From an uncultured Chloroflexia bacterium (GTDB lineage Bacteria; Chloroflexota; Limnocylindria; Limnocylindrales; CSP1-4), in contig CAVTHS010000003.1 in NCBI GenBank assembly GCA_963734535.1, positions 32,001 to 96,000 of the forward strand: a stretch of DNA of 64,000 nucleotides, read 5' to 3'. Shown piece by piece: positions 1-64,000 of this stretch; the first letter of the stretch is position 1; each line of letters opens with the position of its first letter. The position numbers and the translations under genes are program-made. The notes under the pieces were generated by a model. The model worked only from the letters and a program-made list of their open reading frames with translations, searched no databases and was not told the DNA's origin.

Positions 1-213
1 CTGCGGCGGACCTTGGCCGAGTATATCGGGCGCGGACCGGGAGCCGGCGGGCCGAAGGTCGCGCCGATGGCAGGGCGGTCCGGGCCGGCAGCGGGGCCAT
101 CGCGTGGCCGTCTGGCGCATCGGCCTCTCTCGCGTCGCCCACTGCCGTGCCGCCCTCCGCTCCGCGTGCGACGATGTCGGGCCAACCTCTCCAGGACCCC
201 GCGGAGTGCCAGC

Positions 214-1440
214 GTGATCGACTTCAGCCTGAGCGACGAGAACCGGCTCGTCCGCGATTCCGTCCGCGACTTCGTGGCGGCGGAGATCCTGCCGAACATC
301 CGGGCCTGGGACGAGCAGGGCGAGGCGCACCCGGAGGTCTTCGCGAAGATGGGGGAGCTGGGCTATCTCGGCGCGCCGATCCCGGAAGCGTGGGGCGGGG
401 CGGGGATGGACTTCGTCTCGTTCGCGATCCTGTGCGAAGAGCTGGAGCGCGCCGACACGGCCTTCCGGGTGGTGATGAGCGTGCACGTCGGCCTGAACTC
501 GCTCGCGCTCCTCCAGTGGGGGACCGACGAGCAGCGCCGTCGCTGGCTCGTGCCGCAGGCGCAGGGCACGAAGCTCGCGACGTTCGCGCTGACCGAGCCG
601 GGTGCCGGGACCGATGCGGCGAGCCTCGAGACGACCGCCCGCCGCGACGGCGACGCCTACGTCCTCAACGGGTCGAAGATCTGGATCAGCCTGGCAGATC
701 TCGCGGACCACATCCTGCTCTTCGCGACGGTCGATCGCGGCAGGAAGCACCGCGGGGTCACCGCGTTCATGCTCGAGCGCGGGATGCCCGGCCTGACGAC
801 GGGGACGCTGCACGGCAAGCTGGGGATCCGGGCCGGGAACACCGGGCTGGTCACCCTCGACAACGTGGTCGTCCCGGTCGAGAACCGGATCGGCGAGGAG
901 GGCGAAGGATTCCTGGTCGCGATGAGCGCGATCGACCAGGGCCGCTTCACCGTCGCCGCCGGGGCGGTCGGGCTCGCGCAGGCCTGCCTGGATGCGAGCG
1001 TCGCGTACGCCCACCAGCGCGAGACCTTCGGCGAAGAGATCGGGCGCCACCAGCTGGTCAAGCAGATGATCGCGAAGATGGCCGCCGGAACGGAGACCGG
1101 GCGGCTTCTCGTCTGGCGCGCGGCATGGCTGAAGAACCACGGGGTTCGCAACACGCGTGAGACCTCGCTCGCGAAGTGGCACGCCACGGAGCACAGCGTG
1201 GCCGCTGCGCTCGACGCGATCCAGGTGCACGGTGCGAACGGGTACAGCAACGAGTTCCCGGTGGAGCGCTACCTGCGCAACTCGAAGGCGGCCGTGATCT
1301 ACGAGGGGACGAGCCAGCTCCACACGCTGATCCAGGCCGACTACGCCCTGGGCTACCGCGAGGACCGGCCGATCCGCTGCGAGCCCCTCCCGGCGCAGGG
1401 CGTCGAGCGCTGGCCGGCGCTGCGGGCGGGCGGCCGGTGA
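214..1440 (+). CDS. Acyl-CoA dehydrogenase
   Basis: Motifs FALTEPGAGTD, LNGSKIWIS, GKLGIRA, IQVHGANGY and IYEGTSQL. Start placed at GTG 214 (VIDFSLS). Confidence 0.93.
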   Translation: MIDFSLSDENRLVRDSVRDFVAAEILPNIRAWDEQGEAHPEVFAKMGELGYLGAPIPEAWGGAGMDFVSFAILCEELERADTAFRVVMSVHVGLNSLALLQWGTDEQRRRWLVPQAQGTKLATFALTEPGAGTDAASLETTARRDGDAYVLNGSKIWISLADLADHILLFATVDRGRKHRGVTAFMLERGMPGLTTGTLHGKLGIRAGNTGLVTLDNVVVPVENRIGEEGEGFLVAMSAIDQGRFTVAAGAVGLAQACLDASVAYAHQRETFGEEIGRHQLVKQMIAKMAAGTETGRLLVWRAAWLKNHGVRNTRETSLAKWHATEHSVAAALDAIQVHGANGYSNEFPVERYLRNSKAAVIYEGTSQLHTLIQADYALGYREDRPIRCEPLPAQGVERWPALRAGGR

Positions 1441-1713
1441 GCGGCGACCTGGCCCCGGCGGCGCGCCTCCGCGAGCAGCTCGTGGCACTCCTGGTCCACC
1501 GGGAGTCCCGGCCACCGCGCCGCGATCCTCATCGCCGGCGCGCTCGCCGCCGCGTTCGCCGGCGCATTCCTCTTCGGCGCCTGGCACGTCCTGTTCGGCG
1601 GGCTCGTGAAGGGCAACTGGCGCGCCGGGGGCTTCGGCGTGGCGCTCGCGGCCGTCGCCGCGGCCTTGCTGGTGGGCGAGGCCGCGCTGCTTCGGCGGCG
1701 GCTCCGCGGGTAG
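1437..1713 (+). pseudogene. Small two-TM membrane protein with an apparent +1 frameshift near 1505-1515
   Basis: GTG overlaps the ACAD stop (GTGA) and reads MSGDLAPAARLREQLVALLVHRES. Codon bias then moves to another frame (HRAAILIAGALAAAFAGAFLFGAWHVLFGG...RRRLRG*), which has no start codon of its own. Confidence 0.5.
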
Positions 1714-1884
1714 CCCCGGGTCACGCCGAACAGGTCCGAGGCGACGCGGGGAAGCCGGTCGCCGAACGCCTGCAAGGTCCGTCGCACCGTGCCGGCTGCG
1801 CCCGGCTCGAATGGGACGGTCTCGAGCTTGATCGTGATCAGGGTCAGGTGGCCAGGATCCTGGGATGGTCCCGATCGCTGACCA

Positions 1885-2277
1885 TTAGTCACCGGCCGCC
1901 GCGTCAAGTGCCTCCCCAATGAGGCGCTGAAGGACGTCATTCAGGAGTTGCAGCCCTGGGGGCATCGTTCGGCCGAGGGTCGAACGTACGTCGCCCGTGC
2001 GCCCATCCAGCTCGATCGTCCAGTGCATGTCGGTGCCACCAACGCCATCGTCGGGCGGGATGGTCGCGGGAAGGTCGAAGAAGCCGCTCCTCTCGATGGC
2101 CGTCACGAGGTCCGAAAGCCCGACAGCTCCGAGCTTCACGGGGCGTCCCCAGGTGCCGTCAGGGAGGAGTTGCTCGGCTCGGCCCGTCGCGTGGACCCGC
2201 GTCCCGGTGCGCCGAGTGCGCGTTTCGATCACGCACTCGAGCTCGACGCGGCGCCGTTTGGAGCCTCGCTGCGTCAT
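1885..2277 (-). CDS. Hypothetical protein (~130 aa) coupled to the OmpA/metallopeptidase gene; candidate immunity or partner protein
   Basis: ATG at 2277 overlaps the upstream stop (ATGA). Protein-like sequence (AIERSGFFDLP...MHWTIELDG). Confidence 0.7.
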   Translation of the reverse strand: MTQRGSKRRRVELECVIETRTRRTGTRVHATGRAEQLLPDGTWGRPVKLGAVGLSDLVTAIERSGFFDLPATIPPDDGVGGTDMHWTIELDGRTGDVRSTLGRTMPPGLQLLNDVLQRLIGEALDAAAGD

Positions 2278-3998
2278 GTCTTCAGCCTCCACTCATTGGA
2301 CCCGGTTACCGCGCGAAGGGCCTCCATGAACGTGACGTACTGGGGCGACCGGATCGTGCTTCCAAGAGACATGAGGTTGTCGTTGTTCTCGTACACGGAG
2401 TTGCCAAGCCCAGCCGCGGTGCTCCGGGCGTCCTGCGGATGGACGGTGCCCACGGGCTGGCCGGTGCCGAAGACCTTGCCTTGGGCCCTCGTCGGGTCGG
2501 ATGCGTACTCGTCCTGCAGGCCAAGCATGTGCCCGAACTCGTGGGCTGCCTGGTTCTGGCCGGCGCCACCCGCCATGACGATGTCCACACGCCGCGACGA
2601 TGCCGCGCCGCTCTCGCCCGCGCTCCCGGTGCCGGTGGTGGTCTTGACACGTGCTGCGGCGTTCACGAGGTTGTTGCCGCCTACACGTGTCGCCTTCAGA
2701 TAATCCGCGACGGCCTGTGCCCGCTGCTCGGAGAGGCGCTGGTTTCGGGCCTCGCCGGCCGCAGTGCTCGCCCCGACCGTGTCGGCATGACCCGTGATGT
2801 CGATCGTCGTGCCCGTGCCGCCAGTGGGTGTCTGGAAGCTGTAGATGATGTCCTGAAGCTCGCGTTGGGCTGTCGCGTTCAGGCCGACGGAGCCGCGGTC
2901 AAAGAAGACCCGCTGGCGCAGCAGGTGGCTGTGGGCAACGGTCTGGCCGCTGCCAAGCTCGAGAAGGGACTGACCGGCCGCGTCCCGGCCACCCCCCCGG
3001 GCGCCGAAGTCGGTGTTGTCGTCCGGGGTCTTGTAGATCGTCGCGTTGCAGTGAGTCCCGCCGGTGCCCACCGGGATTGACGATGATCCAGCCGGGAGGG
3101 GGCCAGCCACGGTCACGTTCTGCGTGTTCACGACAATGTTGATGCGGGCAAGTTGCGCCTCCCAGCCCGGGTGGCTGCTCTGGAACTGAAGGCCGCTGCC
3201 TGCGGAATTCCAGGCGCCCGTGACATTGGCCCGATAGCCGGTCATCCAGGTCTCCTGATCGCCGGCCCACTTCCACCTCTCCGCCGCCGCGGCCCGCTCC
3301 GATCGCGGCAGGGCGTTGATCTGATTCGCGGCGTTGTTCAGGCTTGCGTGACCAGCCACCGCGAGGTCCCCGTTCATGCTCATTCCGTCCACGAACGTCA
3401 TGCCGATGTTCATGGTCACGGTCAGGTTCATCCCAACCGGGTCGTAGCGAGCCTGGAACCCACCCCCGGGTATGGGTTGGATGAGCTGGCCCTGCGCCGC
3501 AGCCGGCATGGGTCCACGGTCACGAAACGCTTGCAGGTCAGCCGGGACAGCCGCGGGCGCGGGGCCCGCGATGTTCGTCGGCGTCGGCGGGTCGCGCTGG
3601 ATCACCATCCGGGCGACGGCCCCGTTGCCCTGCACCTTCTGCATGTGCTCAATCGCGTTCGCGTGCACGGCTGACATGCCCGGGAGCAGGAGTGCAGCCA
3701 GCAGCGGGCCGGAACGCTCCGGGGCGGTCTCGGCCGGGCCTTCTTCGGAGATGGTGGCGCCGTCGCCCCCGGCGTCCTCCAACGCCCCCATGCGTCTCGC
3801 GCCCGACAGCGTGGCCAGCGGGTTCTGATCGAGACGGTTGTGCGAGCGCGCGACCAGCTCGGCGACCGAGCGGTTCCCGGCGCGCCGTTGGAGATCCATC
3901 GCCGCGCGGACGACGGGCGCATCCGAGCGCTCGCGCGTCCCAGGGAGCTTCCCCGGCGCGAGCACATGCTGATCATGCTGGAGCACACGGTCGCGCAT
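2274..3998 (-). CDS. Putative eCIS-type effector: QRxxGN leader, OmpA-like peptidoglycan-binding domain and HEXXH zinc metallopeptidase
   Basis: Leader motifs LQRRAGNRSV and MQKVQGNGAVARMVIQR. OmpA motifs FFDRGS, ITGHAD, NQRLSEQRAQAV, RRVDI. Peptidase motif HEFGHMLGLQDEY with a later NLMS. GGAGG RBS before ATG 3998. Confidence 0.78.
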   Translation of the reverse strand: MRDRVLQHDQHVLAPGKLPGTRERSDAPVVRAAMDLQRRAGNRSVAELVARSHNRLDQNPLATLSGARRMGALEDAGGDGATISEEGPAETAPERSGPLLAALLLPGMSAVHANAIEHMQKVQGNGAVARMVIQRDPPTPTNIAGPAPAAVPADLQAFRDRGPMPAAAQGQLIQPIPGGGFQARYDPVGMNLTVTMNIGMTFVDGMSMNGDLAVAGHASLNNAANQINALPRSERAAAAERWKWAGDQETWMTGYRANVTGAWNSAGSGLQFQSSHPGWEAQLARINIVVNTQNVTVAGPLPAGSSSIPVGTGGTHCNATIYKTPDDNTDFGARGGGRDAAGQSLLELGSGQTVAHSHLLRQRVFFDRGSVGLNATAQRELQDIIYSFQTPTGGTGTTIDITGHADTVGASTAAGEARNQRLSEQRAQAVADYLKATRVGGNNLVNAAARVKTTTGTGSAGESGAASSRRVDIVMAGGAGQNQAAHEFGHMLGLQDEYASDPTRAQGKVFGTGQPVGTVHPQDARSTAAGLGNSVYENNDNLMSLGSTIRSPQYVTFMEALRAVTGSNEWRLKT

Positions 3999-4052
3999 AG
4001 GCTGCCCTCCGGGGCACCCTAGCCCCACCAGGGCCGAGCGACAAGCGCCGCA

Positions 4053-4079
4053 CGGGCAGACCACGTGCCCGATCGGGCG
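4053..4079 (-). promoter_or_regulatory. Upstream element CGCCCGATCGGGCACGT-N3-CTGCCCG (copy 1)
   Basis: 17-nt exact match to 59006-59022. Contains the perfect palindrome GCCCGATCGGGC. Lies about 55 nt before the start of the OmpA/peptidase gene. Confidence 0.6.
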
Positions 4080-4194
4080 ACCCCTCTTTGCCGCCGACAC
4101 GGGTTGGCCTGCCGGCGGCGCCCAGGCAGGCGGCGGCCAGCGGCGAGCAGCGCGATCCCTCGCCCCGTTGCGGCGCTGGGGAGGACGAGCGAGA

Positions 4195-8027
<3,833 letters not shown>

Positions 8028-8266
8028 TGCGGATGGCTCACCCGGGCGGCTCCGGTCGGGCGAGCGCTCGTGTCGGCGCGCGGGACCCCGAATATCGGGC
8101 CAGCCGATCGCACGGACCCACCCCGAGCGTGGGAGATACAGCCAAACTCGAGAATTGCCGCGTTTCGGAGCGTGACCGTGGCGATTCTGATCGGGTGGGG
8201 CGATATCTGCCGCAGGCCCCGTGGCACAGCGCGGCCTCTCGGTCCGTCGCGCCTGCGCGAGTCGGC

Positions 8267-9220
8267 TCAGGTCGCCTCGACCACTTCCTCGGGCCGCGAG
8301 ACGGCCTGACGTCCGCGCGTCCAGACGATGATCGCGACCGCGACGATGATGATCACGCCGGCGACGAGGGTTCGGGGCGTGACCAATTCGCCCAGGATCA
8401 GCGAGCCGAGCGCGACGGCCACGATCGGGTTGACGTAGGCGTACGTCGCGACGAGCGGCAGCGGCGCCACCCGCAGCAGCCAGGCGTACGCAGTGAAGCC
8501 GATCAGCGACCCGACGGCGACAAGGTAGGCGAGGGCGGCGGCGCTTTCCGCGGTGACGTCCGCCGGGCGGAACCGGCTGATCTCCCCGGTCGCGAGCGCG
8601 ACGACCCCGAGCATCGCCCCGCCGCACAGCATCTGCATGCCGACGCCGACCAGGGGCCGCACGGGCAGGTGGGCGCGGCTGCTGTAGAGGGAGCCGATCG
8701 CCCACAGGATCGGCGAGCCGAGGAGGATCAGCGCGCCCGCCGGATCCACGGAGGCGCTCCCGCCGGCCGGCCAGACGAGCACGCCGACCCCCGCGAACCC
8801 GAGCCCGATCCCGACGACTGTCGAGCGCGAGAGCCGCAGGTCGAAGAAGAGCCGGCCGAGGATCGCGACCCACACGGGCAGCGTGGCGATGAGCAGCGCG
8901 GCGATCCCCGACGCGACCGTCGTCTCGCCAAGCGCCACGAGGCCGTTGCCGCCCACCAGGAGAAACCCGCCGATGATCGCCGCGTCCCGCCATTCACGCC
9001 GACCCGGCCGGGGCTCTCCCGCCCGGCCGCGCGACGTCACGGCGAGGAGGAGCGTACCCGCGATCAGAAAGCGGATCGAGCTCTGCGTGAAGGGCGGGAT
9101 CGTGCCCACGGCGATCCGGATGGCGAGATACGTGGAGCCCCAGACGACGTAGAGGGCACCCAGGGCGAGCGCGACCTGGGCCCCGGGTGCGCCGAGCGTG
9201 CGGTGGGCGGGCGTTGCCAT
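8267..9220 (-). CDS. EamA/DMT family transporter
   Basis: LYVVWGSTYLAIR, about 10 TM segments, YAYVNPIVAV. Confidence 0.9.
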   Translation of the reverse strand: MATPAHRTLGAPGAQVALALGALYVVWGSTYLAIRIAVGTIPPFTQSSIRFLIAGTLLLAVTSRGRAGEPRPGRREWRDAAIIGGFLLVGGNGLVALGETTVASGIAALLIATLPVWVAILGRLFFDLRLSRSTVVGIGLGFAGVGVLVWPAGGSASVDPAGALILLGSPILWAIGSLYSSRAHLPVRPLVGVGMQMLCGGAMLGVVALATGEISRFRPADVTAESAAALAYLVAVGSLIGFTAYAWLLRVAPLPLVATYAYVNPIVAVALGSLILGELVTPRTLVAGVIIIVAVAIIVWTRGRQAVSRPEEVVEAT

Positions 9221-9348
9221 CCGGGAAGGATGCCAGCCGGCCTCCGGGCCTGCTGGCGCATTCCGGCCGCCCTGCGGCCGAGGGCTGCGCTGGCGCCTGC
9301 GGCCGGCCCGTCGTGGGGGCCCTCCGAGCGTGCGACAATCGCGGGGCG

Positions 9349-10362
9349 ATGCCGCTCGACGACCGCTTCGACGATCTCGTCGCCAGCCTGGCCGGGTTCT
9401 ACCGGGCATGGGTGATCCAGCTCGGGATCGAGCTGGGGCTCTTTGCCCGCCTCCGTGAGGCCGGGTCGACTGGGCTGACGCGCGCCGACCTGGCCCGGGC
9501 CGCGACCGCCGCCCCCGAGCCAGTCTCCGCCTGGTGCGACGCGGCCTACGCGGCCGACCTGATCGCGGATGACGGATCACGGGTCACCATCGACGCGGAC
9601 GTCGCATCGATTCTGCTGGACAAGGACCGCACTGCGTACCTGGGCGGGCAGTTCACGTACACGGTCACGGCGAGCCTGGACTACGACCGGATGGCCGAGT
9701 ACCTGCGCACCGGCGAGCCCGTCGGCTCTCGATCGGCGCGCTACTACCGGGCGATCGAGGCCCTGACCCGCCAGGACATCGCGGTCTTCTTCGAGGAGGC
9801 GCTCGCCGCGCTTCCCGACCTCGTGGCGGACCTGGTCCGGGGGATCGACGTCATCGACCTCCACTGCGGCGGAGGCCGCTGGCTGGCGGCGATCGCGCGG
9901 CGCTTTCCGAAGGCGCGCCTCGTGGGCGTGGAGCCGGAGTCCGATTCGGTGACCCGCGCGATCCAGCTGGTGCAGCGCGCGGGCCTCGGGTCGCGGATCC
10001 GGATCGAGGCCCGCGAGGTGGATGAGAAGCTGGCCGTCGGCTCCTTCGACCTGGCCTATCTCCAGCACGCCCTCCACGAGATGCCGGACCCGGTCGTGGC
10101 GCTGCAGTCGGCGTGGCGCATGATCCGGCCCGGGGGCTGGCTCATCGTCCTGGGCTGGTGCCTGCCCGACGGTCTCGAGGACTACGCGACCCTCCATGGG
10201 CAGCTGATCGCGGGCGTCGCGCTTGACGAGCTGTTCCATGGGGCGCGCCTGCGGACCGTCGCGCAGCACGCGGAGCTGTTCCGCGCCGCCGGGCTCCCCG
10301 AGCCCGAGGCGATCCCGCTCCCGTCCGACGCGACGCTCCTCGTGACGCGGCGCGACGCCTGA
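9349..10362 (+). CDS. Class I SAM-dependent methyltransferase with N-terminal winged helix
   Basis: GIELGLF N-terminus, VIDLHCGGG motif I variant, FDLAYLQHALHE, IRPGGWL. Confidence 0.85.
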   Translation: MPLDDRFDDLVASLAGFYRAWVIQLGIELGLFARLREAGSTGLTRADLARAATAAPEPVSAWCDAAYAADLIADDGSRVTIDADVASILLDKDRTAYLGGQFTYTVTASLDYDRMAEYLRTGEPVGSRSARYYRAIEALTRQDIAVFFEEALAALPDLVADLVRGIDVIDLHCGGGRWLAAIARRFPKARLVGVEPESDSVTRAIQLVQRAGLGSRIRIEAREVDEKLAVGSFDLAYLQHALHEMPDPVVALQSAWRMIRPGGWLIVLGWCLPDGLEDYATLHGQLIAGVALDELFHGARLRTVAQHAELFRAAGLPEPEAIPLPSDATLLVTRRDA

Positions 10363-10418
10363 CCGCTTGGCGAGCGTCCGGCGGCGTATCGGGCTGACCG
10401 AGCCGGCCCGGCGCGCGA

Positions 10419-10482
10419 TCAGTTCACGACGATCGTGCCGTGCATGCTGGCGTGGATCCCGCAGACGTACGTCCCTGCAGCC
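10419..10482 (-). pseudogene. C-terminal remnant of a cupredoxin (plastocyanin/azurin-like) gene
   Basis: Reads AAGTYVCGIHASMHGTIVVN*, the type-1 copper C-x2-H-x2-M loop. No cupredoxin-like sequence upstream. Confidence 0.5.
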
Positions 10483-10512
10483 CGGGCGCCTCCCGATCTT
10501 CGTGGCGCTCCC

Positions 10513-11419
10513 GTGACGGCCGCCGAACTGGTGATCCGATGGTTTGCGGACGATGCCATGCGCGACCGCGCCGCGCTTGCGGCGGCCCTCGGGATCGACC
10601 TCCCGGCGTCGAGCTCGATCGACGTCGCCGGGCTCCGACTCGAGATCGTGGAGGCCGCGTCCACCACGGCACCTCGACTCGTGCGAGGGTACGCGCCCGG
10701 CGCGGCCCGCGGCCGGCTCGAGGTGATTGCGACCGGTCCCGGCCGCGGGACCTCGCTCGCCGCAGAACCGGCCCTCACGCCGCGGGACGCGACGGACACC
10801 ACCGGCTCCTCGGCCCCCCCGACACGCGCGGCAGCGCTTCCTGGCGCTGGGTTGGGCGACCGTCGATCTCGAGCGTGCCGCATCGTCATGGCCCGGTGTG
10901 CGCTGGGAGACCGCGCCGCGGGACTCGGTGGTCGGGGCGAGGGCCCTCCTCGGTCGAGCCGGCGTGGACGCGGCCGCCGATGCGACGTTGACCCACGCGG
11001 CCGCCCACGTGGCGCCGCCCAGCGGCCCGGCGCCTGCAGGCCCGGACCCCGCCGACCGGGAACCTGCCGACCAGGCGCTCACCGACCCGGGACCGGCCCG
11101 CGCCCTCACGATCGTTCTCCTCGAGCCCGACGCGGAGGGACGGCTCGCTGCGTCACTCGCTCGTCACGGAGAGGGCCCGGCCGTCCTCTACGTGCGGGTT
11201 CCGATCTCCACCCTCGCCGGCATGTCGGCGCGCTTGGCACGACTCGAGGTCAGGGCAAGGGACGGGACGGGTCCCTTCGGACCGGAATGGGCAGTCGCCG
11301 GACCGCACGCCTGGGGCCCGACCCTGGTCCTGGTGCCCGGCGCCCAGCCAGGCAGGCCGGTTGATCCGGGTGAGGCGGACCCGCCCCAGCTCGGCCGACG
11401 CGGTACCATCGGATCATGA
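10513..11419 (+). pseudogene. Hypothetical protein with VOC/glyoxalase-like C-terminus, split by a frameshift at a C7 run (10814-10820)
   Basis: First frame VTAAELVIRWFADD...; second frame RFLALGWATVDLERA...LLEPDAEGRLAASLARHGEGP. Deleting one C joins them. The stop overlaps the GNAT start. Confidence 0.55.
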
Positions 11420-11856
11420 TCGAACGAGCGACGCTCACGTTCCGGGACGCCGGTCCGGACGACGCTGAATGGATCGCGCGGCTTCTCTCCGACGAGGGGT
11501 ATCCCGCCGGGGCCACCGACATCGTGCGCCGCCTGGAGCGGTACGTCGACCGCGAATGCCCCGTCCGCATCGCGGAGTCCAGTGGCGAGCGCGTTGGCTT
11601 CGTGGCCTGCCAGGTGATCCCGCGCTTCGAGCATGACGACCACGTCGTGCGGGTGATGGCGCTCGTCGTGGACCCGGGTGTCCGCGGTCGCGGCGTCGGG
11701 GCAGCGCTGATGGCCGAGGCGGAGGCCATCGCGGTGGGGATCGACGCCGCGTTCCTCGAGGTGACCGCCGGCCATCATCGTCCGGGCGCCCGGCGCCTGT
11801 TCGAGGCCGCCGGCTACGACGCCTCGCTCACGAGCTACCTCCGGAAGCGGCGCTGA
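11416..11856 (+). CDS. GNAT family N-acetyltransferase
   Basis: LVVDPGVRGRGVGAALM acetyl-CoA motif; ARRLFEAAGY. Confidence 0.9.
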   Translation: MIERATLTFRDAGPDDAEWIARLLSDEGYPAGATDIVRRLERYVDRECPVRIAESSGERVGFVACQVIPRFEHDDHVVRVMALVVDPGVRGRGVGAALMAEAEAIAVGIDAAFLEVTAGHHRPGARRLFEAAGYDASLTSYLRKRR

Positions 11857-13154
11857 GCACGTCCCAGGTCGAGTCGTTCCCGCACCTCCGGCTGAGGGTC
11901 GCCTCGGACGAGCTTCTCGCGCTGCCGTGGGAGCTGCCGCTGGCGGAGTGGCGTGCCGACCGGGTCGTCATGCGCGCCCTCCCCGTCGGGCCCTCGCGCC
12001 ACCTCGTCCGCTTCGTCGTCATCGACGAGACCGTGTACGCGCTGAAGGAGGAGTCGATCGATACCGCGTACCACGAGTACGGGGTGCTCGTTCGCCTCGA
12101 GACGCTGGCCCTGCCGTCGGTCCGCGCGATCGGGATCGCGGAGCGCCGGGACGACGCGACGGCGATCCTGGTAACCGAGTACCTGCGCCACTCGCTGCAG
12201 TATCGACGGCTCCTCATGCGGGTCCCGCTCGCTGCCGGCGGCTACCGCGACCGGCTCCTGGACGCGATGGCGTCGCTCCTCGTGGACCTTCACCGGGGCG
12301 GCGTCTACTGGGGCGACTGCTCGCTCGCGAACACGCTGTTCCGGCGCGACGGTGGAACGATCCAGGCCTACCTCGTCGACGCGGAGACCAGCGAGACCTA
12401 CCCCGAGCTGTCCGACGGGCAGCGTGCCTACGACCTCGACGTCCTCGTCGAGAATGTCGCGTTCGGCCTCGCTGACCTCGCGGCGTTCCAGGGACACCCC
12501 GACGCGATGGACGAGCAGATCGCCGCGGCCGAGTCCGTGAGGACGCGGTACACGGCCCTGTGGCAGGAGCTCCACGACCAGGTCGAGATCCAGGGTGGCG
12601 ACCGCTTCGCGATCCAGGCCCACATCCGGCGCCTCAACGACCTGGGCTTCGCGATCGGCGAGATCGAGCTGCTTCCCGGCCCGGCCGGGACGGTCCGCCT
12701 CCGGACGGCCGTCGCCCAGCGCGACTTCCACGCCCGTGAGCTCGATCGCCGGACGGGGATCGTCGCACTCGAGGGCCAGGCACGCCTGCTCCTCAACGAC
12801 GTCCGCGAGTATCGTGCGTGGCTGACCTTCTTCGAACGCCGGCCGGTCTCCTCGGCCGAAGGCGCGGCCCGCTGGCAGGACGAGGTGCTCGAGCCGTACC
12901 TGCGACGGCTGGAGACGGTCATCGGGCCCGGCCGCGACCCGCTCCAGGCGTACTGCGACCTCCTGGAGCACAAGTGGCTCCTCTCGGAGCGTGCCCAGCG
13001 CGACCTGGGCCTCGAGGCGGCGTTCGCCTCGTACGTGGCCGACGGTGCGCCGGCGCCCGAGGTGACGGGCGGCGCCCCGGGGCTCGACCTCGACCCCACG
13101 GACCCCGAGACGATGTGGGCCGGCGGCAGCCCGTCGGAGGTTCGGGCCCGTTAG
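11853..13154 (+). CDS. DUF4032-domain kinase-like protein
   Basis: LLALPWELPLAEW, SRHLVRFV, YWGDCSLANTLFRRD, YLVDAET, LEHKWLLSE. The conserved N-terminus lies upstream of ATG 11970, so the start is placed at in-frame CTG 11853. Confidence 0.8.
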   Translation: MSTSQVESFPHLRLRVASDELLALPWELPLAEWRADRVVMRALPVGPSRHLVRFVVIDETVYALKEESIDTAYHEYGVLVRLETLALPSVRAIGIAERRDDATAILVTEYLRHSLQYRRLLMRVPLAAGGYRDRLLDAMASLLVDLHRGGVYWGDCSLANTLFRRDGGTIQAYLVDAETSETYPELSDGQRAYDLDVLVENVAFGLADLAAFQGHPDAMDEQIAAAESVRTRYTALWQELHDQVEIQGGDRFAIQAHIRRLNDLGFAIGEIELLPGPAGTVRLRTAVAQRDFHARELDRRTGIVALEGQARLLLNDVREYRAWLTFFERRPVSSAEGAARWQDEVLEPYLRRLETVIGPGRDPLQAYCDLLEHKWLLSERAQRDLGLEAAFASYVADGAPAPEVTGGAPGLDLDPTDPETMWAGGSPSEVRAR

Positions 13155-13265
13155 GTTGCGCGACACGCCGCCGCTGCGCGACGGACGCCGCCTTGATCGA
13201 GCGGCGCTCCCGAGGCCTCGATCCCGGGGCCGGTGACGCGGAGCCGCCCGCCGCGCGAGCGCGAT

Positions 13266-13799
13266 CTACCAGCGTTCCTCGTGGACAAGCTCCGTGAGGA
13301 GCCGACGGCCGCCCGCCCGTTTCGGCGCGGCCAGGACCGACTCGTCGGCCGGGTAACCGAACGAGAGCAGGTACTCGCAGTGCATGCCCTCGGGCAGGCC
13401 GAGCAGGGCGGCCGCTCGCGCCTGCTCGTACACCGTCGCCGGGACGCTGCCGATTCCGAGCTCCCAGGCGGCGAGCACCATGTTCTGGGCTGCCCGCCCG
13501 ATGTCGAACTCGATCGAGAGCGGCGCGCCATCCGCGTGCGGGTCTGGGGTCACGAGCGCGATCGCGACCGCGGCACCCGCGAGGTGCGCGGCAAATGGAC
13601 CCACCGTCGAGAGCTCGCGCAGGTGGTCGCGGTCGCGGCAGACGACGAACGCCCAGCGCTGCAGGTTCTTCGAGCTTCCGGCTCGCCGGCCCGCGTTGAG
13701 GATTCGCTCGATGGCGGGGGGGTCGAGCGGGCGATCCGCGAAGGTGCGGACGACCCGCAGGGAGTCGATGGCCTCCCAGGTGCCGAGGGCCGGTTCCAT
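13266..13799 (-). CDS. Nitroreductase family protein
   Basis: RVVRTF, AGSSKNLQRWAF, DIGRAAQNMVLAAWELGIGS, FGYP. Confidence 0.9.
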   Translation of the reverse strand: MEPALGTWEAIDSLRVVRTFADRPLDPPAIERILNAGRRAGSSKNLQRWAFVVCRDRDHLRELSTVGPFAAHLAGAAVAIALVTPDPHADGAPLSIEFDIGRAAQNMVLAAWELGIGSVPATVYEQARAAALLGLPEGMHCEYLLSFGYPADESVLAAPKRAGGRRLLTELVHEERW

Positions 13800-13835
13800 T
13801 CGCGTGCCTCCAGGTGCGCGGGCTCAGTCGTTCCG

Positions 13836-14924
13836 TCAGGACGGGATGGGATTCGGGTCGTTGTGCGCGCGGGCGGGATCATCGAGCGTCCCGCCGGGGG
13901 GCGGCGGTGCCGGTGCGGCCGGGCGCTCGAACGCGCTGAGCGAGCCATCCGTGTCAGGCGGGCGCCGTACACGGGCGGCAACAGCGCGTGCGGCGGCCCG
14001 GTCGGGCTCGGCCGTGCCCGCGAGGTTTCGCGCCAGGAAGGCCGCGATCCGACCCCGGTAGGCCGGATCCTCGTAGAGCCAGCGATGCCGGCCCTCGGGC
14101 AGGACCAGGAGCTCGACCTCGCGACCGGCGACACGCCGCGCCGCCCGGTCCAGGCGAAGCGCGTTGTCGGCGCCGACGACCTCGTCCTGCTCGCCGTGGA
14201 CGATGAGGATCGGGCCCGGGTATCGCCTCACCGCCGCGGTGGCGCTCACCTCGGACGGCGCGTGGCCGCGCGGTCGAAGGTAGACCCGCGTCGTGAGGGC
14301 AGCCAGCGGCTGGGCGATCAGCCCCGGCATGGTCAGGCCGGCCAGCTGGAACGTCCGCCGGGTCAGGCGTCGCGGATCCGCCGGGGCGGCCGTCATCACG
14401 AGCGCCGCGACCCGGGGATCGTCCGCGGCCGCGATCGCCGCGCCGATCGCACCCATCGAGTGGCCCAGGACGGCCACGGCAGTCACGTCGGGCCGCGCGG
14501 CCGCAAGCTCGACGGCCGCCCGTGCGTCGGCACCAAACTCGGCTGCGCTGATCGGGAGGGTCTCCGGCGGGTTGTCGCCGTGGCCACGAACGTCGAACAG
14601 GAGCGAGGCGAACCCGGCGGCGCGCAGGAACCGGGCGTTCGGCAGCATCCGCGCCCGGTTGGACTCCCAGCCGTGGACCAGCACGACGGCCGGCGCGGGC
14701 CGGCCTCCGGCAGCCGGCACGAACCACCCGGGGAGCGAGCCCGCATCGGATTGGACGGTCGCGACCTCGAAGGGGAGGTCATGGGCTTCCGGCGTCTCCA
14801 TCGGCGGCCGGCGCGCCGGGAGGCCCGCGCGGCGCCGATACTCGATGGCGAAGCGGTAGGCCGCCGCGGACGGAGCCACGATCGCGGCACCGAGCGCCAG
14901 CAGCACCTTGCGGGATGTGCGCAT
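13836..14924 (-). CDS. Alpha/beta hydrolase
   Basis: HGWES, FDVRGHG, GHSMG nucleophile, HGEQDEVV, GRH. Confidence 0.9.
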   Translation of the reverse strand: MRTSRKVLLALGAAIVAPSAAAYRFAIEYRRRAGLPARRPPMETPEAHDLPFEVATVQSDAGSLPGWFVPAAGGRPAPAVVLVHGWESNRARMLPNARFLRAAGFASLLFDVRGHGDNPPETLPISAAEFGADARAAVELAAARPDVTAVAVLGHSMGAIGAAIAAADDPRVAALVMTAAPADPRRLTRRTFQLAGLTMPGLIAQPLAALTTRVYLRPRGHAPSEVSATAAVRRYPGPILIVHGEQDEVVGADNALRLDRAARRVAGREVELLVLPEGRHRWLYEDPAYRGRIAAFLARNLAGTAEPDRAAARAVAARVRRPPDTDGSLSAFERPAAPAPPPPGGTLDDPARAHNDPNPIPS

Positions 14925-14962
14925 GGCCGAAGGGTACCGCCCTGCTCGGCTAGGATGGTGGG

Positions 14963-15850
14963 ATGGCCCAACGTGACCCCCACGAGGTGCTCGGCGTCGA
15001 CCGGGATGCCAGCCAGGCCACCGTGAAGGCGGCCTGGCGGCGCCTGGCCCGCGAGCACCACCCCGACCTCGCGGGTGACGCTGCCGCGCGCCGGGACGCG
15101 ACGCGCAGGATGGCCGAGATCAACGCGGCCTACCAGGCACTCCGCGCCGGCGCCGGCGGGCGCCCCGGCAGGTCAGACTCGCCGGGAGGTGGCGCCGGGA
15201 CGGCGGGGGGGCAGGCACCAGGCCCGGGTGCGCCCGACGCCACGCGTGCCAGCGGCCCGCCGCCGCCGCCGCCCAGCAGGCCGGTCACGGCCCGGTTCGA
15301 CACGACGCACCTCTTCCGGCAGCGCAACGCGACGACGACCCCCGCCGGGGGCGGATATCGTCACCGGCCGCGGGCGCCGATCGCGCTCCGCCGGGCGACG
15401 TGGGGCGAGGCCGAGGAGCCGCGGGCGTCGGACCCGACGGGCCCGCTACAGCGCGTCCGCTCCCGGCGTGGAGCCCATCGGCCGCTGCCGAGCCTCGACG
15501 CAGCGCGGGCGACCGAGATCGTCTTCGGCAAGTTCCACGGGCATACGCTCGGCGAGATCGAGGCCCTCGAGCCGACGTACCTCGAATGGCTGGAGCGGAC
15601 GATCACCCGCGACCCGGACCTGGTGGCGGCCGCCCGCGTGGTCCTCGACGAGCGCGACCGCTCGCGCGCCGGCTGGGTCGACCCGGCCGATGGGATCGAT
15701 GCCCCAGGCGAGACCAACGGCGCGGACGGGGTCGGTGCCGCGCACGGGTCCGACGCTGACGGCGGTCCGGGTCCCGATCACCGAGAGGTTTCGGACGCGG
15801 CGCCAGCAAGGTCCGCGGGCGGACGCGGCGTGGGAAGTGCCTCGGCATGA
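14963..15850 (+). CDS. J-domain protein with a C-terminal FGK-x-x-G...YLEW module
   Basis: DPHEVLGV...HHPD...MAEINAAYQAL J domain; C-terminal FGKFHGHTLGEI...YLEWL. Confidence 0.82.
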   Translation: MAQRDPHEVLGVDRDASQATVKAAWRRLAREHHPDLAGDAAARRDATRRMAEINAAYQALRAGAGGRPGRSDSPGGGAGTAGGQAPGPGAPDATRASGPPPPPPSRPVTARFDTTHLFRQRNATTTPAGGGYRHRPRAPIALRRATWGEAEEPRASDPTGPLQRVRSRRGAHRPLPSLDAARATEIVFGKFHGHTLGEIEALEPTYLEWLERTITRDPDLVAAARVVLDERDRSRAGWVDPADGIDAPGETNGADGVGAAHGSDADGGPGPDHREVSDAAPARSAGGRGVGSASA

Positions 15851-16321
15851 ACGGCGGCGGGGACGCCGGATGGCGTCCCCGCGAAGCAGTGACGAGTGGA
15901 TCCGCGGGATAGGTCCGCGGCCCCGATGATTGCGACAGCCACCGCCGCGGACCGGGCCTGCTGGCCGGAGATCCATGGTTACTCGACTCGTGCCCGATGC
16001 CCCAGGGGCCACCCAATGACGCTCCCCGCAGCGTTCTCGAAGTTCGGTGTGTCCCGGTGCTCCGGGCCGTGGCCGACGCCCCAGGTTGGTCCCGGTGGCT
16101 CGCGCCGACGGCTGCATCTCGGAAGGTATGCCGGTCGGCCAGCCGTGGCAATACGACCTCCGTCCGGGTCGGGGACCCCGCAATGGTCGGTGGCGTCCAC
16201 GCACCGGCCCCGGACCCACGTACCAGGTGACCGTGGGCACCGGTTCCCGTCGCCGCGCCTCGCGGGAGTGCTGCGACCCGGCCGTGCGGCAGCCGCACCT
16301 GGGGCCGGGTACGCTGGTCGC

Positions 16322-16924
16322 ATGTTCAGCGCGCTCGCCCGGGGAGGTCTCGGCTTTGTCGCCGCAGCCGTGCTCGTCGCGGCGTGCGCGAGCTCGTCGC
16401 CCCCGCCTTCGTTCGATCCGACCGCGCCATGCGGCGGCGTCGACCGCCAGGAGATGAAGGGCGCTTACCCCGACCTCGAGGCGCGGATCCCGCTCCAGCT
16501 CGACGGCCAGGCGGCGGACAGCCGTGACTCGGGGCGCTTCTGCTCGAAGGCAACGCTGGGAACGCTGTGGGACGCGGGGATCCGCGAATCCCAGTTCGGG
16601 GGCGGGATCTGGGCGATCGACCCGGCGGGCGGGACCTCGCTTGCCGGCCTCCAGCTCTCGGTCTTCCGGGCGCCCGCCCTGACCGCGCAGCTCCTCGCCG
16701 ACGAGTACAAGGCCGGGGCGGCGGGCACGAGCCGGGTCACCATCGTCTCGGCCACGAATGAGCAGGTCACGGGCCGGCCCGGGTTCCGGATCAACCTCCT
16801 CAACGGCGATTCGCACCAGGCGATCGTGGTCTGGCCATCGGCCGACGGGTCGGTGGTCCAGGTCGTGATCGCATCGGATGTCGGGGAGTCGAAGGTCCAG
16901 GCGGCGATCGCGGCGCTCCACTGA
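16322..16924 (+). CDS. Hypothetical lipoprotein
   Basis: Signal peptide with lipobox LVAAC; good codon bias. Confidence 0.7.
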
Positions 16925-17000
16925 AGCCGGCCCGCCGCCGCGCTCGCCGCAGCGATGCCGGGCGTGGACGCCAGGAGCGCGCGCGGCTAGGATCCAACCC

Positions 17001-18818
17001 ATGACGTGGCAGGCCCGGAAGCGCGCCTGGGAGCGCGAGCGACTCGACCCGGTGCGCGCCCGTTCGCCGGAGCGCTCGCCTCGTTTCACCACGATCTCGG
17101 ACGTGGAGGTGGCGCGCCTCTACGGCCCGTGGGACTGGGTCCCGTCGAACCGCGCAACGGGCGAGGGCGGCAGCACTGGCGCGGGCGGGGACGGGGCTGG
17201 CGCGACACCGCGCGACCCAGCCGGCGCGGGCGGCCCCACCGCGGTGGACCATCGCGGCGAGCGGTTGCGGGCGGGCCGTTGGGACGCGTTTGATCCGCTC
17301 CGCGACATCGGATTCCCGGGGGAGCCGCCATTCACGCGGGGCGTCCACCCGACCGGCTACCGCGGGCGCGCCTGGACGATGCGGATGTTCGCCGGGTTCG
17401 GCGCGGCCGAGGACACGAATTCCCGCTTCCGCGACCTGCTCGCGGCTGGCCAGACCGGCCTCTCGGTCGCGTTCGACATGCCGACCCTCTACGGCTACGA
17501 CACGGACGACCCGGAGGCCGAGGGCGAGTTCGGGACCTGTGGGGTTGCGGTCAGCTCGCTCGCCGACATGGAGGTGCTCCTCGACGGGCTGCCGCTGGAC
17601 CGGGTCAGCACGTCGATGACCATCAACTCGCCGGCAGCGCCGGTCTGGGCGATGTACATCGTGGCCGCCGAGAAGCGTGGCGTGCCGCGGGCCGCGCTCG
17701 AGGGGACCCTCCAGAACGACATCCTCAAGGAGTTCATCGCCCAGAAGGAGTACCTCTTCCCGCCCGCGCCGTCACTCCGCCTGGTGACCGACACGATCGA
17801 GTTCGGGACTCGCGAGCTGCCGCGCTGGAACACGGTCTCGATCAGCGGCTACCACATCCGCGAGGCGGGCAGCACGGCCGTCCAGGAGCTGGCGTTCACG
17901 CTCGCCGACGGCATGGCGTACACGGAGGCGGCGCTCGCCCGGGGGCTCCGGGTCGACGACTTCGCACCCCGGCTCTCCTTCTTCTTCAACTCGCACGCCG
18001 ACTTCTTCGAGGAGATCGCGAAGTTCCGGGCCGCACGGCGCATCTGGTGGAAGCTCATGACGGCGCGCTACGGCGCCGAGAACGAGCGCTCGACATGGCT
18101 GCGTTTCCATACCCAGACCGCCGGTGTCAGCCTCACGCCCCAGCAGCCGCTCAACAACCTCACGCGGGTGGCGGTCCAGGCGCTGGCGGCCGTCCTGGGC
18201 GGCACCCAGTCGCTCCACACGGATGCCTACGACGAGGCGTGGGCCGTGCCGACCGCAGAGGCCGCGCTCCTCGCCCTTCGGCAGCAGCAGGTGATCGCCG
18301 AGGAGACGGGCGTCACGAATACGGTCGACCCGCTGGGCGGGAGCTGGTTCGTCGAGTCGCTCACGAACCGGACGGAGCGCGACGTGTGGCGGTATCTCGA
18401 CGAGATCGACGCGCGCGGCGGGATGGTCGCGGCGGTCGCCCAGGGGTACCCGCAGCGCGAGATCGCGGACGCTGCGTACCGGTTCCAGCGCGAGATCGAC
18501 GGCGGCGAGCGGCGCATCGTGGGCATGAACGCCCACGTGGACCCCGACGAGGTGCTCGCCGTGCCGCTGCTCCGCGTGCCCGAAGGATCACTGGAACGCC
18601 ACCTGGCGCGCCTCGAGCGCACCCGCCGCGAGCGCGATCCGGGCGCCGTGGAGACCGCGCTGGCGGGTCTGCACGGGGCGGCCTCGGCCCCGGAATCGTC
18701 GGCCACGAACCTGATGCCGCATTTCCTTCGCTGCGCGGCCGCCTACGCCACGCTCGGCGAGCAGTGCCGGGTGCTGCGGGAGGTGTTCGGGGAGTACCGC
18801 GAGCCCGTGGCGATCTGA
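17001..18818 (+). CDS. icmA: B12-dependent acyl-CoA mutase large subunit, isobutyryl-CoA mutase type
   Basis: [33 protein letters not shown]. Specificity residues MRMFAGF (Phe) and KEFIAQKE (Gln) replace the Tyr/Arg of methylmalonyl-CoA mutase. No B12-binding domain. Confidence 0.85.
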
Positions 18819-18855
18819 GCGCGGACGCGGGTGGGGGTCCCGCGGGCGTCCCGGG

Positions 18856-19623
18856 CTATCCGGCTGCGTCAGGCCCCACGGAATCCAGCTCGTCTCGATC
18901 CCCGTCCGGGTCGCTCTCGGGCAGGGAGTCGGCGACCGTCCGCGCGAAGCGCGCCGCCTCGACGAGCGATCCGGCCAGGAAGTCCACCTCGACGCGCGAG
19001 GCCACGCCTGGATCGGCGGCGATCGTGCCACCCAGCATGATCGGGAAGGCTCGCGCGGCCCGCGCGCCGCTGGCCGCCGCAACTGCATCGCGGACCGCCG
19101 GTTCCCGCTCCGGCAGCGACGCGCTGAGCGCCAGCAACGCCGCGTGGTTGCGGGCAAGGAACCGGGCCAGATCGGCCGGGGGCACGTCGGGCCCCAGGTT
19201 CGTCACGCTCCATCCGTCGTCGCGCAGCACCTGGTCGAGGCAGGCGAGGCCGAGCCCATGGTGCTCGCCGGCCACGCCCGCGAGGACTGCCAGCGGTCCG
19301 ACACGGCTCTCGGGCCCCTGCGGTGCACGGACCCGCTCGAGCGCGCGCAGCAGCGTCTGGGAGGCAAGGTGCTCCTCCGCGACGGTCCAGCGGCCGCTGC
19401 TCCAGCGCTCGCCGACCAGGCGCATCGCATCGCGAAGCAGGCCGTCGAAGGCGACGGCGCGGCCCTGCTCGGCGATGGCGCTCCGGAGGGTCCAGGCCGC
19501 CAGCTCGTCATCGCCGTCGGCGAGGAGGGACGCGAGCAGGTCGGGCGTGAACGTCGCGGCGGCGAATGGCTCGGCCGCGTGAGTGGGATCGACGGGCGGG
19601 AGCTTCGGCATCTGGTCCTGCAT
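18856..19623 (-). CDS. Stand-alone cobalamin-binding protein of CarH/AerR photoreceptor type
   Basis: W-x9-EH (WSSGRWTVAEEH), GEHHGLG, NLGPDVP, IMLGG. No HTH domain. Confidence 0.78.
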   Translation of the reverse strand: MQDQMPKLPPVDPTHAAEPFAAATFTPDLLASLLADGDDELAAWTLRSAIAEQGRAVAFDGLLRDAMRLVGERWSSGRWTVAEEHLASQTLLRALERVRAPQGPESRVGPLAVLAGVAGEHHGLGLACLDQVLRDDGWSVTNLGPDVPPADLARFLARNHAALLALSASLPEREPAVRDAVAAASGARAARAFPIMLGGTIAADPGVASRVEVDFLAGSLVEAARFARTVADSLPESDPDGDRDELDSVGPDAAG

Positions 19624-19741
19624 CGAGGGTTGACTCTATCACCGGTTCGGTGCCGGGCGGCCGGCGGATGGGTCGGACCGCGGAGGTTCTGGCGCTCGCC
19701 TGATTCTCGCGCTCGCCTGGCCTGCCGGATACCATCCGGGC

Positions 19742-20218
19742 ATGTATGCCGACGCACTCTCCTTCCTCGAGGACGAACGGGACGCCTGGCGTCCGTACGA
19801 GGACCTGTTCAGCCTGACCCCCGCCCAGCTGGAGGTGCCCGTAGCCGGCCCGGATCACTGGTCCGGCAGGGACCTGCTGGGCCACCTCGTCTTCTGCCAG
19901 GAGTACGCGCTTGACGTCGCGCGCGAGCTGGCAGTCGGCGAGACGAGCGCCGCTCTGGTTCGCGGCGAAGCCGACTGGGACGCCCGGGGCGACGCGGTCA
20001 ACGACGAGGCGGTTGCTGCGTGGCGCGCCATGCCCATCGAGGAGCTGCTCGGCCGCGCACGGACGGTCCCGGGCGAGCTGCGCGGCCACCTGACGGTCGT
20101 GCCCGAGGCGCGCTGGCTCAAGAACGGCGAGGTCCAGGCGTTCTTTGCGGGCGAGACGATCGACCATTACGCCGATCACGCACAAGATCTCGCGCTGATC
20201 CTCGCCGCGGCACGATGA
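19742..20218 (+). CDS. DinB-like four-helix bundle protein
   Basis: WSGRDLLGHL and DHYADH. Confidence 0.75.
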   Translation: MYADALSFLEDERDAWRPYEDLFSLTPAQLEVPVAGPDHWSGRDLLGHLVFCQEYALDVARELAVGETSAALVRGEADWDARGDAVNDEAVAAWRAMPIEELLGRARTVPGELRGHLTVVPEARWLKNGEVQAFFAGETIDHYADHAQDLALILAAAR

Positions 20219-20261
20219 CGGCGCCGTCGCTCGCTTTGCCCGGCTCCGGCCCCGCCGTCCG

Positions 20262-20651
20262 ATGACGGCGCCGACGCTCGCGACGCTCCTCGCGGGCGGG
20301 GCTGCTCGGCTGGAAGGCGCGTCCGCGGTCCCGACAGGGCAGGGGACCGACCTCTATCTCGACGACGTCCTCTTCGCCTCGATCGTGGTGGACGCGGCGG
20401 AGTTCCGCCTTCGCGACGAGGTGGGCGCCGCCGCCTTGCGGACCCCGAACGTGTCGGTCTCCCCGCGCGGGCCGGGCTGGGTGCGGTTCGCGCCGCGGCA
20501 GCTCGACGGGCACGCCCGGGACCGCGCACTGGCCTGGCTCGAGAGCGCATGGCGGCGCGCCGACGCGGAGCTCTCGGGCGTGGCGGGCCCGGCGTTCGGA
20601 GAAGCCGACGGCGAGGATCCGGCCGATCTCGATGACGACGAGGACGGTTGA
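20262..20651 (+). CDS. Hypothetical protein, possibly YjbR/TfoX-like
   Basis: Coding bias; GWVRF and AWLESAWRRA. Family assignment is tentative. Confidence 0.6.
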   Translation: MTAPTLATLLAGGAARLEGASAVPTGQGTDLYLDDVLFASIVVDAAEFRLRDEVGAAALRTPNVSVSPRGPGWVRFAPRQLDGHARDRALAWLESAWRRADAELSGVAGPAFGEADGEDPADLDDDEDG

Positions 20652-20797
20652 GCCGCGAGCTCGGACCGTGCCGCGGGAGCACGACTGAACGCGCCGCCCC
20701 GCCTCCCGTGCCCCGGAATCGAACCGCCCCAACCGGTCAGCCGGGAGGGGCGGTCGGGCGGCGTCGCCCGCGGCGGCGAATCCGCGGGGCCGTCGGG

Positions 20798-21142
20798 TCA
20801 GATGGCGGTCTTGGCGTATGTCGGCAGGCCGAAGCGCTGCTCCAGCTGATCGGCGGGCTGGAAGCCCACCACGCCCATCGGCTGCTTGCCCTCGCCCGGG
20901 AAGAACGCGATCGTCGGGATGCTCATGATGTTGAAGGCTCGGCTGATACCCGGGTTCGCGTCGACGTCAACCTTCACCACGTCCACGGCGCCGTCGTACT
21001 TGGCTGCGAGCTTCTCGAGCTCCGGGGCGACGAGCTTGCAGGGTCCGCACCAGGCGGCCCAGAAGTCGACGATGACGGGACGCTCGGACTTCAGGACGAG
21101 CTCGTCGAAGGTGGTGTCGGTTGCGTGCTTGATCTCGACCAT
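20798..21142 (-). CDS. trxA: Thioredoxin
   Basis: VDFWAAWCGPCK, VKVDVD, SIPT. Confidence 0.95.
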   Translation of the reverse strand: MVEIKHATDTTFDELVLKSERPVIVDFWAAWCGPCKLVAPELEKLAAKYDGAVDVVKVDVDANPGISRAFNIMSIPTIAFFPGEGKQPMGVVGFQPADQLEQRFGLPTYAKTAI

Positions 21143-21186
21143 CGGTCGGAACCCTTTCTCCCGCCTGCGCGGGCGCGAAGGCGGGC

Positions 21187-21486
21187 CTAGCCGGCCAGCC
21201 CCTGGATGAGACGGTAGGCTTCGAGGACGCGCGGGTCCGCGAGCCTGTAGTAGACGGTGCTCCCGTCTCGTCGGGTGGAGACCAGCCCGGCGCTCCGCAG
21301 CACCGCGAGGTGCTGCGACATGTTCGGCACCTGGCAGCCAACACACGTGGAAAGCTCCGAGACGGAGAACTCGCCGGCGGCAAGCGTCTCGAGGACGCAA
21401 AGCCGTTTCGGGTCGGCCAGCGCCCGCCCGATGAGCGCGGCACGCTGCCGCTCGGCGTCGCTGTTGGTGCGCTGTTCGGTGACCAC
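21187..21486 (-). CDS. ArsR/SmtB family transcriptional regulator
   Basis: ALADPKRL...SQHLAVLRSAGLV...YYRL. Confidence 0.9.
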   Translation of the reverse strand: MVTEQRTNSDAERQRAALIGRALADPKRLCVLETLAAGEFSVSELSTCVGCQVPNMSQHLAVLRSAGLVSTRRDGSTVYYRLADPRVLEAYRLIQGLAG

Positions 21487-21503
21487 GTCAGGAGTATCTC
21501 ATT

Positions 21504-21523
21504 ACTTGCGCAACAACGCAAGT
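21504..21523. promoter_or_regulatory. Inverted repeat ACTTGCG-N6-CGCAAGT, probable ArsR operator
   Basis: Perfect 7-bp inverted repeat in an AT-richer patch just upstream of the arsR-trxA unit. Confidence 0.55.
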
Positions 21524-21611
21524 GCATTGGTCCGATGCTGCAGGGACCGACCGTGCCGGGATCCGACGCGTTCCCGGGCATCCCGCACGGCCGTCCGCGA
21601 TACTGCGCGGC

Positions 21612-22643
21612 ATGCCGATCACCTTCGAACCAGCCTCCCACACGATCTCGCCGGAATCGTTCGACGAGGCGGCCCGGCTGATCGCCGGGCGCGTCGCACG
21701 TACGCCGCTCCTCGCCTCGCGGACCGCGGCTCGCATCGCGGAGTCGGCGAGCGGCGTGCGACTCGAGGGCGGGACGCTCCATGCCAAGGCGGAGCATCTC
21801 CAGGCCACCGGTTCGTTCAAGGTCCGCGGAGCGACCCTGCGACTCGCACTGCTCGACGACGCGGAGAAGGCCGCGGGCGTGATCGCGATCTCGGCGGGCA
21901 ACCATGCCGCAGCCCTCGCGATGGCGGCCCGGCGCGCTGGAATCGACGCGGTCGTCGTCATGCCGGCCGCTGCCGTGCGCTCCAAGGTGGAGGCGTGCCG
22001 CGGATACGGCGCCGAGGTGATCCTCCACGGCGGGACGACCACCGAGGCGTGGGCCGAGATGGAGCGGGTCCGCGATCAGCGCGGCCTCACGCTCATCCAC
22101 CCGTTCGACCACCCGGTCACGATCGCGGGGCAGGGAACGGTGGGTCTCGAGATCCTGGATGATCTTCCGGAGGTCGACGTCGTCGTGGCCGGCGTGGGCG
22201 GTGGCGGGCTGATCTGCGGGATCGCGACGGCGCTCGCGACGCGCAGGCCCGCGACACGCGTGTGGGGTGTCGAGCCGGCAAGCTCGACGGCGGTCTCCAC
22301 TGCGCTCGCCGCGGATGCCATCGTCCCGGTCACGCCGGGCAGCGTGGCCGATGGGCTCAACGCGCCATTCGCCGGCGAGTGGACGCTGCCGCTCGCGAAG
22401 CGTCACCTCGCGGGCATCGTGACGCTCAGCGACCCGGAGATCCTCAGCGGGGTGCGCTTCGCGGCCGAGCGAATGAAGCAGGTCCTGGAGCCAGCGGGCG
22501 CGGCCGGCCTCGCCGCGGTCCTGCATGGTCGGATCCCGCTCCGCGACGGAGATCGCGTGTGCGTCGTCCTCAGCGGCGGGAACGTCGCGATCGAGCGGAT
22601 GGGCGACCTCATGGCCGGGGCCGCGCCGATCGCGGGGCTCTGA
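21612..22643 (+). CDS. Threonine/serine dehydratase (PLP-dependent)
   Basis: KAEHLQATGSFKVRG, SAGNHA, HPFD, GQGTVGLE, VGGGGL, SGGN. Confidence 0.92.
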   Translation: MPITFEPASHTISPESFDEAARLIAGRVARTPLLASRTAARIAESASGVRLEGGTLHAKAEHLQATGSFKVRGATLRLALLDDAEKAAGVIAISAGNHAAALAMAARRAGIDAVVVMPAAAVRSKVEACRGYGAEVILHGGTTTEAWAEMERVRDQRGLTLIHPFDHPVTIAGQGTVGLEILDDLPEVDVVVAGVGGGGLICGIATALATRRPATRVWGVEPASSTAVSTALAADAIVPVTPGSVADGLNAPFAGEWTLPLAKRHLAGIVTLSDPEILSGVRFAAERMKQVLEPAGAAGLAAVLHGRIPLRDGDRVCVVLSGGNVAIERMGDLMAGAAPIAGL

Positions 22644-22658
22644 CCCGCGCCTCGACGC

Positions 22659-23087
22659 TCAGTCGATGCCGAGCTCGGTGAGGCGATCGTCGTCGATTCC
22701 GAGGTGATGGGCGAGCTCGTGGACGACGGTGATCCGGACCTCGTCCTCGAGGTCGAGAGGATCCGGGAAGTCCTCCTCGAGCGGCAGGCGAAAGATCGTG
22801 ATCGAGTTCGGGAACGGCACGTCGTCCGCCCCCCACTCGGTACGCGGGACACCCTCGTAGAGGCCGTACAGGGTCTCGTCCGGCGCCAGGCCCTCTTCCC
22901 GTCGCTGCTCGCGCGACGGCTCGTCCGCAATCACGATCGCCACCTCGCGCAGCGCGGCCGAGAACGGCGGCGGGATGCCGGCGAGGGCGCGGTCGACCAG
23001 CTCCTCGAACCGGGCGTGGCGGGCCTCGCGTCGTCGGCGGACGGCGGCGAGGTCGGCGGCCGGGATCCCGCGGCGTCGCTTGGGCAT
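22659..23087 (-). CDS. Zinicin-like metallopeptidase
   Basis: LYGLYEGVP, ITIFR, TVVHELAHHLGIDD. Confidence 0.9.
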   Translation of the reverse strand: MPKRRRGIPAADLAAVRRRREARHARFEELVDRALAGIPPPFSAALREVAIVIADEPSREQRREEGLAPDETLYGLYEGVPRTEWGADDVPFPNSITIFRLPLEEDFPDPLDLEDEVRITVVHELAHHLGIDDDRLTELGID

Positions 23088-23109
23088 GGCGCCCCTATCC
23101 TACGGCGAC

Positions 23110-24261
23110 ATGGAGCGCCCGCACGGCCTGCCGCTCACCGGCCCGGGGCTCGCCGTGCTCGAGCTCGCGATCGATGGCCCTCCGGCCGGGACGGTGCCGG
23201 CAGGGGCGACCGTCGATCCGGCAGCCGAGCCCGCGGGGTACCTGGTCGCGATGGACGGCGGCGTCCGGATCCACTTCCTCGACTGGGGCGGGCCGGCGAC
23301 GCGCGATGCCGGGGCGCCGGCAGATGTCGCGCCGGCAGATGTCGCGCCGGCAAGCTTCAGCGCTGGCTTCGACGTGCCTGGCATCCTCCTGATCCATGGA
23401 CTGGCGCGGACCGCCTGGTCGTGGACGCCCGTCGCCCGGCGTCTCCGTGGGGAGGCACGTGTGGCCGCGATGGACCTTCGCGGCCACGGCCTCTCAGACG
23501 CGCCGACCGATGGATACGACCCGGAGCAGCTGGCGGAGGACGCGATCGCGGTCGCCGAGGGCGCCGGGCTCCTCTCCGTCGCGGATGACCCGGGTGCGCC
23601 CGGAGCGCCACGCCCGCAGCGGTTCGTCGTGGCAGGACACGGGTACGGCGCCGTCGTCGCGGCCTGGGCCGCCAACGCGCTCGGCGACCGCTGCACCGGC
23701 CTCGTCCTGGTCGACGGCGGCTGGAGCGACCTGGCTGCCGAGACCTCGATGACGCCCGACGAGTGGCTCGCGGCGATCGCCGAGCCCCCCGAGGTGCTCC
23801 GCTCCATGACAGCGTGGCTCGCGGACCGTGAGGCCTTCGACCCCGCGGCCTGGGGTGCCGACGAGGCGCATGCCGCGCGGAGCGAGGTCGTCGAGACCGC
23901 CGCGGGCAGGGTCAAGCTCGCGATCCACCGGCACGCGCTCGCGGCCTCCGTCGGCGCGCTCTGGACATTCGATCCGGTCGCCGTCCTCCCGGCCGTGGAG
24001 GCGGAGATCGTCGCGCTCGTCGCGCGCGAGAACGACGAAGGCCGGCACCTTGGAGCCCTCCGCGAGGTTGCGGCCACGCGAGCTGCCACCGGTCGCTCTC
24101 TCGTCCGGGCTGCCAGCCTTCCCGGACTCGGGCATGACCTGCCGCGCCACGTTCCGGACCTTGTTGCCGCCGCGATTCGCGCGGCCGCCGGCCCTGGCCC
24201 CGTGGCGGGTCGCCCGAGACACCAGGGCAGCGATGGCGCAGCAGGGGGCGCATCGGGCTAG
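23110..24261 (+). CDS. Alpha/beta hydrolase fold protein lacking the nucleophilic Ser
   Basis: LIHGL, MDLRGHGLSD, LVLVDGG, GHD; elbow reads GHGYG. Confidence 0.8.
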   Translation: MERPHGLPLTGPGLAVLELAIDGPPAGTVPAGATVDPAAEPAGYLVAMDGGVRIHFLDWGGPATRDAGAPADVAPADVAPASFSAGFDVPGILLIHGLARTAWSWTPVARRLRGEARVAAMDLRGHGLSDAPTDGYDPEQLAEDAIAVAEGAGLLSVADDPGAPGAPRPQRFVVAGHGYGAVVAAWAANALGDRCTGLVLVDGGWSDLAAETSMTPDEWLAAIAEPPEVLRSMTAWLADREAFDPAAWGADEAHAARSEVVETAAGRVKLAIHRHALAASVGALWTFDPVAVLPAVEAEIVALVARENDEGRHLGALREVAATRAATGRSLVRAASLPGLGHDLPRHVPDLVAAAIRAAAGPGPVAGRPRHQGSDGAAGGASG

Positions 24262-24270
24262 GATGCGGCC

Positions 24271-25005
24271 ATGCCCACACGAGACCTGCCCGCGCACGTG
24301 AAGTCGATCGTCACCGAGATCGAGACCGAGATCGGCGAGGAAGAGGCTGAGGGGACGGACCCGGCGTTCGCCGCCGTCCTGGCTCCGGCGGCCGCCATCG
24401 AAGGCGAAGGCGCCGGCGGTCCCCGGACGTCGAGGGGCAACGGCCGGGTGGAGGCCGCGGTGCGCGGCATCCTGCGCGAGATCGGCGAGGATCCCGATCG
24501 CCAGGGCCTCGTGGGCACGCCGGGACGCGTCCACCGGATGTACGCGGAGCTGACGGCCGGTTACCACGTCGACCCCGAGCGTCTCATCAACGGCGCGATC
24601 TTCGACGTCGACTACAGCGAGATGGTGGTCGTCAAGGAGATCCCGTTCTACTCGCTCTGCGAACACCATCTCCTGCCGTTCTTTGGGACGGCCGCAGTCG
24701 CGTACATCCCGAAGGGCCGCGTCATCGGCCTCTCGAAGATCCCGCGGATCGTGGAGATGTACGCTCGCCGGCTGCAGGTCCAGGAGCGGCTCACCCAGCA
24801 GGTCGCGGGCTTCCTGCAGGAGCGCCTCGGCCCGGGCGGTACCGGGGTCGTGATCGAGGCGACCCACCTGTGCGCCGTCATGCGCGGCATCCGCAAGCCC
24901 GGCACCGTGATGACCACCAGCCACGTCCTGGGACTCTTCCGGAACAGCGACAAGACCCGCGCCGAGTTCTTCGCGCACCTCGAGCGGCGGGCTCCCGGTG
25001 CCTGA
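24271..25005 (+). CDS. folE: GTP cyclohydrolase I
   Basis: [40 protein letters not shown]. Confidence 0.95.
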
Positions 25006-25207
25006 TCCGGTGGTGCCACCGACGCGGCCCGACGGCGCCCGGGTGGAGGTGCACCGCGGCCGCTCGCGGGCCCGGATCATGGCCGGCCTGCTGGGAACCG
25101 CCCTGGTCATCGCGGCCGGCGCCGTCATCGGGTGGTGGCAGACGCGCCCACCGGCCGACGACCCGGGACCGGACGATCCGCTGCGGCGCGGCTCACGGCC
25201 CTGGTGA
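24998..25207 (+). CDS. Small single-TM hypothetical protein
   Basis: Overlaps the folE end; hydrophobic stretch [20 protein letters not shown]. Confidence 0.45.
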
Positions 25208-25297
25208 CGGCGCGCCGCCGGCCGACGGCCGGGCGGCACCGGAGGCGAACCGGGAGCGCCAGCTGACGGGCGGGGCCGGGATGCCGCCCGCTGGTGC

Positions 25298-26383
25298 TCA
25301 GCCCGGGCGCGCCACGATCTCGATCGACTTCGAGCCTCCGACGACCTCCACGTCGTAGCGGTCAGCCGCCGCTGCCCAGCCCCGGGATGCCATCGTCGAC
25401 CGGCCGCCCTTCTCGCCGAGCCGGGTCCCGTCGAGCTCGACAAGGCCGGATCCGCCCAGCACGGTCAGCCGGACCGGCACGCTGCCGGGCCGCTCGATGC
25501 GGATCGAGCTCGCTCCGCCGACGAGTCGAACGGCGCGCTCACCGCTCGCCGGTCCCAGCTCCAGCTGGAGCCGTTCCATGCCGCCGGTCAGCTCGAAGCG
25601 TTCCGTGTCGACCTCGCGAAGGTCCGCCTCCACCCGCTGCACCCCGCCGACGATGGCGATCGTCCAGGGAATCGTGGTGTTGAGGGCGAGCGAGGCCGTC
25701 CGCTTGCGCCAGTCGTACGGCACCCCGCGGTACTGGACGATGACGCGCCCGTCGCGCAGGCGCACCTGCGGCGTCGCTCCCTGGAACTCCGCCCGGTAGA
25801 GCTCGCCTGGCGTCGTGTCGGGACGCAGCCGCACCTCGGACAGCCCTGCCCGAACCAGCAGCCGGGCGCTCGTGAGGCCACCAAGCGGCGCCGAGTTCTC
25901 GGACGTCTCGTCGGCGCCCGCCGTCTCACGAGTGTGCTGGCGCATGCTCGTCGCCTGGTCCTTCGTGATCTGCTCCATCCGGGCCAGGAAGTCCGTGATG
26001 AGCGCGAGCTGCGCGTCGGTGTAGCGACTGATCTCATCCGAGCCGGCGGCCCCGACCCGGTCGAGGGTCGCCTGGATGGCCGCGACCTTCTCCGCCACGA
26101 CCTCGACGATCACGCGCCGGCGATCGGCGGGATCCGGGACACGGCGAACGTAGCCGGACTGCTCGAGCCGATCGATCACGCGGGTGATCGCGCCGCTGGT
26201 GAGGCCGGTCAGCTCGGAGAGCCGGCCCGCGGTCGTCGCGCCCATGTCGATGAGCGCCTCCAGGGTCTCGATGTCCGACTCGGACAGGCCGAAGCGGATC
26301 GCGACGGTCTGGCCGAAGAAGGAGCCCTGGAGGTTGACCCGGCGAAGCGAACGAAGGACGTCATCGATGCGATCGCGTTTCAT
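25298..26383 (-). CDS. MarR family regulator fused to a beta-rich C-terminal domain
   Basis: TAGRLSELTGLTSGAITRVIDRLEQSGYV...DRRRVIV, followed by about 190 aa of Gly-rich beta repeats. Confidence 0.85.
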   Translation of the reverse strand: MKRDRIDDVLRSLRRVNLQGSFFGQTVAIRFGLSESDIETLEALIDMGATTAGRLSELTGLTSGAITRVIDRLEQSGYVRRVPDPADRRRVIVEVVAEKVAAIQATLDRVGAAGSDEISRYTDAQLALITDFLARMEQITKDQATSMRQHTRETAGADETSENSAPLGGLTSARLLVRAGLSEVRLRPDTTPGELYRAEFQGATPQVRLRDGRVIVQYRGVPYDWRKRTASLALNTTIPWTIAIVGGVQRVEADLREVDTERFELTGGMERLQLELGPASGERAVRLVGGASSIRIERPGSVPVRLTVLGGSGLVELDGTRLGEKGGRSTMASRGWAAAADRYDVEVVGGSKSIEIVARPG

Positions 26384-26410
26384 GGCTTGACGAATGCTCC
26401 TGACTCGGTA

Positions 26411-26433
26411 ATTATCTGCACTGCGCAGATAAT
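26411..26433. promoter_or_regulatory. Palindrome ATTATCTGC-N5-GCAGATAAT, probable MarR operator
   Basis: 9-bp perfect inverted repeat between divergent marR and the ABC exporter genes. Confidence 0.7.
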
Positions 26434-26497
26434 GATCGATGTTGCTGAACAGTGCAAGGAGCGCCGTCGGTCAGCATAGGGCATCCAGGAGGTCGGC

Positions 26498-27478
26498 ATG
26501 GCAGCTCCCACCCGCATCGGGACGACGATGATCGAGACGAGAGACCTGCGGAGGACGTTCAGGACGCGCGGCGGCGCGGTCGAGGCCGTCAAGGGCGTCG
26601 ACCTGCGCGTCGGCGCGGGCGAGATCTTCGGCTTCCTTGGCCCGAACGGGGCGGGCAAGACGACGATGATCCGGATGCTCGCCACGCTCATCACGCCGTC
26701 CTCGGGTGATGCATGCGTCGCAGGTGCGGACCTGCGCCGCGAGCCACAGCTCGTTCGGCGACGCATCGGGTATGTCCCGCAGGGCGGCTCGACCGACCCC
26801 GCCGAGACGGGCCGCGGCGAGCTTGTCCTGCAGGGTCGCCTCTACGGGATGTCCAGGCCGGATGCCACGAAGCGCGCGGCCGAGGTGCTCGCGGCGCTCG
26901 ACCTCGAGGCGGCGGCCGATCGCGGTACGGGCACCTACTCGGGTGGGATGCGACGCCGGCTCGACGTCGGGCTCGGGATCGTCCATCGGCCGGCCGTCCT
27001 CTTCCTGGACGAGCCGACCACGGGACTCGACCCCCAGGCCCGGGCGCGGATGTGGGACGAGATCCGCGCGCTCCGCGACCTGGGGACGACGGTCTTCCTG
27101 ACCACGCATTACCTCGAGGAGGCGGACGCCCTGGCGGACCGCCTGGCGATCATCGACCACGGCCGGATCGTCGCCGAGGGCACGTCGGACCAGCTCAAGC
27201 AGGCGGTCGCCGGCGACGTGGTCACGATCGGCGTCGATGGCGCGGGAGCACGAGTCGTGGGCCTCGTCGAGAAGCTGTCGTTCGTCCGCGAAGCCGTCCT
27301 GGAGGACGGCCTGGTGCGCCTCTTCGTCGACCGGGGTGAGCTCGCGGTTCCGCAGCTCCTGCGCCTCCTCGACTCGGCCGGCTTTGCCCCGACCTCGATC
27401 ACGCTGAACAAGCCGAGCCTGGACGATGTCTTCCTGCGCCAGACCGGCCGCTCGCTGCGCGAGGAGCCGGCCGCCTGA
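26498..27478 (+). CDS. DrrA-like ABC exporter ATP-binding protein
   Basis: GPNGAGKTT, YSGGMRRRL, LFLDEPTTGLD, TTHYLEEAD. Confidence 0.93.
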   Translation: MAAPTRIGTTMIETRDLRRTFRTRGGAVEAVKGVDLRVGAGEIFGFLGPNGAGKTTMIRMLATLITPSSGDACVAGADLRREPQLVRRRIGYVPQGGSTDPAETGRGELVLQGRLYGMSRPDATKRAAEVLAALDLEAAADRGTGTYSGGMRRRLDVGLGIVHRPAVLFLDEPTTGLDPQARARMWDEIRALRDLGTTVFLTTHYLEEADALADRLAIIDHGRIVAEGTSDQLKQAVAGDVVTIGVDGAGARVVGLVEKLSFVREAVLEDGLVRLFVDRGELAVPQLLRLLDSAGFAPTSITLNKPSLDDVFLRQTGRSLREEPAA

Positions 27479-27583
27479 CCTCCCTGCGCTTCGGCGCCCA
27501 TCGACCAACGCGGCGGCCCCGTGGGCCGAAACGCCGGGAACCGGCCCCGCCTTGCCATTTCCACGCGACGAAAGGACCATTCG

Positions 27584-28342
27584 ATGACGGTGACCCGCGA
27601 CACCTGGCTCATGTTCCAGCGATCCATGCGCCTGACGATCCGCCAGCCGATCTGGATCATCCTGGGGATGATCCAGCCCATCCTGTACCTGGTCCTGTTC
27701 GGACCGCTCCTCGAGGCCTCGACCCGGGCCGCGGGCGCGGGATCGAACGCCTACAACTGGTTCATCCCGGGCCTCCTCATTCAAACTGCCCTCTTCGGCA
27801 GCGCGTTCGTCGGCTTCGGGCTGATCGCGGAGCTCCGCTTCGGCGTCGTGGAACGGATGCGGGTCACGCCGATGAGCCGCATTGCGATGCTCCTCGGGCG
27901 GTCGCTCCGCGACGTCGTCATCCTGGTGGCGCAGGCGATGGTGATGATGGTCATCGCGCTGCCGTTCGGGCTGAAGATCGATCCGGCCGGGGCAGCCGTG
28001 ACGCTCTGCCTGCTCGCGCTGATCGGGCTCCTGATGGCGCCGCTCTCGTACACGGCGGGGCTCATCCTCAAGAGCGAGGATGCCCTGGCCCCGCTCGTCC
28101 AGGGCATCGCGCTGCCCCTGCTGCTCCTGTCCGGGATCCTGCTGCCGCTTGCCCTGGCACCGGACTGGCTCCGGTTCCTCAGCTCGCTGAACCCGCTGAC
28201 CCACGCCGCCGACGCCGCGCGGGCGCTGTTCAACGGCGACTGGGGCAACCCCGAGGTCGCGATCGGCGTGACGATCACGGCGATCCTCGCCGCCGTCGCG
28301 GTCTGGATCGCGTCACGCGCCTTCAGCCGGGCCAACGCCTGA
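27584..28342 (+). CDS. ABC-2 type permease (DrrB-like)
   Basis: Six TM segments; [18 protein letters not shown]. Confidence 0.9.
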
Positions 28343-28463
28343 CGAAGGGCGCAGGCGGCCACACCCGTCCGGCCGCGCACGACCGCCTCGCGGCCGGCGG
28401 ACACCGGCGTCCCCCCGAGCGGTACCCGTGCTCGGCGGCCGGGTGGGCGCCTACAATCCGGCC

Positions 28464-28871
28464 ATGACCGATCGACCGATCAAGGTGCTCATCGCCAAGC
28501 CCGGCCTCGATGGCCACGATCGGGGCGCCAAGGTCCTCGCCCGGGGCCTCCGCGACGAAGGCTTCGAAGTCGTCTATACGGGGCTTCGCCAGACCCCGGA
28601 GATGATCGTGACAGCGGCGCTCCAGGAGGACGTTGACGTTGTCGGGCTCTCGATCCTGTCGGGTGCCCACATGACCCTGCTGCCGAAGGTGATGCGCCTG
28701 CTCCACGAGCGCGGCCTGGACGACGTGCTGGTCACCGCGGGCGGGATCATCCCCGACGACGACGTCCCGGCCCTCGAGGCCGCCGGGGTGGCCGCGGTCT
28801 TCGGGCCGGGAACCACGATCGCCGAGGTCGCGGCCTACATCCGGGGCCACGTTCGGCCGCCCGAGGCGTGA
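28464..28871 (+). CDS. Acyl-CoA mutase small cobalamin-binding subunit (IcmB/McmB type)
   Basis: [12 protein letters not shown] (DxHxxG), [19 protein letters not shown]. Confidence 0.93.
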
Positions 28872-29893
28872 GCGAGGCGGAGATTCGCGCGCTCGAGCTG
28901 GCCGACGCGGCCGTCGCCGGCGACCGCCGGGCGCTGGCCCGGCTCCTGACCGCGGTCGAGAACCGGACAGCGATCGCGGAGGCGGCTCTGCGCCACCTCT
29001 ACCCCAGCACGGGACGGGCGCACCTCGTCGGGATCACCGGCGCGCCCGGCGCAGGCAAGAGCACGCTCGTCGCCGCGCTGATCGCGGAGGTTCGCGCCGT
29101 GGGCCGGGCCGTTGCCGTGGTGGCGGTCGATCCGTCGTCTCCCATCACGGGAGGCGCGCTTCTCGGCGATCGCGTGCGGATGCAGGCGTACGCCTCCGAC
29201 GACGGGGTCTTCATCCGAAGCATGGCCTCGCGCGGGCATGCTGGCGGGCTCGCCGCCACGAGCACGAGCGCCGCGACCGTCCTCGACGCGGCCGGATTCG
29301 ACCTTGTCCTGCTCGAGACCGTCGGCACGGGCCAGAGCGAAGTAGAGGTCGCCGCGGCGGCCGACACGACCGTCGTCCTGGAGGCGCCCGAGATGGGGGA
29401 CGAGGTGCAGGCGATCAAGGCTGGGCTCCTCGAGGTGGCCGACATCGTGGTCGTCAACAAGGGCGACCGGCCCGGGGCCCAGCGGACCGCGGCCCAGCTT
29501 CGGGCGATGCTGACGTCAACCATGAGCCCGCGCGTCGCGGCAGCCGAGGCGGGCGCACCGGGCGAGGTGCGGGCCGGGCGTAGCCGCCCCAAGCGGCCCG
29601 ATGTGCTGATCACGACCGCCTCGACCGGCGAGGGCGTGCCCGCGCTCGTCACGGCCCTGGATCGTCATCGTTCGGCCGGCCGTGAGGGGCTCGCAGATGG
29701 CGCCGGCCTTGCCCGTGCCGAGGCGCAGGTCTGGGCGATCGTCTCCGAGCGGCTCCGGGATCGGTTCCACGGGACGACCGCGGCACCCGCGACCGAGGAG
29801 ACGCTGCGCGCCGTCGCCGAGCATCGGCTCGACCCGTACACGGCGGCCGACCAGCTGCTCGCCTCGCTGACCGGGGGGCGCCCCGCGAACTGA
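28868..29893 (+). CDS. meaB: MeaB/ArgK GTPase chaperone of B12 mutases
   Basis: [42 protein letters not shown]. Confidence 0.93.
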
Positions 29894-30211
29894 ACGGGCA
29901 GGGCACGTTTGCAGAGGCTCGGCGAGTGGGACGCGGGCGCGTCGACGAGGGTGCCGCTGGTCCGCAGGTCGACCTGGACGCCGGCGCGGCGCGGGCTGCC
30001 GGCGGTGCCTGGCGCGCAGGTTGCTGCGGCCGACGGTCTTGCACAGATTGCGCACTGCGACCGCCGAGGACCCTGGTACTGCATCCTTTGCGTCACGGAA
30101 GAGGCAGCGCAACCGGTCGTCGGTCGATCCGCGTCACCGGGTGCACGCGGCTGCCGGGTTGGGACCCGCCGTCGGTCGCAGTGGTCACCGGGCGCACAGC
30201 CCTCGACGGGG

Positions 30212-30273
30212 CCGGGCGTGGCGGTTCCCGGCAGGTCCCGCACGCGCTTCGAAACCGGGAACGCCACGCCCGG
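30212..30273. other. Long intergenic hairpin (19-bp stem, one bulge)
   Basis: CCGGGCGTGGCGGTTCCCGG (30212-30231) pairs with CCGGGAACGCCACGCCCGG (30255-30273). Confidence 0.6.
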
Positions 30274-30328
30274 TCGGCACGCCCTCATCGCCTTCGGCGC
30301 CGAGAGCGGCCGCGCCGGTCTGGCAGCT

Positions 30329-30451
30329 GCCGCGAACCCGGGCCGCGCCGCGAACCCCGGCCGCTGCCGTCGCGCACCGGCCGCTGCCGTCGCGCACCCA
30401 GCCGCCGCGAACCCCGGCCGCTGCCGTCGCGCACCCAGCCGCGGCGAACCC
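30329..30451. repeat. Mosaic tandem repeat of GCCGCGAACCCCGG and CCGCTGCCGTCGCGCACC units
   Basis: Units recur 3-4 times just upstream of the hbd gene; no unique spacers. Confidence 0.7.
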
Positions 30452-30490
30452 CAGTGGCCCGCGCCGCGCACCCGGCGTACTCTCTCCGGC

Positions 30491-31354
30491 ATGTCGATCG
30501 AGCGAGCCTTCGTGGCCGGCGCCGGGCTGATGGGCCACGGGATCGCCCAGGTCCTGGCCTCGGCGGGCCGAACCGTGGACCTCTACGAGCCGGAGCTCGC
30601 CCGGGCGGAGGCCGGCCGCGCCCGGATCGTCGCCAACCTGGAGCGTGCCGTCGCGAAGGGCAGGATCGACGCGACCGCTGCCAACGAGATCGCGGCCCGT
30701 GTCGCGGCGACGACGCGGATCGTGTTCGCCGAGGAGGCCGACCTGGTGGTCGAGGCGGTCTTCGAGGACGAGGCACTCAAGCGCAGGCTGTGGTCCGAGC
30801 TCGACGGCCGGGCCCCGGGACGGGCGATCCTCGCCTCGAACACGAGCTCCATCTCGATCGATCGACTCGCGGAGGCGCTCGCCCCGGGTCGCCGGAGCCA
30901 CTTCTGCGGGATGCACTTCTTCAGCCCGGTGCCGGTCATGCCGCTCGTGGAGCTGATCCGAGGCAGCGCGACCGACGAGGCGACGGTCGCTGCGGTTCGC
31001 GCGCTGGCGTCAGACCTGGGCAAGCAGGTGATCGTGTCGGCCGATCGGCCCGGCTTCATCGTCAATCGGATCCTGATGCCGCTCCTGGCCGAGGCGATGC
31101 GGGCGCTGGAGGAGGGGATCGGGTCGGCGGAGGACATCGACACGGGCGCACGCGTCGGCCTCAACCACCCGATGGGTCCGCTCGCGCTGGCCGACTTCAT
31201 CGGCCTCGACGTCGTGCTCGGGGTGCTCCGCGTCCTGCATGCGGATCTCGGCGACGCACGCTTCGCGCCACCGCGTACGCTGGAGGACCTGGTGGCCGCC
31301 GGGAAGCTGGGCCAGAAGACCGGCGAGGGATTCTTCCGCTACCCGCGCGGCTGA
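30491..31354 (+). CDS. 3-hydroxybutyryl/3-hydroxyacyl-CoA dehydrogenase
   Basis: GAGLMGHGIA, EAVFED, SNTSS, GMHFFSP, PGFIVNR, HPMGPL. Confidence 0.93.
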   Translation: MSIERAFVAGAGLMGHGIAQVLASAGRTVDLYEPELARAEAGRARIVANLERAVAKGRIDATAANEIAARVAATTRIVFAEEADLVVEAVFEDEALKRRLWSELDGRAPGRAILASNTSSISIDRLAEALAPGRRSHFCGMHFFSPVPVMPLVELIRGSATDEATVAAVRALASDLGKQVIVSADRPGFIVNRILMPLLAEAMRALEEGIGSAEDIDTGARVGLNHPMGPLALADFIGLDVVLGVLRVLHADLGDARFAPPRTLEDLVAAGKLGQKTGEGFFRYPRG

Positions 31355-31412
31355 TCGCGGGCTCATCGAAGCTCCCGGCGCCCCGCGCCGGGAGCCGCTC
31401 GCGGGAGGGGAC

Positions 31413-32639
31413 GTGTTCGACGCATTGGACGGGCTGGGACCCGATCAGCGGCTGCTCGGCGAGACGGTCCGCCAGTTCGCGCGCGAGGTGATCGCGCCCG
31501 GCGCGATCGCGCGTGACGAGGAGGAGCGGTTCGACCGGTCGCTGATCGGCGCGATGGCCGGCCTGGGACTCCTCGCCGGGCCATTCCCCGAATCGGCCGG
31601 CGGGGCGGGCCTGACCGCCGAGGCGTGGACGATCGTCGTGGAGGAGATCGCCGCCGCGGACATGGCCGTCGCCGTGAGCCTGTGCGTCCATGTCCTGCAC
31701 CAGAACCCGGTGGTCCGCTGGGGCACGCCCGAGCAGCAGGCCCGCTGGCTGCCCGCGATGCAGGCGGGCGAGGCGCTCGGTGCGTTCGCGCTGACCGAGC
31801 CCGGCGCCGGATCGGACGCTGCCGCGATCCGGACGCGGGCCACGCGCCTCGCGGCCGACGGCAGCCTGATCGGCCCGGACGAGCGGACCGCCGGCGACGA
31901 TTCGACCGGTGCCGCCGCCTACCGGCTCGATGGGACCAAGATCTGGATCTCGAATGCCCCTGACGCCGAGCGGTACCTCGTCTTCGCCACCCTCGACCCG
32001 GCACGTGGCGCCGCCGGGATCACGGCGTTCCTGGTCGAGAAGGGGACACCCGGCTTCCGCTCCGGCGCGCACGAGAAGAAGATGGGGATCCGGGCGTGCC
32101 CGGCTGCCGAGCTCGTGTTCGACGGTGCCGTGATCCCCGCCGCCAACCGGCTCGGCGGGGAGGGAGAAGGGTACCGGGTGGCGCTGTCGGCGCTGGGCGA
32201 CGGCCGGATCGCGATCGCCGCCGCCTGCACGGGCCTTGCGCGCGCGGCACTGGACCGCGCGACGACGTACCTGCACGAGCGGCGAGCCTTCGGGGTGGAG
32301 ATCGCGGAGCTCCAGGGCCTGCGCTTCATGGTCGCGGAGATGGCCCAGCGGGTCGCGACCGCGCGCGCGCTGACGCGGGGCGCAGCCGCCGCGCGCGACC
32401 GCGGCGCCCCCGGAGCGGAGGTTGCCGCCGCGGCATCGCTCGCCAAGTGGACCGCGTCGGACGCGGCCATGCGCGTCACCACGGACGCGGTTCAGCTCTT
32501 CGGCGGGGCCGGCTACTCACGTGAGACCGGGGTGGAGCGGCTCATGCGCGACGCCAAGGGTGCCCAGATCTACGAGGGCACGAACCAGGTCCACCGCGGC
32601 ATCGTCGCGGACGCGATCCTCGGGCGGGTGTCCGGGTAG
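31413..32639 (+). CDS. Acyl-CoA dehydrogenase (butyryl-CoA dehydrogenase-like)
   Basis: AFALTEPGAGSD, GTKIWISN, KMGIRA, VQLFGGAGY, IYEGTNQV. Confidence 0.92.
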   Translation: MFDALDGLGPDQRLLGETVRQFAREVIAPGAIARDEEERFDRSLIGAMAGLGLLAGPFPESAGGAGLTAEAWTIVVEEIAAADMAVAVSLCVHVLHQNPVVRWGTPEQQARWLPAMQAGEALGAFALTEPGAGSDAAAIRTRATRLAADGSLIGPDERTAGDDSTGAAAYRLDGTKIWISNAPDAERYLVFATLDPARGAAGITAFLVEKGTPGFRSGAHEKKMGIRACPAAELVFDGAVIPAANRLGGEGEGYRVALSALGDGRIAIAAACTGLARAALDRATTYLHERRAFGVEIAELQGLRFMVAEMAQRVATARALTRGAAAARDRGAPGAEVAAAASLAKWTASDAAMRVTTDAVQLFGGAGYSRETGVERLMRDAKGAQIYEGTNQVHRGIVADAILGRVSG

Positions 32640-32662
32640 GCCGCGGGAGTAGGATCGCGGTC

Positions 32663-33913
32663 ATGATGACGCCGCCGAACGGCCCGAACGGACGCGTCTT
32701 CCTCGTCTCCGCCGCCCGGACGCCCATCGGCAAGTTCGGTGGGGGCCTCGCGAACGTCCCGGCGACCGAGCTCGGCGCTGTCGCGATCCGGGCCGCGGTC
32801 GAGCGCGCGGGCCTCCCCGTCGACGCGGTCATCGACGAGGTGTACATGGGGCAGGTGCTCCAGGCGGGCGCCGGCCAGGCACCGGCACGCCAGGCGGCGC
32901 TCTCGGCCGGGCTCCCAGCGTCGACGCCGGCCACGACGATCAACCGCGTCTGCGGCTCGGGGCTCAAGGCCGTCATGCTGGCCGCGGCCGCGATCAAGGC
33001 GGGCGACGCCGACCTCGTGGTGGCCGGCGGCATGGAGTCGATGAACCGGGCCCCATTCCTGCTGGAGAAGGCGCGCTTCGGCTACCGGCTCGGCGACGGG
33101 GCGCTCAGGGACGCGGCGGTCCTCGACGGCCTGTGGTGCTCGATCGAGGGCTGCCACATGGGGACCCACGCGGAGCGCGTGGCCCTCTCCGACAGCGTGT
33201 CGCGAGAGGACCAGGACGCGTTCGCGCTGGAGAGCCACCGCCGGGCGGTCGCCGCCCAGGACGCCGGCCGCTTCGCCGACGAGCTCGTGCCGGTGACGGT
33301 CCGCGACGAGCGTGGGCGGGAGACGGTCGTGGCGGCCGACGAGTCGCCGCGGCGCGATTCGACCGCGGAGGCGCTTGCTCGGCTCAGGCCGGTCTTCGCC
33401 CAGCCCGATCCCGACCCTCGCGACCCGGACGTGCCGCCCGCCGGGCCAGGCACGGTCACGGCCGGCAACGCGCCCGGGATCACCGACGGCGGCGCGGCGA
33501 CGGTCGTGGCCAGCGAGCGCGCGGTGGAGCGCAACGGTCTGCAACCGCTGGCGCGGATCGTCGGGTACGCCCAGGGCGAGGTCGAGCCGCGCTGGCTCTT
33601 CCTGGCGCCCGTCGCGGGGGTCCGCGCCCTCACGGCGCGGACGGGGCTCGGGGTCGACGCGTTCGACCTGGTGGAGATCAACGAGGCGTTCGCCGCCCAG
33701 GCCCTGGCCGACGGGCGCAAGCTCGGATTCGACTGGGCGAAGGTCAACGTGAACGGCGGGGCGATCGCGCTGGGACACCCGATCGGCGCGTCGGGCGCCC
33801 GGATCGTGGCCACGCTGCTCCACGAGCTGCGCCGGCGGCAGGCGAGATACGGCCTCGCGACGCTCTGCCTGGGCGGCGGGGGATCGGTGGCCATGGCATT
33901 CGAACGTGCCTGA
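32663..33913 (+). CDS. Acetyl-CoA C-acetyltransferase (thiolase)
   Basis: NRVCGSG, GGMESM, NEAFAAQ, GHPIGASG, LCLGGG. Confidence 0.95.
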   Translation: MMTPPNGPNGRVFLVSAARTPIGKFGGGLANVPATELGAVAIRAAVERAGLPVDAVIDEVYMGQVLQAGAGQAPARQAALSAGLPASTPATTINRVCGSGLKAVMLAAAAIKAGDADLVVAGGMESMNRAPFLLEKARFGYRLGDGALRDAAVLDGLWCSIEGCHMGTHAERVALSDSVSREDQDAFALESHRRAVAAQDAGRFADELVPVTVRDERGRETVVAADESPRRDSTAEALARLRPVFAQPDPDPRDPDVPPAGPGTVTAGNAPGITDGGAATVVASERAVERNGLQPLARIVGYAQGEVEPRWLFLAPVAGVRALTARTGLGVDAFDLVEINEAFAAQALADGRKLGFDWAKVNVNGGAIALGHPIGASGARIVATLLHELRRRQARYGLATLCLGGGGSVAMAFERA

Positions 33914-35549
33914 GGAGATGGGTCCGAGGGCCCGACCCGGATGGAGCCAGGACGCGGGCGACAGTCGCCGGCTCGACGACGCGAGCGATCGCCCGTTCTG
34001 GAGGCGTGACGACGCGCCGGTCGCCGACGACCGGCGCCGGCTCGGCGATCGCGATCGTCACCAGGTCGCCGGTCGGCACTTCATCGCCGGCGAGTGGATC
34101 GACGCGAGCTCCGGCCGCACCTTCGAGAGCCGCAACCCCGCGAACCGCGGCGACCTGGTGGGCCAGTTCCAGGCCGGGACGCCGGCTGACGTGGCGATGG
34201 CGATCCGCGCCGCGGAGACTGCGCTCCCGGCATGGCGTGCCACGCCCGCCCCGCGGCGCGGCGAGATCCTGTTCCGCTACGCGAGCCTGCTCCGGCGGGA
34301 CAAGGAGCGCCTGGCGCGGGCGCTGACCCGCGAGATGGGCAAGGTCCTCCCCGAGGCGCGCGGCGACGTCCAGGAGGCAATCGACATCGCCGAGCTCATG
34401 GCCGGCGAGGGGCGCCGGATGTTCGGCGACACGGTGCCCTCCGAGCTTCCCGACAAGTGGGCCATGAGCATCCGCCAGCCGATCGGGGTCGCCGGGATCA
34501 TCACGCCGTGGAACTTCCCGATGGCGATCCCGGCCTGGAAGACCATGCCCGCCCTGGTTGCCGGGAACACGGTCGTCTTCAAGCCCGCGTCCGACACGCC
34601 GAGCTGCGCGACGCTCATGGTCGAGCTGATGGCGGAGGCCGGGGTCCCGGCCGGCGTCGTGAACCTCGTGACCGGCGGTGGCGCGGAGGTCGGTGATGCG
34701 ATCGTCGAGTCGCCCGACGTGCCCGTGATCTCGTTCACGGGATCGTCGGTCACGGGCAGGCGGATCGCCGAGCGCGCCGGCCGGCGCCTGAAGCGCGTCG
34801 CGCTCGAGCTCGGCGGGAAGAACGCCATCGTCGTCCTCGCCGATGCCGACCTCGACCTCGCGGTCGACGGGATCATCTGGTCCGCGTTCGGGACCACCGG
34901 GCAGCGCTGCACCGCGTGCAGCCGGGTCGTCGTCGAGCGATCCGTCTCGTCGCGACTCCTCGAGAAGCTGGAGGCCCGGACGCGCGCCCTCCGCCTCGGG
35001 GACGGCACGGATCCGGCGACCGACGTCGGGCCGCTCATCAACGAGGCGGCCCGCACGAAGGTCGAGGGATACGTGGAGGTCGGGCGCCGGGAGGGAGAGC
35101 TCGTCTGCGGCGGGCGAGCCGCGAGGGGTCCCGGGCTCGACGCCGGCGTGTTCTACGAGCCCACGATCTTCGCGGGCGTGCAGCCGATGGCCCGGATCGC
35201 CCAGGAGGAGATCTTCGGACCGGTGCTGTCGGTCATCCAGGTCGAGGACTACGGGGCGGCGATGACCGCCGTGAACCAGGTGCGTTACGGGCTCTCCTCG
35301 TCGATCTACACGACCGACGTCAACACGGCCTTCCGCGCCATGCGGGATCTCGAGACCGGCCTCGTCTACGTCAACGCGGGCACGATCGGCGCCGAGACGC
35401 ATCTCCCGTTCGGCGGCTGGAAGGAGACCGGGAACGGGCACCGCGAAGCCGGCCACGCCGCGCTCGACACGTTCACCGAGTGGAAGTCGATCTACGTGGA
35501 CTTCTCCGGCCGGCTTCAGCGGGCACAGATCGACAACCAGCCGGGCTGA
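33906..35549 (+). CDS. Aldehyde dehydrogenase
   Basis: ITPWNFP, FTGS, LELGGKN, GQRCTA, EEIFGP, PFGG. Start uncertain. Confidence 0.92.
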   Translation: MPEEMGPRARPGWSQDAGDSRRLDDASDRPFWRRDDAPVADDRRRLGDRDRHQVAGRHFIAGEWIDASSGRTFESRNPANRGDLVGQFQAGTPADVAMAIRAAETALPAWRATPAPRRGEILFRYASLLRRDKERLARALTREMGKVLPEARGDVQEAIDIAELMAGEGRRMFGDTVPSELPDKWAMSIRQPIGVAGIITPWNFPMAIPAWKTMPALVAGNTVVFKPASDTPSCATLMVELMAEAGVPAGVVNLVTGGGAEVGDAIVESPDVPVISFTGSSVTGRRIAERAGRRLKRVALELGGKNAIVVLADADLDLAVDGIIWSAFGTTGQRCTACSRVVVERSVSSRLLEKLEARTRALRLGDGTDPATDVGPLINEAARTKVEGYVEVGRREGELVCGGRAARGPGLDAGVFYEPTIFAGVQPMARIAQEEIFGPVLSVIQVEDYGAAMTAVNQVRYGLSSSIYTTDVNTAFRAMRDLETGLVYVNAGTIGAETHLPFGGWKETGNGHREAGHAALDTFTEWKSIYVDFSGRLQRAQIDNQPG

Positions 35550-35653
35550 CCTGGCGGCGCCCGTCATGGCGCGTCACCCGGCCCGCCGGGCGGGCACCTG
35601 GCGAGCTGGCTGGGCGACGGCGGGCCGCCATCTTTGCTAGACTCCGCCGTCGC

Positions 35654-35728
35654 GGGCCCGTAGCTCAACGGTAGAGCGGGGGACTCTTAATCCCTAGGTT
35701 CAGAGTTCGAATCTCTGCGGGCTCACCA
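35654..35728 (+). tRNA. tRNA-Lys (anticodon CTT)
   Basis: Acceptor stem GGGCCCG/CGGGCTC, D arm AGCTCAACGGTAGAGC, anticodon loop CTCTTAA, T loop GTTCGAATC, encoded CCA. Confidence 0.95.
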
Positions 35729-35743
35729 GATCACGCGCTCGAG

Positions 35744-35774
35744 GCGCCCCTCCCGGTTCGCCGGTGAGGGGCGC
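35744..35774 (+). terminator. GC hairpin downstream of the tRNA
   Basis: GCGCCCCTC...GAGGGGCGC stem; no U-tract. Confidence 0.35.
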
Positions 35775-35795
35775 GTCCGTCCCCGGAGGTGCCAC

Positions 35796-36254
35796 CTGGA
35801 CGCTCAGCCGATCGAGGTCTCGTGGATCGAGCTGGACCGGCTCGTGGCACGGCTGGCCGAGGCGATCGGGCGCCAGTACGACCTCGTGCTGGCGATCACG
35901 CGCGGCGGGCTCGTGCCGGCGGGCATGCTGGGCTACCGGCTGGACCTTCGCGAGATCCTGGTGGCCGGCGTCGAGTTCTACCGCCACGGCGGTGGGACGC
36001 ATCCCGCGCCTGTTGTCACGCACTTCCCGACAGCAGAGCTGCTCCGCGGTCGGCGCGTCCTCGTGATCGACGAGGTCTGGGAGACGGGGGAGACGATGGC
36101 GGAGGTGGAGCGCCGGGTCCGTGAGGCCGGCGGGATCGTCACCACCGCCGTGGTCCACTACAAGCCGGGCCGGTCGCGCGTCCCGCTGACGCCGGACTAT
36201 TACGCGGCGCTCGCGGATGGCTGGGTGACCTACCCGTACAAGGCCGGCGGGTAG
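35796..36254 (+). CDS. Purine phosphoribosyltransferase (Gpt/Hpt-like)
   Basis: LAITRGGLVPA, VLVIDEVWETGET, PDYY, WVTYP. In-frame CTG at 35796 follows GGAGGT. Confidence 0.82.
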   Translation: MDAQPIEVSWIELDRLVARLAEAIGRQYDLVLAITRGGLVPAGMLGYRLDLREILVAGVEFYRHGGGTHPAPVVTHFPTAELLRGRRVLVIDEVWETGETMAEVERRVREAGGIVTTAVVHYKPGRSRVPLTPDYYAALADGWVTYPYKAGG

Positions 36255-36342
36255 GGCGCGAACGCCGTCGGGCGTGGCGCATGTGGCTGGGACACCCGCC
36301 TTGCCCGGGCCGATCCCGTGCTACCCTTCGGCCGTCCTTGCA

Positions 36343-36383
36343 GCCGGTCCCGTGAGGCCGGCGTACCGGTCCTGAGAGGCCGG
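36343..36383 (+). promoter_or_regulatory. Tandem PyrR-binding-type RNA stem-loops in the carAB leader
   Basis: GCCGGTCCCGTGAGGCCGGC and CCGGTCCTGAGAGGCCGG resemble the PyrR site consensus (RUCC-NGNGA-GGYU). A GC-rich tract ending in TTTT follows before carA. Confidence 0.72.
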
Positions 36384-36460
36384 AAGGGAGGCATCGTGCG
36401 CACGTCGAGCCACGTCCGCCGCGCCCAACGGGCCGGTGGCGTTTTCATGTCCGGGGACCG

Positions 36461-37654
36461 ATGACGGTCCGACCCGCCGGTGCGCCGCGGCTCGTCCCGC
36501 CGTCGCCGGATCCCGACCTGATCGTCGATCCCCGGATCGGGGCGCGTGGGTCCGCGCTGCTCGCGCTCGAGGATGGCACGGTCTTCGCCGGGATTGCCTT
36601 CGGCGCCGATGTCGCGGCCGGCGGCGACCTCGTCGTGAACACGAGCCAGACCGGGTACCAGGAGGTTTGCACCGACCCGTCGTACGCGGGCCAGGTGGTC
36701 GTGATGACCTACCCGCTGATCGGCAACTACGGGCGCCTCCGCGGCGATGACCAGTCCGAGCGGCCGTGGCTCCGGGGGCTCGTCGTGGCAACGGCAACCG
36801 CCGCCGTCCTCGACGATGCCCGCCAGCTGGCCGCGCTCCTGCGGGACGCAGGAATTCCCGCGATCGCGGGCGTCGATACGCGCTCGCTTGCCCGCCACCT
36901 CCGTGCCCGCGGCTGCCTGCGCGGGATCCTGACCGCCCCCGGGGATACGGATCCCGTCGCCGCGGTCGCGGCGGCCCGCGGCCTGCCGCGCTGGGAGGAC
37001 CAGGACTTCGTCGGGCAGGTCTCGCCCACGGACGTCGTGGAGGTCGGCGACGCGGCAGCGGAGCCGGATGCCCCGCTCGTCGCGATCGTCGACTTCGGCC
37101 TCAAGGCGAACATCGTCAGGAGCCTCCGCCGGCGCGGCGCGCGCGTCCGGATCGTGCCCTCGACCGCGACGGCCGCCACCCTGCTGGCGCCCGAGATCGA
37201 TGGCATCGTGCTCTCGCCCGGACCTGGCGATCCCGCCCGGCTCGCCGGACCGGTCGACGTCGCTCGCAGCCTGATCGCGGACGGCCGCCCATTGCTGGGG
37301 ATCTGCCTGGGCCACCAGATCGTGGCTCGTGCGGCTGGGGCGGACACGGGGCGCCTCCGCTTCGGGCACCACGGCGCAAACCACCCGGTCCGGGACGTGG
37401 AGCTGGGGCTTGTCCAGGTGACGGCCCAGAACCACGAGGTCACCGTGGACGCGGCCTCGCTCCCGGCGGCGGGCGGGTTCGTCGTGAGCCAGGTGAACCT
37501 CAACGACGGCTCCGTGGAAGGGCTGCGCCACCGTTCGCTCCCGATCGAGACGGTGCAGTACCACCCCGAAGGCGCGCCCGGGCCCCTCGACGCCCTGGCG
37601 GTCTTCGACCGGTTCGTCGCCGCGGCTCGGGTGCGATCGGGGCGGCCCGGGTGA
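36461..37654 (+). CDS. carA: Carbamoyl-phosphate synthase small subunit
   Basis: GYQEVCTDPSY, YPLIGNYG, SPGPGDP, GICLGHQ, GHHGANHPV, QYHPE. Confidence 0.95.
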   Translation: MTVRPAGAPRLVPPSPDPDLIVDPRIGARGSALLALEDGTVFAGIAFGADVAAGGDLVVNTSQTGYQEVCTDPSYAGQVVVMTYPLIGNYGRLRGDDQSERPWLRGLVVATATAAVLDDARQLAALLRDAGIPAIAGVDTRSLARHLRARGCLRGILTAPGDTDPVAAVAAARGLPRWEDQDFVGQVSPTDVVEVGDAAAEPDAPLVAIVDFGLKANIVRSLRRRGARVRIVPSTATAATLLAPEIDGIVLSPGPGDPARLAGPVDVARSLIADGRPLLGICLGHQIVARAAGADTGRLRFGHHGANHPVRDVELGLVQVTAQNHEVTVDAASLPAAGGFVVSQVNLNDGSVEGLRHRSLPIETVQYHPEGAPGPLDALAVFDRFVAAARVRSGRPG

Positions 37655-40600
37655 GCTCGCCGCCGATCCCGCGCTCCACCGCGCCGAAGCTGCCCGCGGA
37701 GGCGGCGACGGCGACCCCGGCCGTGGTCGCGCCGGCCACGCCAGCCGTCGCGACGCCGGCCACGCCAGCCGTCGCGGCGATGCGTCCGCCGAAGCCGCGC
37801 TCGGTCCTGATCATCGGCTCGGGACCGGTCGTGATCGGACAGGCCGCCGAGTTCGACTACGCGGGTACCCAGGCCTGCCGCGCCCTTCGGGCGGAGGGTA
37901 TTCGGACGATCCTCGTGAACTCCAATCCGGCCACGATCATGACCGACCCCACGGTCGCCGACGCCGTCTACCTCGAGCCGCTCACGGTCGCGGCGATCGA
38001 GGCGGTGATCGCGCGCGAGAAGCCGGATGGCCTCCTGGCCGGGCTCGGCGGCCAGACCGCGCTGAACCTTGCGATGGCGCTCGCGCAGGCCGGGGTCCTG
38101 GAACGCCATGGGGTTCGGCTCCTGGGCACGCCGCTCCGGGCGATCGAGATGGCCGAGGACCGCCTCCAGTTCCGCGACCTGCTCGACCGGCTGGGCCAGC
38201 CCTACGCGCCCTCGGCGATCGTCGAGGGCGCAACGGAGGCCGAACGCGCCGCCTCGATCGAGCGAGCGCTGACCCAGATCGGGCTCCCGGCGATCATCCG
38301 GCCGGCCTTCACGCTCGGCGGGACCGGTGGCGGGATCGTCGAGACGGAGGCCGACTATCGCGCGGGCGTGCGAACCGGCCTTCGTGCCAGCCCCATCCAC
38401 CAGGTCATGGTCGAGCAGTGCCTGGTCGGCTGGCAGGAGATCGAGTACGAGGTGATGCGCGACCACGAGGACACGTGCATCGCGGTGTGCTCGATGGAGA
38501 ACGTCGATCCGCTCGGCGTCCATACCGGCGATTCGATCGTCGTGGCGCCGGTCCAGACGCTGCCGGACCCCGTCCACCAGCGCCTCCGAAGCGCGGCGCT
38601 CGTGATCATCCGCGGCCTCGGCGTCGAGGGCGGGTGCAACGTCCAGTTCGCGCTGAGCCCGGACTCCCGTGACTACGCGGTGATCGAGGTGAACCCGCGG
38701 GTCAGCCGAAGCTCCGCGCTCGCGAGCAAGGCCACCGGCTATCCCATCGCCCGCGTCGCCGCCCAGATCGCGATCGGCCGGACCCTCGCGGAGATCCCGA
38801 ACGTCGTGACCGGGACCACGGTGGCGGCCTTCGAGCCGGCGCTGGACTACCTCGTCGTGAAGCTGCCGCGCTTCCCGTTCGACAAGTTCCCGCGCGCGGA
38901 CCGGACCCTGGGCAGCCAGATGAAGGCGACCGGCGAGGTCATGGCGATCGACCGGACGTTCGGCGCGGCGTTGAACAAGGCGCTTCGCGGCCTGGAGCAG
39001 GCGGGCGCCGGCCCGCTGGCCGAGGACCCGGCCTGGGCGCCGACGATGGCGTACCTGGCCGCGGCGCTCGCCGGCGAGGACCTCGACGCGGCGGACACGG
39101 TAATCCGCTGGATCGACGAGAACGGCAACGCCTGCGAGTCGAGCCGGCTCGCCCAGCGCACCGCCGCCCCGATCGTCCTGCGCCGGTTCCTCGCGCCGTC
39201 CGACAACCGGCTCTGGCGCATCCTGGGCCTGCTTCGTCGCGGCGTGCCCGAGGCGGCCCTCGTCACGGCAACCGGGATCAACCCGTGGTTCGTCTCGGAG
39301 CTCGGCCGCTCGATCGCCCTGGAAGGGCGCCTGCGCGCCGCCGGGCCGGCGCTGCTGGCTGCCGGCCCGGCCGCGGACGGCCTGCCGGCCGACGCGGCCA
39401 TGGCGACGCTCCTCGCGACGGCGAAGCGGGCATCGCTCGGCGACCGCGAGATCGCGGCGCTCGCCGGCGTCGGGGAGCCGGATGTCGCCGCCGTCCGGCG
39501 CGCGTTGGGCCTCGTCCCGGGCTTCGCGATGGTCGACACGTGCGCCGCCGAGTTCGCCGCGGAGACGCCGTACTTCTACGCCACCTACGCCGCGGCCGGC
39601 TCTCCGGCGGAGGCGCCACCGGTCGAGCGGCCAGCGGCGCTCGTGATCGGCAGCGGGCCGGTCCGGATCGGGCAGGGGATCGAGTTCGACTACTGCGCCG
39701 TCCGTGCCGCCGAGAGCCTCCGGTCACTCGGCTGGCGGGCGGTCATGGTGAACTCGAACCCGGAGACGGTCTCGACCGACTTCGATGCCTCGAGCCGGCT
39801 CTACTTCGAGCCCCTGGACGTCGAGTCCGTCAGCGAGGTGATCGCCGCGGAGACGCCGCCCGGCGCGGTGCCGCTGCCCGCGTTCGTCCAGTTCGGCGGT
39901 CAGACGCCCCTCAACCTGGCAGGGGCGCTCGCCGCGGCCCGCGTCCCGCTGCTCGGCGCGTCGCTCGAGACGATCGACCAGGCCGAGGATCGCGTCCGCT
40001 TCAGCGCGCTCGTGGAACGGCTCGGGATCCCGCAGCCGGAGGGCGGGATGGCCCGCTCCATCGAAGAGGCCGAGGCGCTTGCCGACCGCGTGGGTTACCC
40101 GGTGATCGTCCGCCCGTTGTTCGTGATCGGCGGGCTGGCGATCGACTTCGCCTATTCGCGCGACGACCTGATCACGCAGCTGGCGGCGGCCACGGTCGTC
40201 GACCCGGACCGGCCGGTGCGGATCGACCGCTACCTCGAGGGCGTGGAGGTCGATGTGGATGCCGTCGCGGACGGCCAGACGGTCCTGATTCCCGGTCTCC
40301 TCGAGCAGGTCGAGCGCGCCGGCGTCCACTCGGGCGATTCGGTGGGGGTCTTCCCGCCGCAGGCCGTGAGCGAGGCGGACCAGGCTCTGATCGTGGCGTC
40401 GATGGAGCGGATCGTGCGGGCGCTCGGCGTGCGCGGGCTGGTCAATGCCCAGTTCATCGTCCGCGAGGATGGCGTCTACCTGATCGAGGTGAACCCGCGC
40501 GCCAGCCGGACGGTGCCCTTCATGAGCAAGGTGACGGGCGTCCCGCTCGTGGACCTCGCCGTCCGCATCGCGCTCGGCCAGACGCTCCGCGAGCACGGCT

Positions 40601-41301
40601 GGCCGAACGGGCTGCTCCCACCGCCGGGGTTCGTCGCCGTCAAGGCGCCCGCCTTCTCGACGACGAAGCTGCGCGGGGTCGACCCATCGCTCGGCCCGTT
40701 CATGCAGTCGACCGGCGAGGTGATCGGGATCCATGCCGACGCCCGCGTCGCGACGGCCAAGGCGCTCCTGGCCGCGTCGCTGGTTCCGCCGACGCCAGGC
40801 GAGGAAGGCGCCCTTGCGCTCCTCTCGGTCGCGGACCGCGACAAGCCCCTGGTGCCGGCCCTCGCCGCAGCGCTCGCGCGCGCGGGCTACCGGTTCGCGG
40901 CGACCGCGGGAACGCGTGCCGCGCTGCGCGGCCTGGGGTGGGAAGCGGAAGCCGTCGCGAAAGTCGGCGGGGCGGCCGGTCCGGGCGAGATCGCGATCCT
41001 GGACCTCATCGCCTCGGGCCGCGTCCGGCTCGTCGTCAACACGCCGACCCCGCGCTCGGGGCCGGTGCGCGACGCGGCCGAGATCCGCCTGGCTGCGATC
41101 GCCGAGGGCGTCCTGTGCCTGACGGCGATGGAGACCGCCGTCGCGGCCGCGCAGGCGCTCGACCCGGACCTCGCGGAGCGCCTCTCCGATGTCCAGCCGC
41201 TGGATGCCTGGGTGCCCGCGCCAGGCGTCGCACCTGGCCGGGCGCAGGATATTGCGAGCGGTGCGGCATCCGTCGGAGCCGCGGCGAACCGTCCGGTATG
41301 A
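37651..41301 (+). CDS. carB: Carbamoyl-phosphate synthase large subunit
   Basis: IGSGPVVIGQAAEFDYAG, NSNPATIMTD, two ATP-grasp halves (IEVNPR twice), C-terminal MGS domain. GTGA overlap with carA. Confidence 0.95.
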   Translation: MSSPPIPRSTAPKLPAEAATATPAVVAPATPAVATPATPAVAAMRPPKPRSVLIIGSGPVVIGQAAEFDYAGTQACRALRAEGIRTILVNSNPATIMTDPTVADAVYLEPLTVAAIEAVIAREKPDGLLAGLGGQTALNLAMALAQAGVLERHGVRLLGTPLRAIEMAEDRLQFRDLLDRLGQPYAPSAIVEGATEAERAASIERALTQIGLPAIIRPAFTLGGTGGGIVETEADYRAGVRTGLRASPIHQVMVEQCLVGWQEIEYEVMRDHEDTCIAVCSMENVDPLGVHTGDSIVVAPVQTLPDPVHQRLRSAALVIIRGLGVEGGCNVQFALSPDSRDYAVIEVNPRVSRSSALASKATGYPIARVAAQIAIGRTLAEIPNVVTGTTVAAFEPALDYLVVKLPRFPFDKFPRADRTLGSQMKATGEVMAIDRTFGAALNKALRGLEQAGAGPLAEDPAWAPTMAYLAAALAGEDLDAADTVIRWIDENGNACESSRLAQRTAAPIVLRRFLAPSDNRLWRILGLLRRGVPEAALVTATGINPWFVSELGRSIALEGRLRAAGPALLAAGPAADGLPADAAMATLLATAKRASLGDREIAALAGVGEPDVAAVRRALGLVPGFAMVDTCAAEFAAETPYFYATYAAAGSPAEAPPVERPAALVIGSGPVRIGQGIEFDYCAVRAAESLRSLGWRAVMVNSNPETVSTDFDASSRLYFEPLDVESVSEVIAAETPPGAVPLPAFVQFGGQTPLNLAGALAAARVPLLGASLETIDQAEDRVRFSALVERLGIPQPEGGMARSIEEAEALADRVGYPVIVRPLFVIGGLAIDFAYSRDDLITQLAAATVVDPDRPVRIDRYLEGVEVDVDAVADGQTVLIPGLLEQVERAGVHSGDSVGVFPPQAVSEADQALIVASMERIVRALGVRGLVNAQFIVREDGVYLIEVNPRASRTVPFMSKVTGVPLVDLAVRIALGQTLREHGWPNGLLPPPGFVAVKAPAFSTTKLRGVDPSLGPFMQSTGEVIGIHADARVATAKALLAASLVPPTPGEEGALALLSVADRDKPLVPALAAALARAGYRFAATAGTRAALRGLGWEAEAVAKVGGAAGPGEIAILDLIASGRVRLVVNTPTPRSGPVRDAAEIRLAAIAEGVLCLTAMETAVAAAQALDPDLAERLSDVQPLDAWVPAPGVAPGRAQDIASGAASVGAAANRPV

Positions 41302-41380
41302 GCTTCACCCTGGCCCCTGCTCCCGCGCTGATCGCGATGAGCGGCCGCGTTTGACGGCCGGAGGCCGGCCGCGGGTTCCG

Positions 41381-41668
41381 TCAGGCCCGGAGCGGGCTCG
41401 GTCGCTCCGTCTCGTGGGTCGCCGAGCCCTCCACGAAGCGTCCCAGCGCCATGAGCGCGTGCCCGAGCCGTGACCGAACCGGTGCGCGGCGCCCGCGCCC
41501 GGCCAGCCGTTCGTGCTGCGCCTCCGTGCGAAGCCGCGTCATCCGGTATGCAACCTCGACCGCCATGCGTGCGTCCCCTCCAGTCGCGTCGTGCGTGTTC
41601 GCGTGGGCCGGCGCGCGCCCGGGATCGATCCCGTTGCTCATCGCGTCGTCCTCTCGTAAGGTGTCCAT
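41381..41668 (-). CDS. Small hypothetical protein downstream of the ArsR-type gene
   Basis: RLRTEAQHERLA...RSRLGHALMALG; same orientation as the regulator. Start may be at 41641. Confidence 0.55.
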   Translation of the reverse strand: MDTLREDDAMSNGIDPGRAPAHANTHDATGGDARMAVEVAYRMTRLRTEAQHERLAGRGRRAPVRSRLGHALMALGRFVEGSATHETERPSPLRA

Positions 41669-41720
41669 CTAACTCGTGTATGTGATGCCGCCCGCCGGCC
41701 AGGTCGGCGAAGGTCCATCC

Positions 41721-42833
41721 TCATCCCTGCGCGGCGCCCAGGTATCGCGCGAGATCGGGACCCGCCTCCGCGACGCGGTCCCGTCGCAGGCTGTAGTAGG
41801 TGAGCCCGCCGGTCTCGGTCATCGTCAGGAGGCCGGCCGCTCGAAGCTGGGCCAGGTGGTGCTTGACCGTTGGCTTGGAGAGCCCCATGCGCTCCGCGAT
41901 CTCGGTCAGGTAGAGATCCCCGTCCGCGAGGAAGCGGAGGATCCGCATCCGGCTCTCGTCGCCGAGCGCCTTGAAAAGGCGAACCGTCGCCGGGGGCACG
42001 CCGGCCGGGTCTCCGTCCAGCGCGGTCTCGGCAAGCGGGTAGGCGAACATGTGCCAGCCCTCGCCGGCGAAGACGTAGTTGTAGGGACGCGCGAAGTAGC
42101 TCGGCACGAGGTTGACCCGCCGGATGGCGGCATCGGGCGTCCAGCGGTAGCCGTTGGTGGCGCGCTCGATGAAGTCCTCGAGCGGCAGGCGCTCCAGGTC
42201 GCCGCGCCGCGCCGCGACGTCGCGCGCCTGCATCTGCGCAACGCGCGGCTCGACGGCCGCGAATCGCTCCTCCCAGGCGCGCAGGATGCGGCGGAGGGCC
42301 CGGAGCTCCGTCTCCGGCTCGCCCAGCAATCGATCGAGCGCCCCACGGAGCTCCTCCGGAGCGCTGGTCACCATCTCGTCGTGGAGCGCGAGCTCGCCCG
42401 CGAAATACCGATCGGCGAGCGCTCGCGTGGCGTCCAGCTCGTCGTCGTCGCAGGCGGAGCCGATGAGGTCCCGCGCGGAGACCCTGCCCGCGAGCGCGAC
42501 CACGTCCGCAGCGGTCCGCACGTCGCGATCCGCGATGACGAGCGGGATCAGCGCCCAGCCGGCGATCCCGCGTGCGCCCTCGTGGTGCTCGAAGACGCGC
42601 TGCCTGTCGCGCCGAAGGGGAGCGGAGAGCGATTCGTTCGCCGCCGCGCGCCACGCGGCGTCCGCGGGGAGGAGCTCCGGCTCCGTGTCCCCCACGAGGC
42701 TCACGAGGAAGTCGAGCGCTGTTCGCGCCTCCAGGACGACCTCCGGGCGCGTCGACCCACCGCGGGGAGACAGCTCGCGCACGAGCGCGCCGGGACGCCG
42801 GAGCAATGGGGTGGGGCTCTTGGAGACGGCCAT
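41721..42833 (-). CDS. Regulator with large N-terminal domain and C-terminal ArsR HTH
   Basis: FKALGDESRMRIL...TVKHHLAQLRAAGL at the C-terminus; LVPSYF motif. Confidence 0.85.
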   Translation of the reverse strand: MAVSKSPTPLLRRPGALVRELSPRGGSTRPEVVLEARTALDFLVSLVGDTEPELLPADAAWRAAANESLSAPLRRDRQRVFEHHEGARGIAGWALIPLVIADRDVRTAADVVALAGRVSARDLIGSACDDDELDATRALADRYFAGELALHDEMVTSAPEELRGALDRLLGEPETELRALRRILRAWEERFAAVEPRVAQMQARDVAARRGDLERLPLEDFIERATNGYRWTPDAAIRRVNLVPSYFARPYNYVFAGEGWHMFAYPLAETALDGDPAGVPPATVRLFKALGDESRMRILRFLADGDLYLTEIAERMGLSKPTVKHHLAQLRAAGLLTMTETGGLTYYSLRRDRVAEAGPDLARYLGAAQG

Positions 42834-42855
42834 CTCGTCTTGTTGATCTCCCGTG

Positions 42856-42875
42856 TGTTAGATAACTATCTAACA
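42856..42875. promoter_or_regulatory. Palindrome TGTTAGATA-AC-TATCTAACA, probable autoregulatory operator
   Basis: AT-rich 9-bp inverted repeat about 22 nt upstream of the regulator start. Confidence 0.7.
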
Positions 42876-43003
42876 TCATCCCGTCGGTGTCAAGGGGCAG
42901 ATCGCGCCCCACGGATTGCACCCGCCGGACTGCACGACGGACCGTCGCCCGTACAATCGGATGAGCCGCCGCGCGCCAATCCTCCCAGCTCCTCGAGGGC
43001 CGC

Positions 43004-44305
43004 ATGACCGTTCCGACCGTCCGCTATACCGACGAGCGCCTGCCCAACGGGCTCCGCCTCGTGATCAGCGAGGACCACCTGGTCCCCGTCGTTGCGGTCA
43101 ACATCTGGTACGACGTGGGCAGCAAGCACGAGCAGCCCGGCAAGACGGGTTTTGCCCACCTGTTCGAGCACGTCATGTTCCAGGGGAGCCGGCACGTCGC
43201 GAAGGCGGAGCACATCGCGCTCGTCCAGGCCGCGGGCGGGAGCATGAACGGGACCACCTGGCTGGACCGCACCAACTACTTCGAGACGATGCCCTCCCAC
43301 CAGCTGGAGCTGGCGCTCTGGCTGGAGGCTGATCGGATGGGGACGCTGCTCGAGGCGCTCAGCCAGGAGAACCTGGACAACCAGCGAGCGGTGGTCAAGA
43401 ACGAGAAGCGCTCGAGCTACGACAACCAGCCCTACGGGTCGTGGCAGGAGAAGCTCCTGGGGCACATCTACCCGGCGGGCCATCCATATCACCACCCGAC
43501 GATCGGCTCCATGGAGGACCTCGACGCGGCGTCGCTCGAGGACGTGGCCGCGTTCTTCCGGACCTATTACGCGCCGAACAACGCCGTGATCTCGATCGTC
43601 GGGGACGTGGACCCTGGCCAGGCCCGTGCGTGGGTCGAGCGGTACTTCGGGCCGCTGGCAGCCAACCCGGCGATTCCCGCCTTCAACCCGGACCCGCTGC
43701 CGCTGACGCTGGGCGGGGAGCGCCGGGAGACCGTCCCGGACCGCGTCCCGCTGCCGCGCATCTACGTCGGCTTCCGCGCCCCGACGATCGGCGATCCGCG
43801 CCTCTACGCGCTCGAGATCGCGGCGCAGGTGCTTGCCGGGGGCAAGGGCAGCCGGCTGCACCGGCGGCTGGTCCGCGACGAGCAGATCGCCCAGGACGTC
43901 GCCATGTTCGGCCTCGGCTTCTCCTCGGGGCCGTCCGTCTTCATGGGCTGGGCGACCGTTCGCCCGGACTCGACGATCGAGGCGGTCGAAGCTGCTCTCT
44001 TCGACGAGCTGGCGCGGATCGGGATCGAACCCGTCAGCGACGACGAGCTTGCCCGCGCAAAGGCGCTCATCGAGACGGACGAGCTCGCGGCGCTGCAGCG
44101 AGTCAGCGAGCGCGCGGACCGCCTGAGCATGTACGCCACCCTGCTCGACGATCCGGACCAGGTCAACCGCCAGCTGGAGCGGTATCTGGCCGTCACGGGC
44201 GAGGATGTCCGCGCGGCCTGCGCGGAGCTCCTCGTCGCCACGAACCGCGTGGTCCTGACCTACGTTCCGGCCGATGCCGGGACCCGATCCGCGGAGGCGG
44301 CATGA
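43004..44305 (+). CDS. M16 (pitrilysin) peptidase, catalytic subunit
   Basis: GFAHLFEHVMF (HxxEH), NGTT..DRTNY, YYAPNNA. Confidence 0.93.
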   Translation: MTVPTVRYTDERLPNGLRLVISEDHLVPVVAVNIWYDVGSKHEQPGKTGFAHLFEHVMFQGSRHVAKAEHIALVQAAGGSMNGTTWLDRTNYFETMPSHQLELALWLEADRMGTLLEALSQENLDNQRAVVKNEKRSSYDNQPYGSWQEKLLGHIYPAGHPYHHPTIGSMEDLDAASLEDVAAFFRTYYAPNNAVISIVGDVDPGQARAWVERYFGPLAANPAIPAFNPDPLPLTLGGERRETVPDRVPLPRIYVGFRAPTIGDPRLYALEIAAQVLAGGKGSRLHRRLVRDEQIAQDVAMFGLGFSSGPSVFMGWATVRPDSTIEAVEAALFDELARIGIEPVSDDELARAKALIETDELAALQRVSERADRLSMYATLLDDPDQVNRQLERYLAVTGEDVRAACAELLVATNRVVLTYVPADAGTRSAEAA

Positions 44306-45711
44306 ACCGCTCTGATCCCGTCGAGGCTGCGCTCGGCGTTCGGCCCGTCCCCGGCACGCCGCGGCCGTTCACGTTCCCCGCGGCCACGCGCGGCCGGCTT
44401 TCGGGTGGCCTGCCGCTCGTGACGGTTCACCTGCCAGGCCGGCCGCTCGTGTCGGCCAGCCTCTACCTTCCGAACGGCGCGGTGGACGAGCCCACCGACG
44501 AGGGCGGCGCCACCGTGCTGGCGGCCCGCGCGCTCACCGAGGGCACCCGTCACCGGGACGCCGTGGCGCTGACCGAGGCCGCCGAACGACTCGGAGCCTC
44601 GCTGCGCGCCGAGGCCGGATGGGACGCGACCGTCGTTGGTGTTGACGTGCCATCGGAGCGGCTGGGTCCGGCGCTCGAGCTCCTTGCCGAGATCGTCCGC
44701 GAGCCAGCGTTTCCCGAGCGGGAGGTTGAGCGGCTGCGGGACCAGCGCCTCAACGACCTGCTCCAGGCGAAGGCCGACCCGGCCCGCCGCGCCGAGGAGG
44801 CCTTCATCCAGACGATCTACGCGACCGGGACACCCTATTCCCGGGTTGCCGGGGGTCGACGGGAGACCGTCGAGACGCTCGACGCGAGCATCCTCCGGCG
44901 AGCCTTTGCGCGTCTGGGCGACCCGGGCCGCGCCGCCCTCATTGTTGGCGGCGACCTCGGGGGCATCGACGTCGCCGGGATCACCGAGCCGCTCTTCGGC
45001 GACCTGGCGGCCGGCGCTGCCGCCGCCGGCGCGATGCCCGTCCTGCCGGTCATCGGCGACGGGCTCGATCGGACGAGGGTGCGTCTCGTCCACCGGCCGG
45101 GCGCGGTCCAGTCCGAGCTTCGCGTTGGCCACCTCGGCCTGCCGCGCCGGGCGCCGGACTATCACGCGGTCACGGTCATGGCCATGATCCTTGGGGGGCT
45201 CTTCAACTCGCGGCTCAACATGAAGCTGCGGGAGGAGAAGGGATACACCTACGGCGCCGGCGCCGGCTTCGACTTCCGGCGCTTCGCGGGACCCTTCTCG
45301 GCGAGGGCGGCGGTGAACACGGACGCGACGGTCCCGGCCCTGGTCGACCTTCTCGCGGAGCTGCGCCGTATCCGCGAGGCGGCGCCGACCGATGCCGAGA
45401 TGCGCGCCGCCCGGGACTACCTGGTCGGCGTCTTCCCGCTCCGCTTCGAGACGCCGGGGCCGATCGTGGGCGCGCTCGGCGGGATCGTGACGTTCGGCCT
45501 CCCGGACGACGAGCTGGACCGCTACCGGCCGGCGATCAACGCGGTGACCGCCGCCGAGGTGCTTGCAGCCGCACGTGCCCACCTCCACCTCGAGCGGCTG
45601 GCGGTGGTCGTCGTGGGCGACGCGGACGCAGTCGGGGCCGACCTCCAGGAGGCCGGCATCGGCGAGGTCGAGGTGGTTCGCGAGGCAGAGCCGCTCGCCG
45701 ACGAGGCCTGA
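44302..45711 (+). CDS. M16 peptidase non-catalytic partner subunit
   Basis: ATGA overlap; LGGLFNSRL..KLREEKGYTYG; no HxxEH. Confidence 0.9.
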   Translation: MNRSDPVEAALGVRPVPGTPRPFTFPAATRGRLSGGLPLVTVHLPGRPLVSASLYLPNGAVDEPTDEGGATVLAARALTEGTRHRDAVALTEAAERLGASLRAEAGWDATVVGVDVPSERLGPALELLAEIVREPAFPEREVERLRDQRLNDLLQAKADPARRAEEAFIQTIYATGTPYSRVAGGRRETVETLDASILRRAFARLGDPGRAALIVGGDLGGIDVAGITEPLFGDLAAGAAAAGAMPVLPVIGDGLDRTRVRLVHRPGAVQSELRVGHLGLPRRAPDYHAVTVMAMILGGLFNSRLNMKLREEKGYTYGAGAGFDFRRFAGPFSARAAVNTDATVPALVDLLAELRRIREAAPTDAEMRAARDYLVGVFPLRFETPGPIVGALGGIVTFGLPDDELDRYRPAINAVTAAEVLAAARAHLHLERLAVVVVGDADAVGADLQEAGIGEVEVVREAEPLADEA

Positions 45712-45917
45712 CGCGCGACGGCTGGGCGCCCCGGCAGGCCGCCCAGGTGACGGACGACGCCTGGCGCGGGCACGGCCGTGGCTCGGTGACGCGGCATTTC
45801 TGAAACCTTCTCGTGTACCCCGGCCTCAGACGGGTAGCGAGGTCGAAAGCAGCGCCCGGCCGCGAGCAACCGGCACAGCGCCGCGAACCACCCGGCGCAT
45901 CGAAAGCGTGAACGAAC

Positions 45918-46529
45918 ATGGATCGCTACAGCGCAAGCCTCATTCGCGGCGTGGCCGCGGCGGGAGTGGCCCTCTTCCTCGTCGCGGGTGCGGCGTTCGC
46001 GGCAAACGCGGTGATGGGCTCCCCCCACAGCACGTCCCGAGCTTTCGTCCCCGCGGCGGCGACCTCGCAGTCCGACGCCTCGAAGGTCGAGGTGACCGAA
46101 CACGCGACGGCCGAGCCGCGCGGTGCGGCCGAAGGTACCGGGAAGGCCGAACCGACCGAGACGCCGGATGCCACGACGGGGACGGCCAAGCCGGGCGAGA
46201 AGGCCGAAGGCACCGAGAAGGTCGAAGACACCCACGGGGCCGAAGGCACCGAGAAGTCCGAAGACACCCGGAAGGCCGAGCCGACCAGGTCTCCCAATGC
46301 GACCCGGACGGCAGAGCCGGCCGAGACGCGTGACGTCGAGGACCAGTCCGGCGACAACACCCAGCAGCGCCGGGACGACGGCGACGACGAGCACGCCGGC
46401 GCCCGGGCCACCCCGACGGCCGGTGCGCCGACGTCCGGCTCGGCGGCGACGCCCGAGCCGGCCCACTCGCACGGTGGCCGCGGCTCCGGCGACCGTGGCA
46501 ACGGCTCCGCCGATAGCGGCAACGGGTAA
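45918..46529 (+). CDS. Secreted low-complexity acidic protein
   Basis: Signal peptide ending AFA/ANA; repeats AEGTEKVED/AEGTEKSED; tail HSHGGRGSG. Confidence 0.7.
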   Translation: MDRYSASLIRGVAAAGVALFLVAGAAFAANAVMGSPHSTSRAFVPAAATSQSDASKVEVTEHATAEPRGAAEGTGKAEPTETPDATTGTAKPGEKAEGTEKVEDTHGAEGTEKSEDTRKAEPTRSPNATRTAEPAETRDVEDQSGDNTQQRRDDGDDEHAGARATPTAGAPTSGSAATPEPAHSHGGRGSGDRGNGSADSGNG

Positions 46530-46574
46530 CAGTCCGGCATCGGCACGTTCAATACGACGCGGGAGGCGGGCCAT

Positions 46575-47330
46575 GTGGCGCACGACGGCACGCGCGGCGT
46601 ATCGTCTCGTGGCCAGCGTCCCGGCGCCGGTGATGGACGTCCCCACCAAGGAGCCCGCCCGATCGACGCGCCGCGCGACCCCGTCCCGATCGACACGCCC
46701 GGCACCGACACGCCGAGGGACGACCTCGAGGCGCGTCGGGTCGTCGCTGCGGTGCTCGAGGGCGATCCGGACGCGTTCCGGACTCTCGTGGAGCGCGAGT
46801 CTCGGACGCTCGTTCGCAGCTGCTACCGCGTTCTCGGCGACCTCCACGACGCCGAGGACGCAGCCCAGGAGGCATTCGTGACGGCGTATCGGGCGCTCGG
46901 GACGTGGCGCGGCGACGGGCCCTTCGGCGCGTGGCTCGCCCGGATCGGCGTCCGGATCGCGCTTCGGAAGGCATCCCGGCGACGGCCCGTGGTGTGGATC
47001 GATCCGCACCCGGTAGCGGCCGACGGCGGCAGCGATGAGCGCGTTGCAGCGAACACGGTCGGGGAGCGTGCCCTGCTGGGCGCCCTCGGCCGGGCCGAGG
47101 CTGATCCCGCCCAGCTCTTCGCGCGAGCCGAGCGCGCGGCGTCGATCCGGGCTGCCGTGGCCAGCCTGGACGAGCCGTACCGCGAGGTCATTGCGCTCCG
47201 CTTCTTCTCCGAGCTCTCGCTGGCCGAGATCGCCGAGGAGGCAGGTCGGCCCCTCGGAACGGTCAAGACACATCTCCACCGCGGCCTCCGGCGGCTGCGC
47301 CGCGCTCTCGATACGGAAGGCGTGGCCTGA
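46575..47330 (+). CDS. ECF sigma-70 factor
   Basis: GDPDAF, DAEDAAQEAF, FGAWLARI, PLGTVKTHLHRG. Confidence 0.9.
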   Translation: MAHDGTRGVSSRGQRPGAGDGRPHQGARPIDAPRDPVPIDTPGTDTPRDDLEARRVVAAVLEGDPDAFRTLVERESRTLVRSCYRVLGDLHDAEDAAQEAFVTAYRALGTWRGDGPFGAWLARIGVRIALRKASRRRPVVWIDPHPVAADGGSDERVAANTVGERALLGALGRAEADPAQLFARAERAASIRAAVASLDEPYREVIALRFFSELSLAEIAEEAGRPLGTVKTHLHRGLRRLRRALDTEGVA

Positions 47331-48151
47331 TGGCCGGTGCGCAGCGACCCGGCCAGTTCCGGCCGGGCGAGCTGGACAGGGCCGACCTGGGCCCCGGCAT
47401 CGAAGCCGAGCTGCTCGGCGCGGCTCGCGAGCTCGAGTGGCTCGCCCTGAGCGAGGATGTCGGCCCGGGTCCCGACTTCGTGGGAACGGTCATGGCCGCC
47501 GTGAGCCGCGAGCCGGCCCCGCGCCCCGTCGCCGCGGCGCTCGGCGCCGCCCGTCGTCGAAGCCCGCTCGCCGCGCTGTCCGCCATCGGCGATCTCTGGC
47601 GGGTCGCGTTCACGGGCGGCCGCCCGCTGGCCGCGCGCTTCCCGGCGATGGCGCTCGTCGTGCTGCTCGTCCTCGGTTCGGTGGGCGTCGGAGCGATCGG
47701 CGCCGGCGCGCTGGGCGGATTGGTGAGCCGCGGGCCCGAGGCCACGCCCAGCCTGTCTCCCGCGACGACGGCGTCCCCCTCGGCGTCGTCGGCCAGCCCG
47801 TCGCCCTCGCCGTCGCCGACTGCAAGCGAATCGCCCGAGGCGAGCGCTCAGCCAGCGCCCTCCCAGAGTCCGCAACCGTCAAGTACCCTCGAGCCGTCGG
47901 TGACTCCGAACCCAACACAGGACCGCACGGCGCAACCGACCGACACTCCGCGACCGACCAACCGGCCGACCCAGACGCCGAAGGCCACGGGGACGCCCGA
48001 GCCATCCCCGAGCCCGTCGCCGACCGAGCCATCCCCGAGCCCGTCGCCGACCGAGGTCCCGAGCCCGACGCCGCGCGAGGTCCCGAGCCCGAGCGTCACG
48101 CCGCGGCCGACGGAGACGCCCGAACCCAGCTCGGGTCACGGCGGCGGATAG
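47330..48151 (+). CDS. Putative single-TM anti-sigma factor with Pro/Ser/Thr-rich tail
   Basis: Coupled to the sigma gene; PDFVGTVMAAV, one TM helix, PTEPSPSPS repeats. Confidence 0.7.
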   Translation: MAGAQRPGQFRPGELDRADLGPGIEAELLGAARELEWLALSEDVGPGPDFVGTVMAAVSREPAPRPVAAALGAARRRSPLAALSAIGDLWRVAFTGGRPLAARFPAMALVVLLVLGSVGVGAIGAGALGGLVSRGPEATPSLSPATTASPSASSASPSPSPSPTASESPEASAQPAPSQSPQPSSTLEPSVTPNPTQDRTAQPTDTPRPTNRPTQTPKATGTPEPSPSPSPTEPSPSPSPTEVPSPTPREVPSPSVTPRPTETPEPSSGHGGG

Positions 48152-48210
48152 GCAAGGTATCGCCGGAATCTGCCCGCCGGCGCGCGCCGTTCCCCTGCTA
48201 GGCTGATCGC

Positions 48211-48912
48211 GTGCTCGCCGTCGTCGGTTCGCCATGCTTCCAGCCCGCGCTGACACCCGGCGCGGCGGGTGACGCAGGCGGGCTCGCCGCCGGCATCGCT
48301 CGGGCGGCCGCCGCCGTCGGCATCCAGGTGCAGCTGATCGGAAAGGTCGGTGACGATCCATCCGGCGACGCGGTGCTCATCGCGCTTGGCAGGTGCGGCG
48401 TCGGACACGTCGCGCTGCTCCGGGACCCGGGCCGCGCGACCCCGATCGCATCGCCGCTCGTCCCGTTCGCGGATGGCGCGGACACGGAGCCGATCGCCGC
48501 ATTCCTCGCAGAGGACCGCGCGGATGCTCCCGGCGAACCGGGCGAGATCCTGGCTCCCCGGGGACCCGCAGGGCTCGCGATGGACCCCGACGACATCTCG
48601 CTCGGGCTGCGCTACGTCCGCGAGTTTCGCGTGCTCGTCGCGGCGGATCCGCTCGACGAGACGTCGTCCCTGGTCGTCGCCGACGCCGCGTCGTTCGCCG
48701 ACGCCGCGCTCATCGTGATCGCCCCGCCGGGAGTGATGTTCCCGGTCGCCCCTGCATCCGCGACGGTCCTCGAAGCGCCCGAGATCGACCCGGACGGGGC
48801 GTTCGCCGCGCTCGTCGGCCGGCTCGCCGCTGCCCTGGATCGTGGCGAGGACGCTGGGGAGGCGTTTCGATCGGCTGCGTCGCAGGGTGGCTGGGAGCGC
48901 GCAACCGGCTGA
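48211..48912 (+). CDS. Degenerate PfkB/ribokinase-like protein
   Basis: GGLAAGIA, IGKVGDDPSGD. Canonical DTTGAGD is degenerate. Confidence 0.6.
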   Translation: MLAVVGSPCFQPALTPGAAGDAGGLAAGIARAAAAVGIQVQLIGKVGDDPSGDAVLIALGRCGVGHVALLRDPGRATPIASPLVPFADGADTEPIAAFLAEDRADAPGEPGEILAPRGPAGLAMDPDDISLGLRYVREFRVLVAADPLDETSSLVVADAASFADAALIVIAPPGVMFPVAPASATVLEAPEIDPDGAFAALVGRLAAALDRGEDAGEAFRSAASQGGWERATG

Positions 48913-48986
48913 CCGAGCAATCGGCAGAGCGCGCGACGGGTTGCGCGTCGTCGCGCCGGCGCGGTCGGGCCGGCCGCGCAGCCAGG

Positions 48987-49712
48987 TCAGCCGAGGGTCA
49001 GCTGGCGCCCACCCGGCTCGGGGCCGAGCGGGCCAAGGGGCACAACGAGGTCGGGACCCTCGTTGCGAGCGTTGTTCACGCGCTTCGTCACGGGGTACCG
49101 GAGCAGCAGGTCGTCAGGCGCGGGCCGCAGCAGGCGCAGGAGCGCCGCGGGTTCCGGGGCCGCGGGGTCCAGCCAGGCACCCCAATCGGCTGCCGAGAGG
49201 ATCACCGGCATTCGGTCATGGATCGGCGCGAGCGTCGCGTTCGCGGTGGTCGTCACGATCGTGAACGTGCGGAGCCATGCGCTCTCGGGATCCGCAGGGT
49301 CGCGCCACGGCGACCAGAGCCCGGCGAACGCCATGGGCTCCCCGTCGGACCGCCGAATCAGGTTCGGCTGGCGGATGGACTCGGCGACGCGCTCCCACTC
49401 GTAGAACGCGTCCGCGGGCACGAGGCAGCGCCGCTTCTGGAACGCGCTCCGGAAGGCCGCCGCCGTCGCGACGGTCTCCGCGCGGGCGTTGATCAGGCGG
49501 TTGCCGATCTTCGCGTCCTTCGCCCACGTCGGCACCAGCCCCCACCGGTATGAAGCGAGCGCGCGACCCTCGTCAGGGCGCTCCACGACCACGAGCCCGG
49601 CCTGCTGCGGCGCGAGGTTGAAACGGCCGCCGGGCGTCGCGGCCAGGTCGTCGGCCGCGAACAGGGCAGCCAGCTCCGCGCTCGGGCGCTGCTGCGTGAA
49701 TCGGCCGCACAT
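48987..49712 (-). CDS. SRAP (HMCES/YedK-like) abasic-site protection protein
   Basis: MCGRF N-terminus, FNLAP, WGLVP, INARAET, FYEW, HDRMP. Confidence 0.95.
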   Translation of the reverse strand: MCGRFTQQRPSAELAALFAADDLAATPGGRFNLAPQQAGLVVVERPDEGRALASYRWGLVPTWAKDAKIGNRLINARAETVATAAAFRSAFQKRRCLVPADAFYEWERVAESIRQPNLIRRSDGEPMAFAGLWSPWRDPADPESAWLRTFTIVTTTANATLAPIHDRMPVILSAADWGAWLDPAAPEPAALLRLLRPAPDDLLLRYPVTKRVNNARNEGPDLVVPLGPLGPEPGGRQLTLG

Positions 49713-49767
49713 GGCCGGAGTCTAGCAGTGGCGGCGGACGGCTCCGCCTTCTGCTACGGTCCTCCCG

Positions 49768-51027
49768 ATGAGCGGACCCACCACGTCCAACCCGGAGATC
49801 GCGGGCCCCCTCGACCGCGGGACGGCGGAGGCGCTCCTCGCCCGAGCGGATGTGCTGCTGGCAGCCAGCGAGTTCGACGCCGCTCGCGCCCACTACGCGC
49901 GCCTGATCGGCTTCCCCGACCCGGCCATCACGGGCGCCGCGCTGCTCGGGACGGGCGAGTCGCTCTTCCGGCTCGACGACGAGGCCGGCGCGCTCTGGAG
50001 CTGGGAGCAGGTCACGCGCCTGCCGGAGAATCCCTCGGCCTATGCCGCATGGCGCCAGGTCGCCGCGGCCCGGGTCCGTGCCGGCTCGCTGCGGACGGCA
50101 TTCGATGCCTACAAGGAGGCCGAGCGGCGCGCCCCGGCGCAGGACCGGGCAGAGATCGCGTCGCGCCTCGGCTGGCTCAGCCGGGAGCTGGGCGACTCGC
50201 GCGGGGCCGGCCGCTACTTCGCGCGAAGCCGCGGCCGGGAGCGGACGCCGATCGTGAGCTACGCGATCCTGGGGATCACCGTCGTCGTCTCATTCCTGGC
50301 GCTGCAGCCCGAGGGAAGCGAGCTGCTGCGGCTGCTCGAGCTGGACAAGGGCCTCGGGAACGGGGAGTGGTGGCGGCTGGTGAGCCCGGTGCTGGTCCAC
50401 GGGAGCATCATCCACCTCGCCTTCAACATGTACTTCCTGTACCTCGTGGGCCCACTCGTGGAGCAGCTCTACGGCTCCGCCCGCTTCCTGGTCCTGTACG
50501 TGCTCACCGCAGCGGCGGCGTCGCTGGCAAGCTTCCTGCTGGGCCCGGGGCCCAGCGTCGGAGCGTCCGGCGCGCTCTTCGGCCTGTGCGGGGTCCTGCT
50601 GGTCGGACGAGCGCTCCATCGCCCCGTGCTCCAGGGCCAGCAGCGGGCGATCATGAGCCAGATCGGATTCCTCGTCGTGATCAACCTCGTCTTCGGGTTC
50701 GGGTTCAACTCGCTCGGGGGGAACGTCGACAACTTCGCCCACCTCGGTGGCCTGGCCGGCGGACTCTGGCTGGGCCTGCTGATCCCGCCCATCGGCGCGT
50801 CGGACCTGCCGCCCGTTGGGCGGCGCTCCGGCGGCGGCATGCCGGGTTCCCGGACGTCCCAGGTTGAGGCGGCGGCCACCACGGACCGCGCTGCAGTCGT
50901 CGCCGGGACGAACGCGGCGATCCGCGTGGGCGGGCTGACCCTCGGGCTCCTGCGCTGGGCGGGCGTCGCGGCGTTCGTGGTGGTGATCCTCGCAGGCGTC
51001 GTGCTCGGCGGCGGCAGGCACGCGTAG
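49768..51027 (+). CDS. TPR-like domain plus rhomboid intramembrane serine protease
   Basis: Helical TPR-like N-terminus; WWRL, HLAFNM, GASGA, AHLGG. Confidence 0.88.
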   Translation: MSGPTTSNPEIAGPLDRGTAEALLARADVLLAASEFDAARAHYARLIGFPDPAITGAALLGTGESLFRLDDEAGALWSWEQVTRLPENPSAYAAWRQVAAARVRAGSLRTAFDAYKEAERRAPAQDRAEIASRLGWLSRELGDSRGAGRYFARSRGRERTPIVSYAILGITVVVSFLALQPEGSELLRLLELDKGLGNGEWWRLVSPVLVHGSIIHLAFNMYFLYLVGPLVEQLYGSARFLVLYVLTAAAASLASFLLGPGPSVGASGALFGLCGVLLVGRALHRPVLQGQQRAIMSQIGFLVVINLVFGFGFNSLGGNVDNFAHLGGLAGGLWLGLLIPPIGASDLPPVGRRSGGGMPGSRTSQVEAAATTDRAAVVAGTNAAIRVGGLTLGLLRWAGVAAFVVVILAGVVLGGGRHA

Positions 51028-51113
51028 CGGCGCTCCCGACCTCGACGTGGGAGCCGGATCGCGATGTCCGATTCCCGCGAGCGCAGGCTCGCCGCCCGTG
51101 CGATCCTCCCGGC

Positions 51114-52634
51114 ATGACCGTTCCCCTTGACTTCGAGCATCGGTACCGCGCGGTCGCCAGCAGGGATTCCCGCTTCGACGGGTACTTCTTCCTGGGGGTG
51201 ACCTCGACCGGCATCTACTGCCGGCCAAGCTGCCCGGCCCGCACGCCGCGACGCGATCACGTGAGGTTCTACCCGACGGCCGCGGCGGCGCAGGCGGGCG
51301 GCTTCCGCGCCTGCAAGCGCTGCATCCCGGGAGCCGTGCCCGGCTCGCCGGAGTGGGACGTCCGCGGCGACGTGGCCGGCCGGGCGATGCAGCTCGTGGC
51401 GGACGGGGTCGTGGAGCGCGAAGGCGTCCCGGGTCTCGCGGGCCGGCTGGGTTACGGGGAGCGACAGCTGCGGCGGATCCTGCTGGCCGACCTCGGGGCG
51501 GCGCCACTCGCGCTGGCCCGAGCGCAGCGGGCCCATGTCGCCAGGCTGCTGCTCGAGACGACCGATCTCCCGATCACGGAGATCGCGTTCGCGGCTGGGT
51601 TCGCCTCGCTGCGCCAGTTCAACGCCACCATCCGCGACGTCTTCGACGCCAGCCCGACGTTGCTCCGCGAACGGCGCCGGCGCGGCCGCGAACACCACGT
51701 CCCCAACCGCATGGAGATTCGGCTGGCCCGTCGCGCGCCGTTCGACTTCGGCACGCTGCTGGCGTTCCTCGGCCCGCGCGCCATCCCGGGCGTGGAGGAG
51801 GTCGTCGGCGACACGTACCGACGCACGCTGAAACTGCCCCACGGGCCCGCCATTGTCGAGGTGGCCGACGACGGCACGGCCGTCCGGTGCCGGCTCGAGC
51901 TCAGCGACCCGCGGGACCTGGGGCCGGCTGTCGCGCGTGTGCGGCGGCTGCTCGATCTCGATGCCGACCCGGTCGCCGTCGACGACGTGCTGGGTCGCGA
52001 CCCGGTGCTCGGCCGGCTGGTCCGCGCGACGCCGGGGCGCAGGGCGCCCGGGGCGATCGACGGCCCGGAGCTCGCGATCCGGGCGGTCCTGGGCCAGCAG
52101 GTGTCGATCGTTGCCGCGCGCACGCTCGCCGCCCGACTGACGCGGGCCGAGGGAACCCCGCTTGGAACGCCGAGCGGCGGCCTGACCCACCTCTTCCCGG
52201 AGCCGTCGCGGATCGCGGGTGCGCCGGATGCGAGCCTGCCCATGCCCGCATCGCGTCGCCGAACTGTCCGGGCGCTCGCGGCCGCGCTCTCCGACGGGAC
52301 GCTCCTGCTCGACGCGGGCGTCGACCGCGAAGCGGCGCGCGTCCGGCTCGGCCGGCTCCCGGGCATCGGTCCGTGGACGGCCGGCTATGTCGCGCTTCGC
52401 GCGCTCGGCGATCCGGACGTGCTCCTCGCGGACGATCTCGGGGTGCGGAGGGCGGCCACGGCGCTCGGCCTCCCGAACGACCCCGCGGCGCTCCGCGCGC
52501 GGGGCGAACGCTGGGGCCCGTGGCGCTCCTACGCTACGCATCACCTGTGGGCGTCGCTCGCCTCGAGCGCCGCCGCCGGCACGACCGTCGGCACCGACCC
52601 CGTCCCCGCTGCACCGGAGGAGCCCGTCCCGTGA
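51114..52634 (+). CDS. alkA: Ada-like metal-binding/AraC domain fused to AlkA DNA-3-methyladenine glycosylase
   Basis: TGIYCRPSC, FRACKRC, AraC HTH, GQQVS, LPGIGPWTA HhH, PWRSYA. Confidence 0.92.
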   Translation: MTVPLDFEHRYRAVASRDSRFDGYFFLGVTSTGIYCRPSCPARTPRRDHVRFYPTAAAAQAGGFRACKRCIPGAVPGSPEWDVRGDVAGRAMQLVADGVVEREGVPGLAGRLGYGERQLRRILLADLGAAPLALARAQRAHVARLLLETTDLPITEIAFAAGFASLRQFNATIRDVFDASPTLLRERRRRGREHHVPNRMEIRLARRAPFDFGTLLAFLGPRAIPGVEEVVGDTYRRTLKLPHGPAIVEVADDGTAVRCRLELSDPRDLGPAVARVRRLLDLDADPVAVDDVLGRDPVLGRLVRATPGRRAPGAIDGPELAIRAVLGQQVSIVAARTLAARLTRAEGTPLGTPSGGLTHLFPEPSRIAGAPDASLPMPASRRRTVRALAAALSDGTLLLDAGVDREAARVRLGRLPGIGPWTAGYVALRALGDPDVLLADDLGVRRAATALGLPNDPAALRARGERWGPWRSYATHHLWASLASSAAAGTTVGTDPVPAAPEEPVP

Positions 52635-53137
52635 TCGTTCACGCGTCCCACGCCACCCCCATCGGCCCGCTCCTTCTCGTCGGCGAGCGCGACCGTGCCG
52701 GCGCTGTCCGGCTTTCCGGGATCTACATGGAGCAGCATCGAAACGGCCCGGCCGTGGATCCATCCTGGTCCGAGGATCCGTCCGCGTTCGGCGAGGTCGC
52801 GCGCCAGCTCGACGAGTATTTCGAGGGCACGCGGGCACTGTTCGACCTGCCGCTGGCCCCGGCTGGGACGCCGTTCCAGCGCCGCGTCTGGGCGGAGCTC
52901 GCCCACGTCGCCCCGGGAACGACCATCACCTACGGCGAGCTCGCCCGGCGCGCGGGCCACCCAGGCGCAGCCCGGGCGGTCGGCGCGGCCGTCGGCCGCA
53001 ATCCCATCTCGATCGTGGTGCCATGCCACCGCGTCGTCGGCGCGGATGGGACCCTGACCGGCTACGCGGGCGGCGTCGCACGCAAGGCATTCCTCCTCGC
53101 GCTTGAAGGCCCGTCGGCCGGGCTCGCTGCCCGGTGA
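52631..53137 (+). CDS. ogt: Methylated-DNA--protein-cysteine methyltransferase
   Basis: GTPFQRRVW, ARAVG, NPISIVVPCHRV, LTGYAGG. Confidence 0.95.
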   Translation: MIVHASHATPIGPLLLVGERDRAGAVRLSGIYMEQHRNGPAVDPSWSEDPSAFGEVARQLDEYFEGTRALFDLPLAPAGTPFQRRVWAELAHVAPGTTITYGELARRAGHPGAARAVGAAVGRNPISIVVPCHRVVGADGTLTGYAGGVARKAFLLALEGPSAGLAAR

Positions 53138-54084
53138 CACCAGTCAGGGCCGCTGCGGCGACGGGGACATCGGCGGCGCAGGGATCCGGCCGCGGCTGGC
53201 TGCTCCCGTACCTGGGCGCCGCGCTCATCTGGGGCTGCTCCTTCCTGTTCATCAAGATCGGGCTGGAGGCGCTCTCGCCGATCCACGTCGCGTTCGGACG
53301 GCAGGCGCTCGGCGCTGTGGCGCTCCTCGTCCTCGCTGGCGTGACGCGCGTCCGGCTGCCCCGTGAGCGCGGGACGTGGGCGCACCTGTTCGTGGTCGCG
53401 CTTCTTCTCAACAGCGTGCCGTCGACGCTCTTCGCGTTCGGCGAGACGCACGTCTCGTCCGTGGTCGCGGGGATCATCAACGCGGTCACGCCGCTCGCCA
53501 CGATCCTGGCGATGTTCGTGGCGTTCCGGTCCGACCGCCCGACCGCCGGCACGGTCGCCGGAATCCTTCTCGGCTTCGCCGGCATCCTGGTTGTCGTGGG
53601 GATCTGGAACGGGGTCGGCAGCAACGAGGCCCTGGGCGTGCTGGCCTGCCTCGGCGCGGTCGCCTGCTACGGGATCGGCTTTCCGTACATCCGGCGCAAC
53701 CTCGCCCCGCGAGGGGAGCGGCCGCTCGCCCTGGCCGCCGCCCAGATCACGCTCGCGGCCCTGCAGCTCCTCCCCTTCGCGCTGCTCGATACGAGCCCGA
53801 TCGGTGATCTGACGCCTCGGGTCCTCGGTGCGATGCTGGCGCTCGGGGCGCTCGGTACCGGGATCGCCTACGTCTGGAACTTCCAGGTCATCGAGCGTGC
53901 GGGCGCGACGATGGCGAGCACGGTCACCTACCTCACGCCCCTCGTCGCGATCGCGGTCGGCGCATCGCTGCTCGGCGAGGCGGTGACGCTCAACCAGCCG
54001 CTCGGCGGGGTCGTGGTGCTGCTGGGCGTCGCGCTCGCACAGGGCCGCTTCGCGCTTCCGGCGGGCCGGCGGTCGCCCGCGTAA
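53134..54084 (+). CDS. EamA/DMT family transporter
   Basis: IWGCSFLFIK, TYLTPLVA, about 10 TM segments. Confidence 0.9.
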   Translation: MTPVRAAAATGTSAAQGSGRGWLLPYLGAALIWGCSFLFIKIGLEALSPIHVAFGRQALGAVALLVLAGVTRVRLPRERGTWAHLFVVALLLNSVPSTLFAFGETHVSSVVAGIINAVTPLATILAMFVAFRSDRPTAGTVAGILLGFAGILVVVGIWNGVGSNEALGVLACLGAVACYGIGFPYIRRNLAPRGERPLALAAAQITLAALQLLPFALLDTSPIGDLTPRVLGAMLALGALGTGIAYVWNFQVIERAGATMASTVTYLTPLVAIAVGASLLGEAVTLNQPLGGVVVLLGVALAQGRFALPAGRRSPA

Positions 54085-54144
54085 CGGACCGAACGCGGCT
54101 GTGCTCCACCAGTGGGCGGTCATGTCCGCCCCGGGTGCCCGCGG

Positions 54145-54750
54145 TCAGCCGGCCGTCTCCGTCATCTCGGCAACCGACTGCCCGAGGATGTCGCGCAGCC
54201 GCAGGAGCGCCGTGCGGATGCGCGTCTTGGCCGTTCCCAGCGGGATGCCCAGCGCCTCGGAGACCTCGACATGCGTCAGGCCCCCGAAGAACGCCATCTC
54301 GACGGCCGTCCGTTGGGCCTCCGGCAGCTCGGCGATCGCGGCCCGGACAGCGTCGCGCCGCACGTGCAGCCATGCCTCCTGGTCGACGTCGTCCGCCGCC
54401 TCCTCGAGCTCGAGGTCGACGTCGGCCGTGTGCCGGCGCACGCTCGCCTCCTTGCGCACGAGGTCGATCGCCTTGTGCCGGGCAAGGGAGAACAGCCAGG
54501 AGCTCAGCGATCCGCGGGCCGGGTCGAAGCGGCCGGCGTTCTTCCAGACCGCGACGAACACCTCCTGGACGACATCCTGGGCGAACCGGTCACCGCCCGT
54601 CACCTGGTAGGCAAGGGAGTAGAGCGGGCCGGAATAGCGTTCGTGGAGTGCCTCGATGGCCCGCTCGTCCTGCTCGCGGATCCGGACGAGAAGCGCGGCC
54701 TCTTCCGCCCGGCGTTCGTCAGGGGTTGGCGCGGCTTTCGCGTCCGGCAC
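54145..54750 (-). CDS. ECF sigma-70 factor (SigK-like)
   Basis: DVVQEVF, FDPARGSLSSWL, PLGTAKTRIR. Confidence 0.92.
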   Translation of the reverse strand: MPDAKAAPTPDERRAEEAALLVRIREQDERAIEALHERYSGPLYSLAYQVTGGDRFAQDVVQEVFVAVWKNAGRFDPARGSLSSWLFSLARHKAIDLVRKEASVRRHTADVDLELEEAADDVDQEAWLHVRRDAVRAAIAELPEAQRTAVEMAFFGGLTHVEVSEALGIPLGTAKTRIRTALLRLRDILGQSVAEMTETAG

Positions 54751-54753
54751 GGA

Positions 54754-55740
54754 TCAGCGCCCGGATGATCCCGAGACCAGGTCGGCACGATCCCGGAAGC
54801 GCTCCAGGACGCGGTAGAAGCTGCGCCGGGCGAGGCGGTCACGGTCCGGGACGTCCGGCGAGACCGCGCCGCCTTGTTCATGGCGGACCAGCGGGAGCTC
54901 GAGGCGCAGGGCGCGCCGCGGAGGCCGGTCCGGGTTCGCGCCGGCGCGCAGCACCAGGCTCCACCACGTGTCCAGCCACCGGTCGGAGACGAGCTTTCCG
55001 TCGAGCGGGCCGAGGGTCGCGATCTCGGCCCGCCGGAAGGCCAGCCAGGTGGCATCGATGGCGTCGACGTCGGGTCCCGCGGCCTCGTCGAGATGGCCCA
55101 GGTCCGGGCCGGCAACGCCGAACCCACCGGCGACCGCGACGGAGGGATCGGCGAACGCATCGACCAGCGGCGTGAGGGCATCGCCGATCATCTCGACGGA
55201 CGGCCCCGCGAGCACCACCACCTCGCCGCGGGCGCGACGGAGGCCCGCGTTCAGGGCGATGGCATGCCCGAGCCGCGCGCTGGTCCAGACGAGCTCCGGA
55301 TCGGTTCCGGCGATCGGAGCCAGGTCGGGTGAGCCCGGGGCGAGCCGCTCGGCCTGTTCCGGTGGCGGGTCGTTGGCGACGAGCAGGACCTGCGTGCCGC
55401 CCGGGGCGTGGACGCGGAGGCCGTCGAGGATCCGCGCAAGGGCGTCGGGCTGGTCGCCGGCGACCAGGAGGACCGTGAAGGGGGCGGTGGCGGGCTCGTC
55501 GAGCAGGGACGGCACGGTCTCCGCGCTCCCGTGGCGCACGACCCGGGTGTCCTCGATCGTGGGAGGCGCGGCAGGCTCCAGACGATAGGCCGTTCCGCGA
55601 TCCATCACGCGCCAGCCCGCCGCCTCGATGCTCGCCCGGAGGATGTCGGCGCGGGCGAAGTCGCGGCCGGCGCGGGCGTTCGCCCGTTCGCGCGCCAGCG
55701 CCTCGATCTCGTCGGGCGGCGTAGAGGAGGCCGGTGTCAC
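54754..55740 (-). CDS. CysRS C-terminal-like helical domain fused to a GT2-like glycosyltransferase domain
   Basis: ARERANARAGRDFARADILRASIEAAGWRVMD; LGHAIALNAGLRRARGEVVVL. Confidence 0.68.
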   Translation of the reverse strand: MTPASSTPPDEIEALARERANARAGRDFARADILRASIEAAGWRVMDRGTAYRLEPAAPPTIEDTRVVRHGSAETVPSLLDEPATAPFTVLLVAGDQPDALARILDGLRVHAPGGTQVLLVANDPPPEQAERLAPGSPDLAPIAGTDPELVWTSARLGHAIALNAGLRRARGEVVVLAGPSVEMIGDALTPLVDAFADPSVAVAGGFGVAGPDLGHLDEAAGPDVDAIDATWLAFRRAEIATLGPLDGKLVSDRWLDTWWSLVLRAGANPDRPPRRALRLELPLVRHEQGGAVSPDVPDRDRLARRSFYRVLERFRDRADLVSGSSGR

Positions 55741-57182
55741 TCCGCGAGTGTAGCCGGGACGATGGGCAGGACGACGCTGACGCGGGCGCCGCGCGGCGCG
55801 AGGTTCTCGGCCGCCGCATCGCCTCCGTGACGCCGCGCCAGCTCGCGGACGATGGCGAGGCCGAGCCCCGAGCCCGGGCCGCTCCGGGATGGGTCCCCGC
55901 GGTACGAGCGGTCGAACGCGTGCTCGAGGCCGCCCGGCGGGAAGCCTGGACCATCATCCGAGACGGAAAGCACGATCGACGGGCGCCCATCGGGCGTTCG
56001 GGCGCCGCGGACGCCCAGGTGGACGCTGGGCGCGGCGTTCCCGGCGACCCCGTGCCCGACCGCGGCGAGCGCATTCTCGACCAGGTTCGAGAGGATTCGC
56101 TCGACGGCGAGCCGGTCCGCCGCGAATGGCAGCGCGACGGACGGCGTGTCGGTCACCAGGTCCACGCCCACGGCCGCCGCCCGCGGGGCGAACCGCGCGC
56201 CAGCTTCCGCGATCACAGCGCCGCCCTCCAGCTGTTCCGGCCGGAAAGCGGCCGACTCGTCGCGGAGCCCGTCGAGCGCGCCGAGCTCGCCGACGAGCCG
56301 TTCGAGCCGTGCCGCCTCGTCGGCGATCGCCCGCGCCGCCCGGGGCGCCGCGTCGCCGCTCGCGGTCCCGTCCACGAGGGCCTCCGCGAACCCGCCGATC
56401 ACGGTCAGCGGCGTCCGCAGGTCGTGGCGAAGGTTCGCGAGCAGCTCGGTCTCGGCGCGCCGTGTCCGCGCCAGCTCGCCCCGCATGGCATTGAACCTGA
56501 TGGTCACCTCCCGGACCTCGCTCGGGCCCTCCACCGGCAGTGGTGGCGGTTCCGGCCCGGTGCCCTCGGCAGGCACCGCCGCGGTTGCGACCGCGAGCCG
56601 CCGGAGCGGGCCGGTGGTGGAGCGCGCGAGCAGCCAGGCGAGCGGCCCGCCCACCAGGAGCACGACGAGCCCGACCAGCGGCAGCGTCCGCAGGAGGTCC
56701 CCGAGCGCCTCCGCACCTGCGCGGTCCGGGGCCGCCAGGACGATCGCGCGCGACAGGACGGCCCCGGGCTGTGTGAGCGCCACGACGCTCGTCGCGCGCG
56801 TCGTGCCGTCGTCGAATCGGAGCGTCGCGTCGGCGACGGTCCCGCGGCCGCCGCCCGGGATGGCGGGCAGGTCGCCGACGGGCCGGGCACTTCCCGCGAG
56901 GCTGAGCGGAGGACGAGCCGCGCCGGGCACGAACAGGAGCGCGATGTCCAGCGAGTCGAGCTGGTCGCGCAGCGTCTCGAGCGCGGTGGCAACGTCGGCA
57001 CGGTCCGCGCGCGCCCCGAGCTGCCCGACGATCGTGGCGCCGACCGCATGCAGCCGCCCGAACGCCGCGTCGCGGTGGAGCCCGCGGACGACCACGAAGA
57101 GGGCCCCGCCGACGCCGACGAGCACGGCGAGCGCAGTCAGGGTGAGCGTGAGGGCGAGGCGGCCGGCGAGGCTCCTGGGCAC
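55737..57182 (-). CDS. HAMP-domain sensor histidine kinase
   Basis: Two TM helices, HAMP, HDLRTPLT, NLVENA, DDGPG, GSGLGL. Confidence 0.93.
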   Translation of the reverse strand: MPRSLAGRLALTLTLTALAVLVGVGGALFVVVRGLHRDAAFGRLHAVGATIVGQLGARADRADVATALETLRDQLDSLDIALLFVPGAARPPLSLAGSARPVGDLPAIPGGGRGTVADATLRFDDGTTRATSVVALTQPGAVLSRAIVLAAPDRAGAEALGDLLRTLPLVGLVVLLVGGPLAWLLARSTTGPLRRLAVATAAVPAEGTGPEPPPLPVEGPSEVREVTIRFNAMRGELARTRRAETELLANLRHDLRTPLTVIGGFAEALVDGTASGDAAPRAARAIADEAARLERLVGELGALDGLRDESAAFRPEQLEGGAVIAEAGARFAPRAAAVGVDLVTDTPSVALPFAADRLAVERILSNLVENALAAVGHGVAGNAAPSVHLGVRGARTPDGRPSIVLSVSDDGPGFPPGGLEHAFDRSYRGDPSRSGPGSGLGLAIVRELARRHGGDAAAENLAPRGARVSVVLPIVPATLAE

Positions 57183-57192
57183 GTGGGGTGCC

Positions 57193-57918
57193 TCAGCGCG
57201 CGTCTTCGGACGGGAAGCGCGCGTCTTCGGACGGGAGCGAAGCGCGCGCGGGTGGGACGAGCCGGTATCCCACGCCGCGCACCGTCTCGATGGGCGGTCC
57301 GTCGTCGCCGAGGTGCTTGCGCAGCTCCGCGACATGGACGTCGACGGTCCGGGTCTCGCCCGGGAAGTCCGTACCCCACACGTCCTCGAGGAGGACGTCC
57401 CGGGTCAGGACCACCCCGGGGTCCCGGGCGAGCGCTGCCAGCAGGTCGAACTCGCGCGCCCGGAGCTCGAGGCGGCGATCGCCGACGATGGCCTCGCGAC
57501 GACGGCCGTCGATCCGGAGCGATCCGACCTCGATCGGACGGGCACCCGCCGCGGACCTGGCGCTTCGCCGGAGGATCGCCTTGACACGGGCCACCAGGGC
57601 GCGTGGGTTGAAGGGTTTGGTCACGTAGTCGTCGGCGCCCAGCTCGAGCCCGACGATCGTATCCACGTCGTCCGTGCGGGCCGTGAGCATGAGGACCGGG
57701 GTATCGCCGCGGCGACGGATCTCCCGGCAGACGTCGAACCCGTCCTGCCTCGGCAGCATCAGATCGAGGACGACGAGATCCGGGTCGTGCCGCAGGTGGA
57801 GCGCGAGCCCCTCGTCGCCGTCGCGAGCCGCGATCACCTCGAAGCCCTCCTTCTCCAGGTAGAGGCGGAGGAGCGCCACGATGTTCGGCTCGTCGTCGAC
57901 GACGAGAACGCGCTTCAT
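57193..57918 (-). CDS. OmpR-family response regulator
   Basis: VLVVDDE, LDLMLP, GADDYVTKPF, RTVDVHV, TVRGVGY. Confidence 0.95.
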   Translation of the reverse strand: MKRVLVVDDEPNIVALLRLYLEKEGFEVIAARDGDEGLALHLRHDPDLVVLDLMLPRQDGFDVCREIRRRGDTPVLMLTARTDDVDTIVGLELGADDYVTKPFNPRALVARVKAILRRSARSAAGARPIEVGSLRIDGRRREAIVGDRRLELRAREFDLLAALARDPGVVLTRDVLLEDVWGTDFPGETRTVDVHVAELRKHLGDDGPPIETVRGVGYRLVPPARASLPSEDARFPSEDAR

Positions 57919-58045
57919 GGTTCTGGAGTCTACGGTGCGCCGGCCGGCCCAAGGGGCTCGAACGTAAGCGCCGCGTAAGCCCGGATCCACCGAGAGGAAC
58001 CGAGCGGGAGGCTGGCCCCGGAGCGGCCGACTGGAGTGGCGAGAC

Positions 58046-58663
58046 TCAGGCGAGCACCAGGTTGTTGAGGGCGTGGAGACCGATGCACGTCCACAGGGAA
58101 CCCTTCCTGTGCAAGACGTAGCCCATCCAGACCGAGAAGAACGCCACCCATAGACAGCCCATCGCCGAGATATCGGTGCCCCTGGCGAGCCAGAGAGGCA
58201 CGTGGTAGAGAACGAAGAGGGCCGCCGTCGCGAGGTTGCCTCCAGTCGTGCCGACCATGCTGTCCAGGCGTCGCAGCAGAACGCCGCGGAAAGCGGCCTC
58301 CTCCACCACCGGCGAGACGATGACGGCTGAGACCAGGTAGAAGGCCGAGATCGGGGGCAGGTCCGGTCGCCCGCCGTGGATGAGCAATGAGTACGCAGCA
58401 ATCAGGACTGCTCCGCCGAACAACCATCCCAATTGCGGTGCCTTGTCGAGACCGAGATAGGCTGCGGGATCGGCCCGCTCCAGCCGCGGGTATGCCAGGG
58501 CGAGCGTTCCCCACAGAACGAGTTTGAGCGCGAGCGCCAGGGTGGCCGAATATGGAAGCGCCAGGAGCAGCAGGCTCCACAGCCCGATGGGTATCGCGAT
58601 CAGCGCCGTGGTGCCGGCAAGCGCGGAGCCACGCCAACGTCCGGGCTCGGCGTGCGGGATCAA
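58046..58663 (-). CDS. CPBP/CAAX (Abi) family intramembrane metalloprotease
   Basis: PVVEEAAFRG, FVLYH, HALNN. Start uncertain (TTG 58663). Confidence 0.85.
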   Translation of the reverse strand: MIPHAEPGRWRGSALAGTTALIAIPIGLWSLLLLALPYSATLALALKLVLWGTLALAYPRLERADPAAYLGLDKAPQLGWLFGGAVLIAAYSLLIHGGRPDLPPISAFYLVSAVIVSPVVEEAAFRGVLLRRLDSMVGTTGGNLATAALFVLYHVPLWLARGTDISAMGCLWVAFFSVWMGYVLHRKGSLWTCIGLHALNNLVLA

Positions 58664-59005
58664 GGTGAGACCAGAACTGGGGGGGAACTGGACCCCGAGG
58701 GCCGAACGAGATCCCGAGCACCGGCGGACCCTTCGGCGTCGCCAACGCTCGGCAGAGCCGGGACCTCCGGCAGGGCATCGTCGTAGCGAGCGCGTCTCAC
58801 GGCAGAGCGCTCCAGCTGCACAGGCACTTCCAATCGAGCGCGGATTGCTCCCCGCGGCCGCCGTTCTGCGGCGTGGGCATGGTTCCAAGCATAAGGATCG
58901 TTCGCGGCCGCCACCGCTCGATCTGCCGAGCTGCCGGCGTGAGGAATCGTCGGCGGCGCCACCGGTCTGGCGGCTGCACTTCCGTGGATCCGGAGTCGGG
59001 TCAAG

Positions 59006-59033
59006 CGCCCGATCGGGCACGTTCGGCTGCCCG
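59006..59033 (+). promoter_or_regulatory. Upstream element CGCCCGATCGGGCACGT-N4-CTGCCCG (copy 2)
   Basis: Same core as the reverse complement of 4063-4079; directly upstream of the large QRxAGN protein. Confidence 0.6.
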
Positions 59034-59068
59034 ATCGTCCGCCCGAAATCGCCTGTGGGCGGGTCCGC

Positions 59069-62047
59069 ATGCGCGCGACCATCCACGCATGCGACTGGGC
59101 CTCCGCGCAGCCGACGACCGTGCCTGATCGCGCCGAGCTTGTCGAGCGCGACGAGCTGGAGACGCTTCGCCGGCGTCCGGGCGCGCCGGGCTCCAGCCCG
59201 GCGGCAGCGGTCGCCGACGACCCGACCATCCAGATCCTGCCTGCCACGTCTCGCCGAACGGGGCCCGGATCGGGTCCGGCCATCTTCCCGCGTGGGATGG
59301 GTCCGGCAGCCTTCATGGCGACACAGCGACTCGCGGGCAACCGAGCGATGCTCCAGGCCCTAGCCAGGGCGCAGGTGTCGCTCCTGCGCACGACGGCGGA
59401 CCCGGAGCAGGACGAGGAGAAGCCCGCCGGCGGCGCCTCGCCGGCCGAGTTGCTCGCGCTGCCAGGGCAGGCGGGCGCGGCGGCCGGAGCCCCGAACGGC
59501 GCGGCTGGTTCGGGAGAGCAGGGGGGCGCGGGCGAGGGATCTGCGGCCGGCGCCGGCGCGAAGCTGTCGAAACAGGGCGGTGGTGGTCGGAACGGCCAGG
59601 AGCTCGAGAAACCCGCTCTGTCGGCGGCCGGTGACGCGGCGGGTCCAGCCGGCCAGGCCGGCGCCGCGATCGGTGGAGCAGGGGCGGCGTCTGCGGTTGG
59701 CGGAGCCGGGGCCGGTGCCGGAGCCGGAGCCGCGGCCGCGGGCGAAGCGGCCGGAGCCGCGGCCGTCGGCGCAGCGGGGGCCGGAGCAGCAGGTGAATCG
59801 GCTGGGGCCTCGGCCGCGGGTGCTGCGGCCGAGGCCGCGATCGGGACTGCCGTCGGAGGCGGGCCGGGCGCCGCCGCAGGTGCTGCGGCCGGAGCCGCGG
59901 TCGGAGGAGCGTCGGGCTCGGGCGCATCGGCGGGCAGTCGATCGACCGATGTCGCTGCCGGCGCCGGCGCGCCCGGAGGCGGGGCCGCCGGGTCGTCCCG
60001 CACCCGCCGAACCGAGCCGCCGCCGATCACTGGGACGGGCGGTCCGTCGACGCCCCGGGCGGGCAGCGGCCCGTCGACCGGCCCGGGTGGCGTGACGGCA
60101 GGCGGCGGTCCGGGCCAGGCAGGCGGCGCTCCGGGCCAGGCAGGCGGCGGTCCCGCCACGACCCTCGACGCGACGGGGAGCGGGCCTGCGTCTCCGATCA
60201 CCACAGCTCCCGCGACCGCCACCGGCGGGAACGGGGCCTCTGGCGTCGCGGACCCCACAACCGCGAGAACCGGCATCGACTGGAACCAGATGCTCTCGGA
60301 CTTCGGGCCGCCCGCCCGCACCGTTCTCGAGGTCGGCCGGCTCATCCCTGGCTGGGGGCTGTTGGCCGGCCTCGCGTCCGACTCCCTCAGCTGGGCGAGC
60401 GACATGAGCTCGATCCCGGCGTCCAAGAACGCCCGGTTCGCGACGGACCTCGTGATCTTCCGGAACGTCGTGAACATCCTGAACAACGGGCTCGGGCACG
60501 TCCTGTACGTGGACCAGCTGATCCAGGACGGGCTGGCGGGATCGGTCGTGGGCGCCGAGTTCACACCCTTGACCGCGGCGGCCAATGAGGTCCTCGCCGG
60601 CATCAAGGTGGCGCTCGACGAGGTCCAGCTGGGGACCGACGTGCTCGTCGAGGTCGAAGCCCTGTACCAGGCGAACCACGCGCCGGACAGCACCGAGGCC
60701 GAGGCGTGGCGTGCCCTCGCGGACAACTACGCCGCGAACATCCTCGGCGATGTCGTCAATACGATCCTGGACCTCATCAGCCTCGCGAGCGCGGGTGCCG
60801 CGAACACCGCGCCGGTCGAGGAGGCGAAGCTGCCGCTGACCCTCGCCGGCGCATTCCTCGAGCACGCCGCCCCGAACATCATCTCGGCCATCAACAACGT
60901 CGTCGGCGTCTGGCTCGGGACCGGCGTGACCGCCGGACGCCATGCGGCGACCGGCACCCCCGCCACCGGCGGCGCGGCTGCGGGCCCGGCCGCTGGCACG
61001 TCGAGCACCCCGGGCGGACCGGCTCCGGCACCAGGCGCCGCGGGTCCCGGCGCAGGGACAAAGGTGCAGCGGATCATGGCCGGGCAGCCAGGCGAGACAA
61101 GCGGACCCGGGGGCCGCGCGGCGCGCCTCCAGGCACAGGCCGCGGCCTACGACGTGGCGGGCGGCTTCATCGACATCGAAGCGCCCCAGGCCCGTGCCAC
61201 CTATGACGGCATGAACCTCGTGATCGGCGCGTTCGAGGCATATGCGGAAGACCAGATCGCCCAGATCGACGCGGTGGTCGGCGCGCTGTCCGGCGGCAAG
61301 TCGGCCTTCCAGGTGATCCGGGACGCCGTCAAGGCCGGCCTCGATGACATGAACGCGAAGCTCGGCGTGGCCCAGCAGCTCGGCGAGACCGCGACCAACG
61401 CGAAGGCGAACGCCGCGTCCATCTCGGCGGCGTGCACGACGGTCCTGGCCGGGATCGACGGCCTTGTCATGCCCAGCGTTCGAATTCCGAGCGTGGACCT
61501 CGGGGATGGCGTCCTCGCCGATGCCGCTGCAGCCGTCGCGAACACGGCGGCGGCGGCTGCGAACACCGCCCTCGAGCTGGCCGTCTCGGGCGTGTCGGCG
61601 GCCCTCGACACGGCGAAGGACGCGATCCGGAGCCCCATCCTGGATCTCAAGAGCCATGCCGACAGCCTCGGCGAATGGCTCGCGATCCTCGCCACGAAGA
61701 GCACCGAGTTGGTTGCCTCGCTGCATACCCAGATCGCCTCGTTCAGCGAGGGCCTCGGGCACTGCAACAACGTCGAGGACGTCATCAACCTGATCATCGG
61801 CCAGGTGAGCGACATGACCGGCATGCCCAGGGTCACGGTGCAGGACCTCCGGGACACCTGGGACAGCGTCGGGCCGTACATCGACCAGTTCGCCGCGCTC
61901 GGGCCCCAGCTGCACGATCGAGCCGCGGCCCTGCGCGCGCAGGCTGCCGAGCTCGGCGCGGAAGACGAGGGCGGCACCACGTTCGCCCTGCCGCCCGGGC
62001 CGCCGCCGGACGCGGGCGCGGGCGCCGGGGTGGGGGCGCCGGCCTGA
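59069..62047 (+). CDS. Large Gly/Ala-rich protein with QRLAGN leader and helical C-terminal region; putative eCIS-type effector
   Basis: ATQRLAGNRAM, long Gly/Ala linker, helical region with hydrophobic segments (LIPGWGLLAGLA), KVQR. Start may be GTG 59120. Confidence 0.75.
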   Translation: MRATIHACDWASAQPTTVPDRAELVERDELETLRRRPGAPGSSPAAAVADDPTIQILPATSRRTGPGSGPAIFPRGMGPAAFMATQRLAGNRAMLQALARAQVSLLRTTADPEQDEEKPAGGASPAELLALPGQAGAAAGAPNGAAGSGEQGGAGEGSAAGAGAKLSKQGGGGRNGQELEKPALSAAGDAAGPAGQAGAAIGGAGAASAVGGAGAGAGAGAAAAGEAAGAAAVGAAGAGAAGESAGASAAGAAAEAAIGTAVGGGPGAAAGAAAGAAVGGASGSGASAGSRSTDVAAGAGAPGGGAAGSSRTRRTEPPPITGTGGPSTPRAGSGPSTGPGGVTAGGGPGQAGGAPGQAGGGPATTLDATGSGPASPITTAPATATGGNGASGVADPTTARTGIDWNQMLSDFGPPARTVLEVGRLIPGWGLLAGLASDSLSWASDMSSIPASKNARFATDLVIFRNVVNILNNGLGHVLYVDQLIQDGLAGSVVGAEFTPLTAAANEVLAGIKVALDEVQLGTDVLVEVEALYQANHAPDSTEAEAWRALADNYAANILGDVVNTILDLISLASAGAANTAPVEEAKLPLTLAGAFLEHAAPNIISAINNVVGVWLGTGVTAGRHAATGTPATGGAAAGPAAGTSSTPGGPAPAPGAAGPGAGTKVQRIMAGQPGETSGPGGRAARLQAQAAAYDVAGGFIDIEAPQARATYDGMNLVIGAFEAYAEDQIAQIDAVVGALSGGKSAFQVIRDAVKAGLDDMNAKLGVAQQLGETATNAKANAASISAACTTVLAGIDGLVMPSVRIPSVDLGDGVLADAAAAVANTAAAAANTALELAVSGVSAALDTAKDAIRSPILDLKSHADSLGEWLAILATKSTELVASLHTQIASFSEGLGHCNNVEDVINLIIGQVSDMTGMPRVTVQDLRDTWDSVGPYIDQFAALGPQLHDRAAALRAQAAELGAEDEGGTTFALPPGPPPDAGAGAGVGAPA

Positions 62048-62072
62048 CCCGACGCGAGCAGGACACGCCGGA

Positions 62073-63611
62073 TCAGGGGAGGGACGCCACCGCCGTCACC
62101 AGGTCGCGCACCGCAGCTTCCAGGGCCTGGCCCGGCTCGCCGGCGACGATGCCATCCGACACGTCGGCCTGGACCTGCGCCGCGAGGCGGCCGGTCGCGG
62201 TGGTGGCCGCAGCCGTGTCACCACCCGCCAGCGTACCCGCCACCTGGTCGAGGAGATCGCTCAGCTGCTTCGCCTCCTTGCCCTTCAGGGCGCCGGGACC
62301 ACGTGCCGCGTCGATCGCCGCACGGACATCGGCGGCGCGCGCCGCCGCGACGGCGAACGGGTCGGCGACGGGGGACGGTGGGAGGCTCGGTGGCGCGCTG
62401 GGGAGCGTTGACTCGGCCGGTGATGCCGACGACGACCGCGCAGCTCCGCTCGAGGCGGGCGCGTTGGACGGTCCACCCCCGAACGCGCCCGCGATCGCGA
62501 GCAGGACCAGGAGCACGACCACGGCGACGATCGCGACGAGGAGGATCTCGCCGGTCCACAGCGAGGGGCCGCGATAGCGATCCGACCCGTGGCCCGGCCG
62601 CGAGGGGATCGGGGTCGCTGGACGCGACCGATCGCCGGTGCCGGGCACGCCCGGCGGCGAGGCGATGGCGGCCCGCGTGGGGGCGTCCGGTCCTGTGGCC
62701 CCGGCAGGGACGCCGGCTCCCGGTCCCATCCCGATCCCGCCCGCGGCCATCGCCGCGGATGGGGCGGGTCCGCCCGCGGAGACGGCGAGGTTCCGCAGCC
62801 CCGTCGCCATCTCGGCGGCGCTCGGACGCGTCCCGGGCCGAATGTCGAGCGCGCGTGCGATGAGCGACGCAAGGGCGGGCGCCACGCCGGGAAGGTGCTC
62901 GCCCAGGGGTGCAGCCGGGAGCAGCCGAGCGCTGACGAGCTCGGCGACGTTCCCCGCCGCATGCGGCAGGACGCCCGAGAGGGTTCGGTAGGCGACCGCC
63001 CCCAGCCCATAGACGTCGGACGCGGCGGACGGCGGCTCGCCCTCGAGCAGCTCCGGTGCGAGGTAGGCGAGGGTGCCGACCGTGGTGCCCGTCGCCGTCA
63101 GCTCGGTGAGCCGGGGTCGCTCACTCGCCCCTCCGGTGCGCGCCAGCCCCAGGTCTCCGAGCTTTGCCCGGCCACCCGAGAGGAGCACGTTGCGCGGGGT
63201 CACGTCCCGGTGGAGGATGCCGCGGGCGTGGAGCGCCGCGAGGCCCTCGGCGGCGTCGGCAAGCAGCGGAAGGGCCACGGCCACGGCCAGCGCGCCGGCC
63301 GCGTCGAGCCGGTCGCCCAGCGACCCGTCCGGGCAGAGCTCCATGACGAGGAACGGGTCGCTCCCGGCCTTCGTCACCACGTCGTGAATCGCGATCACGT
63401 GCGGGCTCGCCACGGCGGCAAGCGCGCGCGCCTCGCGGTCGAACCGCTCGGTCAGGAGCGGGTCGCCGGCGAAGGTCGGCATGAGCACTTTCACGGCCAC
63501 GTCGCGGTCCAGGCGCAGGTCGTGGGCGCGCCAGACGGTTCCCATGCCGCCCGCTCCAAGGCGCGTGTCGATGCGGTAGCGATCCGCAAGGAGATCACCG
63601 ATGGCGGGCAT
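62073..63611 (-). CDS. Membrane Ser/Thr protein kinase (Hanks type)
   Basis: LGAGGMGTVW, VAVK, HRDVTPRN, DLGLA, YLAPE, SDVYGLG, TM helix, helical extracellular domain. Confidence 0.9.
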   Translation of the reverse strand: MPAIGDLLADRYRIDTRLGAGGMGTVWRAHDLRLDRDVAVKVLMPTFAGDPLLTERFDREARALAAVASPHVIAIHDVVTKAGSDPFLVMELCPDGSLGDRLDAAGALAVAVALPLLADAAEGLAALHARGILHRDVTPRNVLLSGGRAKLGDLGLARTGGASERPRLTELTATGTTVGTLAYLAPELLEGEPPSAASDVYGLGAVAYRTLSGVLPHAAGNVAELVSARLLPAAPLGEHLPGVAPALASLIARALDIRPGTRPSAAEMATGLRNLAVSAGGPAPSAAMAAGGIGMGPGAGVPAGATGPDAPTRAAIASPPGVPGTGDRSRPATPIPSRPGHGSDRYRGPSLWTGEILLVAIVAVVVLLVLLAIAGAFGGGPSNAPASSGAARSSSASPAESTLPSAPPSLPPSPVADPFAVAAARAADVRAAIDAARGPGALKGKEAKQLSDLLDQVAGTLAGGDTAAATTATGRLAAQVQADVSDGIVAGEPGQALEAAVRDLVTAVASLP

Positions 63612-64000
63612 GGCCCGAGAGTACCCCGCGCGTCGTTGCGTTGCGGGCGGCGTACGCTTCGCGTCGATGTTCGCCACACTCGCGGGGAGCTACCCGGGGC
63701 CCACCGACGTGCCGCCTGCCCGGGCGCTCAGGCTTGTCCTGGTGGCGCAGGCCGGCGCGGGGCTCGGGCTCCTCTCCGACGGGATCGTGCACCACTCGGA
63801 TGACCCGTCCACGCTGGTGAGGGCCTGGACGGCCGCCCGGGACGCGGCCCACGCCGGGGGGATCGGCCTGCCCGTCAAGCTCGCCGTCGCCGGCCCATGG
63901 GCGCGCGTCGCGCTCTCCGCCGGCACGCCACGCGCGCCCTCGACCGCGACCGACGCGCCGGACGGGCAGTCTTCGGCCGCGCTGTCGGCGGCCGCGACCC

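Follow-up and report, generated by a model that had tools for sequence, protein, structure and literature searches.

Scattered genes that share a short N-terminal tag and a paired palindromic DNA element as likely cargo of a contractile injection system in an uncultured bacterium

Orphan type VI secretion effectors are encoded by scattered genes, carry a short N-terminal marker (MIX, FIX) and are co-regulated with their machine. For contractile injection systems (CISs), whether extracellular or cytoplasmic, cargo prediction today uses mainly the operon-end position of a gene and the DUF4157 domain. DUF4157-linked eCIS toxins (EATs) are reported to combine a common N-terminal module with unrelated C-terminal domains, and GerE and BTAD regulators are associated with eCIS loci (PMC8213781, PMC11297309). 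In AlgoCIS (cargo Cgo1 and Cgo2; preprint 10.64898/2026.05.27.728243, and PMC8894135), a disordered N-terminal region upstream of DUF4157 and the AAA+ ATPase Alg15 are reported as needed for loading, with DUF4157 itself dispensable. PVC payloads likewise carry an N-terminal signal recognised with the help of the AAA+ ATPase Pvc15 (PMC11495950, 10.1101/2023.08.15.553202); their genes adjoin the cassette, and no conserved signal sequence was found according to work cited in PMC11297309. Loading signals are accordingly said to share no conserved sequence (PMC11297309, 10.64898/2026.05.27.728243), and the AlgoCIS preprint states that they are not conserved between systems. The Streptomyces CIS/SLP cluster (sco4242-4263) has two divergent promoter regions, Ig-like accessory genes and an in-cluster LuxR-type regulator, SCO4263/SlpR, required for CIS particles; Sco4256-like proteins are also reported in class IId loci of Chloroflexi (PMC8505568, PMC10020575).

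The genome studied here resembles these systems and departs from them in where its candidate cargo lies and how it is marked. In the window (the whole stretch of DNA analysed, 64,000 nucleotides), two genes that lie 55 kb apart and have unrelated coding parts, A and B, encode a common tag, LQxxAGNxAV (features are listed in Table 1). The first-pass annotation, made from the sequence alone, had noted an N-terminal QRxAGNR-type motif in both proteins, which holds (LQRRAGNRSV in A, TQRLAGNRAM in B), followed by a later IQR/VQR, which holds in part: A has its IQR in a second tag copy that is kept in distant A homologues, but the sole VQR of B, at residue 666, is a long way from its tag. Unlike the EATs, A and B have no DUF4157 (PF13699; no match at E <= 0.1 in either), as had been read, and the only match over the cut-off genome-wide is on contig C8. 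Unlike the AlgoCIS cargo, these candidates are far from the CIS locus, and their tag is a defined sequence motif.

Table 1. Positions of the features discussed (window numbering unless a contig is given)
Feature	Position	Strand	Details
130-aa neighbour gene	1885..2277	-	overlaps the stop of A as ATGA
Gene A	2274..3998	-	ATG 3998, stop 2274; 574 aa; two tags, metzincin-like zinc peptidase, inserted OmpA-like domain
Zinc-site motif of A	2511..2543	-	HEFGHMLGLQD (HExxHxxGxxD)
OmpA-like peptidoglycan-binding domain of A	2568..2933	-	residues 356-477, inserted in the peptidase fold
Second tag copy of A, which includes IQR	3594..3644	-	MQKVQGNGAVARMVIQR, residues 119-135
Tag copy 1 of A	3864..3893	-	LQRRAGNRSV, residues 36-45
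Possible core promoter and ribosome site, gene A	4005..4021	-	-10-like TAGGGT 4021-4016; GGAGGG 4010-4005
Box 2 of A	4045..4058	-	TGCCCGTGCGGCGC, 9/14, 21 bp past box 1
17-mer upstream of A	4079-4063	-	CGCCCGATCGGGCACGT
Box 1 of A	4066..4079	-	CGCCCGATCGGGCA, 13/14 matches to the palindrome TGCCCGATCGGGCA
OmpR-type response regulator and histidine kinase	55740..57918	-	regulator 57196-57918, kinase 55740-57182; Pfam
CPBP/Rce1-like membrane protease gene	58046..58663	-	divergent from B; PF02517, E 9.9e-19
17-mer upstream of B	59006-59022	+	CGCCCGATCGGGCACGT
Box 1 of B	59006..59019	+	CGCCCGATCGGGCA, 13/14
Box 2 of B	59028..59041	+	TGCCCGATCGTCCG, 11/14, 22 bp past box 1
Gene B	59069..62047	+	992 aa if started at ATG 59069; GTG 59120 (975 aa) is the likelier start
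Tag of B	59321..59350	+	TQRLAGNRAM
CIS locus	C8 ~386.5-404.5 kb		
Paired boxes, CIS divergent promoter	C8:399722		
Paired boxes, tag-protein promoter	C11:127202		
Paired boxes, DUF4280/lipoprotein intergenic region	C10:97602		
Paired boxes, coding site	C13		

The tag is found in 49 of the 70 matches of the A family and 28 of the 42 of the B family, most of the others being short at the N-terminus. Tag proteins of the genus begin with a poorly conserved N-terminal stretch, followed by h-x-x-[LM]-Q-x-x-A-G-N-x-A-V; the own genome encodes six of them, including the DUF4157 protein of the CIS locus. The link between such motifs and DUF4157, given in the first-pass annotation, is real in this lineage, as the tag stands 96-99 residues before HExxH in all 120 DUF4157 homologues listed. 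Two members of the A family (P0057, P0069) carry PF13699 where the others have the bare tag.

The same annotation had placed one DNA element ahead of both genes. This element is an exact 17-mer, found at two places in the whole genome (3,199,878 bases) at zero or one mismatch and at 12 with up to two. Looser matches (up to three mismatches) are at chance level in the window, with five observed against 2.72 expected; only the exact pair counts as evidence. The element forms part of a larger architecture of two palindromic boxes (consensus TGCCCGATCGGGCA) whose centres are separated by 21-22 bp, or two helical turns. At gene A the centre of box 2 lies about 30 nt upstream of the -10-like TAGGGT; this candidate -10 and the ribosome site are read from the sequence and from TAGCGT, TAGGGT and TACCGT hexamers in relatives. 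The distance from the boxes to the -10 varies among promoters (about -42/-63.5 in some, -53.5/-75.5 in others), and a search upstream of gene B gave no convincing -10. Scanning the own genome for paired boxes with at least 22 of 28 matches gave six sites, namely A, B and the four listed at the end of Table 1, as compared to none for the reversed box and a mean of 1.9 (maximum 28) for 20 shuffled palindromes. Among the other tag proteins of this genome, the one at C8:~91.3 kb has a single box only (11/14) and the DUF922 protein on C2 has no recognisable box.

No CIS structural gene is found among the 56 called ORFs of the window (55 of them Pfam-scanned), in agreement with the annotation's reading that sheath, tube and baseplate genes are absent from it. 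The search that it proposed for such a locus elsewhere led to a complete one in the own genome, on contig C8. It encodes a sheath (PF04984/PF17482), two gp19-type tubes (PF06841 x2), CIS_tube (PF19266), a VgrG-like spike (PF04717/PF05954), gp25 (PF04965), Baseplate_J (PF04865), Tail_P2_I (PF09684), Pvc16_N (PF14065), an AAA+ ATPase (PF00004+PF22977) and an eCIS_core/DUF4157 protein (PF13699). Sheath, tube, spike, wedge, cap and AAA+ ATPase occur together, as in CISs of the Afp/PVC/Streptomyces type; Pvc16_N and the gp19-type tubes set the system apart from type VI secretion, which it resembles in having scattered, marked and co-regulated genes. The DUF4157 protein carries the same tag as A and B and has no toxin domain. 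A regulator encoded inside the locus has a GerE domain (PF00196, E 2.6e-12), and a BTAD/Trans_reg_C protein flanks the locus. The region of the LuxR-type gene in this genome holds CGCCTGATCGGGCA (12/14) and a second half-box 21 nt further on.

To see how the box pair is distributed in the genus, we searched 42 genomes with the pattern GCCCGATCGGGCN{8,11}GCCCG, using the reversed pattern as control. The exact double box gave 68 oriented matches, corresponding to 59 sites in 30 of the genomes; the control gave none. Tag-bearing ORFs lie downstream of 22 sites (plus one probable case cut by a contig end), ten sites are in the promoter between sheath and Pvc16_N, six are at the CIS-linked LuxR/GerE regulator (in the intergenic region shared with a 421-aa gene) and eight are upstream of a DUF4280 (PAAR-like) gene; together the CIS genes, their regulator, the PAAR-like gene and the tag proteins account for 47 of the 59. 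The remainder comprises four unclassified sites and eight that fall in three conserved genes, and because these eight are coding-sequence matches the pattern by itself is not specific. Enrichment ahead of tag proteins, which the first-pass annotation had called for, is evident: of 67 oriented matches, 20 have a tag encoded within 700 nt downstream, against an expectation of about 0.006 per site. CIS promoters, which it had also proposed to check, contain the same boxes in relatives. Neither of the outcomes that it had named as refuting its reading, a missing CIS locus or a motif without enrichment ahead of tag proteins, was observed. Pvc16_N, taken as a CIS marker, is found in 23 of the 25 genomes with non-coding boxes and in 4 of the 17 without, although the relatives are not independent, and P-values computed from them overstate the case. 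Those four genomes have the marker and no exact non-coding double box, and the A homologues in G007, G004 and G003 also lack the exact box. In two sister genera, four of the five sites examined fit a CIS, DUF4157 or tag context: the box pair is again in the sheath/Pvc16 promoter (L104, L108), while at L106 it has a DUF4157 gene nearby and at L105 a DUF922 tag protein.

A and B share their tag and their upstream DNA switch with the C8 machine and are therefore most likely cargo genes of that CIS, scattered over the genome and regulated together with it. Their co-regulation and their connection to the CIS are well supported; the full scheme, with paired operators, a GerE/LuxR activator and a tag that leads to the machine, we consider probable. 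According to this scheme, A and B would belong to a regulon centred on the CIS, whose paired TGCCCGATCGGGCA operators, upstream of -10-like hexamers, would most likely be bound by a dimeric helix-turn-helix regulator. The best candidate is the GerE/LuxR-type protein from the CIS locus, most likely acting as an activator, and a common box pair does stand ahead of member genes and of the regulator gene itself (the six LuxR intergenic sites). In the genus, the boxes lie ahead of two divergent operons (sheath, and Pvc16/AAA+/DUF4157), of the tip gene DUF4280 (PAAR-like) and of a changing set of otherwise unrelated tag genes, as well as in the intergenic region of the regulator gene; all of these would be part of the regulon. 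The tag would most likely direct A and B to the machine, either through loading by the AAA+ ATPase or through docking on the DUF4157/spike complex. The Streptomyces cluster is similar in its divergent promoters, in its Ig-like accessory genes and, at class level, in its LuxR/GerE-type regulator, whereas control there is by a TTA codon and bldA, and the accounts in PMC8505568 and PMC10020575, as far as available, mention neither an operator sequence nor any regulon member beyond the cluster. Injection of the cargo into another cell is not assured, since those related systems are reported to act within the producer, in developmental cell death (PMC10020575).

What sets this case apart is a defined short motif that persists without DUF4157 and a defined operator that links scattered genes to the machine, the PAAR-like tip and the regulator. 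If the tag is a loading or docking signal, it offers a genome-wide cargo rule for Chloroflexota-type systems (possibly also for actinobacterial and cyanobacterial relatives), a possible minimal tag with which such systems could be engineered, and a testable operator for LuxR-type regulators, for which we found no binding sites described in the literature consulted. The organism is uncultured, and the regulon therefore gives a first functional clue to the cargo that its injection system delivers.

The tag could instead be a structural or processing element of DUF4157, which is conceivable because of its fixed distance to HExxH in the canonical proteins. In a version of this idea the regulon is kept, and the stand-alone DUF4157 (HExxH) protein from the CIS locus would recognise, dock on or cleave the tag, serving DUF4157-less proteins in trans as adaptor or processing peptidase; the AAA+ ATPase would then not read the tag directly. 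We regard it as fairly unlikely. It would account for the constant 96-99 residues in 120 of 120 listed homologues and for the lack of a toxin domain in the CIS-locus protein, and a DUF4157 protein of S. lividans is reported to bind both proteins of the spike complex and the N-terminal part of an effector that lacks DUF4157 (PMC13277306); on the other side, no cleavage site is evident in the sequence, and AlgoCIS loading is reported to depend on the region upstream of DUF4157 and not on DUF4157 (10.64898/2026.05.27.728243). A bolder reading, offered tentatively as somewhat short of an even chance, takes LQxxAGNxAV as a portable address tag that is defined by its sequence and serves this class of CISs, with the stand-alone DUF4157 protein as its in-trans receptor. 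Combined with the TGCCCGATCGGGCA box pair, the tag would make the whole cargo repertoire readable from the genome, a dozen or so unrelated families per genus, mostly far from the machine and missed by locus-based toxin predictors.

The predicted structure of A (pLDDT 92.3) suggests what such cargo may do. In snapalysin (an M7 metzincin), the Asp of HExxHxxGxxD is the third zinc ligand. A has this motif, and 44 aligned members of the A family show no variation at its H347, E348, H351, G354 and D357 (numbering of the aligned region), nor at M404, a candidate Met-turn residue. Residues 51-425 of the model match ADAMTS-5, ulilysin, astacin and snapalysin (4hx3) in VIA-align with Z 7.3-6.2, a range that the tool rates as common (for example 2cki_A, Z 7.2, rmsd 4.2, 172 aligned). 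The inserted domain matches PF00691 (E 3.8e-11, 43.6 bits vs a cut-off of 27.2) and, in the model, 9uu2_A (Z 14.5, rmsd 2.2, 107 aligned). On this modelling A appears to be a zinc peptidase of the snapalysin-like type (HExxHxxGxxD) that carries a peptidoglycan-binding insert, though much larger than snapalysin, with the OmpA-like part in addition and a fold similarity of only Z 6-7.

The 130-aa gene downstream, translationally coupled to A, is kept behind A homologues in four of five relatives and is a candidate inhibitor or immunity partner, reminiscent of the protealysin/emfourin operon. The sole lead to the Emfourin metalloprotease inhibitors comes from Atlas, whose first match for the gene is a cluster named Emfourin, with a score of 0.94, 184 shared features and PF20242 on 21% of the cluster members; in contrast to emfourin, the neighbour fails this model, and no Pfam family is matched at E <= 10 by it or its four homologues. 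A peptidase of this kind might also be a co-regulated cell-wall enzyme that is not injected and, restrained by its small neighbour, acts on the wall of the producer itself, by lysis or remodelling, for particle release or CIS-linked death; we think this quite unlikely. The pairing of a peptidoglycan-binding insert with a metzincin-like fold and the coupled, conserved neighbour would suit such a role, as would the suggested exit of eCIS particles by lysis (PMC8213781) and the reported link of Streptomyces CISs to cell death (PMC10020575). However, A has no signal peptide-like N-terminus, its tag is the same as in other families, and relatives of A bear DUF4157, the marker of CIS-associated toxins.

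The surroundings of gene B bear on a third alternative, in which the boxes mark a broader stress or envelope regulon under another factor (the OmpR-type regulator beside B homologues, or the SARP/BTAD protein by the CIS) and the tag proteins exit by a non-CIS route. The response regulator adjoins the box pair, as part of a regulator/kinase pair, in all seven B-type loci of relatives (L025 and L054 at the same place, L035, L052, L071, L086, L097), the BTAD/Trans_reg_C protein is at the CIS flank, and a lipoprotein gene shares its box pair with DUF4280. Direct repeats are the typical binding sites of OmpR and SARP proteins, whereas the boxes are palindromic; this, the co-occurrence of boxes and CIS marker and the 47 of 59 genus sites at CIS-related and tag genes make the alternative improbable. 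That the 17-mer and the tag are functionless remnants of a recent duplication or mobile repeat is hardly credible: the 17 identical bases do occur in only two copies in the genome, but the flanks of the two elements cannot be aligned past the boxes, the coding parts are unrelated, ordinary metabolism genes fill the window between A and B, and the boxes are kept at orthologous loci of other species while their surroundings diverge.

The proposal of the first-pass annotation that A and B each sit beside a protective gene remains plausible for the conserved neighbour of A and less so for the CPBP gene beside B, whose linkage is not conserved. That gene is single-copy in the own genome and has no homologue at any of the other loci compared with it, including the seven B-type loci of relatives, so its link to B is weak, and it is probably a bystander. 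B itself, a long helical protein that may be membrane-active, consists of the tag, a Gly/Ala-rich spacer and an all-helical domain of about 600 aa for which no known family was found. Database gene calls in the B family start mostly at the equivalent of GTG 59120 and not at that of ATG 59069.

Comparative genomics and the sequence itself confirm as a whole the first-pass annotation's observation of a dispersed gene set around genes A and B, which withstood both of the refuting checks that the annotation had set for it. Comparison of genomes gives good support to a co-regulated set centred on a contractile injection system (CIS). The source is a 3.2-Mb draft genome in 14 contigs (89.9% completeness, 7.1% contamination), the window has a G+C of 72%, and the genome's proteins have their nearest named relatives in metagenome bins that bear the label Candidatus Limnocylindrales or Chloroflexota. 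The N-terminal motifs quoted for A and B were all located; we call them tags (short motifs of the LQxxAGNxAV type). The 51 called ORFs between the two genes encode ordinary metabolism and housekeeping (including acyl-CoA dehydrogenases, methylmalonyl-CoA mutase, carbamoyl-phosphate synthase and M16 peptidases), and A and B are therefore not part of a genomic island.

Features of the tagged loci, the CIS locus and associated genes (window coordinates, unless another contig of the same genome, C2 to C10 or C11, is named)
Feature	Position	Strand	Details
Gene A	3998 (ATG) to 2274 (stop)	-	574 aa; GGAGGG 6 nt before ATG
Tag copy 1 of A	residues 36-45	-	LQRRAGNRSV
Tag copy 2 of A	residues 119-135	-	MQKVQGNGAVARMVIQR
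Element ahead of A	4079-4063	-	CGCCCGATCGGGCACGT
Box pair of A			box 1 CGCCCGATCGGGCA, box 2 TGCCCGTGCGGCGC; spacing 21 bp
Neighbour of A	1885-2277	-	130 aa; start overlaps A stop as ATGA
Gene B	59069 or 59120 to 62047	+	ATG 59069 open; GTG 59120 equivalent of usual database start
Tag of B	59321-59350	+	TQRLAGNRAM
Element ahead of B	59006-59022	+	CGCCCGATCGGGCACGT
Box pair of B			box 1 CGCCCGATCGGGCA, box 2 TGCCCGATCGTCCG; spacing 22 bp
Response regulator (OmpR-type) and histidine kinase	55740-57918		divergent from B
Ser/Thr protein kinase	62076-63611	-	convergent with B, 26 nt from B stop
ECF-type sigma factor gene	46752-47327	+	
ECF-type sigma factor gene	54148-54603	-	
tRNA gene	35654-35725	+	71 bits
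Tag protein on C2	C2:38819-39748 (L010:8819-9748)		DUF922 domain
Tag ORF on C11	C11:124799-127126		
DUF4157 protein	C8:402827-403750		looser tag LRLQRAAGNAGV
PF13699 match	C8:403112-403342		E 2.3e-29
ORF of ~1000 aa	C8:~91.3-94.5 kb		looser tag RLQALAGNRAVAGHLQR
GerE/LuxR-type gene	C8:403775-404527	-	beyond CIS parts, with three Ig-like/PD40 genes
AfsR-like protein	C8:383642-386557 (L008:1642-4557)		971 aa; Trans_reg_C and BTAD; flanks other end of CIS locus
DUF4280 (PAAR-like) gene	C10:97122-97526		PF14107 E 1.9e-26
Lipoprotein gene	C10:97600-98400 (L103)		divergent from DUF4280 gene

The claim of a common DNA element ahead of A and B holds: CGCCCGATCGGGCACGT is exact at both, these are the genome's only places at 0-1 mismatch, and 12 places are found at up to 2 mismatches. 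Outside this stretch the upstream regions of A and B gave no convincing alignment; Rfam matched only the tRNA gene in the window and nothing at either upstream region. Orthologous sites in relatives reveal the full unit as a 14-bp palindrome, TGCCCGATCGGGCA (the box), frequently in the form CTGCCCGATCGGGCAG and with more boxes at 22-bp steps. A paired-box scan of the source genome (box pairs with a spacing of 21-23 bp, threshold 22 of 28 matches) returned six sites, at B, A, the divergent CIS promoter (C8:399722), C11:127202, C10:97602 and C13:30448 (on contig C13), the last of which was set aside as chance, its sequence looking coding; the reversed box gave 0 sites. Since the mean over 20 palindromes built of shuffled half-sites was 1.9 sites, with one palindrome reaching 28, the enrichment in this genome is modest by itself, and the argument rests on comparative data.

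Across the genus, the 14-mer GCCCGATCGGGCAC is present at no more than 1 mismatch in 42/42 genomes and is several-fold commoner than its reversed control (19 vs 5 in the source genome). The double-box pattern GCCCGATCGGGCN{8,11}GCCCG gave 68 oriented matches in 30/42 genomes and 0 for the reversed control; merging overlapping plus and minus rows left 59 sites, all of which were fetched and classified by tblastn with the source genome's proteins and by ORF calling. At 22 sites the box precedes a tag ORF, with 205-437 nt between box and tag; 21 of these were recognised by regex, A and B among them, and one has the variant LSALAGNRAV (locus L078). Another site belongs to a B-type locus ended by a contig edge (L097). 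Ten sites lie in the divergent promoter between sheath and Pvc16_N genes, six between a LuxR/GerE gene and a gene for a 421-aa Ig-like protein, eight 75-100 nt upstream of DUF4280 genes (two of them also facing a lipoprotein gene) and eight within the coding regions of three conserved genes (msrA-like 1, hydantoinase-like 4, sdhC-like 3), leaving four without a class (L070, L084, L092, L101). Over the six frames of the source genome together, the regex Q...GN..[LIVMAT] has 52 occurrences, so that ~0.006 occurrences are expected per 700-nt oriented window; it was observed downstream of 20/67 oriented double-box matches, orthologues among them not being independent, and the predicted enrichment of the DNA motif upstream of tag proteins is thereby upheld. 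These tag ORFs form roughly ten unrelated families (A, B, C11-like, VQRTAGNAAT, LDLQxxAGN families and others).

The boxes also travel with the CIS. Pvc16_N (PF14065), a CIS marker, is found in 27/42 genus genomes: in 23/25 of those with non-coding boxes and 4/17 of those without (Fisher P 7e-6, kinship ignored). The two boxed genomes without Pvc16_N are 76% and 54% complete, and one of them has its box at the LuxR/421-aa pair itself. Class-wide, the exact pattern is sporadic in the genomes sampled (20/151, a tally that takes in one match from G156, an unpublished genome used for no other result), and matches outside the family are mostly without the GGGCA extension. Of five GGGCA-type matches in sister genera, two are in the sheath/Pvc16 promoter, one is near a DUF4157 gene, one near a homologue of the C2 (DUF922) tag protein, and one is coding-looking. 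The sister-genus DUF922 homologue (L105) has an exact double box near its start; no recognisable box was found upstream of the C2 gene in the source genome.

The strict tag regex Q[RK]xxGNx[AS][VMIL], run over six frames of the whole genome, matched five times within four long ORFs (two matches in A and one each in B and the ORFs on C2 and C11). Looser forms add the DUF4157 protein and the ~1000-aa ORF on C8, as well as an ABC ATPase, an obvious false positive. The only PF13699 (DUF4157, eCIS_core) match over the cut-off in the genome is the one on C8, in line with the earlier reading that A and B have no such domain, and around it lies the complete CIS that the same reading had placed elsewhere. 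One strand encodes the sheath, two gp19-type tube genes, CIS_tube, GPD/Phage_base_V spike, gp25, Baseplate_J and Tail_P2_I, and on the opposite strand lie the genes for Pvc16_N, an AAA+ ATPase whose N-domain is of the winged-helix type, and the DUF4157 protein; an unassigned 782-aa gene is in the tape-measure position. The sheath/Pvc16_N intergenic region carries TGCCCGATGGGGCA (13 of 14 bases agreeing with the palindrome consensus) and, at a spacing of 22 bp, a second box matching at 9 of 14, and the LuxR/421-aa intergenic region has CGCCTGATCGGGCA then CTGCCCGACGG. On a separate contig, the box pair C10:97602 is common to the DUF4280 gene and the divergent lipoprotein gene. The latter appears frame-shifted (its signal-peptide ORF stops at ~97920 and the conserved C-terminal part is in another frame) while relatives (L049, L087) have an intact copy; the cause may be a true frameshift or a mistake in the assembly.

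The palindromic form of the box suggests a dimeric helix-turn-helix protein as binder, and the GerE/LuxR gene of the CIS locus is the obvious candidate regulator, since its own intergenic region has boxes too; both the regulating protein and the sign of control are points that we infer. The LuxR-type SCO4263/SlpR is needed for Streptomyces CIS particles (PMC8505568; PMC10020575), and GerE and BTAD regulators are found near eCIS loci (Geller et al., PMC8213781). The 971-aa AfsR-like protein is a candidate second regulator of the CIS. An alternative view of the element, as direct repeats (GCCCGAwCG) bound by the BTAD/SARP protein beside the CIS locus, was demoted to a minor rival, as the genus shows full 14-bp palindromes. 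A -10-like hexamer (TAGGGT, TAGCGT or TACCGT) precedes the start codon of several tag genes, within ~8-17 nt; box centres fall at ~-42 and -63.5 in A and locus L067, and at ~-53.5 and -75.5 in loci L053, L055, L068, L096 and L100, all on one helical face. The upstream region of B has no convincing -10. With start positions being putative, this geometry would fit an activator whose binding site lies upstream of RNA polymerase. In the LuxR intergenic region of L064, L072, L077, L083, L089 and L095, a conserved tandem CCTAACG/CACCTAAC repeat (reading TTAGGTG twice on the opposite strand) adjoins the box pair; it may represent an additional regulatory site or the promoter of the regulator gene itself.

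Gene A encodes a protein that resembles metzincin zinc peptidases. H, E, H, G and D of HEFGHMLGLQD are invariant, as is a Met 47 residues past the motif's Asp (the Asp being the putative third ligand), and motif and Met together fit a zinc site of the snapalysin type. Residues 140-574 were modelled with a 44-sequence alignment (pLDDT 92.3, pTM 0.89). An OmpA-like domain (model residues 217-338; Z 14.5, rmsd 2.2, 107 aligned to 9uu2_A; Pfam E 3.8e-11) is inserted in the model and was the sole part matched by Foldseek; outside it, model residues 51-425 (both flanks) resemble metzincin catalytic domains (ADAMTS-5 Z 7.3, ulilysin 7.2, astacin 6.7, snapalysin 6.2; values that the tool rates as middling). 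The family has 70 database hits, 49 with the tag ~60-75 residues ahead of the catalytic region; 13 of those without are N-terminally short. Two members, P0057 (756 aa) and P0069 (640 aa), have PF13699 in place of the bare tag, and thus the same effector module occurs behind DUF4157 and behind a bare tag.

A protective gene had been proposed beside each of A and B. The 130-aa neighbour of A is kept downstream of A homologues in 4/5 relatives and is a candidate for that role; the CPBP gene adjoining B is absent from every other fetched locus, including the B-type loci of relatives, and is probably a bystander. Judged by sequence, the 130-aa protein is a candidate inhibitor outside the Emfourin family: the nearest protein-atlas cluster is one named Emfourin (score 0.94), and membership was rejected on zero Pfam matches even at E <= 10. 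RNA-library run X20 has contigs, mostly of 90-99% similarity, across 1887-3736 (A and neighbour), one of 340 nt crossing the junction (2142-2479); this hints that a relative's version of the locus may be expressed, the library possibly containing DNA and the contigs being no proof of a single transcript. Low cover at 3732-3983 was given no weight.

Among the 42 hits of the B family, 28 carry the tag and the remainder are N-terminally short. No Pfam domain was found in the family, and B is modelled, with low confidence (pLDDT 57.9), as long helices throughout. The start first assigned to B, ATG 59069, has an open frame, but most database gene calls for the family start at (M/V)P(D/E)R(A/V)(E/R)L, matching GTG 59120. 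The response regulator directly adjoins the box pair in 7/7 B-type loci of relatives, and with its kinase might be a signal input to the regulon or mere synteny.

The tag is also tied to DUF4157: it lies 96-99 residues ahead of HExxH in 120/120 listed homologues of the locus-encoded protein (a narrow sample, 56-88% identical), and in that protein it falls at ~60-72, outside the Pfam domain (residues 96-172). According to a preprint on AlgoCIS, loading requires the stretch ahead of DUF4157 and an AAA+ protein but can do without DUF4157 itself, and its authors state that loading sequences are not conserved between systems (10.64898/2026.05.27.728243); in S. lividans, the binding partners of a DUF4157 protein include spike proteins and an effector that lacks DUF4157 (PMC13277306). 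Both reports fit a tag that brings proteins to the machine, whether by direct loading or by docking on the DUF4157 protein; we infer this loading role, and the target cell. Literature searches, supplementary files being outside their scope, returned for six written forms of the tag only unrelated papers that matched an author's name, and for orphan or distal eCIS effectors or regulons no description of the present arrangement. New relative to print as so searched (supplements excepted) are a defined sequence tag kept without DUF4157, cargo candidates scattered over the chromosome, and an explicit operator tying these candidates to the machine, PAAR-like tip and regulator.

Two further kinds of genes were noted in the window. 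Between A and B are the two ECF-type sigma factor genes, for which no link to the boxes was seen, and the Ser/Thr protein kinase beside B has a C-terminal FIMAH-like domain, slightly below the Pfam cut-off.
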